Shown one piece after another: positions 1-64,000 of a stretch of DNA of 64,000 nucleotides (its first letter is position 1; each line of letters starts with the position of its first letter). The stretch is from an uncultured delta proteobacterium. GTDB lineage: Bacteria > Desulfobacterota > Syntrophia > Syntrophales > UBA2185. The position numbers and the translations under genes were made by a program. Under the pieces are notes generated by a model. The model had not been told where the DNA came from and searched no databases. It saw only the letters and a program-made list of their open reading frames with translations. The DNA lies in assembly GCA_963695875.1 (NCBI GenBank), contig CAVOID010000003.1, positions 32,001 to 96,000 of the forward strand. Reading direction: 5' to 3'.

Positions 1-2
1 TC

Positions 3-188
3 GAACAGGAAATGATTGCAAGTCCGGCGTCAGAGAAGCAGGGTGAATTGATAGGACGGCTCAATCATATCGAAGAGGAAGTCAACAAAATGAAATTGCC
101 GGCGTCTTTTGCTGACCAGTTCTATGTACTCCGCGGGCACATAAACTTTGTCCGTAGCCGACTCATGGATAGCATTCAGTCGCACTGA
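3..188 (+). CDS. 3' end of a probable TAXI-family TRAP solute-binding protein (partial, runs off the window start)
   Basis: Manual translation ...RLNHIEEEVNKMKLPASFADQFYVLRGHINFVRSRL...SH* with stop at 186-188; resembles the helical C-terminal tail of long TAXI-type receptors. Confidence 0.6.
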   Translation, partial: EQEMIASPASEKQGELIGRLNHIEEEVNKMKLPASFADQFYVLRGHINFVRSRLMDSIQSH

Positions 189-638
189 GGTAGATAGAGA
201 AAACTAGGTGCGAGAACAACTCAAACTATAAACCCTAAGCTCGTCTCCTTCGCCTGATTCTCATACCTGTACCTACGATCACAATAAACACCAAAAAATA
301 AGGATACTCAATTAAGTATATTATCGGTACAAGCATCCACCTTATTTTACTGCATGACATTTACCTCCATTCTCAATTTTCATATTTAATTCTTTAGCAT
401 CTACAAAATCAGAAAAATTGCATCATAAGATTCATTTATGATACTTTGGAAAAAAACAATGTGATGTTTGCATTCATAAATCATGTGTGATAAATTCAAA
501 GAACTTCTCCTTACTATGAGCCGGCCATACCGATACTCTTCGGGAGGCAGGAATATTACAATAACATTGACGGTTTAATTTATTATAGCACTATTACCAT
601 AGCAGTGGTCTGAGCCCATTGTTCAATAGAGGGTAACT

Positions 639-2294
639 GTGGCAATAACTCAGAAAAATATGCCTTCCTCCAAACCGCCGTCCACCATAAATTTGAAAAA
701 GAAAAAAGTTCTTGTAGTAGAAGATTTCTTTAATTTCCGCCTCACCATGAGGAGGATGTTAAGGTCATTTAACATAAGCGATATTGACGAAGCTTCAGAT
801 GGTGAAGAGGCCGTAAAAAAAATGTCTTACAAAAAATACGACATCATTCTTTGCGACTACAATCTTGGGTCCGGCAAGGACGGCCAGCATGTTCTTGAAG
901 AGGCGAAATTTCGTGGATATATGGATTATTCTGCCATCTTTATGATGGTTACGGCATTGAATACCGCGGATATGGTTATGGGGGCCCTTGAGTATCAGCC
1001 CGATGATTATTTGATTAAACCATTTACTAAGGTGACCCTTGAAAAGAAATTAAAGAATTCTATCAAAAAGAAAGAAAATCTTAAAAACATTGAAAGGGCT
1101 ATCGAGAAGAATGACTATGCAAAGGCCATTGCTCTTTGCGATGAGCTAATTGACAGCAACACAAAAAACCTTACCGAGCTGCTAAAACTGAAGGGAGAAA
1201 TTCTTACAAAAAAAGGAGACTATACTGATGCGGCGGTATTCTATGATGAAGTACTATCCATGGGTAACCTGCCATGGGCAATGCTTGGTCTGGGCAAGAT
1301 TAAATTCATAACCGGCGATTATAATGCAGCAAAAGACATATTTGAGAAGATCATTGCAAAAAATGACAAGAACGTTGCTGCTTATGACTGGCTTGCCTTC
1401 ACCCATGAAAAGATGGGAAATCTAAAAGAAGCACAGAAGGTTCTTCAGGAAGCCATACATATTTCTCCAAAAGCTATCCTTCGACAGAAGGCTTTGGGAA
1501 ATATTGCATATAAAAATAAGGATCTCATTACAGCTGAGTACTCGTTTAAAGAGGCAGTGAAGCAAGGCAAGCATTCTTTTTTCAAGAGTCCTTCCGACTA
1601 TACAAGTCTGGCCAAGGTATTCGTGGATAAAAATGCTCCGGAAGAAGGTCTCAAAGTATTGAGCGATGCCGGCAGGGAATTTACTAATAATCCGGAGGCC
1701 GCTTTGCAGATTTCCGTGACGGAAAGTTTAGCCTTCAAAAAGATGAACCGTGAGAAGGACGCCAGAAAGGCCCTGGCAAAGGCGACCCAACTTTCGACCA
1801 CTCTGCCTAATAAACTACCCTCCAATGTTGAGCTTGATCTTGCAAAAGCCTTCTTCTTGACGGGAAATGAAGAAAGCGGCAAGGCCATCATCCAGCGTCT
1901 CGTTCAAAGCAACCACGAAGACCAGGAGTTAATAGGCGATGTCCAGGCTGTTTTTAAAGACCTTAATATTGCGGATAAAGGGCGGGAGATTATCTCCATG
2001 GCACGTAATGAAATCATTAAACTCAACAACGATGGCGTCAGGCTGGTCAAGGAAGGCAATCTCAGCAAAGCTATTGATTTCTTCGAACAAGCAGCGGATA
2101 ACCTGCCGGCCAACAAGGTAATCAATGCCAACGCTGCTCATGCCCTCGTGCTCTATATGCAGAAAAACGGCAGCAAACCCCTTTATCTTAGGAAAGCTAC
2201 GCGATTCCTCGACCGCGTAAAGAATATTGATCCTGCATACAAAGACCTTGAAAACCTGATGAAAATGTACAACGAACTGGACCGGGAGGAATGA
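639..2294 (+). CDS. Response regulator with N-terminal REC domain and TPR repeats
   Basis: REC motifs VVEDF, ILCDYNL (phospho-Asp), MVTA and IKPF, followed by many TPR-like helices. Confidence 0.9.
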   Translation: MAITQKNMPSSKPPSTINLKKKKVLVVEDFFNFRLTMRRMLRSFNISDIDEASDGEEAVKKMSYKKYDIILCDYNLGSGKDGQHVLEEAKFRGYMDYSAIFMMVTALNTADMVMGALEYQPDDYLIKPFTKVTLEKKLKNSIKKKENLKNIERAIEKNDYAKAIALCDELIDSNTKNLTELLKLKGEILTKKGDYTDAAVFYDEVLSMGNLPWAMLGLGKIKFITGDYNAAKDIFEKIIAKNDKNVAAYDWLAFTHEKMGNLKEAQKVLQEAIHISPKAILRQKALGNIAYKNKDLITAEYSFKEAVKQGKHSFFKSPSDYTSLAKVFVDKNAPEEGLKVLSDAGREFTNNPEAALQISVTESLAFKKMNREKDARKALAKATQLSTTLPNKLPSNVELDLAKAFFLTGNEESGKAIIQRLVQSNHEDQELIGDVQAVFKDLNIADKGREIISMARNEIIKLNNDGVRLVKEGNLSKAIDFFEQAADNLPANKVINANAAHALVLYMQKNGSKPLYLRKATRFLDRVKNIDPAYKDLENLMKMYNELDREE

Positions 2295-2298
2295 TATC

Positions 2299-2991
2299 AT
2301 GGATGATAAAATGGACTTTCTCGATATCCTTGCATCCACTCTTCATGATACGAAAAATTCTCTCGGGATGCTCTTCAATACGTTGGAAGAGATCATCGAA
2401 CAGTGCAAAGAACAGGACTGCTCTTTATACCAGGGATTTTACATGTTTCAGTATGAAATCAAACGCCTGAATTACAGCCTTATCCGTCTGCTGTCTTTAT
2501 ATAAGGCCGAAAGATCTCAATTTATGATCAACATAGATTACTACTCTGTCTGTGAATTTATCGAGGATACAGTATTGCAAGCTGAACCTCTCCTCAGTTC
2601 AAAAGGGATAAAAATCGAAACTGAATGTCCGGAGGGATTATTTTGGGCCTTTGACCACAGCTTGATCTCCGGTGTTTTGGATAATGTGCTGAATAATGCT
2701 TTTCGCTATGCAAAGGACAAAGTAAGAATCAGTGCCGTTAAAGAAGGCGAATACCTCTTATTACAGATAGAGGACAATGGTCCCGGTTACCCGGAAGCTA
2801 TGCTTATTACCGACAAAAAGGATTCATCTTACAAAAGAACTATCGATATCAATACCGGAAGCACGGGACTGGGCCTCTACTTTTCCATGCTTGTGGCAAA
2901 ATCTCATACAAAAAAGGATAGGGAAGGTTACATATCTATAGTTAATGGCGGTTCCTTGGGGGGAGGCGTCTTTACTATCTATATGCCTTAG
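2299..2991 (+). CDS. Minimal soluble histidine kinase (HisKA + HATPase, no sensor domain)
   Basis: H-box LHDTKNSL at residue 16, N-box NNAFRYA, DNGPG, GLGLYF; starts 4 bp after the regulator. Confidence 0.9.
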   Translation: MDDKMDFLDILASTLHDTKNSLGMLFNTLEEIIEQCKEQDCSLYQGFYMFQYEIKRLNYSLIRLLSLYKAERSQFMINIDYYSVCEFIEDTVLQAEPLLSSKGIKIETECPEGLFWAFDHSLISGVLDNVLNNAFRYAKDKVRISAVKEGEYLLLQIEDNGPGYPEAMLITDKKDSSYKRTIDINTGSTGLGLYFSMLVAKSHTKKDREGYISIVNGGSLGGGVFTIYMP

Positions 2992-3026
2992 GGTTACAGG
3001 CGCGGGGCAGATTTTCCCGCACTTAT

Positions 3027-3632
3027 TTATGAAGTGGTATTCGCGGGGAAATACTTATCAACCATTTCTTCCACATGTTTGAGCCATTCTCTCCGCTCTG
3101 CCGGTGTGCTCGTGGCGATAATGCCAAACATTTTTCGATAGAATTTCTTCACCCCACAGAGTCCAAAGATACAATCCTTCCATAATGCTTCCAGCGGATC
3201 ACCAAATACCTCCATTTCTCTTTCATTTGGTGTATTCGATGTATTGAATACAATGGCGGCTTTGGCTCTCAGCAACCCTATGGGAACGCCCTCGCCAGTG
3301 TCGCCTTCCTGAAATTCATAGGCCACTCCGGGTCGGAACACTCTATCAATCCATCCCTTAAGGATTGCAGGTGGTTGTCCCCACCAGTTCGGATGAATTA
3401 TCACAAAACCCTCCGCAGAGACCACTTCAGCACAATGTAATTCAATATCCGTTTGCAGGAAAGCATCTTTGGGGATCTCCTCATCCGGCAGGACGGGATC
3501 AAATCTTTCCTCGTAGAGATCGTGAAATCGGACGTTGTGTCCGTTTCTTCGTAACGTTTGCGTGGCGGTGTCAGCTATGGCTCGATTGAAACTTTTCACA
3601 TTTGGATGTGCGACGATTACTACTACATTCAT
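3027..3632 (-). CDS. NAD(P)H-dependent quinone oxidoreductase (flavodoxin-2, KefF/MdaB-like)
   Basis: AHPNVKSFN, DLY, HPNWWGQPPAILKGWIDRV. Confidence 0.9.
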   Translation of the reverse strand: MNVVVIVAHPNVKSFNRAIADTATQTLRRNGHNVRFHDLYEERFDPVLPDEEIPKDAFLQTDIELHCAEVVSAEGFVIIHPNWWGQPPAILKGWIDRVFRPGVAYEFQEGDTGEGVPIGLLRAKAAIVFNTSNTPNEREMEVFGDPLEALWKDCIFGLCGVKKFYRKMFGIIATSTPAERREWLKHVEEMVDKYFPANTTS

Positions 3633-3705
3633 AAATTTTTGAAGTGCTCACAATGGCATCAGATGTCCGATGCCATAAGTAATTTCATAACAGGACTACC
3701 CATGT

Positions 3706-5391
3706 CTATATTCTCGTCAACTGTCGGTACTTGATCCGGTGGGGCTGGTCGGCAGCAGCGCCAAGTCGCGCCTTTCTATCAGCTTCATACTCGGAATAGT
3801 TTCCATCGAACCAGATTGTTTTGCTGTCACCTTCAAAGGAAAGGATGTGCGTGGCGATGCGGTCGAGGAACCAGCGGTCATGGCTGATCACCACGGCACA
3901 ACCGGCAAAATTCTCAAGTGCCTCCTCTAGTGCCCGCAGGGTATTCACGTCAAGGTCATTGGTCGGTTCATCCAATAGGAGCACATTGGCTCCTTCCTTC
4001 AGCATCCGTGCTAGGTGAACCCGGTTCCGTTCACCTCCGGACAGGGTACCAACCTTTTTCTGCTGGTCTGTCCCGGAAAAATTGAACCGCGCAACATAGG
4101 CACGGGAGTTGACCTGGATATCCCCGAGCTTTATTGTATCGTAACCTTCGGAAATTACCTCCCAGATGGTCTTGTTCGGATCGAGAACGTCGCGGCTCTG
4201 ATCCACATATGCCAGTTTGACTGTTTCCCCGATCCTGATCGCACCGGAGTCCGGCGTTTCCTGGCCTGTGATCATCCGGAACAACGTAGTTTTTCCTGCG
4301 CCGTTCGGGCCGATGATCCCCACAATCCCACCAGGCGGCAGGGAGAAGGACATCCCTTCTACCAGAAGTCGATCACCATAAGCCTTTCCCACGTTTTCAG
4401 CCTCAATCACAACTTTGCCCAGTCGAGGTCCTGGTGGTATATAGATTTGCAGGTCTCCGGCGGTTTTTTCACTCTCCTGTTTCAGGAGTACCTCATAGGA
4501 ATTAATGCGTGCCTTTGATTTCGCATGCCTTCCTTTGGGTGACATTCGTATCCATTCCAGCTCACGCTGCAGGGTGCGCTGACGCTCTGTCTCTCTTTTC
4601 TCCTCTACTTGCAGGCGTTTCTGTTTTTGTTCCAGCCACGATGAATAATTCCCCTGCCATGGAATTCCTTGCGCCCGATCCAGCTCCAGGATCCAGCCAG
4701 CCACGTTGTCGAGGAAATACCGGTCATGCGTCACGGCAATGATAGTGCCGGGATAGCGCTGCAGGTGGTGCTCCAGCCATGCGACTGTCTCGGCATCAAG
4801 GTGATTTGTCGGTTCATCCAGAAGGAGTATGTCCGGTTTCTGCAAGAGAAGCCTGCAAAAAGCTACGCGCCGCCTTTCACCGCCGGAAAGGACTTTTACG
4901 GGAGTGTCTCCCGGTGGGCAGCGCAAGGCATCCATGGCCATCTCCAGCCGTGAGTCCAGATCCCAGGCATCAAGGGCGTCAAGCTTTTCCTGAACCGCTC
5001 CCTGACGTTCAATGAGCTTGTTCATCTCCTCATCCGACATCGGTTCGCTGAATTGTTCAGTGATGCGGTTAAATTCATTGAGCAGAGTCACAGTTCCCTG
5101 CACACCTTCCTCCACAATATCCCGCGCCGTCTTTGTTTCATCCAGGTGAGGCTCCTGTTCGAGAAATCCAACTGTATAACCTGGAGAAAGGATGGTCTTG
5201 CCGTTGAAGTCCTGATCCACCCCTGCCAATATCCGCAGTAGCGAACTTTTTCCTGAACCATTAAGGCCCAGAACGCCAATCTTCGCGCCATAGAAATAGG
5301 ACAAATAGACGTCCTTAAGTACCGGCTTCTTGTCATAATACCTGCTTACTCCGATCATAGAGTAAATCACTTTAGTGGTTTCATTCGCCAT
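3706..5391 (-). CDS. ettA: Energy-dependent translational throttle protein EttA (ABC-F)
   Basis: Two ABC domains (GLNGSGKS, GPNGAGKT, LSGGE), PKGRHAKSKAR linker and HRIKYRQL C-terminus. Confidence 0.95.
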   Translation of the reverse strand: MANETTKVIYSMIGVSRYYDKKPVLKDVYLSYFYGAKIGVLGLNGSGKSSLLRILAGVDQDFNGKTILSPGYTVGFLEQEPHLDETKTARDIVEEGVQGTVTLLNEFNRITEQFSEPMSDEEMNKLIERQGAVQEKLDALDAWDLDSRLEMAMDALRCPPGDTPVKVLSGGERRRVAFCRLLLQKPDILLLDEPTNHLDAETVAWLEHHLQRYPGTIIAVTHDRYFLDNVAGWILELDRAQGIPWQGNYSSWLEQKQKRLQVEEKRETERQRTLQRELEWIRMSPKGRHAKSKARINSYEVLLKQESEKTAGDLQIYIPPGPRLGKVVIEAENVGKAYGDRLLVEGMSFSLPPGGIVGIIGPNGAGKTTLFRMITGQETPDSGAIRIGETVKLAYVDQSRDVLDPNKTIWEVISEGYDTIKLGDIQVNSRAYVARFNFSGTDQQKKVGTLSGGERNRVHLARMLKEGANVLLLDEPTNDLDVNTLRALEEALENFAGCAVVISHDRWFLDRIATHILSFEGDSKTIWFDGNYSEYEADRKARLGAAADQPHRIKYRQLTRI

Positions 5392-5571
5392 TTAGCCTGA
5401 TAGTCTCCTTCTATTCAATAATTTCATAAATTCACATATGTTAAGGTATTCCCGATGGGACGAGCGACTCGCCTGTCTCAACCGTTTTACGTTCCCTTAT
5501 CGCATGTCCAAGACAGACGGGGCGCCTTTCCTACGAGTGATGATATGACAATGAACTTATACATGTCGACT

Positions 5572-6408
5572 CTATCCATCATTTGTAGCGGAAAGATAAC
5601 GGTCAAGTATCAAAGATGTTTGCTTTATGAGAACGCCGAACGCCTTTTCTCTTTTATTATCATCTATCATGAAGTGAACGACTTGAACCTCGGCTGAAAA
5701 CACACCCTGTAACAACCTGATGGTGTCGCATTTCCTCTGTTCCACCATTTCCCCTGTGCCATAGCTGTCCCCTTTCTGCTCGTTGGATCCGAAATCATCG
5801 ATTAGTAAAATGTGCCGGATTGCGCTTATGTTCAAGGCGGCTTTAAGAATTGCCCAGAACCGGGATTTGTTTTTATGGACACCTAGGTCTGCGGAGTTAG
5901 CCACGATAACTGGTGATGTATCGGGGGCAGCGGAGGCGGCCTTTGCTGCTATTGCCTGAACCTGGAATTCTTTAAGATATTTTACTATGTAACCCGTAGC
6001 TTCGGCGTAATGATCCGTAGCAACAATAACTCTAATGGAAGGATGCCCGCCTAATTTAATCAAAATTGGCTGCCATCGCCAGTCAATGCGGGAGTGACTA
6101 AGATAACTGTCTACAAATGAAGATGCTGCGTCGGAAATCTTATCACATGAGACAATAGACATATTCTTATGACAGATGGCACTTATCCTGTCTTCTATGA
6201 CTTTTTTATAGCCTGCTGTCGTTGTGCTCCCTTCCAGCCAGGTAGGATTGACGATCTGTTCCCAGAATATATCGGGACTGCTGATCCCCAGGTCCATCAA
6301 ACCGCTTTCTATGAGGTGATTCATTAAGTAGTCCGGCCTGGCGAATAATGTGGATTCAAGACTGAGTGTTCCTGAGTAATCGAAGATGATCAGCTTTTCC
6401 GGCACCAT
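5572..6408 (-). CDS. HAD-like hydrolase, hypothetical
   Basis: Motif I-like IIFDYSGTL, motif II-like VATDHY, motif IV-like LIDD; 15 bp downstream of thiE. Confidence 0.6.
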   Translation of the reverse strand: MVPEKLIIFDYSGTLSLESTLFARPDYLMNHLIESGLMDLGISSPDIFWEQIVNPTWLEGSTTTAGYKKVIEDRISAICHKNMSIVSCDKISDAASSFVDSYLSHSRIDWRWQPILIKLGGHPSIRVIVATDHYAEATGYIVKYLKEFQVQAIAAKAASAAPDTSPVIVANSADLGVHKNKSRFWAILKAALNISAIRHILLIDDFGSNEQKGDSYGTGEMVEQRKCDTIRLLQGVFSAEVQVVHFMIDDNKREKAFGVLIKQTSLILDRYLSATNDG

Positions 6409-6423
6409 GGTAGAAGGATTCCT

Positions 6424-7065
6424 TTATGTCGATCTTTTTCCCAGCGCTGCCTTGATGATGTCACAGAGTTCCCGGGAAGCCCTTAAAGGATCGGGAGCCG
6501 CGCAGATTGCGGAGACAACAGCGATGCAGTCGGCTCCCGCCATGACTGCATCTTTAGCATTAGATGCATTGAGACCGCCGATAGCGACCAAGGAATGGTT
6601 TGAATAGGCCTTGATTCTGGCCAATCCATCCAGTCCCCAGTTACCTTTCGTATCGGTTTTCGTCGGCGTCTCAAAAACAGGACTGACACCGAGATAGTTG
6701 ACATCGAGTTCCTGTGCCCTTACCACATCATCCCAGTTTTCTACAGAGAGGCCGATTATTGCCCGCGGTCCCATGAGCTTCCTGGCTGTCTCATAAGGCA
6801 TGTCTTCCTGACCGACATGAACTCCATCAGCCCCGGCGGCAAGGGCTACGTCCAGGCGGTCATTTATGATGAGAGGCACCCGGAATTGGGCTGTAAGTGC
6901 TTTTATTTTCCATGCCTCTTCCACGAAAACCCGCGTGGATACATCCTTTTCGCGTAACTGCACATAGGCAACTCCACCTTTCAGGGCCTGGCGTACGACG
7001 TCTTCAAGCTGTCTGTCACCACACATTTTTCGGTCAGTAACCAGATATAATCCCTGCACGGTCAA
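6424..7065 (-). CDS. thiE: Thiamine-phosphate synthase
   Basis: [43 protein letters not shown]. Confidence 0.95.
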
Positions 7066-7865
7066 CCCTCTATTTTGAGATAACGATTTATATCTTCTTC
7101 CGACAGCCGGTAAAGGGTATCCAGAAAGCGGACCTGAAGACTCCCAGGACCTGGTACATTCTCCGCAGCGATTTCTCCGGCAATACCCACAACCGCCATA
7201 GCTTGCGCTGCTGCTTCGGCAAACTTATGGTTGACGGCGGCAAATGCGCCACATATGGCAGTTGCTATGCATCCCATACCTGTAACTTTCGTCATCATGA
7301 GGTGACCATTCATGACTCTGGTTACATCATCCCTATAAATGATGTAATCTGTTTCTCCGCTGACACAGACAACGCTCCCGTAAATTCTGTTTAACTGGCG
7401 AGCCGCGTCAACTGCTGCATGCGAGGAGGTGGTGCTTTCCACCCCTTTTGTCTTTGCATCCTCTTTCAGAAGGGCCATAATTTCCGAGGCGTTACCTCTG
7501 ATGATCGCGGGCGGGACTTCCTGTATCAGCTCTCTTGCCGTACTGGTACGGTATGTGGTTGCGCCTGCGCCGACAGGGTCCAGGACTATCGGGATGTTCA
7601 TTTTTTTTGCCTGATATACGGCCCGGAGCATCGCCCGTATCCAGTGGGGGCTTAGGGTCCCGATGTTAATGACCAGAGCGCCGGCAATGTTAACCATATC
7701 TTCCACTTCCTCCTCTGCATGGGCCATAACAGGGGAAGCCCCTATTGCCAGCAATGCATTGGCCGAGTTGTTCATGACGACGTAATTGGTGATATTGTGA
7801 ACCACCGGCGAATTTTGTCTGATCTTTTCAACGCATGACCAAATACCGGAAGCAGAAACTTTCAT
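7062..7865 (-). CDS. thiM: Hydroxyethylthiazole kinase
   Basis: [44 protein letters not shown]. Confidence 0.95.
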
Positions 7866-8074
7866 AATGTAACTCTCCTCATATCAATTTAATCGGCCTT
7901 GGAATGTACCACATAAGATACCGGAATGTAAACAGGCTGTTGTTTTCAAAAAGTTTGTCAATTTCTCCTGTTGTGTGAGTTTGTTGAATATAGTAATTTA
8001 AATCATTCGGCACGAAATTTTATCAATAAAGTATGTAACGTGTAATAATGGACTGGGGTCTGAAAGGAGGAGCA

Positions 8075-8278
8075 ATGCCTTACGTAAATATTAAGATAAC
8101 AAAGGAAGGGGTTACACCGGAACAAAAAGCCGAACTTGTGCGCGGCGCAACGAAACTGCTGGTGGATGTCCTGGGGAAGAATCCTCAAACGACAGTTGTG
8201 GTTATTGAGGAAATCGAAACAGACAACTGGGGAATCGGGGGAGAAACGGTAACCGTGCGGCGGCGAAGAAGGCAATAA
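8075..8278 (+). CDS. 4-oxalocrotonate tautomerase family protein
   Basis: GGAGG RBS then MPYVNIKI (catalytic Pro1), EQKAEL, NWGIGG; start corrected from 8048 to 8075. Confidence 0.9.
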   Translation: MPYVNIKITKEGVTPEQKAELVRGATKLLVDVLGKNPQTTVVVIEEIETDNWGIGGETVTVRRRRRQ

Positions 8279-8346
8279 ACGCATCACCGTTGCTAAAAGC
8301 CCAAGCCAGTATCCGGTTGTGTAATTTCGTAGAATTCGGATTTCAT

Positions 8347-9381
8347 ATGAACAGCATCGAACAAATTATTGAAAGACTGAAAGAAAATCAAGAAATTGCT
8401 CAAAAATTCTTCGAGATCGAAACAAGTGTTTTATCTATCCTCAATTTTAAGGATTTTTTGGAAAAACTGTTAACGGAAATACAGAATAAATTGAAGATTC
8501 CCTATGTGTGGATTTCGCTGATTGATAAAAGCGATATCACTGACATGATTCAAAAATCAGCAACATCGGAAATCCTGAGGGAGCGCACAAATGTTATTGA
8601 CAGGGATTTATTTCTAAAACTTATCAAGAATAAGACAGAGCCTATTCTCGTTAATGATGATTTAAGAACATTCTATGCACTTTTCCCCCAGCAGCATAAG
8701 CATCATATCCAGTCCCTTGCCGTTGCTCCACTGACGCTTGATGGTGAAATTATCGGCAGCTTGAACGAAGCGGATAATTCAAAGTCTCGATACCTGCCCG
8801 ATATGGATACGACTCTGCTTAAGCAGCTTGCCACTATCCTTTCTATCTGTCTGTCGAATGTTATGGCTCATGAAAGACTCAATATATTGGCATCGAGAGA
8901 TTCACTTACGGAATTGTTGAATCGCAGGTCCCTGGAACAGATACTCAAAAGGGAATTTGAGCGAGCAGTACGGTACAGGACACCACTTACCGTCGTTTTT
9001 ATCGATGTGGATGATTTCAAGATGGTGAATGATCGGTACGGCCACAAGGCCGGTGATGAGGTACTGAAATATGTGGCGACTCATTTATCGCACATGACTC
9101 GCGGGAGTGATGTTGTCGCAAGATTTGCAGGTGATGAGTTTATCATCATTCTTCCCAATACGCCTCTTGATGAAGCCTCTGAATTGACTAATCGTCTGCA
9201 GACTTTTTTTATCAATCATCCCCTGGATTTTGAAGGCATCCAGATCCAAGTATCAATAAGCTGCGGGTTATCGCAAATAGAAGAAGGGGCTGATGATGAC
9301 GCTACGTCTCTCTTGAAAAAGGCAGACAAGATGCTTTACAAGGCAAAGAAGAAAAAAAGTACAAGGCATTCCCACCTGTAA
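8347..9381 (+). CDS. Sensor diguanylate cyclase (GAF/DUF484-like + GGDEF)
   Basis: DSLTELLNRR, DVDDFKMVNDRYGHKAGD, RGSD I-site, RFAGDEF active-site variant. Confidence 0.85.
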   Translation: MNSIEQIIERLKENQEIAQKFFEIETSVLSILNFKDFLEKLLTEIQNKLKIPYVWISLIDKSDITDMIQKSATSEILRERTNVIDRDLFLKLIKNKTEPILVNDDLRTFYALFPQQHKHHIQSLAVAPLTLDGEIIGSLNEADNSKSRYLPDMDTTLLKQLATILSICLSNVMAHERLNILASRDSLTELLNRRSLEQILKREFERAVRYRTPLTVVFIDVDDFKMVNDRYGHKAGDEVLKYVATHLSHMTRGSDVVARFAGDEFIIILPNTPLDEASELTNRLQTFFINHPLDFEGIQIQVSISCGLSQIEEGADDDATSLLKKADKMLYKAKKKKSTRHSHL

Positions 9382-10306
9382 ATCCGATTGCCCTATCTTA
9401 CTAACGAGACGACCCCGCAACTTCTCGATGGATTGTTTCGCGGCAGAAGGATTCTTAAGCCTGATGGCGCCGATGATGTAACGGCCAGACTGCTCCACGA
9501 ATACGCCTCCATACAAGGGATCGACAGCTGCTATGGAGATTCGATCGGAAAGCTCGGTCACTTTCATGCCCTGACCCTCAGTCTTCAGATAAGAACGATA
9601 TTGATCAACGGCCTTTCGAGCAGCATCCTGTGAATCCTCGGGCACCACGAAGACCTGTACCTGTTCGTCTTCTAGAATTGCATCAGCTATAATGCCCCGG
9701 CGGAAAAAGGCATATCCCAGGAGGCTTTTGGCGATATATCGTTCACTCTTCGGCACTATCCCCGGTATTCTTAGAATCTCAAGCTCTCTAGGAGGGCCTG
9801 CATTTAAAGGGAGGTTCTGCGAGACAGCTCGACCACAAGCAAAGAATATGTCCTGTTTCAGGCTCGTCGTTCCGGTAACTTGAATTCTGACAAAGTACCT
9901 GTCCTGATAAAACATCAGTTGAGACGAAGAAACAAATCCCTCGGCACCTATGGTAACCCACGAAGCATTCGTCTTCCGGTAGTTGGAATAAATCCCGAAG
10001 GCATCTATCAGGGAACCCATCTTATAGACATCGGCTATAATCCACAACTCCGGGTTTCTTCTATTCACATATGTGGCCGTGGCGAGCACCTCAAACCCGT
10101 AAGGAAAATAGAGCTCCGCTTCACCATTAATATGATCGAACAAATTATCCTTATTGAAGAGAGTTGCCTTGTCCTTAATAACCCAGTCTTCAGAACACCC
10201 GCCCGCAAGCAGAACATTCCCCATGGACCTGTCAGCAGCAAACAGCGGGACCTGGTGCACAAAATACGCATATAATCATTAAGTAGATCATGCCGGATCG
10301 GCACAT
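9268..10306 (-). CDS. Exported protein, DUF6599-like (frameshift at ~10262; 3' end uncertain)
   Basis: GGAGG RBS and ATG at 10306 give a signal-like MCRSGMIYLMIICVF that joins ORF 9268..10260 at a T-run; LFDHINGEAELY and DAFGIYS motifs. Confidence 0.65.
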
Positions 10307-10500
10307 TGATAACCTCCGTGTCAGCAAGAATTAAATTGTTCGAATACCATGCCATGTTTATGAAATAATGCTTTTCCCCAGGCTGTTCAATAACGCTCAG
10401 ATGCAAGGCCCCGAAATCCTGAGGCGCGAGGTGTACTAGGGTGTACGCCGCAGCGATGAAGGATGAGGAAACGCCGCAGATTGGCATTTGTCAACAGCAC

Positions 10501-11676
10501 CTATACCAGTAATTTTCTGGCCCTCTCCATCTTCTTTGGAATATCAAGACCATTGACGCATCTTGCTACACATAACGAACAGTCAAGGCATACAGCGGCG
10601 GACATAGCAGAAGGGATCTCATTGTACGTAGAACGTGCAAGTTCAGCGCTCTTGTATGCCTCTGCATACATAAGGCAACGGTTGACCGTACTGATCGCCA
10701 CTCCCTTTGGACAGGTCGTTTCGCATTTTCCACAGAGGTGGCAGTAGTAGGGCCGCACAGCGGAGCTGTAATTTTTCAGGATAAGATTGTCCATGAAGCC
10801 AAATTTCATTCCCATTATAGCAATGTCTTCCCTGAGCTCTGCCATGTCTCTCATGCCGGGAATTGCAGCGGTGATATGCTTATTTTGAAGAGCCCATTTT
10901 AGGGCTGCCTGGTGGGGGCTGATCGGACCCAGTGCATCAGTTTCATAACCTCCTGCCTGTGTCTTCATCGCAATGATCCCGATTTTTGCCTGTGCGGCCC
11001 TTGCTATTGCTTCCTTTACATCCGTGTTGCTCTTGAAGTTGTACCCCACAAGGGCCATGTCGAAGAACCTGTCGCGATCGTCTACAAGCGCATTGAGCAC
11101 GTCTGCCTGATTTGTGTGTGAGGTCACCCCGAAGAAACGCACCTTCCCCTGCTCTTTCAGTTTTATAAGGGCTTCTCGAGTCTCCGGGATGAATACACGG
11201 TCCTTGCTTGTCAGATTATGCATCTGGATTACATCAATATAATCGGTCCCGAGTGCCCTGAGACTTGTTTCAACATCATCGAATATATCCTCTTTCGACT
11301 TCGAGGAGGGTTTTATCTTCGTCGCTACATACACCTTATCACGCTTGCCTTTTAATGCCCTTCCGACAATTTCTTCGTTCTTGCCGCCCATGTATCGCCG
11401 CGCAGTGTCGACGTAGTTGACACCATGATCGAAGGCGATCCTCATCACCTCTGCCTCCGGCGTCAGCATTGCCCCAAAGCTCACGATCGTGATCTTCAGT
11501 CCTGTTCTGCCAAGGGTTCTGTAGACGGGCGAGGGAAAGACGAAAGAGTCCGATGATGCATAGTCCATTGCATTGGCAAGGCCTTCCCACCCGAGCAGCG
11601 CCGATGTCGTCCCTGCCAGCCCAACCTTCAAGAAATCTCTTCTTTTCATTCCGGAATATCCTTTTCTTCTGTACAT
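10501..11676 (-). CDS. Tat-exported aldo/keto reductase with C-terminal Fe-S domain
   Basis: KRRDFLK twin-arginine motif, YRTLGRTG, DTARRY, ATK, C-terminal CHLCGKCETTCP and CLDCSLCVARC. Confidence 0.9.
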   Translation of the reverse strand: MYRRKGYSGMKRRDFLKVGLAGTTSALLGWEGLANAMDYASSDSFVFPSPVYRTLGRTGLKITIVSFGAMLTPEAEVMRIAFDHGVNYVDTARRYMGGKNEEIVGRALKGKRDKVYVATKIKPSSKSKEDIFDDVETSLRALGTDYIDVIQMHNLTSKDRVFIPETREALIKLKEQGKVRFFGVTSHTNQADVLNALVDDRDRFFDMALVGYNFKSNTDVKEAIARAAQAKIGIIAMKTQAGGYETDALGPISPHQAALKWALQNKHITAAIPGMRDMAELREDIAIMGMKFGFMDNLILKNYSSAVRPYYCHLCGKCETTCPKGVAISTVNRCLMYAEAYKSAELARSTYNEIPSAMSAAVCLDCSLCVARCVNGLDIPKKMERARKLLV

Positions 11677-11710
11677 GGCGTCCTTCCTGTGATTCAGTAA
11701 ATCGTAGTAA

Positions 11711-12181
11711 TCACTTATTTAACTTCAGTACGTCCAGAATTTCTCCGATATCGGGTAACTGCTTGATGGGGTAAACCTTGACGAATATGACCTTCCCTGC
11801 CTCATTGACAATCACATTGGCCCTCTCCGAGAACCCTTCCGAGCGCAGGAGACCCATAGATTTAGCGACATCTCCGTGAGGCCAAAAATCAGCTAAAATT
11901 TTTGTCTTTTTGATCTTCAGGCTTTTGGCCCATGCTGCCTTGCAGGGTACACTGTCCACGCTCAAGCCAACCGCCACAGTGTTTAGTTTATCAAAGGACC
12001 TTATATTCTTTTCCAGAGCCTGCATCTGCAGGGCACAGATCGATGTCCAGGCCAGGGGATGAAATGACAAGAGCACTTTCTCACCCCTATATTCTGACAG
12101 CTGGAAATCCTGACCGTTCTGATCCTTCAATATAAAGTCGTTTACCTTCTTACCTGTTTGTATCAATATCTTTTTCTTCAT
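11711..12181 (-). CDS. Peroxiredoxin (AhpE-like redoxin)
   Basis: FHPLAWTSIC peroxidatic motif, SVDS, DFWPHG, ERAN. Confidence 0.88.
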   Translation of the reverse strand: MKKKILIQTGKKVNDFILKDQNGQDFQLSEYRGEKVLLSFHPLAWTSICALQMQALEKNIRSFDKLNTVAVGLSVDSVPCKAAWAKSLKIKKTKILADFWPHGDVAKSMGLLRSEGFSERANVIVNEAGKVIFVKVYPIKQLPDIGEILDVLKLNK

Positions 12182-12214
12182 AATAAAACCTCCATTCTTT
12201 TTTCAAGGTTTAAG

Positions 12215-13385
12215 TTATGGAACATATGGCGTCTTTAGATAATTCCTTGCCTCTACCTGAGCAGCACCTTCTCCACCTTCTACTTCCAGGGCATTGCAAT
12301 AGTATTCCTCAGCACGCTCCCTTTCTTTATAAGCATCCTTGAATCATTCCCAGACGCACAAAAGACCAGGCCCTAACCCGGGCGTTATAAGGGGATGTGT
12401 CCTTCAGAGCACTGAGGAAATATTCCGTTGCTTTTGCATATTCGCCCTTGCTGAAAAAAATCCTCCCCATTAATTGATCATAACGGGGCTGGAGTTGAGG
12501 GACAAAAGGAGGAGTGCCTGCCTGGATACCTTTTTCGATCCCTCGTGCTATGGCAAAAGCCTCTTCGAATCGATGCAGATCGGAAAGAGTATTGGCCAGC
12601 TGAAATGAAAAATTATAATTGCGGGGAAACTTCATCTTTAATTCCCTCGCAATGGGCAGAGCCCGGGCAGGTTGTTTTTCGAAATTGGTGTAAACCGAGG
12701 CGAGTTCAGCTTGCGCAAGTTCTCTCAGAAGATCTCCCTTTTGAGCAGCCAATTCCAACTCCTGGAGTCCTTTCTGGTGGTCCCCGGGAGTGATCATCCA
12801 GGAAGAAAAGACGCGGGTCAAACCCGAGAGATGATCGAGATGGTAATGGAGCAGGCCCATGGGAAAATTAATGTCATACCTTTGCGGATCTTCCTCCTTC
12901 CCTTTTTCCAGATAATCCCAAACATTCGAGGTCTCCTGCGCAATAACAACGTACTTTTTTTGGGAGATTGCCCAGCGAATTTTAGCTATTTTTGCCAGGG
13001 CCATGGCAAAGTAAGCCTGGCTATCTTTAGAATCCTTCTTTATCCTTTTCTCCCCTTTGCCTAAGGTTTCACTGACGTACCGAAGCATAGCCTCTTGATT
13101 TTTTTCCCGGTCCTTTGGTTCAAAGCTCATCTCATAGAAAAATAGATGAGCCAATGCCAGGAAGGCATATCCGGTCGGGTCATCACGGTCCAGCTCCACA
13201 GCTTTTTGAAAGTAGGTGTTTGCACTCTGAGTTTCCAGGTCAAAAGTTTTTTCAATTCCCTGCCTGAGATAGGAATGGAGTTGGGTAGGCCGCAATTGAG
13301 CAGCCTCCATGTCAGTTGCAATAAGGGAGATTTGGAAAAGTATACAAAGGGTGAGGATAAAGATTATAAGCCCTTTTTTCTTCAT
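12215..13385 (-). CDS. Exported TPR protein (frameshift at ~12340)
   Basis: Signal-like MKKKGLIIFILTLCIL and TPR helices; the frame continues DAYKERERAEEYYCNALEVEGG...TPYVP* to 12215. Confidence 0.75.
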
Positions 13386-13554
13386 AAGCTTAACCTCAGA
13401 AGGCTGATTTCTCTTTCTTCTGCAATGATCTGCCACTTTTGTTTGGCTTGAAGTAAAATCTTTTTTGACACTAGCAGTTAAACTCATATTCTATTTCGAA
13501 CCTATTTATATCTTGAAATGAAACTGAAACCGGAATGCCGGAATGATTGTTAAT

Positions 13555-15249
13555 TTACAATTTTCCCGAACGAAAAATGGATATCAATAGCCAGACACCC
13601 AAGACACCGGCAATGGTATATCCTACAAGGCCAAGCATGGAAAAACCGAAAAGATGAGGGCCCAGGTTTGTCGTTATAATGAGAGATGATCCGATAATGA
13701 TAGAGGCTATAATCAGGGAAAAGGCAATCCTGTTTGATGACCGGTCCATTTCAAAGATAAAATTTTCAAGCCCCCGATGTTCAAACCGTATTCGCGATTT
13801 TCCTTGTTTAATCTGCGTCAGGATATCGTGCAAATCTTCAGGAATTGACTTCAGGAGTTGAACAAGCGCGCCGCCGGATTCAATAAAATCGCCGAGTAAC
13901 CTTTTGGGGTGCATCTTCTCCATCTGCAGTCGTTTGATGAAGGGTGCCACCCTTTCCGTCATATCGAAATCAGGGTCCATCAAAAGGCCCACTCCTTCAA
14001 CCTCTGTCAGGGCTTTGACCATAAGGAAAATATCGGGTGGCAGCCGCAATCGATGGCGGACAAATAGTCCTAAGAATTCCTGGAGAAGATACCCCATGCG
14101 TATTTCCTTTAGAGGTTTGTAGAGATGCAACTCCATGAAACTGGCAATGTCCCTTTCGAGTGCATGGCGATCCGGTTCGTTCTCCCACTCTACAATTTTA
14201 AGAGTCGCAGTCGCGATCTTTGATTCATCACGGAGGACATATCCATAAAGAATGGTCGCAAAGTTGTGTCTTGATTTTTGGTCGACATGCCCCATCATGC
14301 CGAAATCAAGGTAACAGATGACGTTGCCAGGCAGAACACAAACATTTCCCGGATGTGGGTCGGCATGGAAAAAACCGTTCACGAAGATCTGCTCGAGCAT
14401 CAGATCTGCTCCGCGGGAAGCAATAGTCTTCCGATCAAATCCTCTCTGATCCAATGACGTAATGTCTGATACCTTGATCCCCTCGACATATTCCATTGTC
14501 AGGACATGTTCCGTTGTCAACTGTCTGAATATTCTGGGGACGTAGATATTTTCGTTGCCCAGAAACTGCCTGGCGAAGCGTTCCACGTACGATGCCTCAA
14601 TATTGAAGTTGATTTCCTTCTCCAGAGTAACGGCAAATTCTTCAACGATTCTTGTGGGCCGATATATCTCCAGTTCTTCAATGTACTTTTCAGCCAGCGC
14701 AGCCAGGTGAAACATGATTTCCAGATCCACGTCTATGATTTTTCGCATACCCGGACGCTGCACTTTGACAATTACCTCTTCACCTGTCTTCAGCTGCGCC
14801 CGGTGAACTTGCGCAATAGATGCTGCTGCCAGGGGCGACTCATGAAAGTGGAGAAAAGTATCGGTGAGAGAGGCGCGCAATTCACGCTCCACAATCTCTT
14901 TCACCTGAGAGAAGGGAAACGGAGGGACATTATCCTGCAGTTTTTCTAGCTCCCGGATAAATTCAACGGGGATGAGGTCGGGACGGGTAGAGAGGATCTG
15001 ACCCATTTTGATGAACGTGGGGCCCAATTCCTCAAATGTCATGCGGAGACGTTCATATCTACTCAGAACATCAAATCGCTCGCGTGGCTTGCGGGAAATC
15101 ATGCGGATGCCGATATCCAGGTACTGGCCTAGATGGAGTCTGTCGATAAGGCTCTCAAATCCGTATCTGAACAATACGGCAAGTATCTGACGATATCGGC
15201 TGATGTTACGGTATGTCCGCGAGACAATACCAATCTTATGGATACGCAT
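13555..15249 (-). CDS. UbiB/ABC1/AarF family atypical kinase
   Basis: LGPTFIKMGQ, AAASIAQVH, KVQRP, FHADPHPGN, DFGM, two C-terminal TM helices. Confidence 0.93.
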   Translation of the reverse strand: MRIHKIGIVSRTYRNISRYRQILAVLFRYGFESLIDRLHLGQYLDIGIRMISRKPRERFDVLSRYERLRMTFEELGPTFIKMGQILSTRPDLIPVEFIRELEKLQDNVPPFPFSQVKEIVERELRASLTDTFLHFHESPLAAASIAQVHRAQLKTGEEVIVKVQRPGMRKIIDVDLEIMFHLAALAEKYIEELEIYRPTRIVEEFAVTLEKEINFNIEASYVERFARQFLGNENIYVPRIFRQLTTEHVLTMEYVEGIKVSDITSLDQRGFDRKTIASRGADLMLEQIFVNGFFHADPHPGNVCVLPGNVICYLDFGMMGHVDQKSRHNFATILYGYVLRDESKIATATLKIVEWENEPDRHALERDIASFMELHLYKPLKEIRMGYLLQEFLGLFVRHRLRLPPDIFLMVKALTEVEGVGLLMDPDFDMTERVAPFIKRLQMEKMHPKRLLGDFIESGGALVQLLKSIPEDLHDILTQIKQGKSRIRFEHRGLENFIFEMDRSSNRIAFSLIIASIIIGSSLIITTNLGPHLFGFSMLGLVGYTIAGVLGVWLLISIFRSGKL

Positions 15250-15267
15250 TAATTATTCCTTGGACCC

Positions 15268-15555
15268 TCAAGGTTTTTCCAACCGTTCCAGTCTTTCCTT
15301 TATTTCATCAAGTTCTTTTCGCGTGGGGATATTCATTCGATTCAGGAAACCGGTAATTATTTTTTCCACTTTTTCTTCCAAATCTTTTCTAGCCTGTTTC
15401 GATTTTTCTACAAATTCATTAACGGCCTCACGCGCCTCTTTCTCTGTCATCTCTCCTTTTTTCACGAGATCATCCATCATTTCCTGGATTTTTTCTGTTG
15501 TAATAATAGCCAATCCTGCACCGGCCAATGTCATTTTCCTGATATAATCAAGCAT
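15268..15555 (-). CDS. Phasin-family / PHA granule-associated-like protein
   Basis: LAGAGLA, LVKKGEMT, PTRKELDEIKERLERLE; typical partner upstream of UbiB kinases. Confidence 0.8.
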   Translation of the reverse strand: MLDYIRKMTLAGAGLAIITTEKIQEMMDDLVKKGEMTEKEAREAVNEFVEKSKQARKDLEEKVEKIITGFLNRMNIPTRKELDEIKERLERLEKP

Positions 15556-15721
15556 TACGATCCCTCCTCTGCATTTTATTTATTTAATTTTAATTTTTAT
15601 ACAAGGAAATGTCAACATATTGGTTATTTCTCTGTTTTTTACATATGACATTTGCGCTCTACCGTCGTATATGATAGAAAGCAGGCTGGATAAATCAGGG
15701 CGATAATCACAAGGTATAAAT

Positions 15722-17914
15722 ATGAAAGCCAGCGAGATGATCGGGAAGGCAAGGGCTGAAGGAAGAACTGCACTGACGGAGGCGGAATCAAAACAACTTT
15801 TAAGGCATTTCGGCGTGCCCGTGGTTGATGAACTTGTAGCATATAGTATTGACGAGGTTATTTCACAGGCCGAAGCTGCTGGTTTTCCAGTGGTCATGAA
15901 AGGCCTGGGTACCCGGCTGACACACAAGACAGAACGCGGGCTTGTAAGGCTGAATTTGAAAAGCGCTGACGAAGTCCAAAAAGCCGCAATAGAGATTGTC
16001 GAAGCTGCAGGCGATGACCTTGAAGGATTTCTCGTATACCATATGGTTGAGGGCAGACGAGAATTCATGGCCGGGCTATTTCATGATGACCAATTCGGGC
16101 CTGTTATAATGTTTGGTCTGGGTGGTATTTTTGCTGAGGCATTGAGTGATGTAGTATTTCGAATTACACCACTTGATGAATCACATGCTTACGATATGAT
16201 AAATCAAATTCGAGCGATCGACTTACTGGGAAAGTTCCGTGGCGAGCAGGCAGTTAGGACTGAGCAGATAATCCAGACCCTTGTTGGTCTATCCCGGCTA
16301 GGTATTGAGCATCCGGAAGTGAAAGAGGTCGATGTCAATCCACTTCTCGCCGGTCCTGATGGATGGGTGACTGCCGTGGATGCACTCGTCATTCTCAATG
16401 ATGCGCCTTTGAAAAAATCTGTCCGGAAACCCATAGACCCGGCAGCGATACGAACCATCTTCCACCCTCGTTCGATAGCAATCATCGGTGCATCTTCCAC
16501 ATTCGGCAAATGGGGATACACGCTGTTCATCAATGTTGCTGCAGGAAATTTCAAAGGGGAGATTTATCTGGTCAATCCTAGTGGTGGTGAGATTGCAGGA
16601 AGGCCTGTATACAAATCTATGGCAGATATTCCCGGTCCTGTAGACCTTGCTGTCATAACAGTCCCCGCAACTAAGGTCATCGATCTGATACCTCAACTCA
16701 AGGCAAAGAATATTAAAAGTGTAATTTTAGTCACTTCAGGTTTCAGTGAGACGGGGAAAAAAGGGATGCGTTTAGAGGAACAATTGGTAGAAGAAGCGCG
16801 TGAGGCTGGCATTACTATTCTCGGACCGAATACAATGGGTATATGTAACCCACATGTAAATTTATTCTGCTTGTATCAGAACTCACAGCCAAAGTCCGGC
16901 TCAACGACATTAGTCGCCCAATCAGGTAATCTGGGAACACAGCTTCTAGCATTTGCCGAAAGTGAGGGTATCGGCATACGGGCGTTCATAGGGTCCGGAA
17001 ATGAAGCGATGATAACTATTGAAAATTACATGGAATTTGTTGAATTTGATGACTTGACAAAAACGGTAGTCTTATACATAGAGAGCATAAAAGACGGCCG
17101 GCGCTTCTTTGAGACAACCAGGAGGGTAGCCCGCAAAAAACCTGTTATTATGCTTAAAGGGGGACGCACCAGCGCAGGAGACCGCGCTGCCACCAGCCAT
17201 ACAGGTGCCATGGCTTCCGATATCAAAGTCTTCGCTGCAGCATGCCGTCAGGCGGGAGTTGTCATTGGAGAGACTTCCATGGAACTCCTTGACCTCTCAG
17301 CTGCATTTTCTTCGTTGCCGTTGCCCGAGGGCAGAAGGATTGCCATCATGACTTTGGGTGGAGGCTGGGGGGTCATTACAGCCGATCTGTGCATTGAACA
17401 TGGGCTGGAAGTCCCTGAACTTTCGGCGAATATATTATCGAAGATCGATCAAGTCCTTCCTCCATACTGGAGCCGCTCCAATCCAGTTGACCTTGTTGCG
17501 GAAATGGATCTCTCTGTTCCGGTGATGCTGATTGAAGAATTAGTGAAGTGGGATGGGTGCGATGCGGTTATTCATCTCGGTATTCTTGGACGGCAGCTAT
17601 TTGTTAAGAGGATGATTGAATCCTCTCTCAAGGTTGATCAGACCTCTGACCGTAAGTTATTTGAAAAAATTCCCCGTCGGTTGGCGGAGTTCGAAATCAG
17701 TTATAATGAACATGTGGTACGTTTGATGGAAAAGTATGGAAAACCGATATTAGGGGTCTGCCTCCTTTCTGACGAGAATACCCGCACTATTGCAGAGATC
17801 GAGGGGAGTCCTTATAAAGGGGTGGCCTTCCTCACACCCGAGCGGGCTGTAAAGGCGCTTGCCGGCATGTATTCGTACAAACGCTGGCTGGCTCTTGAGG
17901 GGATTTCATCATAG
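15722..17914 (+). CDS. ADP-forming acetate/acyl-CoA ligase, beta-alpha fusion
   Basis: N-terminal ATP-grasp (HKTERG, DDQFGPVIMFGLGG, DVNPL), then CoA-binding domain (PRSIAIIGAS, GFSE, GPNTMG, QSG, SHTGA). Confidence 0.92.
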   Translation: MKASEMIGKARAEGRTALTEAESKQLLRHFGVPVVDELVAYSIDEVISQAEAAGFPVVMKGLGTRLTHKTERGLVRLNLKSADEVQKAAIEIVEAAGDDLEGFLVYHMVEGRREFMAGLFHDDQFGPVIMFGLGGIFAEALSDVVFRITPLDESHAYDMINQIRAIDLLGKFRGEQAVRTEQIIQTLVGLSRLGIEHPEVKEVDVNPLLAGPDGWVTAVDALVILNDAPLKKSVRKPIDPAAIRTIFHPRSIAIIGASSTFGKWGYTLFINVAAGNFKGEIYLVNPSGGEIAGRPVYKSMADIPGPVDLAVITVPATKVIDLIPQLKAKNIKSVILVTSGFSETGKKGMRLEEQLVEEAREAGITILGPNTMGICNPHVNLFCLYQNSQPKSGSTTLVAQSGNLGTQLLAFAESEGIGIRAFIGSGNEAMITIENYMEFVEFDDLTKTVVLYIESIKDGRRFFETTRRVARKKPVIMLKGGRTSAGDRAATSHTGAMASDIKVFAAACRQAGVVIGETSMELLDLSAAFSSLPLPEGRRIAIMTLGGGWGVITADLCIEHGLEVPELSANILSKIDQVLPPYWSRSNPVDLVAEMDLSVPVMLIEELVKWDGCDAVIHLGILGRQLFVKRMIESSLKVDQTSDRKLFEKIPRRLAEFEISYNEHVVRLMEKYGKPILGVCLLSDENTRTIAEIEGSPYKGVAFLTPERAVKALAGMYSYKRWLALEGISS

Positions 17915-17982
17915 GATTTTAGTCGAACCCGTCTTCATCCCCCAGCACGTCATCAGGCCGTGTCTTCTATTGCGAACAGACG

Positions 17983-18429
17983 TCAGACCTTCTTGCGATC
18001 TTCCACCCGTATTTCCATCACGATCCGTCCCCATCCTTCGCATGCTACACCGACGTCAAAGCATCCTGACCGTTTGAATCTCATTTCATTAGGATCGGCA
18101 GCAGCATAAAGAAACTCTTGTGCCGTGAAAATCTGAGGCACAATCGCATTCAATGCATAAACACATATCCTCTTGGGAGATTGTGCCGTTAGCAGATTTC
18201 CGGCGCTGTCAAAATAGAACTTATCGCCGACCTTGTGCTGAGAGTTGCAGCCATGCGCGTCTACTACTTCTGCAATGATTGTCTTATTCATCAGCTCGGG
18301 CACCCTGGATAAGATATCTTCATTACGCGGGTTTGCCCGAAATTTCTTCATTTCCTCAGCGTTATAGCCCAAACGGTTTTGTATTATCTGCCACTTTTGG
18401 TTCTCCCAGATTGTATCCTTGTTATTCAT
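17983..18429 (-). CDS. Hypothetical Cys-containing protein, TIGR04076-like
   Basis: GCNSQHKVGDKF, RICVYAL, GCFDVGVACEGWG; GGAGG RBS before ATG 18429. Confidence 0.6.
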   Translation of the reverse strand: MNNKDTIWENQKWQIIQNRLGYNAEEMKKFRANPRNEDILSRVPELMNKTIIAEVVDAHGCNSQHKVGDKFYFDSAGNLLTAQSPKRICVYALNAIVPQIFTAQEFLYAAADPNEMRFKRSGCFDVGVACEGWGRIVMEIRVEDRKKV

Positions 18430-18465
18430 AAGCGCCTCCATAGTCCATCTTTCTAAGTTATATTT

Positions 18466-18884
18466 CTATCTTCTCTCCCACGATTCAATATCACCTTCAA
18501 CTACCTTGAAGAGCGGGTGAGCTTTCGGCTTCTTAACTGTGCGAATCTTTCGATATCCCGACAAGTCGCGTGATTTCAATTTCGTCTTGAGGTGATTCAA
18601 TTCATATTTGAGTTGCCCGTCTGTAACTGGAATTCTTAAACAACGATGCTTTGGGCCAAGTTTGCCAGCATAAAAATGATAGCCGCGCCTGACGGCTTCT
18701 GAGTAGACGTACCATAGATAGCAATCAATGGCTGCGAATTAGCTCTAAATCTATCCAATTGGGGATGGTGCTTGTAACCTTTGGTCTGGTGCAGGAGAAC
18801 TTTCCGGGCAAGCAAACCTTCTCGCCAGAGAGACAGAAGCCCCTTAGCATCAAGGTACCCTGGATGTAAACACCACAATCGCAC
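18466..18884 (-). CDS. Pyrimidine-dimer DNA glycosylase / endonuclease V-like protein (frameshift at ~18725)
   Basis: MRLWCLHPGYLDAKGLLSLWREGLLA and GYKHHPQLDRF; second frame IDCYLWYVYSEAVRRGYHF...HPLFKVVEGDIESWER*. Confidence 0.85.
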
Positions 18885-19186
18885 AGACTATAGTTCCACC
18901 GTCGTTCCCATATACATCTATGCCTGCTTCCCAGTTTTACGGGCGATGACGACCTTGATTATCATGGCACAGTATCTAAAATAATAATTCTTAATTTATG
19001 TTTATCCACGAACTTTAAAATACTATCTTTTTAGAATATTACAAGCTTTTTCATAAGTTGCATCGTCGTCGTTGCGTACGTACCTATAAACACAAAAAGA
19101 CCCTTGCCATAGAAGGCGGAGCGTTGTATTTAGCAGTTTCTTTTTTGTTTGGACGGCTATTGTAATCATCATAGATAAATGAGTGT

Positions 19187-19245
19187 TCATTCCTGCGAAG
19201 AGTCGATCCAATAAAAGCCCCGGATCCTCGCCTCCGCGGGAATGG
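19187..19245. repeat. Degenerate REP-like inverted repeat
   Basis: TCATTCCTGCGAAG ... CTCCGCGGGAATGGA imperfect inverted arms in the intergenic region upstream of fabD. Confidence 0.4.
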
Positions 19246-19298
19246 ATTCTTGACCGCGGGGGGAAGAACAACTGGAAGCATGGGAGAATTTGTTCATT

Positions 19299-20243
19299 AT
19301 GGAGAAGGATAGGGCTGCTGTTGTATTTCCGGGTCAGGGGGCGCAACGACCCGGAATGGGAAAAGATTTCTATGACAATGTTCCTGCAAGCCGCGAAGTT
19401 TACGAAGAGGCTTCGCAAGCGTTGGGGTGGGATATTGCCGCCATGTGTTTCGGGGATGATGAACGCCTCAACCTGACGGAGTTCACCCAGCCATGCATTC
19501 TGACGACGGAATTTGCCATGCTCCGCGCCATGCAGACCCTTTTCGGATTTTTACCGGTACTCTTCGGCGGTCACAGCCTTGGTGAATTTACCGCCCTAGT
19601 TGCTGCTGGTGCCCTTCCCCTATCCGAGGCAGTACAGATCGTCCAGATTCGTGGTCGGTTGATGCAGGAGGCCGTCCCAGTCGGCATCGGGGCTATGGCG
19701 GCGGTTATTTCCGATAATATAGATATAGAATTAGTCTGCCTGGCATTGAAGGATCTCCCAATTGACGTTGCGAATATCAATTCGGCCAATCAGGTAGTGA
19801 TAAGTGGTGAGGCCGGGGCAATGCCAGAGGCAGAGACCAGACTTCAGGAGGGACTAGCTAAGAATGGACCGTTTCGTTTTATACTGCTCAACGTAAGCGC
19901 GCCTTTCCATAGTCGTTTCATGAGTACAATCGTAGAGCCGTTTGGAGATACGCTACGGACGGTCGGGAAGAAAATGGATCACGAAAGGTCAATAACGGTA
20001 ACCTCTAATTTCAGGGGAGGATTTCATTCCGGCCTTTACGAAGACCTTATTAACAACCTAGTGTCCCAGTTGAATCACTCCGTCCTTTGGGTAAATAATA
20101 TGAAGAGCCTTGCTTCTCCGACGAGTGCTATTTACGAGGTTGGCCCTGGTCGCCCTCTGCGCGACTTTTTCAAGACAATCAACGTAAGCTGTACATCGAT
20201 TACAACTCTCTCAACGGCTGAGCGAACATTTATAAAACCATGA
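19299..20243 (+). CDS. fabD: Malonyl-CoA:ACP transacylase
   Basis: VFPGQG, TQP, GHSLGE, RGRLMQ, NINS..QVVISG, VSAPFHS, EVGPG. Confidence 0.93.
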   Translation: MEKDRAAVVFPGQGAQRPGMGKDFYDNVPASREVYEEASQALGWDIAAMCFGDDERLNLTEFTQPCILTTEFAMLRAMQTLFGFLPVLFGGHSLGEFTALVAAGALPLSEAVQIVQIRGRLMQEAVPVGIGAMAAVISDNIDIELVCLALKDLPIDVANINSANQVVISGEAGAMPEAETRLQEGLAKNGPFRFILLNVSAPFHSRFMSTIVEPFGDTLRTVGKKMDHERSITVTSNFRGGFHSGLYEDLINNLVSQLNHSVLWVNNMKSLASPTSAIYEVGPGRPLRDFFKTINVSCTSITTLSTAERTFIKP

Positions 20244-21100
20244 GAAGACCAATCTTTAGCGTTCTCATCGTGCTGTTTCTATCAGCAGGTGCACTTTCTT
20301 TCGTTTCCGGCGGGTTCCCCTTTCTAATCGGATGTGTCGCGTCTGGACATGCAACTTCTCAAGATAAAGGTCTAAACCTCTTACCCATAGACACGACGGG
20401 AACAACTCTTCACAGAATACAGGTGGTCAATGTTTACCCCCATGATCCCGAAGCATACACACAAGGGCTTGTATTCCATGAGGGATTTTTTTACGAAGGG
20501 ACGGGGCTCATGGGACACTCGACCATCCGCAAAGTCGAGTTGAAGACAGGAAAGGTTCTAAAGAGTCATCGCCTAGCTGTTACATACTTCGGCGAGGGGA
20601 TTGCTATATTCGGCAACAAGCTGATCCAACTTACATGGCAGTCGCATACCGGGTTTATCTATGACCTTCAATCTTTCCGTCTCCTGGGAACATTTTCCTA
20701 TCCAACCGAAGGCTGGGGAATCACCTGTGACGGCAAACACCTCATTATGAGCGATGGCACTGCGATATTGTACTTCCTCGATCCCCAGACATATAAAATA
20801 ATGAAACAGATAGAGGTACGGGATCGAGGTAACATTTTACAGAATATTAACGAGCTTGAATATATTAAAGGTGAGATTTATGCCAATGTTTGGGGTACGG
20901 CATACATCGTTCGAATTTCGCCGAGGACAGGGCAGGTACTTGGCTGGGTCGATCTCAGAGGTTTATACCAATATGTTGGTGCGGGCAGAAAGATGGATGT
21001 ATTGAACGGTATTGCCTATGATGCAAAGAATGACCGGCTGTTTGTAACGGGTAAATACTGGCCAAGTATCTTCGAGATCCGTTTAGAGGCTTCGAAATAG
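20240..21100 (+). CDS. Glutaminyl-peptide cyclotransferase (plant/bacterial type)
   Basis: YTQGL, EGTG, FGEGI, EGWGIT, MSDGT, NELEY, VLNGIAYD, TGKYW; hydrophobic N-terminus. Confidence 0.93.
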   Translation: MRRPIFSVLIVLFLSAGALSFVSGGFPFLIGCVASGHATSQDKGLNLLPIDTTGTTLHRIQVVNVYPHDPEAYTQGLVFHEGFFYEGTGLMGHSTIRKVELKTGKVLKSHRLAVTYFGEGIAIFGNKLIQLTWQSHTGFIYDLQSFRLLGTFSYPTEGWGITCDGKHLIMSDGTAILYFLDPQTYKIMKQIEVRDRGNILQNINELEYIKGEIYANVWGTAYIVRISPRTGQVLGWVDLRGLYQYVGAGRKMDVLNGIAYDAKNDRLFVTGKYWPSIFEIRLEASK

Positions 21101-21109
21101 GCGGTAATC

Positions 21110-21796
21110 TTATAGCAGAGGGGATGTCCAACCCTTTTCCCGGTCCTGACTTTCCTGATCTTCCCTCGTGTCATCCTCAATTTGTTTTCGCGTCCTCTCA
21201 AAGGTTTCATCATCCAGGTGAGCGGGGACTATTAAGGGATCACCCCACCTGACAAAGATTGTACTAAAAGGTTTTGGAATAAGAGTGCGATCCCAGCTAT
21301 TCAACACCCAGGCTCTATTGACGGAAAGGTACGCCGGGAAGATCGGCACACCTGATAATTGAGACATTACAACAATGCCCGGCTTCACGACTCCTTTGGG
21401 TCCTCTTGGTCCATCAAGCACATGTACAGCGAATGGATTTTGAGAAAGGTCTGCGATGATCGCAGCCAGGGCCTCCCTGCCTCCTCGTGAGCTCGATCCC
21501 CTGACCGGTCTAAAATTAAAACGGCTGTATACGTCAGCAATCATATCACCATCACGGCTCTGACTTATCATGACGGAAGGCTTGTAGGCGCGAAACCTCT
21601 TGGCATAGCCTAATGCCAGAATAATACGCTGATGCCAGATTGCGCCTATGACCGTCTGGTCACTTTTGAACCGGTTCATAACCAGATCTTCATTAATGGT
21701 CCTGATTCTTATCGAAGAAAAGTATATGCGAATGAGATAATAGGCAAAGGGAATCAGGCCAAATTTTATAGCAAACCGCGAAAGATGCTTGATCAT
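21110..21796 (-). CDS. DUF374 lysophospholipid acyltransferase family protein
   Basis: WHQRI, SQSRDGD, RGSSSRGG, DGPRGP, SWDRTLIPKPF. Confidence 0.9.
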   Translation of the reverse strand: MIKHLSRFAIKFGLIPFAYYLIRIYFSSIRIRTINEDLVMNRFKSDQTVIGAIWHQRIILALGYAKRFRAYKPSVMISQSRDGDMIADVYSRFNFRPVRGSSSRGGREALAAIIADLSQNPFAVHVLDGPRGPKGVVKPGIVVMSQLSGVPIFPAYLSVNRAWVLNSWDRTLIPKPFSTIFVRWGDPLIVPAHLDDETFERTRKQIEDDTREDQESQDREKGWTSPLL

Positions 21797-21808
21797 GTGA
21801 CCAGTTTT

Positions 21809-22876
21809 TCAACCTCTATTTACGTAAATGTGATTTGAAAATATCCAGGGCAGGTATTTACCAAAGATCTTCAAATAGGCTTCGACCCTATACACCCCCT
21901 GCTGGCTGATGTTGCACGTCATATTATGTGTGATCTCCTCCCTGTAGAGGGCCCCATTTCTGATGATGCGGATCTTTGCAGTCGCAGGAAGCATCGTGGT
22001 GAGGCGGGTCTCACCGTCAAGCATAAATTCATCACCCATGGTCGCACCCCGGCTGTTATCCTGCAAAATGAAGGAGAATCCCTTTGCTTCACGGTAATAT
22101 TCTTGGGCCACATATACCCGTCCCCGCTTAAGTGCAGAGATCAGTAATTCAATATCCCTTGCATCATCTCTGGTAAAAGGTTTTTCTGTTATCACGTGTG
22201 TCCTCACCAATTTAAAGGCCTTCGTAAAGGGAAAAACAGAGAAATTAAAACCAATTATTTTTTTCATGGTGTCGTGATTATCGAGTTCGCCGATACCGAC
22301 GACCCTGGAGTTCCGGCTTAGTTGATCCCAGCGTTGAAGTGTTTCCTTTTTTGGTCCTCTGAGGAAAAAGGCAGGAAAGATAAAACTGAAAAGGGAATTG
22401 ATGTATCCGTTCAGCGTACTCTGCCAGTCTGTCATGAAGTCCCATATACCTATGCCCGTGTAACCGGTCACTGTCCAGTTTGACCAGGGGTAATGTTTCA
22501 CGTGAAACAATTTTGTCCCTCCGTGGTCAGGGTGAGCAACAAAACCTATCCCCCCTTGTGCTTGAACCTGATTCATGTATATCTGGGGATCAATATTCAA
22601 TTCGTCCTCGTTAACGATTATCGGTGTATTAATCTGGAAGGCCAGATAATGGTTGAAGCGGGGAGCAATCTCCTGCCCAATGACGAGCAGAGTATTTCCA
22701 TGCCAGCCTTCAAAACCTTCTTCCCTTGCCCGCAGGTTGGAGTGGTCCGTGAGCATGATAAAATCGATGCCATTACTCCTTGCCGCTTCCAAAATATCCG
22801 GCACGGAGACTCGACCGTCAAACGAGTAAACGGAGTGGACATGAATGACACCCGTATAGTCGTATAGGTTCAACAT
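21809..22876 (-). CDS. PHP-domain metallohydrolase
   Basis: HVHSVYSFDG, LTDH, GQEI, AHP, DNH, YRVEAY...WIFSN. Confidence 0.85.
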   Translation of the reverse strand: MLNLYDYTGVIHVHSVYSFDGRVSVPDILEAARSNGIDFIMLTDHSNLRAREEGFEGWHGNTLLVIGQEIAPRFNHYLAFQINTPIIVNEDELNIDPQIYMNQVQAQGGIGFVAHPDHGGTKLFHVKHYPWSNWTVTGYTGIGIWDFMTDWQSTLNGYINSLFSFIFPAFFLRGPKKETLQRWDQLSRNSRVVGIGELDNHDTMKKIIGFNFSVFPFTKAFKLVRTHVITEKPFTRDDARDIELLISALKRGRVYVAQEYYREAKGFSFILQDNSRGATMGDEFMLDGETRLTTMLPATAKIRIIRNGALYREEITHNMTCNISQQGVYRVEAYLKIFGKYLPWIFSNHIYVNRG

Positions 22877-23539
22877 AAAGACTTTATCGGTTTAATAGAC
22901 TGTGTGTAAAGTGGGCAGACATCACATCGGGGATCGCTGTTGCAAAAAAATTTCCCGGTATTAACGAGGAGGGCATGATACTGATTGTACAGAGGGACAC
23001 TTTTAGGAAGGTGGGTCATGAAAAGACTCTGAATCTCTTCATAAGTCGCATCCCTCTGAATAATATCATGTCTCTGTAAAATCCTTCTGGTGTACGCATC
23101 AATGATGAATATAGGCTTGTTTCCCGCATAAAGAAGGATGCTATCGGCTGTTTCCTCACCAATTCCCTTGACTTTGAGCAGTTTCGCTCTCAGGTACCAG
23201 AGGTCTTCGGCAAACATATTATCCAGGTCGCCATTATACTCTTCATAGAGAAACCGTATAAATGACTTCAACCTCTGGGTCTTGATGTTATAATATCCCG
23301 CCGGCCTGATAAGGTCAGCGAGTATTCGGTCATCTATCTTTAATAGTCCCTCCGGGACAAAGGATCCCTTCCGATTTCAGTTGTGATATGGCGCGTTCGA
23401 CATTCCGCCATGCCGTATTCTGCGTGAGTATTGCGCCGACAATCACCTCGAAAGGAGAATCACCCGGCCACCAGTGGAGGTCACCAAAATGAGCATTCAG
23501 CGTTTCATAGATCGCAAGCAGATGTTGGCCCCTATTCAT
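22870..23539 (-). CDS. Endonuclease III-related HhH-GPD glycosylase (frameshift at ~23330)
   Basis: WWPGDSPFEVIVGAILTQNTAWRNV, linker LIRPAGYYNIK in the second frame, KGIGEETADSILLY, DAYTRR, C-terminal Cys cluster. Confidence 0.88.
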
Positions 23540-23577
23540 ACAGAAATCCGGCATATTCCTTCATATAGGGGTTCTAA

Positions 23578-25056
23578 TTACTTACGCAGGCTTACAAAAT
23601 ATGTTGCCTTACCTCGTTTTATTAAAAGAAGGACGCTCTTTTTTGCACCTTTTTTCGATATTTCCCTCAGGTAATCTTTCAAGGAGGAAATTTTCACTTT
23701 ATTTACCTGCAGAATGATATCCTGGGGCTGGATACCTACCTCATCGGCCGGGCTTCCGTCTTTGACATCAACAACAATCACGCCACTCTTGCTGGCAATT
23801 CCGAGATATTGGGCAATCTCAGGTGTGATATCCTGTACGATCATCCCGAAGTTTTCCGACGACTCTCTGGCCGAGGCTATTTCCGGTTGATCCTTTCTCT
23901 CTGTTACGACAATATAAAAAGTCTTTTCCTGTCCATCCCGCAGGACCTTAACCTCAATCTTATCCCCGACATGAAAAGAGGCTATTGTGAGCAACAATTC
24001 ATGGGTATCTTTTATTTTTTTCCCGTTCACCTCTGTGATAAGATCGCCCGCTTTCAGACCAGCCTTGTCGGCTGGGTCTCCCTTGAATACTTCTGATACC
24101 AGTGCACCACCTGTATCTTTAAGTTTAAGATTCTTGGCGATTTCATCTGTAACGTCCTGGACAGAAACGCCCAGCCAGCCACGGGTGACTTTTCCTTTTG
24201 ATTTTAGGTCAGGCAATATGGTTTTGGCCATATTAATCGGTATAGCAAACCCGATACCCTGCCCCTGGGCCACGATTGCCGTATTAATGCCTATTACCTT
24301 ACCCTCCATATTGAATAGAGGCCCACCGCTATTCCCGGGATTGATTGAGGCATCAGTTTGAATGAAATTATCATAGGGACCAGCGCCTATGACTCTGCCT
24401 TTGGCACTGACAATACCTGCAGTTACCGTCTGCTCAAGACCAAATGGATTACCAATGGCGATCACCCAGTCGCCGACACGCAGTTTTTCGGAATCGCCTG
24501 TTTCAACTACGGAGAGGCTTTCTCCCGGTTTAATTTTTATTAGCGCAAGATCTGTTTTTGCATCCTTGCCAATGACCTTGGCCTCATACTCCTTTCCTGT
24601 CGAAAGTTTAACCAGAATCTTGTCAGCCTGTTCAACGACATGACTATTTGTAAAAATGTAGCCGTCATGACTGATGATAAAACCGGATCCGAGGCTTCTC
24701 TGTTTGAATTCTCTCTTGGGTATATCACCAAAGAATCTTTCAAAAAAATCATCTCCCCAGAAGTATCGGTCAAACGGTGACTCGCCAAAAGGTGATCTAA
24801 ATTGGTTTCCACTACCGGCCCGTATTGTTTTCGTGGTACTGATATTTACTACAGACGGTTTCAATTTTTCAGCCAGGTCAGCAAATGAGGCTGGTGCACG
24901 AGGCGGTTCCGCTGATGAAACCGCAGGTACTGTTTGAATATTATACCCAACAGGAACAAAAGACGACCTCAACACCTCCACGAGAGAAACGACAAAAGAC
25001 GCTATCAGAAAAGCCAGTAGAAACATTATAAAGGTTTTTCTGTTCTTATTTTCCAT
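23578..25056 (-). CDS. DegQ/HtrA (Do family) serine protease with two PDZ domains
   Basis: SLGSGFI, TNSHVV, DLAL, IQTDASINPGNSGGP. Confidence 0.95.
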   Translation of the reverse strand: MENKNRKTFIMFLLAFLIASFVVSLVEVLRSSFVPVGYNIQTVPAVSSAEPPRAPASFADLAEKLKPSVVNISTTKTIRAGSGNQFRSPFGESPFDRYFWGDDFFERFFGDIPKREFKQRSLGSGFIISHDGYIFTNSHVVEQADKILVKLSTGKEYEAKVIGKDAKTDLALIKIKPGESLSVVETGDSEKLRVGDWVIAIGNPFGLEQTVTAGIVSAKGRVIGAGPYDNFIQTDASINPGNSGGPLFNMEGKVIGINTAIVAQGQGIGFAIPINMAKTILPDLKSKGKVTRGWLGVSVQDVTDEIAKNLKLKDTGGALVSEVFKGDPADKAGLKAGDLITEVNGKKIKDTHELLLTIASFHVGDKIEVKVLRDGQEKTFYIVVTERKDQPEIASARESSENFGMIVQDITPEIAQYLGIASKSGVIVVDVKDGSPADEVGIQPQDIILQVNKVKISSLKDYLREISKKGAKKSVLLLIKRGKATYFVSLRK

Positions 25057-25180
25057 CTTTATTTATTAACCTCCTTTGGGTTCATATACTTCGCCTTAAA
25101 ACACTACTGTGGAATTATCATATGAATTTACAAAATACCATCATTTTTCATTCATGGACTCAATAATTCCAACGCGGAGC

Positions 25181-28100
25181 TTAGTGGATTCGTCTCCTGC
25201 CTGATTTCCTCATGTTCTCGTGTATTCTCAATGCTTGTAATAGAAATACTTCCAGTTTTGCTGTTATTACCTGTGGGAAGAGGTTCCCGTCGCTTTCAAT
25301 AGCCAGAAAGGGAAGTTCGGTACCCATCTCTCTCGACAATATGGCCTCTGAGAGACGATTGGGCATACACCCGAAAGGACCGATAGCTATGACCCCGCAG
25401 TAATGGTGGGGGATTTCCGTTATAGCTGCCCCAATAGTTAATACTGCCTCACCTGTAAGGCTTGGATTGATCAACTGGCTAACGTTACTGATCAAATGCT
25501 CGACATCATCAAGCCTGTATTGGAATAAATTCGACCTCTCCATGATTTTCTTGAACGTTTTCTCATATCTCCTCATCCATGTTGATCTCAACAAAAGGGA
25601 GACCCGTTCCCGGAGGTTGGGTACAGCAGCCGATAAACCCTTTTTAAAGCACCAGTCAGTATAATAAACCCACTCCATCACGCTGGAAACCTTGGTTGTA
25701 AATCCCTGCTCAGCTAGTTTCTCAACAAGGAATTGTCTGGAAAGATCATCATGTCGGACAAAGATTTCCCCTGTGAGTAAAATTGACGGAGTATCATGCA
25801 CATGTCTCTTTACCGGTATCTTTTGAAGATTATCGGCTGCCTTCGCGAGGACCTTTAGAAGATCTTTAAAATTCGGGGATCGTTCAAATATCTCAATGAG
25901 TTTTTTCGATTCCTTATTATGAATTTCCAGAGCCGCATCCTTGTCCACGGCGTTTGTCAGGATAACTGAATAAATATCCTGCATCATATCAGCTACCACA
26001 AGGCATGACCACAGTTTCAAGGTGAGTTCATTGCCAAGCTCATTGTAACTGTTTTCTCCTTGGAGGGAGAATACAGCAACATCTTCTATCCCATTCCTGG
26101 CAATAAGCTGACTAATGAAAGGAGAGTATTGGCCGAACCGACACGGTCCTGAAGCAGTGGGCATGAAGTAGACTAAGAGTTCGTCCGAACTATCCCTCTC
26201 TTTCAAATATTTAAGGAGACTGCCTACTGTAAGTAATAGAGGTAAGCACTCCTTACAGCTGGTGTTTCCCCTTCCGATCTTGAGGGCTTCATCATCTGCG
26301 GGTAGAAGTACCGATGAGCGGATGCCTATCGATCTGAAAACGGCAGAGGTCGCATCGTTCAGGAAACGTCCCATGGAAGGAATGACGAGATGTATCTGCG
26401 GGTGATGAAGAGGGTACCCTTTCCCTTTTGAATCAATGAATTCTTGTTTCTTGTAATCAAAGGACGCCGCTTTTTGTAAAGGATGATGTGTAGCAGAAGA
26501 ATCTTTTTGCCATTTACACAATTCCCTGTAATTTTTGATGATATCCATGAAGGCCTCGATTCTCGTTTCCAGTCCTGCATCGGCCACGTGAGAATCCAAT
26601 TCAAGTATTAGAAATGGTTTTTTCCCCATTATATTACGAAAGTACCCCACAAGGAAAGAATCCGGTCCACAGGAAAAATTAGTAATGTAACATCCAAAGA
26701 GTTGGGGATGCCTTTCTATGAACGTCGATCCTTTGAGAATAGACTGCCCTGTTGACCAGTACATAGTATCCTGGATCGGCTCTCCTTCTAAAGGAAGGAA
26801 ATTAAAGGGGATCACGGGTACCCCCCTCGACGCAAATTTATGAGGAATCCCCATATTAGCCTCTGATACAAAGGCATTGTAAGATCTCCCAAAGAGGACC
26901 ACAGCGGACTGGTCAGGATTTTTTTCAAGCTCATGTAAAAAACGTAAACCGGCTTCCTTCATTTCTTTTTGAGTATCTATCTGAACTTTGACCGCTTCAG
27001 AAAATGCCTTGCGAGCTACTCCCTTCCGGCAGCCAAGCTTCCTTGCCGTGGATATGAAAGCATCTTCTGCCATCTCATACCCTTCAGAAAAGTCAATAAC
27101 GGGAGTTATAATTTTACTATTTTCCTTTAGTTTTCTGAACATCTCAAGATCCTGAAAGGCACTTGATAGATAATAGGGTTCACCTTGTGACAAGGGGCAG
27201 GTTGTGCTTCGCTTGTCCCAGTTTTCCACTTGTGTACCTTTTACCTGGGGAAGAAAAATATAATCCGGCTTCTTTTTTAATAGGTTGAGGAGGAAGCCAT
27301 GTGAAATTTCTGCGGGATAGCAAAATGGAGCTCTCTGACGATCAACACCTTCCTGTTCTGAAAGGTCCGAGATTAGTATACGAAAACCAATCCGCGAAAA
27401 AAAATGGTAGTACAACGGATAATATGTATTTACTAAAAAAGATTTATTGATCCCGATAGTTTTCGAATTTGCTTCAACTCCAAGTTCTTCCGGTCGGGGA
27501 ATATACTTATGAAAAGAAAGATTCTCATGCATTTGGACAAGATTCAGATTCTCTGTATCAATTTTAATATTAAAACGTTGATTATACCATCGGTTACAGG
27601 CACCACCAAACGGGTATGTTTTTCCTTCTATTTTTATCCTTGCAATTTCACACTTCCGATCACACTTTTCTTTTCCACCATTACATGCAAACGGTTCCCC
27701 GTGTTCAATGGTCCTGTCTCTTAATTGTTTAAGAGAATATTCTTTTTCCTCTAAGAGTTTTAGCTGCAACATACGCTTTACTTCCAGCGCAACGCCGAAG
27801 GCACCCATCAGTCCGGGTTCCGGTGGAACAACAATTCGCTTTCCTGTCAGGACCGCCATGGCCATTGGCACCGCTTTGTTATAACAGACGCCTCCCTGCA
27901 TAAATATATTGTTGCCCACAGGTCTGTTTCCCTTGACCCGATTGTCATAGTTCATGCAAATGGAATATACGAGTCCGGCTACAATATCTTCTCTCGTCGT
28001 GCCTTCATGAGAGGCGTTCTTTATATCGCTGCTGATAAAAGCCGCACACTGATCATTGAAGTTTGGAGGGCTTTTACCCTGAATCGCTATGCGGCCGATG

Positions 28101-29456
28101 TCCTCCATTTCGATCCCCATTGATTCTTTTGCAGCTTCCTCCAGAAAAGAGCCCTGTACCAGCGCTGCAGGCATCATTCATTGCGTAGTCTGAAGGTACT
28201 CCATTTTTGATATAGGTATATTTGGCATCCTGGCCGCCGATCTCGAATATTGTGTCCACCGTCTTATCAAAAAAGAGTGCCCCGGTAGCATGGGCAATAA
28301 TTTCATTTACTATACCGCGTGTCATGGCATGCAATCCGGCTATCTGCCTGCCCGAACCAGTTACACCCACGCCGACTATTTTTATTTTATCTCCGAGTTC
28401 ACCCAGCCGAGTATAAAGATCAGCATAACATTCTCTTGATGCCTGAACAGGATTACCTTCAGTCCGCAGATATACGGAAGCTAATACTTTATCATCTGTT
28501 AGTCTGAGGGTTACAGCCTTTGTAGTTGTTGATCCCACATCAAGTCCTATTACACAACGCTCATTTTCCTTGGCTATCCCTCTCTCCGCTGTTTTAAAGT
28601 CGACTATAACGGCAGAATTGTTCAAAGGTGGCAGGAAGAAAAAAGAATTCTCCCCTCTTTTGAAGAGCTTTTTCTTTTCCGGTAAATTTATCGTTTCGTG
28701 ATCAAGAGCCCACAACGCAGATCCCAGGGCTTCGAAGTAAGGAGCTTCTTTCGGGACGATTAAGTTTTTTATCTCTTTTTGAAGATAGCTGACCATTACG
28801 GGATTTTGTGCGGTTCCCCCTATAATCATAATGTTATTTCTGGGAATCTGCTTGATAATTTCGAGGATTTTGCCGGCCATCATCTTGCACAGCCCCGCAG
28901 CTATCCTTCCCTTTGGCACCCCTTTGTTCGTCGCATGCGTACAATCACTTTTGCAAAATACACTGCAGCGTCCTGATACCTTATATGGTTTTTCTTCGTA
29001 AGCATAATGAATTGCATCGCTTATGGATAAACCAATTCTCCTGAGTTGCTGAATAAAAAATTCTCCCGTTCCAGATGCGCATTTATTCCCAGTTTGAACC
29101 GAGCAGATTCTTCCATCTTTTCCTAGGACATAAACCATGAAAGTTTCCCCCCCGGCGCTGATGATGGCGTCGAGGTCCGGTCGATCGCCATTTAAATGAG
29201 CAAGCGCAGCTTCAACCGCTTCCGGTTCTGAAATAGATGAAAGATTTACTGTATTTCTGAATTTCCTACCGGTCACGGCTATTTTGTCATAGCCATCCAC
29301 GCCTATATTTATAAGGGTTTCAAGGAGGGTTCCCCGGGGGTTGCCGTTGTGAGGTCTGATCTGTACGGATGTCTTATGAACTTGATCCTTTTCATCTCTT
29401 TCAATACCGACGGCCGATAATGTCGATGCACCTATACAAATACCAAGACTTTTCAA
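25181..29456 (-). CDS. Large acyl-CoA dehydratase activase (two BadF/BcrAD ATPase domains + DUF2229; frameshift at ~28152)
   Basis: GNKCASGTGEF, GRCSVF, DVGSTTTK, EIGGQDAK, NDACSAGTG joining SFLEE in the next ORF, CYPAE, FSCGPDSF, CRFGQY, PFGCMP. Confidence 0.9.
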
Positions 29457-29503
29457 CGTTTTACCCTCGTATAATTGTATCGGTTATCGGAACATCGATT
29501 TAA

Positions 29504-29612
29504 TGTCATTTCGACCGAAGGATGTTAATTCAATCCACACTCCCCGATCAGGTTAGAAACAAGGGGAAATCTTTACTACATTTATAAAATTTTCGCTTTA
29601 CTCAAAATGTCA
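29504..29612. repeat. Degenerate REP-like palindromic element, copy 1
   Basis: TGTCATTTCGACCGAAGG ... GGGGAAATCT ... TTTCGCTTTACTCAAAATGTCA; related copy at 37554. Confidence 0.55.
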
Positions 29613-29738
29613 GCGTTTAAAGCTAGTTTTTTAAACGGTCTTTTAGTTACATGACTCTTTTCTTAGTATATATCGCATTGTCTTTTTGTCAATAATGACT
29701 ATTTCGCCAAAATCTCAAGTTGTACATTCTCAGATACC

Positions 29739-30608
29739 TTAATCACCCAGTACAAGCGGCTTTTGAAGTCTTCTACTCCCAGAATAAAATATGTTCTTTT
29801 CATTATTTTCTCGTTTGACAGGATTCGTCAACTGACCTATTTTTTCTATGTCTATGGTTACAATGTCGCCATCTTGAAGGTATAGCGGGGGTTGTCGTGT
29901 AAAACCGACACCCTCCGGCGTACCGGTCAAAATAACCGTGCCAGGCAGCAACGTCATAGATCTTGAAAGATCACTCACGATTGCAGGGATATCGAAAATC
30001 ATGTCGGAGGTATCAGAATCTTGGACGGTGTTACCGTTCAATATCGTGCGAATACGAAGATGTTGGGGATCCGGAATTTCATCTCGCGTGACTAGATAAG
30101 GTCCCAAAGGGCAGAATGTGTCAAAGCTCTTCCCTCTGGCCCACTGCTTCTTTTGTTTTTCAATCTGCCAGTCCCGGGCACTGACATCATTGGCACAAGT
30201 GTAGCCTAGAATACAGTCCATTGCTTCAGAGGGCGGGATATTTTTAACCTTCCTTCCAATGATAACGGCAAGCTCAGCCTCATAATCAACATTTTCCGGG
30301 CCTGCTTCAGGAAGGAGAATAGGTGACATATGTCCAACTACACTGGTAGTCGCTTTAATAAAAACTATCGGAATTTCGGGATATGACACGTTTGTTTCGT
30401 CAGCATGTTTCCTGTAGTTGAGCCCCAGTGCCAAGATATTGCATGGAGAAACAGGTGGCAAAATACTATGAATTTTAGCCAATTTCGAAGTGACTTCAAA
30501 ATCTTCAAATATGTCTCCCCGAATTACCAGAGCCTGATTTGGGAGTTCCGGTTCATATAGTCCGCAAATTTCTTGATTTTCCCCGGTAAGGAAGCGAATG
30601 AGTTTCAT
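29739..30608 (-). CDS. Fumarylacetoacetate hydrolase family protein
   Basis: GLNYRKH, DYEAEL, NDVSARD, GKSFDTFCPLGP, TGTPEGVG. Confidence 0.93.
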   Translation of the reverse strand: MKLIRFLTGENQEICGLYEPELPNQALVIRGDIFEDFEVTSKLAKIHSILPPVSPCNILALGLNYRKHADETNVSYPEIPIVFIKATTSVVGHMSPILLPEAGPENVDYEAELAVIIGRKVKNIPPSEAMDCILGYTCANDVSARDWQIEKQKKQWARGKSFDTFCPLGPYLVTRDEIPDPQHLRIRTILNGNTVQDSDTSDMIFDIPAIVSDLSRSMTLLPGTVILTGTPEGVGFTRQPPLYLQDGDIVTIDIEKIGQLTNPVKRENNEKNIFYSGSRRLQKPLVLGD

Positions 30609-30801
30609 AATCTATCTCCTGAAGTATCTTAATAATTTTTCCTTCTCCAAAATATTCAGAAAAGGATTTTTTAATATTCTATAGTAGCATTATTTCCTTC
30701 AATTTTAGAACAAAGACAATATTTGCGCTTCCATTTACATTATGTTAGCATTCATTGCAATTATAATAGAGAATTTTACAATTACTGAAGAAGTCAAACG
30801 C

Positions 30802-31588
30802 ATGCTTGATCTTATTGAAAACATTGGTAAAACAAGCATAAGTGCTACCAGATCATTTCTCGATACCCTTTCCTTTGCCTTTGCAATCATTTTAAAAATG
30901 TTTAACAAGAATTCGTATAGCAGTGCCACGAGGATGGTTCTTATTAACCAGATATATTTTACATCTGTGCAGATCTTACCTTTATTTATAGGCATATCTA
31001 TCATATTTGGTTCTCTCCTTATAGGTATTGTATTTCAAATTATAAAGAACCCTGGGGCTTGCCGAATATCTGGGCCGAATTCTGATGGGCTTGGTGGTTA
31101 CAGAGCTGTCACCGTTTGTCACAGTGCTTTTAATTGCCCTTCGTTCAAGTTCCGCCATAAATGCTGAAATTGCCGTAATGAAGGTTAATAAGGAATTGGA
31201 CACATTAGATAAATTCAATATAGATGCGATCGACTACCTTTTCTTACCAAGGGTTATAAATGGTGTTATATCTGTCGTTTTACTTAGTTTCCTATTTTCC
31301 ATCCTGGCTTTGACAAGTGGTCTTTTATTTTCAAAAGTGTTGTTTGGTATGAGTTTGGATACCTATTCAAATGTTTTATTAAATTCGGCTAATTTTTATG
31401 ATATAGTAATATCTCTCATAAAATGTTGCACATTTGGCTTTTTTATTACGCTAATCCCGATACGGTTCGGCTTGCACGCTTCAAAGGATTTGACCAGTAT
31501 TCCTATAGCAGTTCTGAATGGTATGATTGACGTTTTTATAGCTATCGTTCTTATTGAGGTGCTGTCATTAATTCTAATCTTCATTTAA
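30802..31588 (+). CDS. MlaE-family ABC permease (frameshift at ~31050)
   Basis: QIYFTSVQ, then ELSPFVTVLLIALRSSSAINAEIAVMKVNKELD and YLFLPR. Confidence 0.88.
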
Positions 31589-31608
31589 GACTATTTGAAG
31601 ATGAAGTC

Positions 31609-32046
31609 ATGCTGGATAAAGCACTCTACGACTTCACTATGGAAAACAAGCAAAACCTGGGGCTGGTTTCTCTGGATGTACCATTAATCTCAAACCTGGA
31701 TGTGTGGATTAATATTGCCCTGATCAAGCAATATCATGAAAACTTGCCCGAAGATAAAGCAGAACTCTTAGTTCGCAAATATTTGCGTGGATATGGGATA
31801 GAGCATATTGCCAATAAACGCAACCCCGCATTAACTAATAAAGAACGATTTTGTGCGATGCTTTTAAGGGCGGCTATGGTTATAGATTCCATTGTTGTAA
31901 TTGATAGACCTTTCAAGATTATACCTGATGTTCCAGATGACCAATTTATTTATGATTCATTGAAAATTATTGATGATTCATTTAAAGAATGCCACATCTT
32001 CGATTACGCATGGTTTAAAGACAGGTACAGGATGATCCATGTCTAA
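31609..32046 (+). CDS. Truncated, degenerate ABC-ATPase-like protein in the MlaF position
   Basis: LISNLDVWINIAL, PALTNKERFCAMLLRA and VVIDRPF align by eye with the ABC Q-loop/signature/Walker B region; no Walker A. Confidence 0.6.
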   Translation: MLDKALYDFTMENKQNLGLVSLDVPLISNLDVWINIALIKQYHENLPEDKAELLVRKYLRGYGIEHIANKRNPALTNKERFCAMLLRAAMVIDSIVVIDRPFKIIPDVPDDQFIYDSLKIIDDSFKECHIFDYAWFKDRYRMIHV

Positions 32047-32953
32047 AAAAATTGAATTCAAAGTCGGACTATTTGTAGTGATTACATCATTGTTGATCAT
32101 TGCATCTGTAATATATCTGGCTTATAGTAAAGGTTTTTTTACAAGAGAATACATCTATACCCTCTCATCAAAAACCGGTGAGGACCTGACTGAGGGAATG
32201 CCGGTCCTGTTTTCCGGTTATAAAATTGGAAGGGTAGAAACGTTAGAACTCAATGATCAGGGGATACTCCTGATAAAAATTAGAATTCCGGAACAGCACG
32301 CAAAATGGATCAGGTCTAACAGTACGTTCAGTCTTTATAAACCTCTTATAGGCTCCTCCAGACTTATCGTTGCTACGGAGAACTTGAACAGCCCGGAATT
32401 GTCGCCTAAAACCATCCCCGAGATTGTAGTGGTAAATGACATTAACGAGGCGATAAAAAAGATTCAGCCCATTCTAGAAAAGGTGGATAAGGTGGCAACA
32501 AATGTTGAACTCATTACAGCCAATCTCGCTGATCCTCAGGGTAGTGTTAACAAGATTTTAAGCCACTCGGAAAAACTTACAAGCAATCTGGCAAAAAAAG
32601 ATACGCTCCTCGAGATGGCTGTAGGATCAAAGGAGAGTGTTCACTCGGTTAATGATTCCCTAAAAAAGATCAGAGATATCCTTGTAAAAACGGATGAGCA
32701 GGTTTACGGAAACGACGGTATGCTGATGCTAATCAGAAATATTCTTAAGGATATCATTATGAAACTGGAAAAAATCGATGTCGCCCTTGATAATGTAGTA
32801 AAGATCAGCGCAGATACGGCTGATTCAACAAAGGATTTAAAATTATTAAGAGCCGAGATCGACGCAACGGTTAATTCTATTGGCAAGCTGGTCAATGAAA
32901 TTGATAAAAAAATCCCCTTTAAAAAAGAACCGGAAGCAATTAAACTACCATGA
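32039..32953 (+). CDS. MlaD/MCE family protein with long helical C-terminus
   Basis: KVGLFV TM anchor, GMPVLFSGYKIGRV MCE motif, helical tail. Confidence 0.9.
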   Translation: MSKKIEFKVGLFVVITSLLIIASVIYLAYSKGFFTREYIYTLSSKTGEDLTEGMPVLFSGYKIGRVETLELNDQGILLIKIRIPEQHAKWIRSNSTFSLYKPLIGSSRLIVATENLNSPELSPKTIPEIVVVNDINEAIKKIQPILEKVDKVATNVELITANLADPQGSVNKILSHSEKLTSNLAKKDTLLEMAVGSKESVHSVNDSLKKIRDILVKTDEQVYGNDGMLMLIRNILKDIIMKLEKIDVALDNVVKISADTADSTKDLKLLRAEIDATVNSIGKLVNEIDKKIPFKKEPEAIKLP

Positions 32954-33615
32954 AAAAAATTGCTTATCTGATTACTATCGGCATTTTACTGTTTGGCTGC
33001 GGCTCATCAAAACCAGTCCCTGACTGGAAGAATACCTCATTTAATCAACTGGATAATTATAAGAAAAGCTATTTGAGCGGCAGAGAGGGTATTGCCGAGG
33101 TATATTTTAATAGAGCAGTTGATGAGATCAAGCGCAGTGGGGATCTGGAAGTACTTGCCCGGGCTTATCTCACAAAATATGCTGTTCAAGTCGCCGTCCT
33201 CGAGGCTTTTGACGACAGAGAGTACCTTAGAATAGATGCCGCTGCACCCGTTTCGCAAAACAGGAACTTTTACAACTTTTTGAAAGGGTCCTTCGATGAG
33301 GTGGACGAAGGCCTGCTACCCCGGCAATATGACGGTTTCTTGAGGGCCTTTCTAAAAGGTGGTGCTGAAGACGTTGCAACTGAAATTTCGAGAATAGACG
33401 ACCCCCTGTCGAAATTAATTACGATTGGCCTTCTTGTTCAAAAAAATAAATATGATGAAAGAATTTTGAATATAGCAATTGATTCCGCTTCACATGATGG
33501 GTGGAAGAAGGCTCTCTTGGTTTATCTGGGGAAATTACAATCTTTTTATGATAAAATTGACGAGCCGGAAAAAGCTGCTAACATAGAGCAACGCATCCAA
33601 ATCCTGAAAAAATAG
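32950..33615 (+). CDS. Lipoprotein, hypothetical
   Basis: Lipobox LLFGC after a basic/hydrophobic leader; ATGA overlap with the MCE gene. Confidence 0.8.
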   Translation: MKKIAYLITIGILLFGCGSSKPVPDWKNTSFNQLDNYKKSYLSGREGIAEVYFNRAVDEIKRSGDLEVLARAYLTKYAVQVAVLEAFDDREYLRIDAAAPVSQNRNFYNFLKGSFDEVDEGLLPRQYDGFLRAFLKGGAEDVATEISRIDDPLSKLITIGLLVQKNKYDERILNIAIDSASHDGWKKALLVYLGKLQSFYDKIDEPEKAANIEQRIQILKK

Positions 33616-33738
33616 CCCATACCTTAAGGTTGCAATATACGAGGCTATAGGTGCATGACGGAAGAAAACGGAAATTTGATAAAATACCCTTGATCTACAA
33701 AGCATCATATTAAAATATCATTCTATAGGAGGGAAATA

Positions 33739-34110
33739 ATGGCAGAAGAAACAAAGAAAAAGGTACATAAAAAAGAAGAAAAGTCGCTGGAAAAAATGAC
33801 CGTCAAAGAACTAAAAGTAATAGCAATGGAGATCCCAAGAGCAGTAGCAGTCCATGACATGAAAAAGGGAGAACTTATAGCTTTCATCAAGGAAGCAAGG
33901 GGCATCAAGGAAGAGGCGCCTGTTAAGGTAGAGAAAAAAGTCGTAGAGAAGATAAAACTGAGTAAAGGTGAGATAAAGGGAAAGATTAAACAGCTCAAGG
34001 AAGAAAAAAAGGCAGCGCAGGAAGCGTTTAACAGAAAAAAAATAGATTTTCTACGCCGCCGTATAAGTCGCTTGAAAAAGCAAACGCGTAGAATGACAAA
34101 TGTGAACTAA
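33739..34110 (+). CDS. Small Lys-rich protein with Rho N-terminal-like domain
   Basis: LEKMTVKELKVIA...MKKGELIAFIK helix pair, basic C-terminal coiled coil, strong AGGAGG RBS. Confidence 0.7.
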   Translation: MAEETKKKVHKKEEKSLEKMTVKELKVIAMEIPRAVAVHDMKKGELIAFIKEARGIKEEAPVKVEKKVVEKIKLSKGEIKGKIKQLKEEKKAAQEAFNRKKIDFLRRRISRLKKQTRRMTNVN

Positions 34111-34383
34111 TTATTTTTTCGATGAAAACGATCCTGTTCTTAAACAAAAGTGCTCCTTCAAAAAAACCTGCGTGTCATCTCTCGCAGGATTACCGGCACA
34201 TATGGACTGACATTAACCGATCTAGTGATGGTCATCATTCTATTTGGTATTCTGCGTCCGTTGCTTATGGAACCTTCCAGATATACACAAAAATAGCTTA
34301 TAAGATTAACTTATTACATGATTTAAAAGAATTCATTAATGTGAAAAATAATTTCACAATTTCTTCTTTTTCGATTTAAGTAA

Positions 34384-35036
34384 TCAATTTCTTGTAATTC
34401 GGGTATAACGGGTCCAGCTCGTGATGTTCCAGTCGGGATCTATGGAAGGAATTTTCCTTTCATCAAAGGGATTAAGACCGCATTTTCGGGCAAAATAACG
34501 GTGGAATGCAACACAGCCCGTCAATTCAGGATGAAAAACGGTGACCAGTACATCGGAGCTTTCCGCGGCAGCAATGTAGTCATCCATCTTAAGAAGAACA
34601 TTCACCCCCTCACCGGCACGCAAAATCTTAGGTGCCCGAATGAAAGTGAGAGGTATGGATTGTGACGCAACCTGGGGAATGTTAGCTTCACACACAAAAC
34701 TTTCAAGCTGGCTCCCAAAACTGTTGCGCTCAATCTCAATGTCAATCAGGTCTGAGATGGGCCGGTTCACCGACAACGGATCTTGCAAGGAGAATTGCCC
34801 CGGCACATGTCCCCCAGATTTTCATTCCCCGCCGGAATTCATGGAGAATGCCTTCTTCAATACCGAAGATACGTATCAGCCGGGACATGCACGTACTTTC
34901 ACCACCGGGTATAATCAGACCGGCAAGATTTCGAAAATCACTCTGGTTCTTTGACCGGTAAGCAGGTAATACCTAAACGCTCCAGGTGATCGAGATGTTC
35001 AACGACACCACCTTGAAGATTGAGAACGCCGATCAT
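34384..35036 (-). CDS. pdxT: PLP synthase glutaminase subunit (several frameshifts)
   Basis: Across frames: MIGVLNLQG, PGGEST, WGTCAG, RNSFGSQLESF, FIRAP, FHPELT. Confidence 0.9.
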
Positions 35037-35040
35037 TCAC

Positions 35041-35923
35041 TTACCATCCCCGTCCGGCGAGGAGCTGCCCCTCAGGAATTTCGGATATTTCAAGTCCCGG
35101 CATTGCTTCTCCGAGGCCCATGGATGCTTCCAGCACTTTGGCCGGGTCATTGTAGTATGCCGTTGCCTTGACAATTGCCCGGGCACGCACTGCCGGATTT
35201 TCCGATTTGAAGATTCCGGAACCCACGAAGATTCCGTCACACCCTAACTGCATCATCAATGCAGCATCGGCAGGGGTCGCAATACCGCCGGCGGCAAAAT
35301 TAACCACCGGCAGACGCTCCAGTTCCCGTACCTGGAGGGCAAGTTCATAAGGTATGCCATTTACCTTTGCATAACCGGTAACCTCTTCGACCGGCATACT
35401 GATAAGCTGTCTGATTTCGCGGTTCATCGTACGGATATGACGGACCGCCTCAACGACATTGCCCGTTCCGGCCTCGCCCTTTGGTACGGATCATGGCGGC
35501 ACCTTCGGCGATGCGACGCAGGGCCTCCCCAAGATTACGGGCGCCACAGACGAAGGGGATGGAAAACTTTGTCTTGTCGATATGGCATTCTTCATCGGCG
35601 GGGGTTAACACCTCGCTCTCGTCAATGTAGTCGATTTTCAGTGCTTCCAATATCTGGGCTTCAACAAAATGGCCGATCCTTGCCTTGGCCATGACAGGTA
35701 TTGATACGGCCTTTTTTATTTCAAGGATCATTGCTGGGTCGGACATCCTGGCAACACCACCCTGTGTGCGGATGTCCGCCGGAACCCTCTCCAGGGCCAT
35801 TACGGCGACGGCGCCTGCCTCCTCGGCGATCTTCGCCTGTTCCACATTGGTCACGTCCATGATGACGCCGCCTTTTAACATCTGAGCCAGCTGAACATTC
35901 AGTTCGTATCTCTTTTTATCCAC
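35041..35923 (-). CDS. pdxS: PLP synthase lyase subunit (frameshift at ~35475)
   Basis: [50 protein letters not shown]. Confidence 0.95.
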
Positions 35924-36086
35924 TTTATTTTGCCTCCCTCACCCATGATTTAACCTTGGGTATATGAGTGTTTTTCAAATGTTCCTCGATTTCATACGAG
36001 ATGGACGTATAGTAATTATTTCTTATCAGTTAATATAGTATTGTCAAGAAGAATAATCAAGGGTGATGACATCGGGATTCGACGCA

Positions 36087-36869
36087 TTACCACGTCATCC
36101 TCGTTTTTACACCATGCGTGTGTAGATATGCTCTTAATCTCCGAGATCGTATAGTGTCTGTAATGGACCATGGATGCGATCAGAGCTGCATCTGCTTTCC
36201 CGCGGGTCAGAACATCGACAAGGTGCTCCGGTTTTCCTGCTCCTCCCGAAGCAATCACCGGTATGCGAACGTTCGTCGATATGAGAGGTGTCAGTTCAAG
36301 TTCATACCCTTCCTGCGTCCCGTCGGCATCGATCGAATTCAGGCAGATTTCTCCCGCCCCCAGGTTTTCCGCCTCTTTCGCCCACCACAGGGCGTCGATC
36401 CCTGTATATACTCCGTCCTCCATGAATGACAATTTCATAGCCTGATGGGAACTTGTTCGTTCGGCTCCACTTTCTTTACATCCATGCCCAGGACGACACA
36501 CTGGCTGCCGAAGGCCTTTGCACCTTCGGCAATCAGAGGTGGATTTTTCACCGCCTCGGAGTTGACGCTGATCTTCTCCGCACCGGCCAGGATGACGCGC
36601 CTCATGTCTTCCACCGTGCGGATGCCGCCGCCGACGGAGAAAGGGATGAAAATCGTTTCCGCTACCCGCCGCACTACGTCAATCATGATGTCGCGCCCAT
36701 CGGATGAGGCGGTAATGTCATAGAAGACAATCTCATCGGCGCCCTGCTCATAGTACTCCCGCGCCGCTTCGACGGGATCGCCGATATCGATATTGCCCTT
36801 GAATTTAATCCCTTTGGTAAGCTTCCCGTCACGCACATCCAGGCAGGGTATGATCCGTTTACTCAGCAT
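36087..36869 (-). CDS. hisF: Imidazole glycerol phosphate synthase cyclase subunit (frameshifted)
   Basis: [52 protein letters not shown]. Confidence 0.95.
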
Positions 36870-37502
36870 CTTGCCCTCCCCAGCGGCAGAAATTGGTCAG
36901 AATCTGAAGTCCCGGCCGTCCCGCTTTTCTCCGGATGAAATTGAACGGCTACCAAATTTCCGCGGGCCACGGCGCAGCAGAAAAGGCATGTCCGTAATCG
37001 GTCCATCCGATAACCCATCGATCATCATCGGGAGCCGGATAATAGGAATGGACAAAGTAAAATTCAGCTCCACTCGGGAATCCCCGGAACACGGGGTGAT
37101 CCTTTCGAAAGGCTACATGGTTCCATCCCATGTGGGGAATTTTGAGCGTTCATCGCCCTGTTGCAGATCCTGCGGGAATCGTTTAACTGTCACCCGGTAC
37201 GATACCCAGGCATTGTCGTGTCATTTTCTTCGCTGTATTCAAAGATCACCTGTGTCCCAAGGCAAATGCCCAGTACGGGTTTCCCCTGCTGAACCCATTC
37301 CCGTATCCATTTATCCAGCTGTGTCTGTCTGGAGGTTGGACCATAGCCTCACCTGCCGCTCCGACACCGGGAAAGATGATATGGCTGGCCTGCGCTTAAG
37401 TATCTCGGGATCATCAGTGATCATGCACGGTTCCCTGAAATAATTGAGCGCCCGTGCCACGCTGGTCAGATTCCCTGCCCGATAATCAACAATACCAATC
37501 AT
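36859..37502 (-). CDS. hisH: Imidazole glycerol phosphate synthase glutaminase subunit (several frameshifts)
   Basis: [25 protein letters not shown] and VQFHPEKSG across frames. Confidence 0.92.
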
Positions 37503-37553
37503 GATTATTAATTAAGAACCTTTCTTTGCTTCTACAGGAAAATGTCTATTCGT

Positions 37554-37626
37554 TGTCATTTCGACAAAGGGGAATACTCTCTAATATTAGATAGTTATTA
37601 AAATTTCTCATTTCATTTGAAATGCA
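37554..37626. repeat. Degenerate REP-like palindromic element, copy 2
   Basis: TGTCATTTCGACAAAGGGGAAT ... ATTTCTCATTTCATTTGAAATGCA; shares the 12-mer TGTCATTTCGAC with 29504. Confidence 0.55.
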
Positions 37627-37642
37627 AACAATTACGCAACAC

Positions 37643-38592
37643 TTATATCTTATCATAATGAATTCCCTGAAAAGTATTTCTCTTCTCCAGTTCCCTGTCG
37701 ATTGCATTTAATACTTCCATCTTGTTGACCGCCCACTGCGGAGCCAGGAAGATATCCCGGTAACCATCGGCGGTCAGCCGCTGAATGACCATCTCCGGCG
37801 GCAGAATTTCCAGGATATCGCATACAGTCCGTACGTATTCGTCTTTGTCTCAGCATGTAAATCTTCCCCTGTTCGTAGAGATCACCCATCATCGTTCCCT
37901 CTGAGGGCGAGGAGCAGATGAATTTTGATTCCCTGAATCGGGAGCGTTGCAAGTGACCCTTGCCGTTTCCAGCATATCCTCCTGTGTTTCTCCCGGCAGA
38001 CCGACGATGATATGGGTACAAATATGTATATTTTTACCCGAGGCCCTTCGTACCGCGTCTAAAAAGGTTTCCGCCGAATGTCCCCTGTTGATAAACTGCA
38101 GCGTTCGTTGTGGATCGACTGGAGACCCAATTCCAGCCATACATGGGACTGCTCTCTGCATACTCTTGAAAAAGATCAAGGACATCATCGGGAACGCAAT
38201 CCGGACGCGTCCCCACGGAAAGACCGACGATATCGTCTTCCTCTGCCAGGGCCTCGTCGTACAAGCGCTCTCAGTTTCTCAATCGGTCCATAGGTATTGG
38301 TAAAGGTCTGGAAATAGGCAATGAACTTACCCGCATTTCTGTGCTTTCTGTAATATTCTTTTCCCCTGCGTATCTGCTCACCGACGGAGGGAAGCGGCCC
38401 GGCCTGCCGCAGGCGCGAACCCCGGCCGTCACAGTAGATGCATCCCCCGGACGATACCGTTCCGTCCCGGTTCGGGCAGGTAAATCCCGCGTCAATCGGG
38501 AGCTTGTAGACCTTGCACCCGAAGCGGTTGCGCCAGAAGCTTTTCAGATCGTAATATCGTTTTGTGTTGTTCCAGAATGTCGGTTTTAACAA
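37643..38592 (-). CDS. TIGR01212 (YhcC-like) radical SAM protein (several frameshifts)
   Basis: DAGFTCPNRDG...GGCIYC, YFQTFTNTY, GTRPDC, RGH, HIIVGLPGE. Confidence 0.9.
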
Positions 38593-38694
38593 AATGCCTC
38601 TTTTTTATTGTATTTTCTCAATCAATATTATTATATACGATACATGTAAGATTTTCAATCATTATGAAACTCCTTGTGGAAGAGGTCATAGCGT

Positions 38695-40588
38695 TTGCAG
38701 AGAGATTATGATGTCATCGTGGTGGGCGGCGGTCATGCCGGCTGTGAGGCAGCCCTGGCGGCGGCGCGGATGGGCTGCTCCACGATTCTGTTTAACATCA
38801 ATCTGGATTCCGTCGCCCTCATGTCGTGCAATCCGGCGATCGGCGGTCTCGCCAAGGGCCAGCTTGTCAAGGAAATCGACGCCCTGGGCGGCGAGATGGG
38901 AAAGATCGCCGATAAAACCGCCGTCCATTTTCGTCTGCTCAATGCATCGAAAGGGCCGGCCGTGCAATCCTCCCGCTTCCAGTGCGACAAGCAGCTCTAC
39001 CGGCTTGCCATGAAAGCTACCGTTGTGGAAAAGGAAAAAAACCTCCATCTCAGACAGACGCTCATCGACCGACTCATTGTCGAGGATGGAAGAGTCGTTG
39101 GTGTGGAGGATCATATCGGCGTCTTTTATCGCGGAAAGGCTGTGATCATTACGACGGGGACTTTCCTTAAACGGTTGATCCACATCGGCACCGTCCATTA
39201 CCCGGCAGGAAGGGCCGGTGAAATGGCCTCCATTCATCTGGCCGAATCACTGCAGAAAACTGGGATTTGAGATGGGGCGGATGAAGACAGGCACACCGCC
39301 GAGACTGCGCGCTTCCACCATCGATTTTTCGAGACTCGAACGCCAGGACAGCGATCCCGATCCGGAACCATTTTCATTTACCACGGAAAGGCTGCGGGAA
39401 GAGAGGCTTCCTTCGTATTTTTCTTACACGACAGAGGAAACCCATCGTCTTATCGGGGAGAATATTATGCTTTCACCTCTCTATTCAGGCACCATCAAAG
39501 GGGTCAGCGCCCGCTACTGTCCCTCCCTGGAAGATAAAGTAATGCGCTTCTCCGACAAGGAAAGGCATCCTGTTGTCCTGGAGCATGAAGGACTGGAAAC
39601 AGAGGAGGTCTATGCGAAAGGCCTCGGAAACTGCATGCCGCAGGATCTTCAGGAACAGATCATTCACAGCGTTCCCGGCCTTGAAGAGGCGGAGGTCATG
39701 CGTTCCGCCTACGCCATCGAATACGATTTCGTGCAGCCGACAGAACTCCGGCAGACCCTGGAAACGAAACGTGTTGCCGGGTTGTATCTTGCCGGGCAGA
39801 TCAACGGCACCTCAGGGTATGAAGAAGCCGCCGCGCAGGGACTATGGGCTGGTATCAACGCGGCTCTTTCGGTTCAGGGGAAACCTCCTTTTATGCTCGA
39901 CCGTTCTGAGGCTTATATAGGTGTCATGATCGATGATCTCGTAACCAGGGGCGTTGATGAGCCATACCGTATGTTCACCTCCCGGGCGGAATACCGCCTG
40001 ATCCTCCGGGAGGATAACGCCGCTATCCGCCTGATGGGGAAAGGCTATGACCTGGGGCTGATTTCCCGTGAGCACCATGAGCGGCTGATAGAGAAGATCC
40101 GCCGAGTCGAAGAAGGTATCGGCAAACTCTCTTCCATTAAGATTTACCCCTGTCCTGAGGTCAACGCAACTCTTCAAGCAATGGGAACTCCACCAATCAA
40201 GAATCCCACTTCACTCTATCAGCTTCTCAAAAGATACGAAATTCACTATGACGATCTTAAAGCATTTGGGGCATGGGAGCCTGCACCTGACAAGCTGGTG
40301 AAAAAGCAGATTGAAATCGAATCAAAATATGAAGGTTACATTAAAAGGCAGATCGAAGCAATCAAGAAAATGAAAACGCTGGAAGGGAAAAGAATCCCGA
40401 CAAATATGAATTACTGCACCGTACCGGGGCTTTCCAACGAATTGAAAATGAAGCTGACCAGGGTGGAGCCCGCCACTATCGGACAGGCGGAAAGAATACC
40501 GGGAATGACCCAGTCGGCCCTTACCGCTATCCTAGTCACGATGAAAAAAATGGAGCTGCAAGCGGCACCCGTCAAAAGAACAACGTAA
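38695..40588 (+). CDS. mnmG: tRNA U34 modification enzyme MnmG/GidA (frameshift at ~39255)
   Basis: [63 protein letters not shown]. Confidence 0.96.
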
Positions 40589-40668
40589 CCTAAATCTGCA
40601 TCTCGCGGTTAGTCAGAGGTGATAGGGACAGAATAACGTTTGAGTTTTTTATGATCCGTGACCTTCTA

Positions 40669-40700
40669 AAGCCCCTCTACACTCCTGCGCAAAGGGGCTT
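40669..40700. terminator. Hairpin between convergent mnmG and GltB2-like genes
   Basis: AAGCCCCT ... AGGGGCTT inverted repeat. Confidence 0.45.
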
Positions 40701-40727
40701 CAGATGTAAGCCTGATAACAAAAAAAA

Positions 40728-42317
40728 TCACATGGATAGAATTTTTTCCGCCTCTTTCCTATAAGCATCCATTACATAGGGTATACCCGATATTCTGGCT
40801 GCTTCCTCTGTCAGTGACATAACATCTTTCTGGGATACGAGAGAGAGGTTGAAGTTTCTGCTCCCCGCCATGAGCTGCTGTAGCCCGGACTTAAATTTCT
40901 GGCTGAAGGTGTAGAGCCCTATGGCACCAAAGGGAATATTCTTCAATTCGTTGCCGTATTTCTTCTTCAGCTCTTCGTAACTGACAAATATTTCTTCAAC
41001 AGTGTTACCGTATTTGGAAACCGTCTTCGGCAGATCTTTCGCCTTTAACCACTCTCCGATATTCTTACCCACCATACCGGGTATCATTAAACCTCTTCCC
41101 ATGCAAACTGCTTTTACATAGGGATTGCCCATTGCTATGGCCTTAAACACACCATCTTCCGTTGAGAATCCGCCGGCGATGGCAATATCAGGAACCCTGA
41201 TCTTCCTCTTCTTCAATTTATCGCAGAACTGCTGAGTGAGACACTGGATGTAGAATGTAGGAATGCCCCATTCGGTCATCATCGGCCAGGGACTCATCCC
41301 TGTTCCGCCCGGTGCCCCGTCTATCGTCAGGAGGTCTATTTCTGCCTCCGCACAGTAGCGAATGGCCATGGCAAGCTCAACAGCTGAGTATGCACCTGTC
41401 TTCAGTGTTATTCTCTTGAAGCCCACTTTACGTAGTCTCTCCACTTCCTCGAAAAATCCTTCTTCTGTCACAAAACCGAGTCGCGAGTGTCTCTCGAATT
41501 CTTTGATCGCCCCGTCTTTGAATGCGGCCTGGTTTTCAGACAGGGTGGGATCGGGCAGGACAATATACCCTCTCTTTTTCAGCTCGATAGCCCTTTCCAG
41601 GGAATTGACCTTGATTTCTCCGCCGATACACTTGGCGCCCTGTCCCCATTTCAGCTCAATCGTATCCAGCTTATGCTTATTGAGTACATATTCGGCCACG
41701 CCGAACCTCGTATCCTCGACGTTCATCTGAACGAGGATCTCACCATAGCCTTCATAGTAGCGTTTGTATGTTTCAATACGGCGATCCATTTCCGGAGACT
41801 TTTTTACCTTTCCCTTGCTGTCCAGCTCAAGCCCAGGATCAATCCCGCAGACATTCTCACCACACACAATGGTGATACCGGAAATGGCAGCGCCGACGGC
41901 AAAATGCTCCCAGTTCTTGCGGGCAATCTCTGTCGAACCCAGTGCACCCGTAAAAATCGGCAGACGCATCTTCACTTTTTGCTTCCACCCATATTCGGTT
42001 TCTGTGTCAACAGCAGGAAAAATCGCCGTATCGGGACCAGGCTTAACACTTTTTGGCAAGCCCATTGCGCCTACGGCATAACCCTGAATGCTGAGGTGGG
42101 AGTAATCGATAGGATAGTTCTTGTCAGCCCCGGCAGTCATTTCCCCAAAGCTTATGGGATACAAGACCTCACGGCCCCTGAACGTCGATAACCAGATTTC
42201 ACAGCCACCCCTGCATCCGTCAACACATCGCGTACAGATACCCGACATGGGCACCACATCTCTCGATCGGTTAAATGTTCCTGTCGCCTCGTTTGCATTT
42301 GGTTTTCTAAGATTCAT
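40728..42317 (-). CDS. Stand-alone FMN-binding glutamate synthase family protein (GltB2-like)
   Basis: ELKWGQGAK, LKTG, IDGAPGGTG, IAGG, MGR; N-terminal CTRCVDGCRGGC. Confidence 0.9.
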   Translation of the reverse strand: MNLRKPNANEATGTFNRSRDVVPMSGICTRCVDGCRGGCEIWLSTFRGREVLYPISFGEMTAGADKNYPIDYSHLSIQGYAVGAMGLPKSVKPGPDTAIFPAVDTETEYGWKQKVKMRLPIFTGALGSTEIARKNWEHFAVGAAISGITIVCGENVCGIDPGLELDSKGKVKKSPEMDRRIETYKRYYEGYGEILVQMNVEDTRFGVAEYVLNKHKLDTIELKWGQGAKCIGGEIKVNSLERAIELKKRGYIVLPDPTLSENQAAFKDGAIKEFERHSRLGFVTEEGFFEEVERLRKVGFKRITLKTGAYSAVELAMAIRYCAEAEIDLLTIDGAPGGTGMSPWPMMTEWGIPTFYIQCLTQQFCDKLKKRKIRVPDIAIAGGFSTEDGVFKAIAMGNPYVKAVCMGRGLMIPGMVGKNIGEWLKAKDLPKTVSKYGNTVEEIFVSYEELKKKYGNELKNIPFGAIGLYTFSQKFKSGLQQLMAGSRNFNLSLVSQKDVMSLTEEAARISGIPYVMDAYRKEAEKILSM

Positions 42318-42382
42318 GCCTTTACTTCTCCTTCCTCTTATTATGGTATTATTTCAGATACTTTTCTTAGTACCGAATAGAA

Positions 42383-43409
42383 CTATTTACTTTTAAATGC
42401 CCTGCAAATTTCGGAAAATTTACGCAGTTCCTGAAAATCCATCACTGCAGCCATACCACGATTTTCTGTCTGTGATCCCAGCCTCTTGGGCACACGCAAT
42501 CGGGTTGAGTCCTCCTGTAAGAATCAGTCCTACTTTATTTAAATCCACATGTACTTGACAGACAGGTTCGCTCACTTCACCAATGGAAAGAACGCCGCCT
42601 ATTCTTACTTTATTGAGCTTGAGCACAAGTTCCTCGACAAGGGTCTTACATGGTGCAGGAATTTCCCTGAAGTTTGCCAGGATCTTACCCTCTCCCTGTT
42701 TAAGAACGTTGCGGACTGAGGTCATTTTTGCCATGATAAAGGTCTCTGACGGATCGAGTGAGGAGCCGGAATAATAGATCAGCTCAACAAATCTGAGCGG
42801 TTTCCTATCTTTTAGCTGAAGAATCCCCGCAAATTTTGAGTCCATGGGAATGCCTGCCTTCAGCAAAACACCGTTGATCACAATGCTGCAAACTGTTGCC
42901 AGACCGACCTTTACCCGCCGGTATAGGCACATTGCCCAACTGATCATGCTCTCCAGCAACCGCCACGAGATCACTCACTGCCATCCCTGCTTCAAAGGCC
43001 GGCCTCATTACCTTTGAGGGCATCTTTAAACTGTTCCTTAGGGAAGAGAGAAATATTCACGGGAAGAAGACCACGGCCATTAACAGGATCAAATGTTGTT
43101 CTGTAAGCAAGAATTTCTATGCGGGAGATGGCAAGTCCCACTTTATCCTGAACCATCGCATTATTGACTTCGTCGATGCCTCTGTCTGTTACAATTCTTC
43201 CCTCCCTTCTGCCTACAAGGCGAGTCAGCCCCCTTTCATCCATGAGCTTCAGATGATAACGCACAGCGCGCTCACTCAACATTACGCCCAAATCCTGCAT
43301 ACGTCTAGCAATAAGCCGTGCACCGACAGGTTGTCCGCTTTCTTTGAGAATTTGCAGGATAAGGACTATTTTTCTTTCAATTCCTCGTAGAATCAAAAAG
43401 TTTCTTCAT
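42383..43409 (-). CDS. nrpR: NrpR-family nitrogen repressor (wHTH + DUF128/NRD; several frameshifts)
   Basis: GARLIAR...ERAVRYHLKLMDERGLT wHTH; across frames LPVNIS, ATVCSIVINGVLLKAGIP, RFVELIYYSGSSLDP, LANFREIP, GGLNPIA. Confidence 0.88.
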
Positions 43410-43416
43410 AAGGTAA

Positions 43417-43434
43417 TCGGCAATTGTTTGCCGA
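43417..43434. promoter_or_regulatory. Candidate NrpR operator
   Basis: Perfect inverted repeat TCGGCAA-TTGT-TTGCCGA (GGCA-N6-TGCC core) 7 bp upstream of the nrpR ATG. Confidence 0.55.
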
Positions 43435-43699
43435 CGCTATTAACAATATTACTGCTTACTTGTCAACAATAATGTACCATTATTTGTTTATTTTTAAGCA
43501 AAAATGTGCTATTTTCCGTGCGAAGATTTCCATAAATTATACCTTTTTTCAACATGGCATCTTTGATATAGTAAATCTAATGATCTAATAATTATTATTT
43601 ATTTTACCGTCATGCGACTGAGTCTTTTTAGTTAGAAAATAGTAGATCGGATAAAATCACATCGCGGACAATATACATAATCACAGGGAGGAAGATCGT

Positions 43700-44947
43700 A
43701 TGGTCAAGACAAATCCATTTGGTATTGCAAACAGACAATTGGATCAATGCTCAAGAATTTTGAACCTGGAACCGGGCATTCATGCAGTACTTCGAGTACC
43801 TATGCGAGAACTTCATGTATCCTTACCAGTACGAATGGATGATGGTTCAATAAAAGTATTCCAGGCATTTAGAGTCCAGTATAATGACGCAAAAGGTACG
43901 ACCATAGGTGGGATCAGGTTTCATCCAGAAGAAACGATAGATAATGTCCGCGCCCATGCAGCATGGATGACATGGAAGTGCGCACTTCTTGATCTACCTC
44001 TCGGCGGCGGAAAAGGTGGTGTAATTTGTAATCCCAAGGAAATGTCGCAGGGAGAACTTGAACGCTTGAGCCGAACATACGTCGATAAACTGGGGCAATT
44101 CATAGGGCCGGAAAAAGACGTACCTGCCCCCGATGTATACACAAACCCGCAGATCATGGCCTGGATGGTAGATGAATACTCAAAACTCTGTGCAAAGAAT
44201 CAGTTTGGAGTCATTACAGGAAAACCAATCCCTCTTGGTGGTTCCGAAGGTCGCAGTGATGCAACAGCACGCGGCGGTCTGTACACGGTTCGTGAAGCAG
44301 CTCAAGAATGCGGGGTTGATCTTTCACAAGCAACAATAGCAATTCAGGGCTATGGTAATTCAGGCTACCATGCAGCAAGGCTTGCCACATCCATGTTGGG
44401 CTGCAAAGTGTTAGCTTGTAGCGACTCCAAAGGTGGTATTTACAATAAGGAAGGGCTTGATCCGGAAGCAGTCGGCATCCATAAGGCAAAGACATCTTCA
44501 GTTATTAATTTCCCTGGTGTAAAACCGATATCAAATGAAGATCTGCTGGAACTCGATGTGGACATTCTCATACCTGCTGCCATGGAAAACGTAATAACAG
44601 AAGAAAACGCCGGAAGGATCAAAGCCAGGATCATCGCGGAGCTGGCCAGTGGACCGGCAACTACCGAAGCCGATGAAATCCTCCATAAAAACGGTATTCA
44701 TGTGATACCGGACTTCTTATGTAACGCCGGCAGCGTTACCGTATCGTACTTTGAAATGGTGCAAAATGCCTATATGTACTATTGGGAAGTAGAAGATGTG
44801 CATAAACGTCTCGACAAGAAAATGACAACGGCATACCATTCAGTCCTCAATGCTTCCAGGAAGTACAATATCAATATGAGGCAGGCTGCTTATGTTGTTG
44901 CAGTTGAGCGTGTCGTTGAAGCAATGAAACTTCGCGGCTGGGTGTAA
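43700..44947 (+). CDS. gdhA: Glu/Leu/Phe/Val dehydrogenase, glutamate dehydrogenase-like
   Basis: GGIRFH, MTWK, GGGKGG, VPAPDVYT, TGKP, GRSDATARG, QGYGN, VSYFE. Confidence 0.88.
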   Translation: MVKTNPFGIANRQLDQCSRILNLEPGIHAVLRVPMRELHVSLPVRMDDGSIKVFQAFRVQYNDAKGTTIGGIRFHPEETIDNVRAHAAWMTWKCALLDLPLGGGKGGVICNPKEMSQGELERLSRTYVDKLGQFIGPEKDVPAPDVYTNPQIMAWMVDEYSKLCAKNQFGVITGKPIPLGGSEGRSDATARGGLYTVREAAQECGVDLSQATIAIQGYGNSGYHAARLATSMLGCKVLACSDSKGGIYNKEGLDPEAVGIHKAKTSSVINFPGVKPISNEDLLELDVDILIPAAMENVITEENAGRIKARIIAELASGPATTEADEILHKNGIHVIPDFLCNAGSVTVSYFEMVQNAYMYYWEVEDVHKRLDKKMTTAYHSVLNASRKYNINMRQAAYVVAVERVVEAMKLRGWV

Positions 44948-45021
44948 TTTATTCCGATCTGGAATGATGAAAGTAATATAGGAACTTGGCACAAAAAAAA
45001 GGCAGGTTCACAAAAGCCCTA

Positions 45022-47631
45022 TTATTCAATATAGCAAATTGCTTTCTGTTTCTGCGGATCAGCTGCAACTTTAGCATATTTTCCTCCAGTTGTTGCCAGC
45101 AAATCAACAATGTGTACCACATTTGTGAATTTAACCGCACCCGGCAAGAGATCTGTGAGGATATTGGGTGAGTTTTCGAAAAATTCATGATTGAAATCTG
45201 CTTCGGGGTCATTTGGATAAACCGGCATATAAATAATCCTCGCTTCGACTAAATCCAGGAAAAAGTGTGTGCCATAGGAAAATTCGGGTAAATGTCCTGC
45301 CTCCTCACGAGCAATTTCCACAAGTACAGATGCATTATTTATATCAACATAACTCACATTGACACCAAGATCGATATTGCTGCTTCCCCATCTGCCAGGT
45401 CCCATCATCATGATCTTACCCTTTGCGATCATTGGGTGATTATTTATAGATCCGACCAAGCGGCCCAGGGATTTCTTTACATCCATGGACTCAACAGCAG
45501 CATAGCGTTTAGGGTCGATATACAGTATGTAGCGGATGTCTGAAATTGTTCCGCCACTGATAGTACGACTGGATTTGAACAGTATGCGATCCTTTGGCAA
45601 CTCATCGGGAAAGGTTACCGGACCGATCGCTCCCGGTATTGTCATCGGCCGGCATTGCAGCAGATTGATCCTGACACGACCACTAGTATCTATAGAAGCT
45701 GTGAATTCTGTGTCTAGTGGATGTCCATAAGCTTTTTCAAGTCTGGTTAGCATGTCATCCATAGTCTTTATGAAATCGGTACGGCTAATCAGGTTGTTAA
45801 AAGTAAGAACAAGCTGCTGTGACGAACTGTCTAGCCGTCCTGTGAATGGATCCATCAGATAGCCGTCTGCCAATAAAGAAACGAAGAGGTGAAGATGGGG
45901 ATAGTCCCTATCGGCCAGGACGTCAATAGCAGACATAGTCGTGAATTCATTCTTCTCTAAATCAAGGATATCTGCCTCCCATTGGGAATACTTTGCAATA
46001 CGGCCTCCATACTCCGGTCTGAGCTCTGGATGGCTTATGGCGATCATTCTGGGATAGTCATTTCCAACCCTGTTCACAGCACGAGTCCCCAATCCGAATA
46101 CAAGGCGGATCAATCCCTTTGTCGCATCTATGCGATCAGTCCATGCATAGAGATTCCTCGAGCAGGCGACACCTGCAAGAGACGGGAAAAAGTATTTTTT
46201 ATATGGCATCCCCGAAACACGCTGCACAAGGATAGCCATCTGTTCATCTCTATCCTCCAGATCCATAGCCCGGCGGTAGGATAGGGCGTCTGGATTCAGG
46301 GCACTGGCATATACGAGTTTCACGGCTTTCAAAAACGCTTCCAGGCGTTCTTCGGAACTACCTTGATTTGCACAAAATTCGCTGCGGTATTTTCCGGCAA
46401 AGGCATTCCGAAAACTATCTTCCAAAAGACTGCTGGATCTGACAATGATTGGCGCCTGACCGAAATAATCTAAAATGTTATAGAATTGTTCAGTGATCTC
46501 CGGGGGGAATTTGCCCCCCAGAAAACGCCTTTCTACTTCCTCAAATTCATCATGGGAAATATGGGAACTTCGGGTCAACTGCAGGCGCAGACGGAAGAGG
46601 TCGTTGTTTACCAGAAAGGTGAAGAATACATCCGATCCGATATAAAAAGAGTCGTGGGTTTCCAGGATCTGTGTAAAATCCTTGGTCCCGTCCTCCATGA
46701 GGATGCGTCTTGCCAGAAGCATCCCAGCTGCCTTTCCACCAATTTGACCCGACCCGATTAATCGATCCCGTATACCCAGAAGATCACTAATTTTGAAATA
46801 GGAGTCCGCCAGCCTGTTGAATTCGGGATGGCTCCCTATCATCATCCGCAAAAGCTCCTGTTTAAGGGCTGAGATTTCCGGTATTGTTTCTGATAGATCC
46901 TTTTCCGTTTCCTGGTATTGCAGCAGTTTCCTGAATACACTTTCCCATGGGGCTATCGATTTTGCCATAATGTAAAGCGGTTTTTTACTAGCCCTTTCAG
47001 ATACCGCTGCGGCATCCCCGCTGTAAAAAACAGGAACCCAGGCTGTGCCCGACATCATGTGAGGAAGGAACATCTGAGGAGAGTATCTGTCCCATACTTT
47101 AAGCGGATGGAGGTACAACATTCCCTGTACATGGTACACATCAATCAGCAACTGGGTCGTGTCTCTAATCCTTGCGACGGCACTGTGGGCGTGTTGACCG
47201 CGTGTTAGGGCAAAGTATGCAACTGTGTCCATCTCAAAAAGATAGGGACATGTCACCTGGAAAAAATTTGCCAGAAGCTCATCAGTTGCCCATTGAACGA
47301 CAAGAGCAGAGAGGTTATCAAATATATAGAAGGCTTCTCTACCAAATGATTCTATAATTTTATTGACTTCACCGCTAAAAGTGTCAAAACCCGCCTCCGG
47401 ATTCAACCTAATGACTGTGAGACCTGGCCGGGATTCAAGAATCTCGGAGTGAGGTGCAAAACGTAGATAGACGCATTTCCGTCCATCTAAAATAGCCTGA
47501 GCTGCGAAAGGTTCCGCAAAATACTTGTACTCCTCCAGATAGTCAACCTGCCAAACGACATTGTCGCCATATCGTAGGCCCTGAAGCACCTCATCAAGTG
47601 AAGATAGGCCGCTTTTTATTGTTGTTTTCAT
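45022..47631 (-). CDS. Fusion of a degenerate RecA/KaiC-like domain and a PEP-synthase/PPDK nucleotide-binding domain
   Basis: SGLSSLDEVLQGLRYGDNVVW and IFDNLS; IGGKA, VRSSSLLED, FAGKY, GLGTRAV, DTEF, LQCRP; C-terminal SYGTHFF. Confidence 0.85.
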   Translation of the reverse strand: MKTTIKSGLSSLDEVLQGLRYGDNVVWQVDYLEEYKYFAEPFAAQAILDGRKCVYLRFAPHSEILESRPGLTVIRLNPEAGFDTFSGEVNKIIESFGREAFYIFDNLSALVVQWATDELLANFFQVTCPYLFEMDTVAYFALTRGQHAHSAVARIRDTTQLLIDVYHVQGMLYLHPLKVWDRYSPQMFLPHMMSGTAWVPVFYSGDAAAVSERASKKPLYIMAKSIAPWESVFRKLLQYQETEKDLSETIPEISALKQELLRMMIGSHPEFNRLADSYFKISDLLGIRDRLIGSGQIGGKAAGMLLARRILMEDGTKDFTQILETHDSFYIGSDVFFTFLVNNDLFRLRLQLTRSSHISHDEFEEVERRFLGGKFPPEITEQFYNILDYFGQAPIIVRSSSLLEDSFRNAFAGKYRSEFCANQGSSEERLEAFLKAVKLVYASALNPDALSYRRAMDLEDRDEQMAILVQRVSGMPYKKYFFPSLAGVACSRNLYAWTDRIDATKGLIRLVFGLGTRAVNRVGNDYPRMIAISHPELRPEYGGRIAKYSQWEADILDLEKNEFTTMSAIDVLADRDYPHLHLFVSLLADGYLMDPFTGRLDSSSQQLVLTFNNLISRTDFIKTMDDMLTRLEKAYGHPLDTEFTASIDTSGRVRINLLQCRPMTIPGAIGPVTFPDELPKDRILFKSSRTISGGTISDIRYILYIDPKRYAAVESMDVKKSLGRLVGSINNHPMIAKGKIMMMGPGRWGSSNIDLGVNVSYVDINNASVLVEIAREEAGHLPEFSYGTHFFLDLVEARIIYMPVYPNDPEADFNHEFFENSPNILTDLLPGAVKFTNVVHIVDLLATTGGKYAKVAADPQKQKAICYIE

Positions 47632-48138
47632 TTTATAATTTAATAAATCTTGTTCAATAATGTTTTTACCTAATGAATAGGCGCAGTTACATATACTAAA
47701 AAATTAAGTTTTTTCAAATATACTCTTTCTCCTGGATTGTCCCTCTGAAACCTAACATTTTGAGAAAAAATAACCCAAAGATACTAAATATCAAGAAACC
47801 TCAATGCTTTTCAAGTTTCGGCTCTTCAAGAGCCTTATTTTCGATAAAAAAGAGCACAAATAAACGAACGTAAAAAGAAGGGACAGTGAGATCGATTTCA
47901 CTAAGCGGCCGCGTGAACATATAATGCACATAGCTGCCCATCTATCCGTAAAGCAACAAAAATGATTCAAATTACAGAGGACAGGAAAAAAGTTGGGCCA
48001 CTGAAGTAACTAGGGTATAGTCTAAATTTGGACAATTTAATTACTATATACAAAATTGATCATATATTTACAAAGTTCCATTTTTCTTATGTTATCTTAA
48101 ATTAATAAATAAAGAACATTTTTGTTATTCCTTATATA

Positions 48139-48155
48139 TTGGCCTTGATTTTGCT
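48139..48155 (+). promoter_or_regulatory. Candidate sigma54 (-24/-12) promoter
   Basis: TTGGCCTTGATTTTGCT with exact GG-N10-GC spacing, upstream of the 122-aa gene and the sigma54 activator. Confidence 0.55.
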
Positions 48156-48481
48156 TTTAAAATACATTGTCGTTCTAAATTTAAAATAAAAGTTGCATTT
48201 TTGTATAAAATATTTTATATGAATGTAAAGAAATATTATTTTAAAAAATGAATTTTTTTAATTTATTTATTTCAAAAGGGAACATTTTTGTTATACATCA
48301 GTTAATACTGCTGTGATTAATATTGTCTCGGAGGTCTGATCAATACAAATTATCATCCTTCGCTATTCATGGATAAGGGTAATATATTAACAAAAAACAG
48401 TCAAGGCATTACAAGTGGAATGTAGGTTTGGTTGAATAAAAATTATTCATTTTTCAAAACTATATAAAAAAGGAGGAGAAT

Positions 48482-48850
48482 ATGTCTATTAATTGGGGTC
48501 CTTTCTTTATTGTTCCGTCTGAGTCACAAAGGACTCTTTCGGGAAGGGTTGTTTTAAGGGAAAGTTTCGATGAAGAATTACTAAAAAAGGAACTGGACCA
48601 GCTCGGATATTCGCATGCTGCTATCAAGGCAACAAATCCATGGTACTATCGCAAAAAGAACACCGAATCCTGGATAAAGATTGACGAATCTGCAGACAGA
48701 CAAAATAATTTCGCTGTTCCCTGGGAAACAACAAAGTTGGAAAATGGTGAATACCAGATTCTGGGTGTCATGCACGTATCAATCAAAAAAGGCGATGATG
48801 AACAAATAATTGCCAGACAGAATATAATGGATGTTACGATAAAGAATTAG
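48482..48850 (+). CDS. Hypothetical protein (122 aa, possible beta-sandwich)
   Basis: Strong AGGAGG RBS, intact ORF, WETTKLENGEYQI motif reminiscent of Ig-like domains. Confidence 0.75.
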   Translation: MSINWGPFFIVPSESQRTLSGRVVLRESFDEELLKKELDQLGYSHAAIKATNPWYYRKKNTESWIKIDESADRQNNFAVPWETTKLENGEYQILGVMHVSIKKGDDEQIIARQNIMDVTIKN

Positions 48851-48863
48851 CTTCTGAAAGAAG

Positions 48864-48887
48864 CCACTTATATTAAGTGGATTTTTT
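48864..48887 (+). terminator. Probable intrinsic terminator
   Basis: CCACTTA-TAT-TAAGTGG followed by ATTTTTT. Confidence 0.5.
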
Positions 48888-48950
48888 ACTAAAGCATTTC
48901 GCAATTGAGTAAAATCCTATATCAAGAAAGGGAGGGGTTCTGCATTAGAG

Positions 48951-50561
48951 ATGACTAAGCCCATATGGAGTCCATCGCAGATTGGAACAACGGGTGGTAA
49001 AGACTTAAGTATTCATAATTACGAGGAACTTGCCGCGCTTCATGCAATTGCAAAGATACTGGCACAGCCCCAGGAGTTACGGGATCATCTTGAGCAGGTC
49101 CTGAAGGAGATGAGTCTTCGGCTGGGAATGGAACGAGGGATGATTTCCCTTCTTGACCGTGAGACCGGGGAAGCCTGGCTTGATATCGCCCATGGTGTCA
49201 ACATTCAAGGGCTTGAAGTCATGTATAAACCTGGCGAAGGTATTACAGGTAGGGTAGCACAAACTGGCCGTCCCATGGCAATTGCCAATCTTGGCAAGGA
49301 GACACACTTTCTTGACCGTACAGGTGCGCGGCGTTCACTAAACAGAGCCGAACTTACCTTTCTGTGTGTACCAATTATTTATGATGCCCGTGTTGTTGGA
49401 GTAGTTTCTGCAGACAAGGTGGCACGCAATGTGGAAAATCTTGATCGCGAACTGGCCATGCTTTCATCGGTTTCTGTACTTATTGCCAGAGCTGTCCATA
49501 CGCGCGCCCTCGAGGAGGAAAACCGCCGTCTGAGAATGATTGTCGGCCGTTCACAAACCCCGTCTGTTGATATCATCGGTACTTCCAGGTCTATGCAGGA
49601 AATCTTTGGTCTTATTGCTCAGGTTGCCGATACGAATACAACAGTATTAATAAACGGAGAAACCGGTACCGGCAAGGAACTAGTAGCAAGAGCAATCCAT
49701 CTGAATAGCTCGCGAAAAGAAAGGCCACTCATTTATGTAAATTGTGCTGCAATGCCGGATACTCTGATAGAAAGTGAACTCTTCGGCCACGAAAAAGGCG
49801 CATTCACGGGTGCTCTGCACCAGCGGAGGGGCCGCTTTGAAGAAGCTAATGGCGGCACAATCGTTCTTGATGAAGTCGGTGAGCTATCCGCAGCAGCTCA
49901 GGCAAAGTTGTTGCGGGTCCTACAGGAAAGACAAATCCAGCCTTTGGGATCATCAAGAGTTGTGAATGTCAATGTTCGTGTAATAGCTGCAACCAATAGG
50001 GACCTTGATCAGGATATTATCTCGGGACGGTTTCGTACCGATTTATATTATCGTCTGAACGTGTTTCCGATTTACTTGCCATCGCTTCGAGAACGGGGCA
50101 GCGATATTATAATGCTGGCAGACCATTTTGTTATAAAATATGCGAAGGTACTTAACAAGCCGGTTAAACGAATTTCTACACCGGTACTGGAAACATTTTT
50201 GTCCTATCAGTGGCCGGGCAATGTTAGAGAACTTGAAAACTGCATGGAAAGGGCGGTCTTAGTGGCAAACGGTGATACTATTGAAAGCCTTCATCTCCCT
50301 CCGTCTCTTCAGGTAAAGGCACGGGATGGAGAGAAAAAAGAACAAGGAAAATTGAAAAATGTTGTCGAAAGTCAGGAGAGAGCCCTTATTATCGATGCCC
50401 TGAAGGAAACAAGGGGAAATCAGAGCAAAGCCGCAAAATTACTTGGTACCACAAAGAGAATTACCCAGTATAAGATTCAGAAATTCGGTATTGACCCATG
50501 GCAATTTCGTCCTAAGAGGAATGGGGCAATAGTAAATCATTTCGAAGAAGGGAAAATATAG
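48951..50561 (+). CDS. GAF-AAA+-HTH sigma54-dependent activator (NifA-like architecture)
   Basis: GAF (PGEGITGRV), [36 protein letters not shown], Fis-type HTH. Confidence 0.93.
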
Positions 50562-50793
50562 GTTAATATGTGACAATTTTGTTACTAATATCATTAAAAA
50601 ACATAATTGTTCTTTCTTATTGAGTAAAGGGATTATTTCCCTCTTATATTTGCATACTGTTTATTTGACTTTAGTTAAAAATATGTGTAGTTGAAACCCT
50701 GTTTTTTATGGAAGGTACATTTTAGTTTAATTAATACAGGCCTTGTGTATAGCGGTATTCCCTGCCTGGATAGTTAAAGAGAGGAAAAAATTT

Positions 50794-51925
50794 ATGTGCC
50801 GTTTATTTGCTATTACAAGCACAGAACCCCTTTCCCCGATGGTTGCATTGCGTGCTATTGATGTCATGAAGGAAGGTCATGACGGGTCAGGTACAGGACT
50901 GTTTATGACCGATCTGGCTGGTGGCTTTGAGCATCTCAGGAAGGGGCCAATTCTGTCAGGTACCTTTACCAATGAAGGAGTCAAAGTACTGGACCGTTAC
51001 ATGATGGATCGCGATTTTATGGTGAAGTACGAGCTTTCGATTCGCCCAACAAAGCAACCACCTCCGGGTACACCGAAGAGGGACAACTACCTGATCCGTG
51101 TTTATGAATATCCGCCCGGATGGGAAGCGCTCAGCGAGGCGGAGATTCAGTTTCGTTTGATGATGACCCGCTTACAGCTGCGAAAAATGGGAGAAGAAGA
51201 CGGGTCCATGATGATTTTCAGCTTCTGGCCCGATGTTATTATGATCAAGGAAGTCGGCGATCCCATGGTCATTGCGGATTATCTTGGGCTGAATCGAAAA
51301 GAGCTGCAGGCCCGTACGATGCTTGCCCAGGGACGGCAGAATACCAACTACGCTATTAACATCTATGCGTGCCACCCTTTCTTTATCCAGGGAATTGCGA
51401 CCATGACTAACGGGGAAAACACTGCATTTGTCCCCATCAGAGAATTTCTCATGTCGCGGAATTTTCCAGGTTACATCGGATATCAGTCGGACTCGGAGAC
51501 ATTTACTCATATCCTGCATTACACGATCAGACATTTAGGGAAGGGCTTGGATATGTATAAACATGTGATTACCCCCCTTAAGGGATGAAGAAATGGAGCA
51601 TCACCCCGATGGCTCTTGGCTGCGCATGTTAAAGCAGAGCTGTCGTCCTTTAATTATTGACGGTCCAAACTGCGTTATGGGCTGTCTGCCGGACAAGACT
51701 CTTTTTATGGTTCAAGACAGCAAGAAATTACGCCCGGGAGTCGTCGGCGGAAACCCCGGGATGTTTGCCTTTTCTTCTGAAATGTGCGGGCTGGATGCTA
51801 CAATTCCGGCACGTGATAAAAGCCGGGATTTTCAACCAATGAAATACGATACTGTTATAGTCGGCCCGGAACGTCGGGAGGTAGAGATATGGAATCAATG
51901 GGATGCATTACCCCATCCACACTAA
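50794..51925 (+). CDS. Glutamate synthase amidotransferase subunit, class II GATase, GltB1-like (frameshift at ~51583)
   Basis: N-terminal MCRLF (Ntn Cys), QGRQNTN, HPF, NGENT, SDSE, IIDGPN, LRPG, SSEMCG. Confidence 0.9.
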
Positions 51926-53527
51926 GTACAAAAGATCTGCCCTGGATAATCCTCTGGAATAAGGAAAAATGCACCCTCTGCGGTAGGTGTACTGCAGTTT
52001 GCCCTGTTCGTGCAATTGAGCTGGGAGTTCACAGGAAGCGGGCCATACAGGTATCCATCGGTCTGGAGGAAAAGCCCGGCAATCTGTTTACAGCGTTTAC
52101 CACGGCATCGACCAGCGTACAGACCCGGTCCATGCCTGTGTGGGCTGTGGAATGTGCAATCTTGTCTGTCCGAACAATTGCATAATCCCCGTCCATAATG
52201 AGGAAATTGATAAATTGCGCTTCCATATTAATGTGGGGGGCGTTCCGCGACGACGTGGCGGACGTCGCAACGTACCAGGGGCTGTGTCTGGATCAGATCA
52301 AATTCATCCGCATTTCCATGCTAACCGACCCGGCCCTGGATGCTGGACGCCACGAATTTGAACTGAGGACCCTTTTAGGACGAATTCTGCCGCCCGAGGA
52401 GATGCTGAAGGTCACCAGGGAGACACGGCTGGATACCGCCGGTACGGGAAATTTATCCCCTTATCATCGGAAGCATGTCATTCGGTGCTCTGTCGCCCAA
52501 TATGTGGGAAGGCCTTCAGATGGGCGTGGCCTATCTGAATGAAGAACTGGGGATGCCAGTGCGGATGTGTACTGGCGAAGGAGGCTGTCCGCCGAGGCTG
52601 CTCAGGTCTCGATTTTTGAAATATGTAATTCTCCAGATTGCTAGCGGTTATTTTGGCTGGGACGAAATCATCCATGCCCTGCCCGAGATGAAGGAAGACC
52701 CCTGCGCCATCGAAATTAAGTACGGTCAGGGGGCGAAACCGGGTGATGGCGGCCTACTGATGTGGTACAAGGTGAACAAATTGATCGCCGCTATCCGCGG
52801 TGTGCCGTCCGGTGTCAGTCTGCCCAGTCCGCCTACTCATCAGACAAAATATTCTATCGAGGAATCCGTCGCCAAGATGATCCAGTCCATGTACATGGCG
52901 TGGGGTTTCCGGGTACCCGTGTATCCGAAGATTTCGGGAACGAGTACGGCTCTGGCGGTTCTGAATAACCTGACGCGAAATCCCTACGCGGCGGCACTGG
53001 CCATCGACGGCGAGGATGGCGGTACCGGTGCGGCATATAATGTCTCAATGGACCATATGGGACATCCCATTGCCAGCAATATCCGGGATGCCTACCTGAA
53101 TCTGGTCAAGCTCGGGAAACAGAACGAAATTCCGCTGTTCGGCGCGGGCGGCATCGGTAAAAGCGGCAACCTGGCAGCAAATGCAGCCGCCCTGATCATG
53201 CTGGGGGCAAGCGGTGTACAGACTGGAAAATACCTGATGCAGGCCGCAGCCGGATGTCTTGGTTCTGAAAGTGATCGCTGCAACATCTGCAATATCGGCA
53301 TCTGTCCGAAGGGAATTACTTCTCAGGATCCGCGGGTGGATCGAAGACTGGACCCGGAAAAGGTCGCCGAACGTCTAGTGGAAATCTTTCTCAGCTTTGA
53401 CACGGAACTGAAAAAAATTGTTGCGCCTCTGGGTCGCTCCACATCGCTTCCCATCGGTATGTCCGATGCCATCGGCATTGCGGATCATCATGCTGCGGAG
53501 CGACTTAGTATACGGTATGTCTGTAGT
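51889..53527 (+). CDS. Glutamate synthase FMN subunit with N-terminal ferredoxin, GltB2-like (several frameshifts)
   Basis: CTLCGRCTAVCP and CGMCNLVCP; MSFGALS, TGEGG, QIASG, EIKYGQGAKPGDGG, DGEDGGTGA, GCLG...RCNICNIGICPKGITSQ. Confidence 0.9.
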
Positions 53528-53538
53528 AAGGAGTATTC

Positions 53539-55872
53539 ATGTCAAACAAACCAACAATCATTATTCCCGGCATGGAAAAAGGCATCCGTGTCGATTCAAG
53601 GATCCTGGAAGAACGTATTCAGAAAGCTGTCGATGACGGTCATCGATGCATAGAAATAATTGCCCATGGTCAGCATGGAATTGGCGGCCGTCTGTGGAGG
53701 GCAGGGACAGAGTCTGTCCTGATCAGGGTGATGGGGACATCTGGACAGCGAGTCGGTTCCATGGGATTTCCCAATACCTTCATTGACGTTATCGGACCGG
53801 TCTCCGATGATGTAGGATGGCTTAATGCCGGTGCCCAAATTGTTGTTCGCGGCAATGCGACCAACGGTGCGGGTAACGCTATGGCTCAGGGTAAGATTTA
53901 TGTTGTGGGTGACACCGGTGCCCGCGCTATGACGATGACAAAGCATAATCCTCGTTTTGATCCTCCGGAACTGTGGGTGTTGGGAAGCGTGGGGGATTCC
54001 TTTGCCGAGTTCATGGCTGGTGGGATTGCTGTTGTCTGTGGACATAATACGCCCCGTAAGGATAACGTTCTCGGTTATCGCCCATGCGTCGGTATGGTAG
54101 GAGGAAAGATATTCTTCCGTGGATATCATAAAGGCTTCAGTGCGGAAGACGCCAGGTTGACGAAACCCGACGATGACGAATGGCAGTGGTTGATCCTCAA
54201 CATGAAGGATTTTCTCGATACTATAGACCATTCGGAATTGTACCCACTCTTGACCAGTGAACGGGAACAATGGCAGCTCCTTGTGGCCCGTAAGCCTCAT
54301 GAAAAGATTGGTAAGCTTTCCAGAAAGATGAATCAATTCCGTAAAGAAGTCTGGGATCGGGAACTCGGGCCGGGGGGGCTTATCGGCGATCTGTCCGATA
54401 TGGATAGAAGCCCCATCGACGTAATTACAACAGGCATACTGCGTCGATTTGTTCCTGTATGGGAAAATGACAAATACCTGCCGCCCTGCCAGGCGAACTG
54501 TCCCACCGGCATCCCCGTGCAAAAGCGGTGGGAATTGATCCGCCAAGGGTTAATAGAAAAGGCCGTAGATCTGGCACTGTCATATACTCCCTTTCCGGCG
54601 ACCGTTTGCGGGTATCTCTGCCCGAATCTCTGCATGGAACACTGCACACGGCAAAAAGAAAAACTCCCACCGGTCGACATTACCCTGCTCGGCAAGGCCA
54701 GCTTGAAGGCGACGTCGCCGGAGCCTGCTCCCAAGACAGGCAAGAAGATCGCCGTAATCGGCGGTGGGGCATCGGGGCTATCCGTTGCGTGGCAGCTGTG
54801 GATGAAGGGGCATGAGCCGGTCATTTACGAGATGCGGGCTCGCCTCGGCGGAAAGATTACCGACATGATTCCAAGCAGCAGAATTCCTGACGAGGTAGTG
54901 GAACATGAATTGAACCGGGTTAGCGAACAGGTTACCCACATTAATTTGAAGCATCCCCTGACAAAAGAGGAGTTTGTTCAACTCAAGGAAAAGCACGATT
55001 TCACAGTAATTGCCATAGGGGCACAGAAGCCGCGGATGATTCCTGTCCCAGGCAATGAAAGGACAATTCCGGCGCTTGAGTTCCTCAGGCAAAGCAAGGC
55101 GGGCATTGCACAGGTGGGAGAAAAAGTGGTTGTCATAGGAGCAGGCAATGTCGGTTGTGATGCCGCGGCAGAGGCTGTGAGGTTGGGAGCTAAAGAGGTA
55201 ATTCTCATCGACATACAGGAACCCGCATCGTATGGGAAAGAAAGAAAAGCTGCCGAAGCCGCAGGGGCAAAATTCTTATGGCCCCGGTTCACCAAAGCTA
55301 TTACGGAAGAAGGCGTAGAACTGACGGACGGGGAGGTACTACCGGCAAATACGGTCATCGTGTCCATCGGTGATCAACCTGATTTAGCTTTTTTGCCGGA
55401 AGATATTACCACCGACAGAGGTTTTATCGTGGTGGACGACCACTATCAGACCAGCGATCCCGAGGTTTTCGCCATCGGTGATGCCGTCAAGCTGGGTCTT
55501 TTGACGGACGCCATCGGCGCAGGACGCCTCGCAGCAATCGCCATCGATAATGTGCTGAAAGGTTGGTATGAGACCTTTGATAAGCTGCCCCCCATTGACC
55601 CGGGGCGGGTGAAGCTGGAATATTATGACTCCCGCATTCTCGCTTTTGATGATCCTGCGTATTGTGCGTCGCAGTGCGCATCATGCGGGGCATGCCGGGA
55701 TTGCGGTCTTTGCGAAACTATCTGTCCTGTAAATGCCATTTCAAGGCAAGAACTGGATGGTGATGCCTATGAATACAGTGTCAATGATGACAGATGCATC
55801 GGTTGCGGATTCTGTGCCGGGGCATGTCCTACAGGGGTATGGCTGCTCATCGAAAACGAACCTCTGGAATAG
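53539..55872 (+). CDS. Glutamate synthase GXGXG domain fused to GltD-like FAD/NAD(P)H oxidoreductase and ferredoxin
   Basis: GQHGIGG, GDSFAEFMAGG, GMVGG; CQANCP, GGGASG, GAGNVG; C-terminal CGACRDCGLCETICP and CIGCGFCAGACP. Confidence 0.92.
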   Translation: MSNKPTIIIPGMEKGIRVDSRILEERIQKAVDDGHRCIEIIAHGQHGIGGRLWRAGTESVLIRVMGTSGQRVGSMGFPNTFIDVIGPVSDDVGWLNAGAQIVVRGNATNGAGNAMAQGKIYVVGDTGARAMTMTKHNPRFDPPELWVLGSVGDSFAEFMAGGIAVVCGHNTPRKDNVLGYRPCVGMVGGKIFFRGYHKGFSAEDARLTKPDDDEWQWLILNMKDFLDTIDHSELYPLLTSEREQWQLLVARKPHEKIGKLSRKMNQFRKEVWDRELGPGGLIGDLSDMDRSPIDVITTGILRRFVPVWENDKYLPPCQANCPTGIPVQKRWELIRQGLIEKAVDLALSYTPFPATVCGYLCPNLCMEHCTRQKEKLPPVDITLLGKASLKATSPEPAPKTGKKIAVIGGGASGLSVAWQLWMKGHEPVIYEMRARLGGKITDMIPSSRIPDEVVEHELNRVSEQVTHINLKHPLTKEEFVQLKEKHDFTVIAIGAQKPRMIPVPGNERTIPALEFLRQSKAGIAQVGEKVVVIGAGNVGCDAAAEAVRLGAKEVILIDIQEPASYGKERKAAEAAGAKFLWPRFTKAITEEGVELTDGEVLPANTVIVSIGDQPDLAFLPEDITTDRGFIVVDDHYQTSDPEVFAIGDAVKLGLLTDAIGAGRLAAIAIDNVLKGWYETFDKLPPIDPGRVKLEYYDSRILAFDDPAYCASQCASCGACRDCGLCETICPVNAISRQELDGDAYEYSVNDDRCIGCGFCAGACPTGVWLLIENEPLE

Positions 55873-55969
55873 CGAAAAGATACAGTCTGCCACCCAGAGC
55901 GGCCTGATGTTTTCAGCAATAAAGGCACTTTAAGAGTGTAAGATAAAAAAACTAAGAAAGGGGTGTGTT

Positions 55970-57302
55970 ATGTTTTCATGCAAGACGAAAGCGGATGTTA
56001 TTAAAGCGGTCAAGGAACACAACGTCAGTTTCATTCAGTTCTGGTTTACCGATGTGCTGGGGATGCAGAAGATTTTCAGCATCACACCGTCCGAACTGGA
56101 GGAGGGGCTGGAAGAAGGGATGGGCTTTGACGGGTCGTCGATCATGGGGTTTGCACGGATCGAAGAGAGCGACATGATCGCCATGGCCGATCCGACGACC
56201 TTCCAGTTGATTCCCTGGCGCCCTTCCGACCGGCCGGTAGCAAGGATGATTTGCGACATTCTGAATCCTGACGGCACGCCTTATGAAGGTGATCCCCGTT
56301 ATGTCCTAAAAAAGTCCCTCAAAAAGATCGCCGATCAGGGCTATACTTTCTATGTAGGTCCGGAATTGGAATATTTCTATTTCGCCAATGACAAGACAAC
56401 GGACATTCTGGATCAGGGCGGCTACTTTGACGGCCTTCCCATAGACAGTGCCACCGACCTGCGGCGTCAGACGATATTTGCCCTGCAGGATATGGGGATC
56501 CGTGTGGAATATTCTCATCATGAAGTGGCACCGAGCCAGCATGAGATTGACCTCCGTTATGACGATGCCCTGAAGATGGCCGACAAGGTCATGACCTATC
56601 GAACAGCGATCAAAGAGATTGCCCGACAGAACGGTGTCTATGCCACCTTTATGCCCAAGCCTATTTTCGGCCAGAACGGCAGCGGGATGCATACCCACCA
56701 GTCACTCTTCAAGGGCAGCAAAAACGCCTTCTTTGACGGGAAGGATAAATACCATCTGTCCGCGGTGGCAAAAAGCTACATCGCCGGTTTGATGACCCAT
56801 GCCCCGGAAATTACGGCCGTCTGCAATCAGTGGGTAAACTCCTACAAGCGCCTGGTACCCGGTTACGAGGCACCGGTTTATGTCTCCTGGGCGCGACGCA
56901 ACCGTTCTACCATGATTCGTGTTCCCATGTACAAACCGGGGAAAGAGAAGGCAACACGCATCGAGTTCCGTTCGCCCGACCCGGCATGCAATCCCTATCT
57001 GGCCTTTGCCGTGATGCTGGCGGCCGGCATGAAAGGCGTAGAGAAGAAGTACCCACTCCCCGAACCCATCGAAGAAGATATCTTTGAAATGGATGAGAAG
57101 GCCCGGGAAAAGGCGGGAATCACCTCTCTGCCGGGGAGTCTATATGAGGCCTTGATCGTTAGTATCAAAGAGTAAGCTTGTCAGGGAAACACTGGGGGAT
57201 CATATCTTCCAGAAGTTTATTGAAAACAAGAAGGTGGAATGGGATCGTTTCCGGACCCATGTGAGTCAGTACGAAATCGAACGGTATCTGCCCATACTGT
57301 AA
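55970..57302 (+). CDS. glnA: Glutamine synthetase type I (frameshift at ~57160)
   Basis: FDGSSI, GPELEYF, HHEVAPSQHE, TFMPKP, NGSGMH, SYKRLVPGYEAP, RIEFRSPD; second frame LGDHIF...ERYLPIL*. Confidence 0.96.
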
Positions 57303-57322
57303 TGTAGGACATCATGAAAGTG

Positions 57323-57348
57323 GGGGCGGCTTCTCACGAAGCCGTCCC
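57323..57348 (+). terminator. Hairpin after glnA
   Basis: GGGGCGGCTTC-TCAC-GAAGCCGTCCC; U-tract is weak. Confidence 0.55.
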
Positions 57349-57575
57349 TCCTCCGGCCTAGGCAAAACCTTTTTTCGAACTCATCTTAATGCCTCTCAAT
57401 ATAAGATTGAAAGATATCTTCCCTTGATGTATATAGAGCCACTTATTTCCTGGCAGAATAAAAGGTGGAAGTGATTGAAATTTATTAATTATTGAAGGAC
57501 CGCAATCCGATGGAACAACTTGGAGGAAGAAGCCACTATCATCAGTAAGCATACTCCTGTCAGTGGAAACGTCAT

Positions 57576-58765
57576 ATGTCAATTTTAAAGCACAATCACC
57601 CGGCCATATTGGTTTTGGAAGATGGGAGCGTATACCAAGGCTATGCTTTCGCCTCCTCCGGCGAGACCATGGGAGAGGTCGTATTTAATACAGGGATGAC
57701 CGGATACCAGGAAATAATAACCGATCCGTCCTACAAGGGGCAGATTGTGACCATGACCTATCCTTTGATCGGTAATTATGGAATCAATCCGGAAGATATG
57801 GAATCCGGAGATATCCACCTGGAAGGTTTTATCGTCAAAGAGTATCAGCCATACCCGAGTAACTGGCGAAGCCGGATGAGTTTAAAGGAGTTCCTTGAGT
57901 CTCACGGCAAAATAGGTGTCGAAGGCATTGACACGAGGGCATTGACGCGCCGCATACGCCTGGAGGGTGCAATGCGCGGGATCATTTCCACCGAGACCAG
58001 AGAGACTGACCTCTTGCTCACGCGTGTACGTGCTTATCCGGGTCTTGTAGGTCGGGACCTGATAAAAGAGGTGACCTGCAAGGAACCATATCGATGGAAG
58101 GATGGCGGACCTCAATCGCTAGCATCCACGGTTTAACTGAATCTTCCATAAGCAATGACGGGGCAACAGAATCAGGTGATGGGAAACGGCAGTTACGTGT
58201 CGTTGTTCTTGATTGCGGTGTCAAATACAATATTCTGCGAAATCTGGAGAGGTTAGGTTGTGAAGTCCTGGTCTTGCCCGCGACAGCGACCGGGAAGGAG
58301 ATGTTATCGTACAAACCGGACGGGATTTTGCTTTCCAATGGGCCGGGAGATCCGGCGGCATTACCTTATATTGTAGAAGCAACTGAACAGATCCTGGGTA
58401 AAGTTCCGATCTTCGGAATCTGCCTTGGTCATCAGATTTTGGGGCAGGCACTGGGCGGAAGGACAGAGAAACTGAAGTTTGGCCATCATGGCGTCAACCA
58501 GCCTGTCAAAAACATGCAAACCGGACGGATTGAAATCACATCGCAAAACCATGGGTTTGTTGTCGTGCCGGAATCCCTGCCGGAAGACCTGGAAAAAACA
58601 TATGATAACCTCAATGACCATACCTCGGAGGGAATGTGCCACCAGACCGAGCAGGCATTCAGTGTGCAATACCATCCCGAAGCGGCGCCGGGTCCTCACG
58701 ATGTCAACTATCTGTTTGAAAAGTTTGTATCCCTCATGAAAATGAATAAGGAAAAGTCGACATGA
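57576..58765 (+). CDS. carA: Carbamoyl-phosphate synthase small subunit (frameshift at ~58120)
   Basis: GEVVFNTGMTGYQE, TDPSY, IDTRALT; LSNGPGDP, GICLGHQ, SQNHG, QYHPE. Confidence 0.95.
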
Positions 58766-60292
58766 TCCTGATCATTGATTTTGGTTCACAGTACAATCAG
58801 CTGATCGCCAGGCGTGTGCGTGAGCACCATGTCTACTGCCAGATTGAGCCCCCGGATATTGACTTAGCAAAAATAAAGGCCCTTCATCCTGAGGGTATTA
58901 TTTTGTCCGGAGGTCCGGCAAGTATCTATGAAAAGGGAAGTCCGAGGGCAGACAGGGGAATTTTTGACCTGGGCATTCCCGTGTTGGGTATATGTTACGG
59001 CATGCAATTCATGGTCGATGCCCTGGGCGGAAAGGTCATCGGGGCGGCAAAACGGGAATACGGATTTGCCGAGCTCAGTATCAAAGATTTGTCAGGTATA
59101 TTTTCCGGTATAGCTAAGGAAACCCGTTGCTGGATGAGTCATGGAGACTCTATCGGCGTCTTACCGAAGGGTTTCAAAACCACGGCATCTACCCCCAATA
59201 CGAAGATCGCCGCTGCAGAAAATGCATCAAAGCGATTATACGGATTGCAGTTTCACCCGGAGGTTGTCCATACACCGGAAGGGAAAAAAATGCTGGAGAA
59301 CTTCCTTTTCCGCATCTGCAACTGCAAGAAAAGCTGGACGATGAAATCTTTCGCCCGGGACGCCATTGCAGATATTCGTGCCCAGGTCGGCGAGAGCAAG
59401 GTGATACTCGGTTTGAGCGGCGGTGTGGATTCATCGGTCGCTGCCGTCCTGCTCCATCAGGCCATCGGCCGTCAGCTGCATTGTGTCTTTGTGGATAACG
59501 GTGTACTTCGGGAAGGGGAAGCCGAGAAGGTTCAGGATGTTTTCCGGAAACATTTCCAGATCAACCTGCGATTTGCCCGGGCGAAGAAGCTTTTTCTGGA
59601 CAGGTTGAAGGGTGTTGCCGACCCTGAAAAGAAAAGGAAAATTATCGGCCGCACCTTCATCGAAGTTTTTGAAAAGGAAGCCCGGCGGATCAAGGATGTC
59701 AAATTTTTAGCCCAGGGGACCCTCTATCCCGATCTCATCGAATCCCGCTCGGCCTTCGGCGGGCCAAGCGCGGTGATCAAATCGCACCACAATGTGGGCG
59801 GCCTCCCGAAAAAGATGCATCTGTCCCTGGTGGAGCCCCTCAAACACCTCTTCAAGGACGAAGTCCGGCTGTTGGGCAAGGAACTGGGGATGTCCGATGA
59901 ACAGGTCTGGCGGCAGCCCTTTCCCGGCCCGGGTCTGGCTATCCGTATCATCGGGGAGGTTACGGAAAAACGGCTGGCTATCCTGCGCAAAGCCGACGTA
60001 ATTCTCATGGATGAGATCCGGGCGGCGAATCTCTACCGCAAGCTGTGGCAGTCCTTTGCCGTCCTTCTGCCGATCAAGAGCGTGGGTATTATGGGGGATC
60101 AACGGACCTACGAAAACATTCTGTCCATACGGGCGGTCACCAGTGACGATGCCATGACAGCAGACTGGGCGAAATTGCCCCATGAATCTGCTCGGAAGGA
60201 TTTCCAACCGCATCATCAATGAGGTCAGGGGTGTCAACCGGGTGGTCTATGATATCAGCTCGAAGCCACCGAGTACGATTGAGTGGGAGTAA
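58762..60292 (+). CDS. guaA: GMP synthase, glutamine-hydrolysing (frameshift at ~60185)
   Basis: [42 protein letters not shown]; second frame [14 protein letters not shown]. Confidence 0.96.
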
Positions 60293-60303
60293 ATATATAG
60301 CGA

Positions 60304-63300
60304 ATGCCTAAAAGAAATGACCTGAAAAAAATACTTATTATCGGTTCCGGCCCGATCATTATCAGCCAGGCATGTGAGTTCGACTACTCCGGCACGCAGG
60401 CTTGTAAGGCATTGAAGGAAGAAGGTTATCAGGTCGTTCTGATCAACAGCAACCCGGCGACAATAATGACTGACCCTGAAATGGCGGACAGGACGTATGT
60501 GGAACCGATTACGCCGGAAGCGGTAGCGAAGATCATTGTCAAGGAACGACCCGATGCCCTCCTGCCTACCCTGGGAGGACAGACGGGACTGAACACTGCC
60601 GTCGCAGTTGCGGAAAGCGGCGTGCTGGAACGCTACGGCGTGGAGATGATCGGTGCATCTCTCGAAGTAATCCAAAAGGCGGAGGATCGCGAGAAGTTCC
60701 GCAACGCCATGGAGCGGATAGGACTCCGGGTACCGCGAAGCGGATTTGCCAGAAATATGGATGAAGTATTTGCCGTTGCGGCAGATATCGGATTCCCTCT
60801 CATTATCCGTCCCTCCTTTACCCTGGGGGGTACAGGGAGCGGTGTAGCCTACAACAGGGAGGAACTGGCGGAAATCGCCAAGGCGGGACTGGATGCCAGT
60901 ATGATCCATGAAATTATGCTGGAAGAATCGGTTCTGGGCTGGAAAGAGTATGAACTCGAGGTAATGCGAGACAGGGCCGACAATGTTGTGATCATCTGTT
61001 CCATAGAAAATTTTGATCCCATGGGTATTCATACCGGAGAATCAATCACGGTTGCACCCGCCCAGACACTTACGGATGTTGAGTATCAGCGAATGCGCGA
61101 TGCAGCCATCGCCATCATGCGGGAAATAGGTGTGGAAACAGGCGGATCGAATGTACAGTTCGCCATAAATCCCGACAACGGAGATCTGGTCGTCATCGAG
61201 ATGAATCCCCGTGTATCACGATCTTCAGCACTTGCCTCCAAGGCAACAGGTTTCCCCATCGCAAAAATTGCAGCAAAACTGGCCGTCGGCTACACCCTTG
61301 ATGAGATTCCCAATGATATTACCAGAGAAACGATGGCATCCTTTGAGCCGACCATTGACTATTGTGTTGTCAAGATTCCCCGCTGGACATTTGAAAAATT
61401 TCCGCAGACCGAAGATGTGTTGACGACGTCCATGAAATCGGTGGGAGAGACCATGTCCATCGGCCGTACCTTTAAAGAGGCCCTCCAGAAGGCGGTCCGT
61501 TCACTGGAAATCGGGCGATTCAGTATGAAACTGCCTCTTTGCCGGATGATGTCAACGCCACTGAATTCTTAACGTCTAAATTAAAGACACCGAATTCCCT
61601 TCGACTATTTTATATTGCCACTGCATTGCGTCACGGCATGAGCATAGAGGAAATAGCCGGACTGACCTGGATCGATCCATGGTTTCTGCACCAGATACAA
61701 GACCATAGTCGATGCGGAAAAGATTCTCGAGACAACATCACTTTCGGTTGACGCATTGCGGGAAGCAAAACAGCTGGGATTCTCTGATCGATATCTCGGC
61801 GAAGTCTGGAACCTACCGGAAGCGGATATTCGCCAACAGCGCTTTCGTGAAAATATTGTGCCTGTCTTCAAGCTTGTGGATACCTGCGCCGCTGAGTTCG
61901 AGGCTTATACCCCTTACTACTATTCAACGTACGAGGATGAAGATGAAGCAAGACCCTCTTCTAAACCAAAGGTGGTTATCCTGGGGGGAGGACCTAACCG
62001 CATCGGACAGGGTATCGAATTCGATTACTGCTGTGTCCACGCGTCTTTCGCCCTTCGTGAAGAGGAGTATGAGAGTATCATGGTGAATTCAAACCCGGAG
62101 ACGGTCAGTACCGACTATGATACATCGGATAAGCTGTTTTTTGAGCCGGTAACCCTGGAAGATGTCCTTCATATTCTGAAGACCGAAAAACCTCTCGGAG
62201 TAATTGTTCAGTTCGGAGGGCAGACTCCCCTCAATCTCGCCAAGGGTCTGGAGGCCTCGGGTGCAAGGATTCTGGGAACATCACCCGATGCTATAGACCG
62301 CGCCGAAGACAGAAAACGTTTTCAGGATATCGTAAAACGATTAAACCTTAAGCAACCGGACAACGATACAGCAACAGATGTCAATGGAGCACTCAAGGCA
62401 GCACGGCGGATCGGTTATCCCGTCCTGGTCAGGCCTTCCTACGTCCTGGGAGGGCGATCCATGGAAATTGTGTACGATCAGGAGAGCTTGATCCAGTTTA
62501 TGGAAAAGGCCATCGCTGTCTCTCCGGATCATCCTATTCTGATCGACAAATTCCTCGAGGATGCCATTGAGGTCGATGTGGATGCCATCAGCGACGGCAC
62601 GGATACAGTTATCGGCGGCATCATGGAACATATCGAAGAAGCCGGTATCCATTCCGGAGACAGTGCCTGTGTTCTGCCGCCTATCACATTTTCCCAGGAA
62701 CTCCTTGAGACAATCGAGAGCCAGACAAAACAGATCTCCCAAGAATTGGGAGTGGTCGGCCTGATGAACATCCAGTATGCTGTAAAAGATGGTGTTCTTT
62801 ATGTTCTGGAGGTTAATCCGCGGGCGTCCCGAACTGTTCCTTTTGTCAGCAAGGCTATCGGTGTGCCCCTCGCCAAACTGGCAACCAAGGTAATGATGGG
62901 GCGATCCTTAAAGGAACTGGGATTTACGAAGACCATATGGCCGGAACATATCTCTGTAAAAGAGGCCGTCTTTCCCTTTAACAGGTTTCCGAATGTGGAC
63001 GTCCTCCTTGGGCCGGAAATGAAGTCCACCGGGGAAGTGATGGGAATTGACCGTTCATTTGGGATGGCATTTGCCAAATCACAGATGGCCGCCGGGTTTC
63101 ATTTGCCTCTTGAGGGAGGCGTGTTCATCAGTGTAAATGATGTGCACAAGGATAAAATCGTTCCCGTCGCCCGTTCGTTTCGAGACTATGGGTTTCCATA
63201 TCATGGCCACCCGCGGTACGGCGGCCCACTTGACAGAAATACGGCGTCAGGACGGAGACTATTCTTAAGGTTAGCGAGGGCCGTCCCCACATTGTGGATC

Positions 63301-63515
63301 GTATTAAAAACGGCGATATCCAGGTGGTGATCAATGCGAGTGTGGGACGCAGGTCAACCTTCGACGCCTATCACATACGCCGCGGCGCTCTCATCTATAA
63401 TGTGCTTTACACAACGACGATTGCCGGTTCCAGGGCGCTGAGTGAGGCTATTATGGCATTGAAGAAGGAAAAGTGGGAGGTTTCTCCACTTCAGGACTAT
63501 TATCGTAAAGTGTAG
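60304..63515 (+). CDS. carB: Carbamoyl-phosphate synthase large subunit (several frameshifts)
   Basis: [55 protein letters not shown]-like C-terminus. Confidence 0.96.
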
Positions 63516-63531
63516 ATTGGGGGCGTTATCA

Positions 63532-64000
63532 ATGTCTCAAGATTATATAGATGAAGGTAAACCAAGGGAAGAATGTGGTGTTTTTGCTATTTACGGAAAC
63601 GAAGAAGCAGCGCGTACTACATTTTTCGGGCTCTTTGCCCTCCAGCACCGGGGGCAGGAGAGTGCGGGTATCAACACAGCTGATGGTTGTCAGGTATGGG
63701 GACACAAGGGTATGGGCCTGGCGTCTGAAGTCTTTCATGAAGATATCCTCTCAAAGCTTCCGGGCCATCTAGCCATAGGGCATGTTCGTTATTCGACAAC
63801 CGGATCTTCTGTTCTTTCCAATGCCCAGCCGTTCTTAGTGCATCACGGCGATGAATATTACGCCCTAGGCCACAACGGGAACCTCATTAATGCCCAGGAA
63901 TTGCGGTCTGAACTTGAAGACCGAGGCTCCATCTTCCAGTCCACGATGGATAGTGAGGTTGTTATCCACCTGATGGCAAAACATTTGAAAAATGGGATCG
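63532..64000 (+). CDS. purF: Amidophosphoribosyltransferase (partial, runs off the window end)
   Basis: Manual translation MSQDYIDEGKPREECGVF...LQHRGQESAG...GHVRYSTTG...HNGNL; not in the ORF track. Confidence 0.95.
   Translation, partial: MSQDYIDEGKPREECGVFAIYGNEEAARTTFFGLFALQHRGQESAGINTADGCQVWGHKGMGLASEVFHEDILSKLPGHLAIGHVRYSTTGSSVLSNAQPFLVHHGDEYYALGHNGNLINAQELRSELEDRGSIFQSTMDSEVVIHLMAKHLKNGI

Follow-up and report, generated by a model that had tools for sequence, protein, structure and literature searches.

How does a bacterium that keeps both routes of ammonium assimilation side by side control them? We analysed a 64,000-nt stretch of DNA (hereafter the window) from an uncultured peat bacterium of the Syntrophales, in whose 40728-57302 block a glutamate dehydrogenase gene (gdh) lies beside genes for glutamate synthase (GOGAT), glutamine synthetase (GS), and several accessory proteins. 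The original prediction was that this block switches between GDH and GS/GOGAT by a non-Ntr circuit combining an archaeal-type repressor, NrpR, with sigma-54 activation and possibly a phosphotransfer step. Using profile searches and frame mapping, we found every gene that it had listed and confirmed that the block is a genuine nitrogen-assimilation gene cluster (Table 1). The block contains at least eight single-base frame breaks (three in nrpR, one in gltB1, at least three in Fer4-gltB2, and one in glnA). Relatives carry intact versions of all these genes; the breaks are assembly errors, not biology. The three in nrpR, one-base insertions mapped near 42474, 42913, and 43013, match differences in short-read contigs from other runs, which omit one base at each position, and gidA, carA, carB, hisF, and amtB are likewise frame-broken in the same assembly. 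The glutamine-using genes hisHF, carAB, guaA, and purF cluster here too, and at other loci.

The block divides into two separable modules. Module A comprises p122, a GAF-type sigma-54 activator gene, a three-gene split GOGAT, and a GSI-alpha glnA; module B comprises nrpR, the gene for an orphan GltB2-like flavoprotein, gdh, and the gene for an 869-aa dikinase (DIK). The two lie apart in two of the eight close relatives that have the upstream flank (L009 and L022), so their adjacency in the window may be meaningless. We think it probable that the block is a nitrogen supercluster in which module A is under the GAF activator and module B under NrpR, with DIK acting as an ATP-dependent phosphotransferase.

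Table 1. Genes and candidate regulatory sites of the block, in window coordinates.
Feature	Position	Strand	Basis or remark
Orphan GltB2-like FMN flavoprotein, 529 aa	40728..42317	-	downstream of nrpR; PF01645
nrpR	42398..43405	-	HTH_12 and one NRD domain; 340 aa in relatives
Palindrome CGGCAATTGTTTGCCG, candidate NrpR operator	43418..43433		17 bp upstream of nrpR start (relatives)
Single ACAATAATGT site in nrpR-gdh spacer	43466..43475		alignment A2
Glutamate dehydrogenase (gdh), 415 aa	43700..44947	+	ELFV_dehydrog
Putative phosphotransferase DIK, 869 aa	45022..47631	-	PPDK_N, 163 bits
Two ACATTTTTGT sites upstream of p122	48116..48291 (48116, 48282)		conserved blocks, alignment A1
p122, conserved small beta-sandwich protein	48482..48850	+	structure model
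One-component sigma-54 activator (GAF, AAA+ with GAFTGA, HTH_8)	48951..50561	+	Pfam
Tandem ACAATTTTGT and ACATAATTGT, 28 bp apart, upstream of gltB1	50573..50610		motif scan
GOGAT region	50795-55872	+	three genes in intact relatives
gltB1-like gene, 376 aa in relatives, Met-Cys start	50795..51925	+	frame break near 51575
Fer4 and GltB2 (FMN) subunit, 544 aa in relatives	51889..53530	+	at least 3 frame breaks
GltB3 (GXGXG), GltD-like, and Fer4 fusion, 777-779 aa	53533..55872	+	Pfam
glnA, glutamine synthetase type I, 443 aa in relatives	55970..57302	+	frame break near 57160

The enzymes of module A could be assigned largely from intact relatives. GOGAT had been read as split into four genes; the relatives have three (GltB1, Fer4-GltB2, and a 779-aa GltB3-GltD-Fer4), and the window's Fer4-GltB2 fragments map onto a single gene of theirs. 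The GltB1-like protein had no match in Pfam, NCBIfam, or PDB sequences, and its nearest atlas clusters, GltB1 or class-II amidotransferase (score 0.98), serve as a lead only. Fer4-GltB2 of an intact relative matched PF01645 (195.9 bits) and Fer4 domains, and the fusion protein matched GXGXG (35.2 bits), Pyr_redox_2 (116 bits), Fer4_20, and Fer4_7. A relative's GlnA exceeded the cut-off of TIGR00653 (546 bits versus 429) and scored 318 against 845 for the E. coli-type model. The motif EEDIFEM, noted earlier in this protein, is located at residues 368-374, and its Phe occupies what we take to be the position of the adenylylated Tyr in E. coli GS. Judged by sequence, the product is GSI-alpha, the non-adenylylated type.

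The activator, whose GAFTGA motif can be read straight off the translation, matched Sigma54_activat (240 bits), GAF (54 bits), and HTH_8 (35 bits) and fell below the cut-offs of both NifA (474 versus 528.85 bits) and NtrC (337 versus 558.6); rpoN is present in the genome. The preceding protein, p122, belongs to no Pfam family, its relatives form 238 clusters that are all annotated 'hypothetical', and its structure model (pLDDT 84.7) matched Ig/FnIII-like folds only. Homologues of p122 have amtB or glnA within ~1 kb at seven of nine loci from other families; p122 does not go with the activator elsewhere.

A motif, ACAWWWWTGT, recurs upstream of these genes. The two sites before p122 lie on either side of a sigma-70-like promoter with TTGCAT at 48193 and a degenerate copy of the motif in its spacer, and the single site in the nrpR-gdh spacer, which may be another activator target, abuts the -35 box (TTGACA) of the nrpR promoter inside an invariant block, TTGTCAACAATAATGT (alignment A2). 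On contig C11, a near-identical tandem pair, 30 bp apart, precedes amtB-glnK, and a sigma-54 promoter with a perfect TGGCAC-N5-TTGCT, TGGCACCAGAATTGCT, lies 77 bp downstream of the pair. Genome-wide, the 71 matches are close to the ~69 expected from a hand estimate based on base composition; clusters of matches number only four, three of them upstream of p122, gltB1, and amtB. In distant loci with activator homologues (L044, L046, L055, and L093), the motif and a sigma-54 promoter occur upstream of amtB or gltB1. The motif also agrees with site lists predicted for DVU1949 of Desulfovibrio vulgaris (Additional file 3, PMC4641369) and is likely the binding motif of the GAF activator.

We infer these regulator-motif pairings from position and co-occurrence. 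Upstream of gltB1 and gdh, a search of the window and five close relatives turned up no conserved sigma-54 -24/-12 element. Conserved promoters at these places resemble sigma-70 ones, which leaves a role for the activator at both genes only putative. The predicted sigma-54 activation is supported by likely sites that link gltB1, p122, and amtB-glnK; it is not supported by a conserved sigma-54 promoter at gltB1 or gdh in this lineage. In our preferred explanation, a one-component activator similar to that predicted for DVU1949 would govern module A, bind TTnACAWWWWTGTnAA, and drive the amtB-glnK promoter on the other contig. Sites of the same type stand before gltB1, p122, and the activator's own operon, and beside the nrpR promoter. 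The DVU1949 regulon is itself a computational prediction, and its regulator is likewise a one-component sigma-54 activator co-transcribed with a hypothetical protein (DVU1952, the putative counterpart of p122), its site core is identical, and genes for ammonium transport and of the GS/GOGAT type are among its targets (PMC4641369). The recognition helices of the two activators look similar by eye; a difference is that the search at gltB1 in the present locus yielded no sigma-54 promoter.

NrpR of an intact relative matched HTH_12 and NRD1_2 (271.7 bits versus a cut-off of 25). The palindrome before nrpR is kept in all eight aligned relatives and is the sole full match to CGGCAATTGTTTGCCG genome-wide. 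Palindromes of its type, GGYAA-N4-TTRCC, lie upstream of nrpR, the dikinase gene, gdh, or the gltB2-like gene, depending on the lineage. Intergenic matches number 18 in 36.3 kb at NrpR-bearing loci versus six in 83.2 kb at other loci; the corresponding counts in coding DNA are 25 (313 kb) and 39 (799 kb). The window has just one such palindrome, the copy next to nrpR, and the start of gdh is 270 bp away from it; control of gdh and the dikinase gene by NrpR is therefore only putative in this lineage. The operator of methanogen NrpR is GGAA-N6-TTCC, for which the block holds no match. As in the NrpR regulon of Methanococcus maripaludis and Methanosarcina mazei, a repressor of the same HTH_12 and NRD family goes with a 14-bp palindrome with GG...CC ends at nitrogen-gene promoters; here, however, the host is bacterial, the palindrome is GGYAA-N4-TTRCC, the linked genes are gdh, the dikinase gene, and the GltB2-like gene instead of nif and glnA, and loci often carry two NrpR paralogues. 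In methanogens, repression of nif and glnA by NrpR depends on 2-oxoglutarate (PMC9765008). By analogy, NrpR would repress module B through these palindromes and 2-oxoglutarate would release it. No experimental test of a bacterial NrpR was found in the literature searched.

The two motifs could instead have other roles: NrpR or some third factor, not the GAF activator, might bind ACAWWWWTGT, and the palindrome might be something else, for example a hairpin in the nrpR 5'-UTR. ACAWWWWTGT does sit at sigma-70-like promoters, overlapping the p122 -35 box and abutting those of nrpR and gltB1, a position that fits a repressor, and the palindrome, placed between the nrpR promoter and start codon, could fold in RNA. 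However, four loci (L048, L055, L061, and L093) combine the motif with a sigma-54 promoter and an activator homologue with no nrpR in view, the motif matches the DVU1949 prediction (PMC4641369), and in the fetched loci the palindrome recurs before different genes and as a tandem 22 bp apart, unlike a UTR hairpin. We consider this assignment improbable.

The gene set of module B is conserved far beyond the Syntrophales. Distant dikinase homologues (40-66% identity) from Actinomycetota, Dehalococcoidales, and metagenome contigs adjoin GDH, a GltB2-like gene, or NrpR. After dereplication at 80% identity, with five lineages cut by contig ends dropped, one or more core nitrogen genes accompanied the dikinase in the retrieved locus of 41 of 54 full-length lineages. 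GDH was present in 24 (as a direct neighbour in 16), a GltB2-like gene in 13 (adjoining in eight), and NrpR in 13. Among short variants that lack the KaiC-like domain, just 2 of 15 had such a gene; possession of this pseudo-ATPase domain distinguishes the family's nitrogen-linked branch. In a set of 401 genomes from the phylum, 93 have NrpR and 62 the full-length dikinase; NrpR is present in 32 of these 62 versus 61 of the remaining 339 (an odds ratio of 4.9 that takes no account of relatedness), and by a hand count from the tables the two lie within 5 kb in 19 of the 32 shared genomes. All 10 fetched loci, picked for known NrpR-dikinase proximity, carry DIK, NrpR, and GDH, and five share the layout GltB2-like, palindromes, NrpR-DIK, NrpR-GDH. 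Rather than scattering independently, the accessory genes NrpR, dikinase, and GltB2-like recur together with GDH across phyla. A mere metabolic neighbourhood, with no shared control and accessory genes unrelated to nitrogen status, is therefore a very remote prospect, even if the glutamine-using genes cluster as housekeeping genes can: linkage persists across phyla despite rearranged order, shared cis motifs recur before a gene that lies on a different contig, and the contrast between full-length and short forms arises inside one protein family.

What DIK does is suggested by its structure model (pLDDT 90, pTM 0.91), which has a KaiC-like domain without a P-loop (1-216; Z ~21 to the KaiC fold), an ATP-grasp domain (~260-665), and a histidine swivel-like domain (~670-869). 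Residues 226-869 of the model resemble rifampin phosphotransferase (Z 26.2) and PEP synthase (Z 25.5), with shared ATP-site motifs and a conserved histidine; the invariant motifs are GGK, RSSS..ED, QCR, GPGRWG, and SxGTH with H789. Unlike those enzymes, DIK adds the KaiC-like domain, lacks the PEP/pyruvate-type substrate barrel in domain searches of the window protein and a relative, and stands in a nitrogen-assimilation context; it falls far below the cut-offs of NF041857 (25 versus 999) and TIGR01418 (42 versus 740). The predicted phosphotransfer step may thus exist, judging from the fold. The ATP-grasp domain would load a swivelling H789, which would hand the phosphate to an acceptor, and the KaiC-like domain would probably dock a partner or sense a ligand at the 2-oxoglutarate/glutamate node.

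Its neighbours may point to one kind of acceptor. GDH matched ELFV_dehydrog (260.7 bits) and its N-terminal domain (187.2 bits), reached 599.7 bits against a cut-off of 750 for the archaeal GdhA model, and has a catalytic region whose residues are invariant in alignment A7. The GltB2-like flavoprotein reached merely 69 bits for PF01645 (residues 285-412), is 22% identical (E 8e-5) to the operon's own GltB2, and had no match among NCBIfam models or PDB sequences. DIK, this flavoprotein, and GDH could form a metabolic route in which ATP-activated 2-oxoglutarate, or a related acid, fixes low ammonium without GS. The dikinase gene is spaced as in an operon, 43-50 bp from the GltB2-like gene (L019, L029, L032, and L035-L037) and 26-28 bp from gdh (L016 and L018), both products act by family on 2-oxoglutarate/glutamate, NrpR control would induce the set at high 2-oxoglutarate, and the fold relative PEP synthase turns a 2-oxo acid into an enol phosphate. 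Yet the substrate barrel is absent, 2-oxoglutarate is not known to undergo such chemistry, a syntroph would pay dearly in using two ATP equivalents for each nitrogen, and the organism also has GS/GOGAT; we regard the route as quite unlikely.

Alternatively, DIK could be a regulatory enzyme that covalently modifies GDH, NrpR, PII, or GS, its KaiC-like domain docking the oligomeric target, and so would take the role of GlnE/GlnD in enteric bacteria. Neither GlnD nor GlnE was found in the 82.6%-complete genome, the swivel-histidine architecture resembles phosphate-passing enzymes, the fetched loci often flank the dikinase gene with gdh and one or two nrpR genes, and the KaiC-like domain sets nitrogen-linked members apart from the rest of the family. 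Against this, the solved relatives rifampin phosphotransferase, PEP synthase, and HpeI use small molecules, to go by their entry titles, and a regulator gene beside an enzyme gene usually means transcriptional control. We hold such modification to be unlikely, though worth keeping in view.

The circuit was predicted to be non-Ntr, a reading that finds partial support. The window indeed holds no PII, amtB, or receiver-type EBP gene. Matches to these lie on other contigs or on contig C3 outside the window range, and the genome has three PII and two amtB genes, arranged as two amtB-glnK pairs and a third PII. The description stands for the one-component GAF activator with no NtrBC pair, and for GlnD, GlnE, and an EBP reaching the NtrC cut-off, none of which was found in the 82.6%-complete genome; it does not stand as a PII-free circuit. 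Like enterobacterial Ntr (GlnD, PII, NtrB-NtrC, GlnE), the present system has PII proteins and predicted sigma-54 activation of amtB-glnK from tandem upstream sites; unlike it, the activator carries GAF instead of a receiver domain and GS appears to be non-adenylylated. The nitrogen signal would enter through that GAF domain, not an NtrB kinase, as 2-oxoglutarate or PII. A search for RNA data found no run that contains the stretch; the predicted reciprocal switching of GDH and GS/GOGAT is conjectural.

The set of NrpR, dikinase, GDH, and GltB2-like genes, common to several bacterial phyla, seems to be undescribed. EI-Ntr (PtsP), of the same broad superfamily as DIK, has a sensory domain and signals nitrogen status by histidine phosphate transfer. 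By analogy, it may serve as a model for the possible working of the dikinase. PtsP depends on PEP, combines a GAF domain with a PEP-binding barrel, and partners NPr and EIIA-Ntr, features of which none was seen for the dikinase here.

The nitrogen genes lie in a 2.86-Mb assembly of 16 contigs with an estimated completeness of 82.6%, the window corresponding to C3:32001-96000. ORF listing and family scans recovered every gene named in the original prediction once frame breaks were read through. Outside the block, carA, guaA and carB lie downstream and hisH, hisF, a radical-SAM gene and gidA upstream. Window 30001-34000 has low GC (0.37-0.40 vs about 0.46 elsewhere) and a change in AT skew. No Rfam family matched within 36000-64000 at an E-value of 0.1, and no RNA runs containing window 42400-52300 were listed.

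Genes of the block, in window coordinates
Feature	Position	Strand	Identified by
GltB2-like, 529 aa, weak match to glutamate synthase FMN domain	40728-42317	-	ORF listing and family scan
NrpR	about 42398-43405	-	ORF listing and family scan
GDH	43700-44947	+	ORF listing and family scan
Dikinase, 869-aa PPDK_N protein	45022-47631	-	ORF listing and family scan
p122, 122 aa, without family	48482-48850	+	ORF listing
GAF/sigma-54/HTH_8 activator	48951-50561	+	ORF listing and family scan
GOGAT genes	50795-55872	+	ORF listing and family scan
glnA	55970-57302	+	ORF listing and family scan

At least two frames each were found for gidA, nrpR, gltB1, Fer4-gltB2, glnA, carA, carB and hisF, and likewise for amtB on contig C11. 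Such breaks could mark real pseudogenes, a reading that we ruled out because essential genes are also hit and because the three nrpR frame changes (near 42474, 42913 and 43013) fall exactly where independent contigs from other sequencing runs, ~97% identical, are one base shorter. The genes broken in the window are also single open frames in short-read relatives. We therefore attributed the breaks to indel errors and based the gene models on an intact relative (L013), giving an NrpR of 340 aa, GltB1 of 376 aa, Fer4-GltB2 of 544 aa, GltB3-GltD-Fer4 of 779 aa and GlnA of 443 aa. The split hisF, gidA, carA, carB and amtB (window 36016-40588 and 57576-63330; C11:1182-2371) point to single-base indel errors throughout the assembly, which probably also depress its completeness estimate.

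The block comprises two sets of genes: p122, the activator, the split GOGAT and glnA (module A), and nrpR, the GltB2-like gene, gdh and the dikinase gene (module B). In six of the eight close relatives with upstream flank (L010-L013, L015 and L021), module A adjoins the dikinase gene as it does in the window. L009 and L022 carry other genes in its place and retain dikinase-GDH-NrpR, so the two modules are separable. Dikinase homologues with 59-66% identity, on contigs titled as Actinomycetota and Dehalococcoidales, again lie beside GDH, GltB2-like or NrpR genes. To survey such neighbourhoods, we scanned metagenomes with a 61-sequence alignment, kept the best 80 loci of 599 relatives, called and clustered their ORFs, and mapped the neighbours. 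Dereplication at 80% identity produced 74 lineages, of which five were dropped at contig ends, leaving 54 with a full-length dikinase and 15 with a short form lacking the N-terminal domain.

Neighbours of full-length and short dikinases among the best 80 of 599 relatives
Gene in locus	Full-length lineages	Short lineages
At least one core nitrogen gene	41/54	2/15
GDH	24/54 (16 adjacent)	1/15
GltB2-like	13/54 (8 adjacent)	0/15
NrpR	13/54 (6 adjacent)	0/15
Sigma-54 activator	15/54 (8 adjacent)	4/15 (2 adjacent)

Other recurring neighbours in these best 80 of 599 loci were amtB, PII, GlnN, purF, carAB, hisHF and GAF-ANTAR genes. The GAF-ANTAR proteins, possible antitermination regulators, are encoded beside or near the dikinase in L018, L020, L049, L066 and L067 (Actinomycetota-titled and others), an arrangement suggestive of a third type of nitrogen regulator tied to this enzyme. 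A separate full-length clade (about 42-44% identity; L050, L053, L056, L059, L062, L068 and L091) has a conserved setting of a different kind: LysR, flavodoxin-like and a number of unnamed genes flank the dikinase on one side, and 0.2-6 kb from it there is a GDH of the about 31-32% identity type.

NrpR was found in 93 of 401 genomes of the phylum and, among 14 named control genomes, only in two methanogens; the dikinase was found in 86 of the 401 (E ≤ 1e-50), with full-length forms in 62 and short forms only in 21 by our reading of the match table. NrpR was present in 32 of the 62 full-length genomes vs 61 of the 339 others (odds ratio 4.9, Fisher p = 9e-8, uncorrected for relatedness) and in two of the 21 short-only genomes. 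By a hand count from two tables, 19 of those 32 have NrpR and the dikinase no more than 5 kb apart. Ten loci fetched for closer inspection, a biased sample preselected for NrpR-dikinase proximity, all carried dikinase-NrpR-GDH. In five the arrangement was fuller, running from the GltB2-like gene through a spacer that contains two or three palindromes to nrpR-dikinase and then a second nrpR with gdh. In L133, L134, L136 and L137 (also L135 and L138), the dikinase gene sits between two nrpR paralogues, co-oriented with dikinase and gdh respectively, each encoding an HTH and one NRD domain. The neighbourhood conservation proposed as a check in the original prediction is thus seen for NrpR, dikinase, GDH and the GltB2-like gene, which recur together in the distant loci, the metagenomic lineages and the fetched loci.

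NrpR of L013 has both the HTH and the NrpR regulatory domain (HTH_12, 67 bits; NRD1_2, 271.7 bits against a cut-off of 25), and the broken window copy matches the NrpR domains in pieces. A search of largely open-access literature turned up neither a study of how NrpR functions in bacteria nor one dealing with this dikinase or its link to GDH; in PMC1852104, NrpR appears only as a table entry.

Methanogen NrpR binds an operator with the consensus GGAA-N6-TTCC, and 2-oxoglutarate releases it from DNA. This sequence does not occur in the block, its sole match in the window being at 34444, outside the block (1.96 expected by chance). Instead, the nrpR-gdh spacer contains a related palindrome of the GGCAA-N4-TTGCC type, CGGCAATTGTTTGCCG (43418-43433), 17 bp before the nrpR start, which has the 14-bp span and GG/CC ends in common with the methanogen operator, is kept in all eight aligned relatives, and is the only full match in the genome. 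Close to the PII gene of contig C6 there is a GGCAA-N4-TTGCC within a long open frame, which we judged to be chance. We counted a relaxed form, GG[CT]A[AT]-N2/4-[AT]T[GA]CC, across loci. Intergenic sequence held 18 matches in 36.3 kb of NrpR-bearing loci vs 6 in 83.2 kb of other loci, seven of the 18 being one site repeated in close relatives; the coding counts were 25 in 313 kb and 39 in 799 kb. Matches lie upstream of nrpR, dikinase, gdh, the GltB2-like gene and hisH. The palindrome was spotted by reading the sequences and counted afterwards, and a blind palindrome search of ten nrpR upstream regions found no arm common to at least four. We infer that it is a candidate NrpR operator.

The dikinase belongs to a strongly conserved family of over 8,000 sequences in the database, which at E ≤ 1e-30 groups into 867 clusters at 50% identity. 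Identity is 67-70% across phyla, as judged by source names, and the annotation at source is only "PEP/pyruvate-binding domain-containing protein" or "pyruvate, water dikinase". PDB sequence searches with the dikinase, the GltB2-like protein, p122 and GltB1 returned nothing useful. In a structure model from 61 sequences (pLDDT 90, pTM 0.91), residues 1-216 form a RecA-like fold that superposes on the KaiC CII domain (Z 20-21.5, rmsd 2.6-2.9, about 200 residues aligned). KaiC has a Walker A P-loop (GxxGxGKT) and duplicated domains, whereas the dikinase has a conserved G22-D23-N24 in place of the P-loop and a single KaiC-like domain. Of these features it retains just a Walker-B-like D105, seen in 46 of 46 full-length sequences, and PF06745 found no match in the protein. 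Residues 226-868 superpose on rifampin phosphotransferase (5hv3, chain -3..866; Z 26.2, 397 residues aligned), with which they share an ATP-grasp and a C-terminal swivel histidine domain; a score of 25.4 bits vs a cut-off of 999 for NF041857 places the dikinase outside that family.

The ATP-grasp nucleotide domain was recognised by PPDK_N (163 bits), and residues 226-869 superpose on PEP synthase (2ols, Z 25.5) over the ATP-grasp and swivel part only, residues 15-466 of 725 in the 2ols chain. H789 (in SxGTH) does not vary across the 61 sequences, and the ATP-site motifs are likewise invariant. The protein has no PEP/pyruvate barrel, no Pfam family matched it outside PPDK_N, even with the C-terminal 217 residues searched at E 0.1, and it scores 42 bits vs 739.75 for the PEP synthase model TIGR01418. 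We read the modelled protein as a predicted ATP-driven phosphotransferase that is neither KaiC nor PEP synthase. As a statement about fold, the earlier description of a KaiC-like/dikinase fusion is borne out by the KaiC CII and ATP-grasp/swivel superpositions; the phosphotransfer step proposed with it is a possibility raised by this fold.

The activator of module A has the architecture of an enhancer-binding protein (PF00158, 240 bits; HTH_8, 34.9 bits), and its translation contains an intact GAFTGA. It differs from NtrC in carrying a GAF domain where NtrC has its N-terminal receiver, and it falls below the cut-offs of both the NtrC model (TIGR01818, 337 bits vs 558.6) and the NifA equivalog (TIGR01817, 474.1 vs 528.85). 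A putative activator motif, ACAWWWWTGT, recurs in aligned spacers upstream of p122, gltB1 and gdh. The genome contains 71 matches vs about 69 by chance, a hand estimate from base composition without a shuffle control. Only four clusters of at least two matches within 200 bp occur: upstream of p122, upstream of gltB1 (site spacing 28 bp), ahead of amtB-glnK on C11 (spacing 30 bp, with sequences nearly those at gltB1), and at C4:308313-308481, which is AT-rich and where we recognised no nitrogen gene by eye. The C11 amtB has a perfect sigma-54 promoter, TGGCACCAGAATTGCT, ~50-65 bp before the start codon, and its tandem motif pair lies 77-107 bp upstream of that promoter. With rpoN at C8:51110, the genome thus has both sigma-54 and a -24/-12 promoter with upstream sites. 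Tandem sites and sigma-54 promoters are also found in loci with activator homologues, upstream of amtB in L093, L055 and L046 and of gltB1 in L044 and L046. According to Kazakov et al. (PMC4641369), DVU1949 of Desulfovibrio vulgaris is a one-component activator, co-transcribed with a hypothetical protein, with a predicted regulon of nitrogen metabolism and transport; its sites, themselves a prediction, share the ACAWWWWTGT core.

We detected no conserved -24/-12 element ahead of gltB1 or gdh, either in the window or in five relatives; the conserved promoters at these places look sigma-70-like, and the motif is at or beside the -35 box. Both features count against a simple activator model. A sigma-54 consensus scan of the window gave one match, at 48140 upstream of p122 (1.26 expected by chance), which we set aside because among the relatives it is kept only in L015, a further point against that model. 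The dikinase-p122 spacer (47632-48481) is unusually long at 850 bp and contains, besides motif copies, the invariant blocks ACATTGTCGT and AAAATAAAAGTTGCAATTTTGTAT, with no Rfam match. The activator-gltB1 spacer of L010-L013 includes a conserved stretch of ~130 bp (GGATGTGACATGCGATCTTATCTC...; alignment A3, columns about 95-230) that is missing from the window.

The original prediction noted that PII, amtB and ntrBC are absent from the window. This holds; genome-wide, there are three PII and two amtB genes, arranged as amtB-glnK pairs on C11 and C14 plus the PII gene on C6. The second amtB, on C14, lacks its upstream region at a contig end, and a frameshifted sigma-54 activator-like gene (C14:4399-5642) lies ~3.5 kb downstream of that pair. 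In this 82.6%-complete genome, we found no PF03710 match for GlnE and no GlnD, and none of at least 14 sigma-54 activator-like genes reached the NtrC cut-off (best, 463 bits vs 558.6). The proposed non-Ntr circuit stands in part. Nitrogen control and assimilation in the block form a conserved system without an NtrBC basis, in which a repressor of archaeal type is combined with a GAF sigma-54 activator, and the organism does have PII and AmtB; the switch between GDH and GS/GOGAT proposed along with it stays a hypothesis.

The GOGAT of module A has the FMN synthase, GXGXG and GltD-like reductase domains of the split archaeal type (in L013, PF01645 at 195.9 bits, PF01493 at 35.7 against a cut-off of 32.5, Pyr_redox_2 at 125 bits, and Fer4_20). 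Since the gene models come from L013 and the breaks are read as indels, it consists of three genes (GltB1, Fer4-GltB2 and GltB3-GltD-Fer4) and not the four first described. GltB1 has no Pfam, NCBIfam or PDB sequence match; it starts Met-Cys. As a lead, the proteins near it in the Atlas carry the names GltB1 or class-II amidotransferase, and 33% of the members of one cluster have GATase_2. The GltB2-like protein of module B has only 22% identity to true GltB2 and keeps a DG..GGTG stretch. GlnA scores above the type-I equivalog cut-off (TIGR00653, 546 bits vs 429) and far under the E. coli-type GSI-beta model (PRK09469, 318 vs 845). Its Phe in EEDIFEM, as originally reported, occupies what we take to be the position of the adenylylated Tyr of GSI-beta enzymes, so that with no GlnE match in the 82.6%-complete genome it does not resemble an adenylylated GS. 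p122 has about 238 related clusters, all unnamed, and a modelled Ig/FnIII-like sandwich; within the phylum sample of 401 genomes it occurs in 13. In seven of nine fetched loci amtB or glnA is found no more than about 1 kb away, which argues that p122 belongs to the nitrogen regulon in its own right and is no dedicated partner of the activator.

Of greatest value is the module formed by NrpR, dikinase, GDH and the GltB2-like gene, which brings together a candidate operator and a putative phosphotransferase. A further reading, which we offer tentatively and consider rather improbable, is that the dikinase performs an unrecognised step of nitrogen metabolism, controlled by NrpR, common in anaerobes of several phyla and working with GDH and the GltB2-like protein. 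It could phosphorylate GDH, NrpR or PII, standing in for modification of the GlnE/GlnD type, or it could use ATP to activate 2-oxoglutarate, allowing ammonium at low concentration to be fixed independently of GS.

Nitrogen control is textbook knowledge in enteric bacteria, cyanobacteria, Bacillus and methanogens; to our knowledge, little is established for syntrophs, Dehalococcoidia and the uncultured anaerobes that dominate peat and sediments. The locus offers three handles. One is NrpR in a bacterium, along with a candidate operator for it; the second is a nitrogen activator of the GAF sigma-54 type, its motif in agreement with an independent Desulfovibrio prediction; the third is a large, highly conserved enzyme family in which the full-length branch sits within nitrogen-assimilation loci. 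If the dikinase modifies GDH or a regulator, or drives ATP-dependent amination, it would be a new element at the 2-oxoglutarate/glutamate node, and nitrogen physiology would become easier to read from metagenomes.
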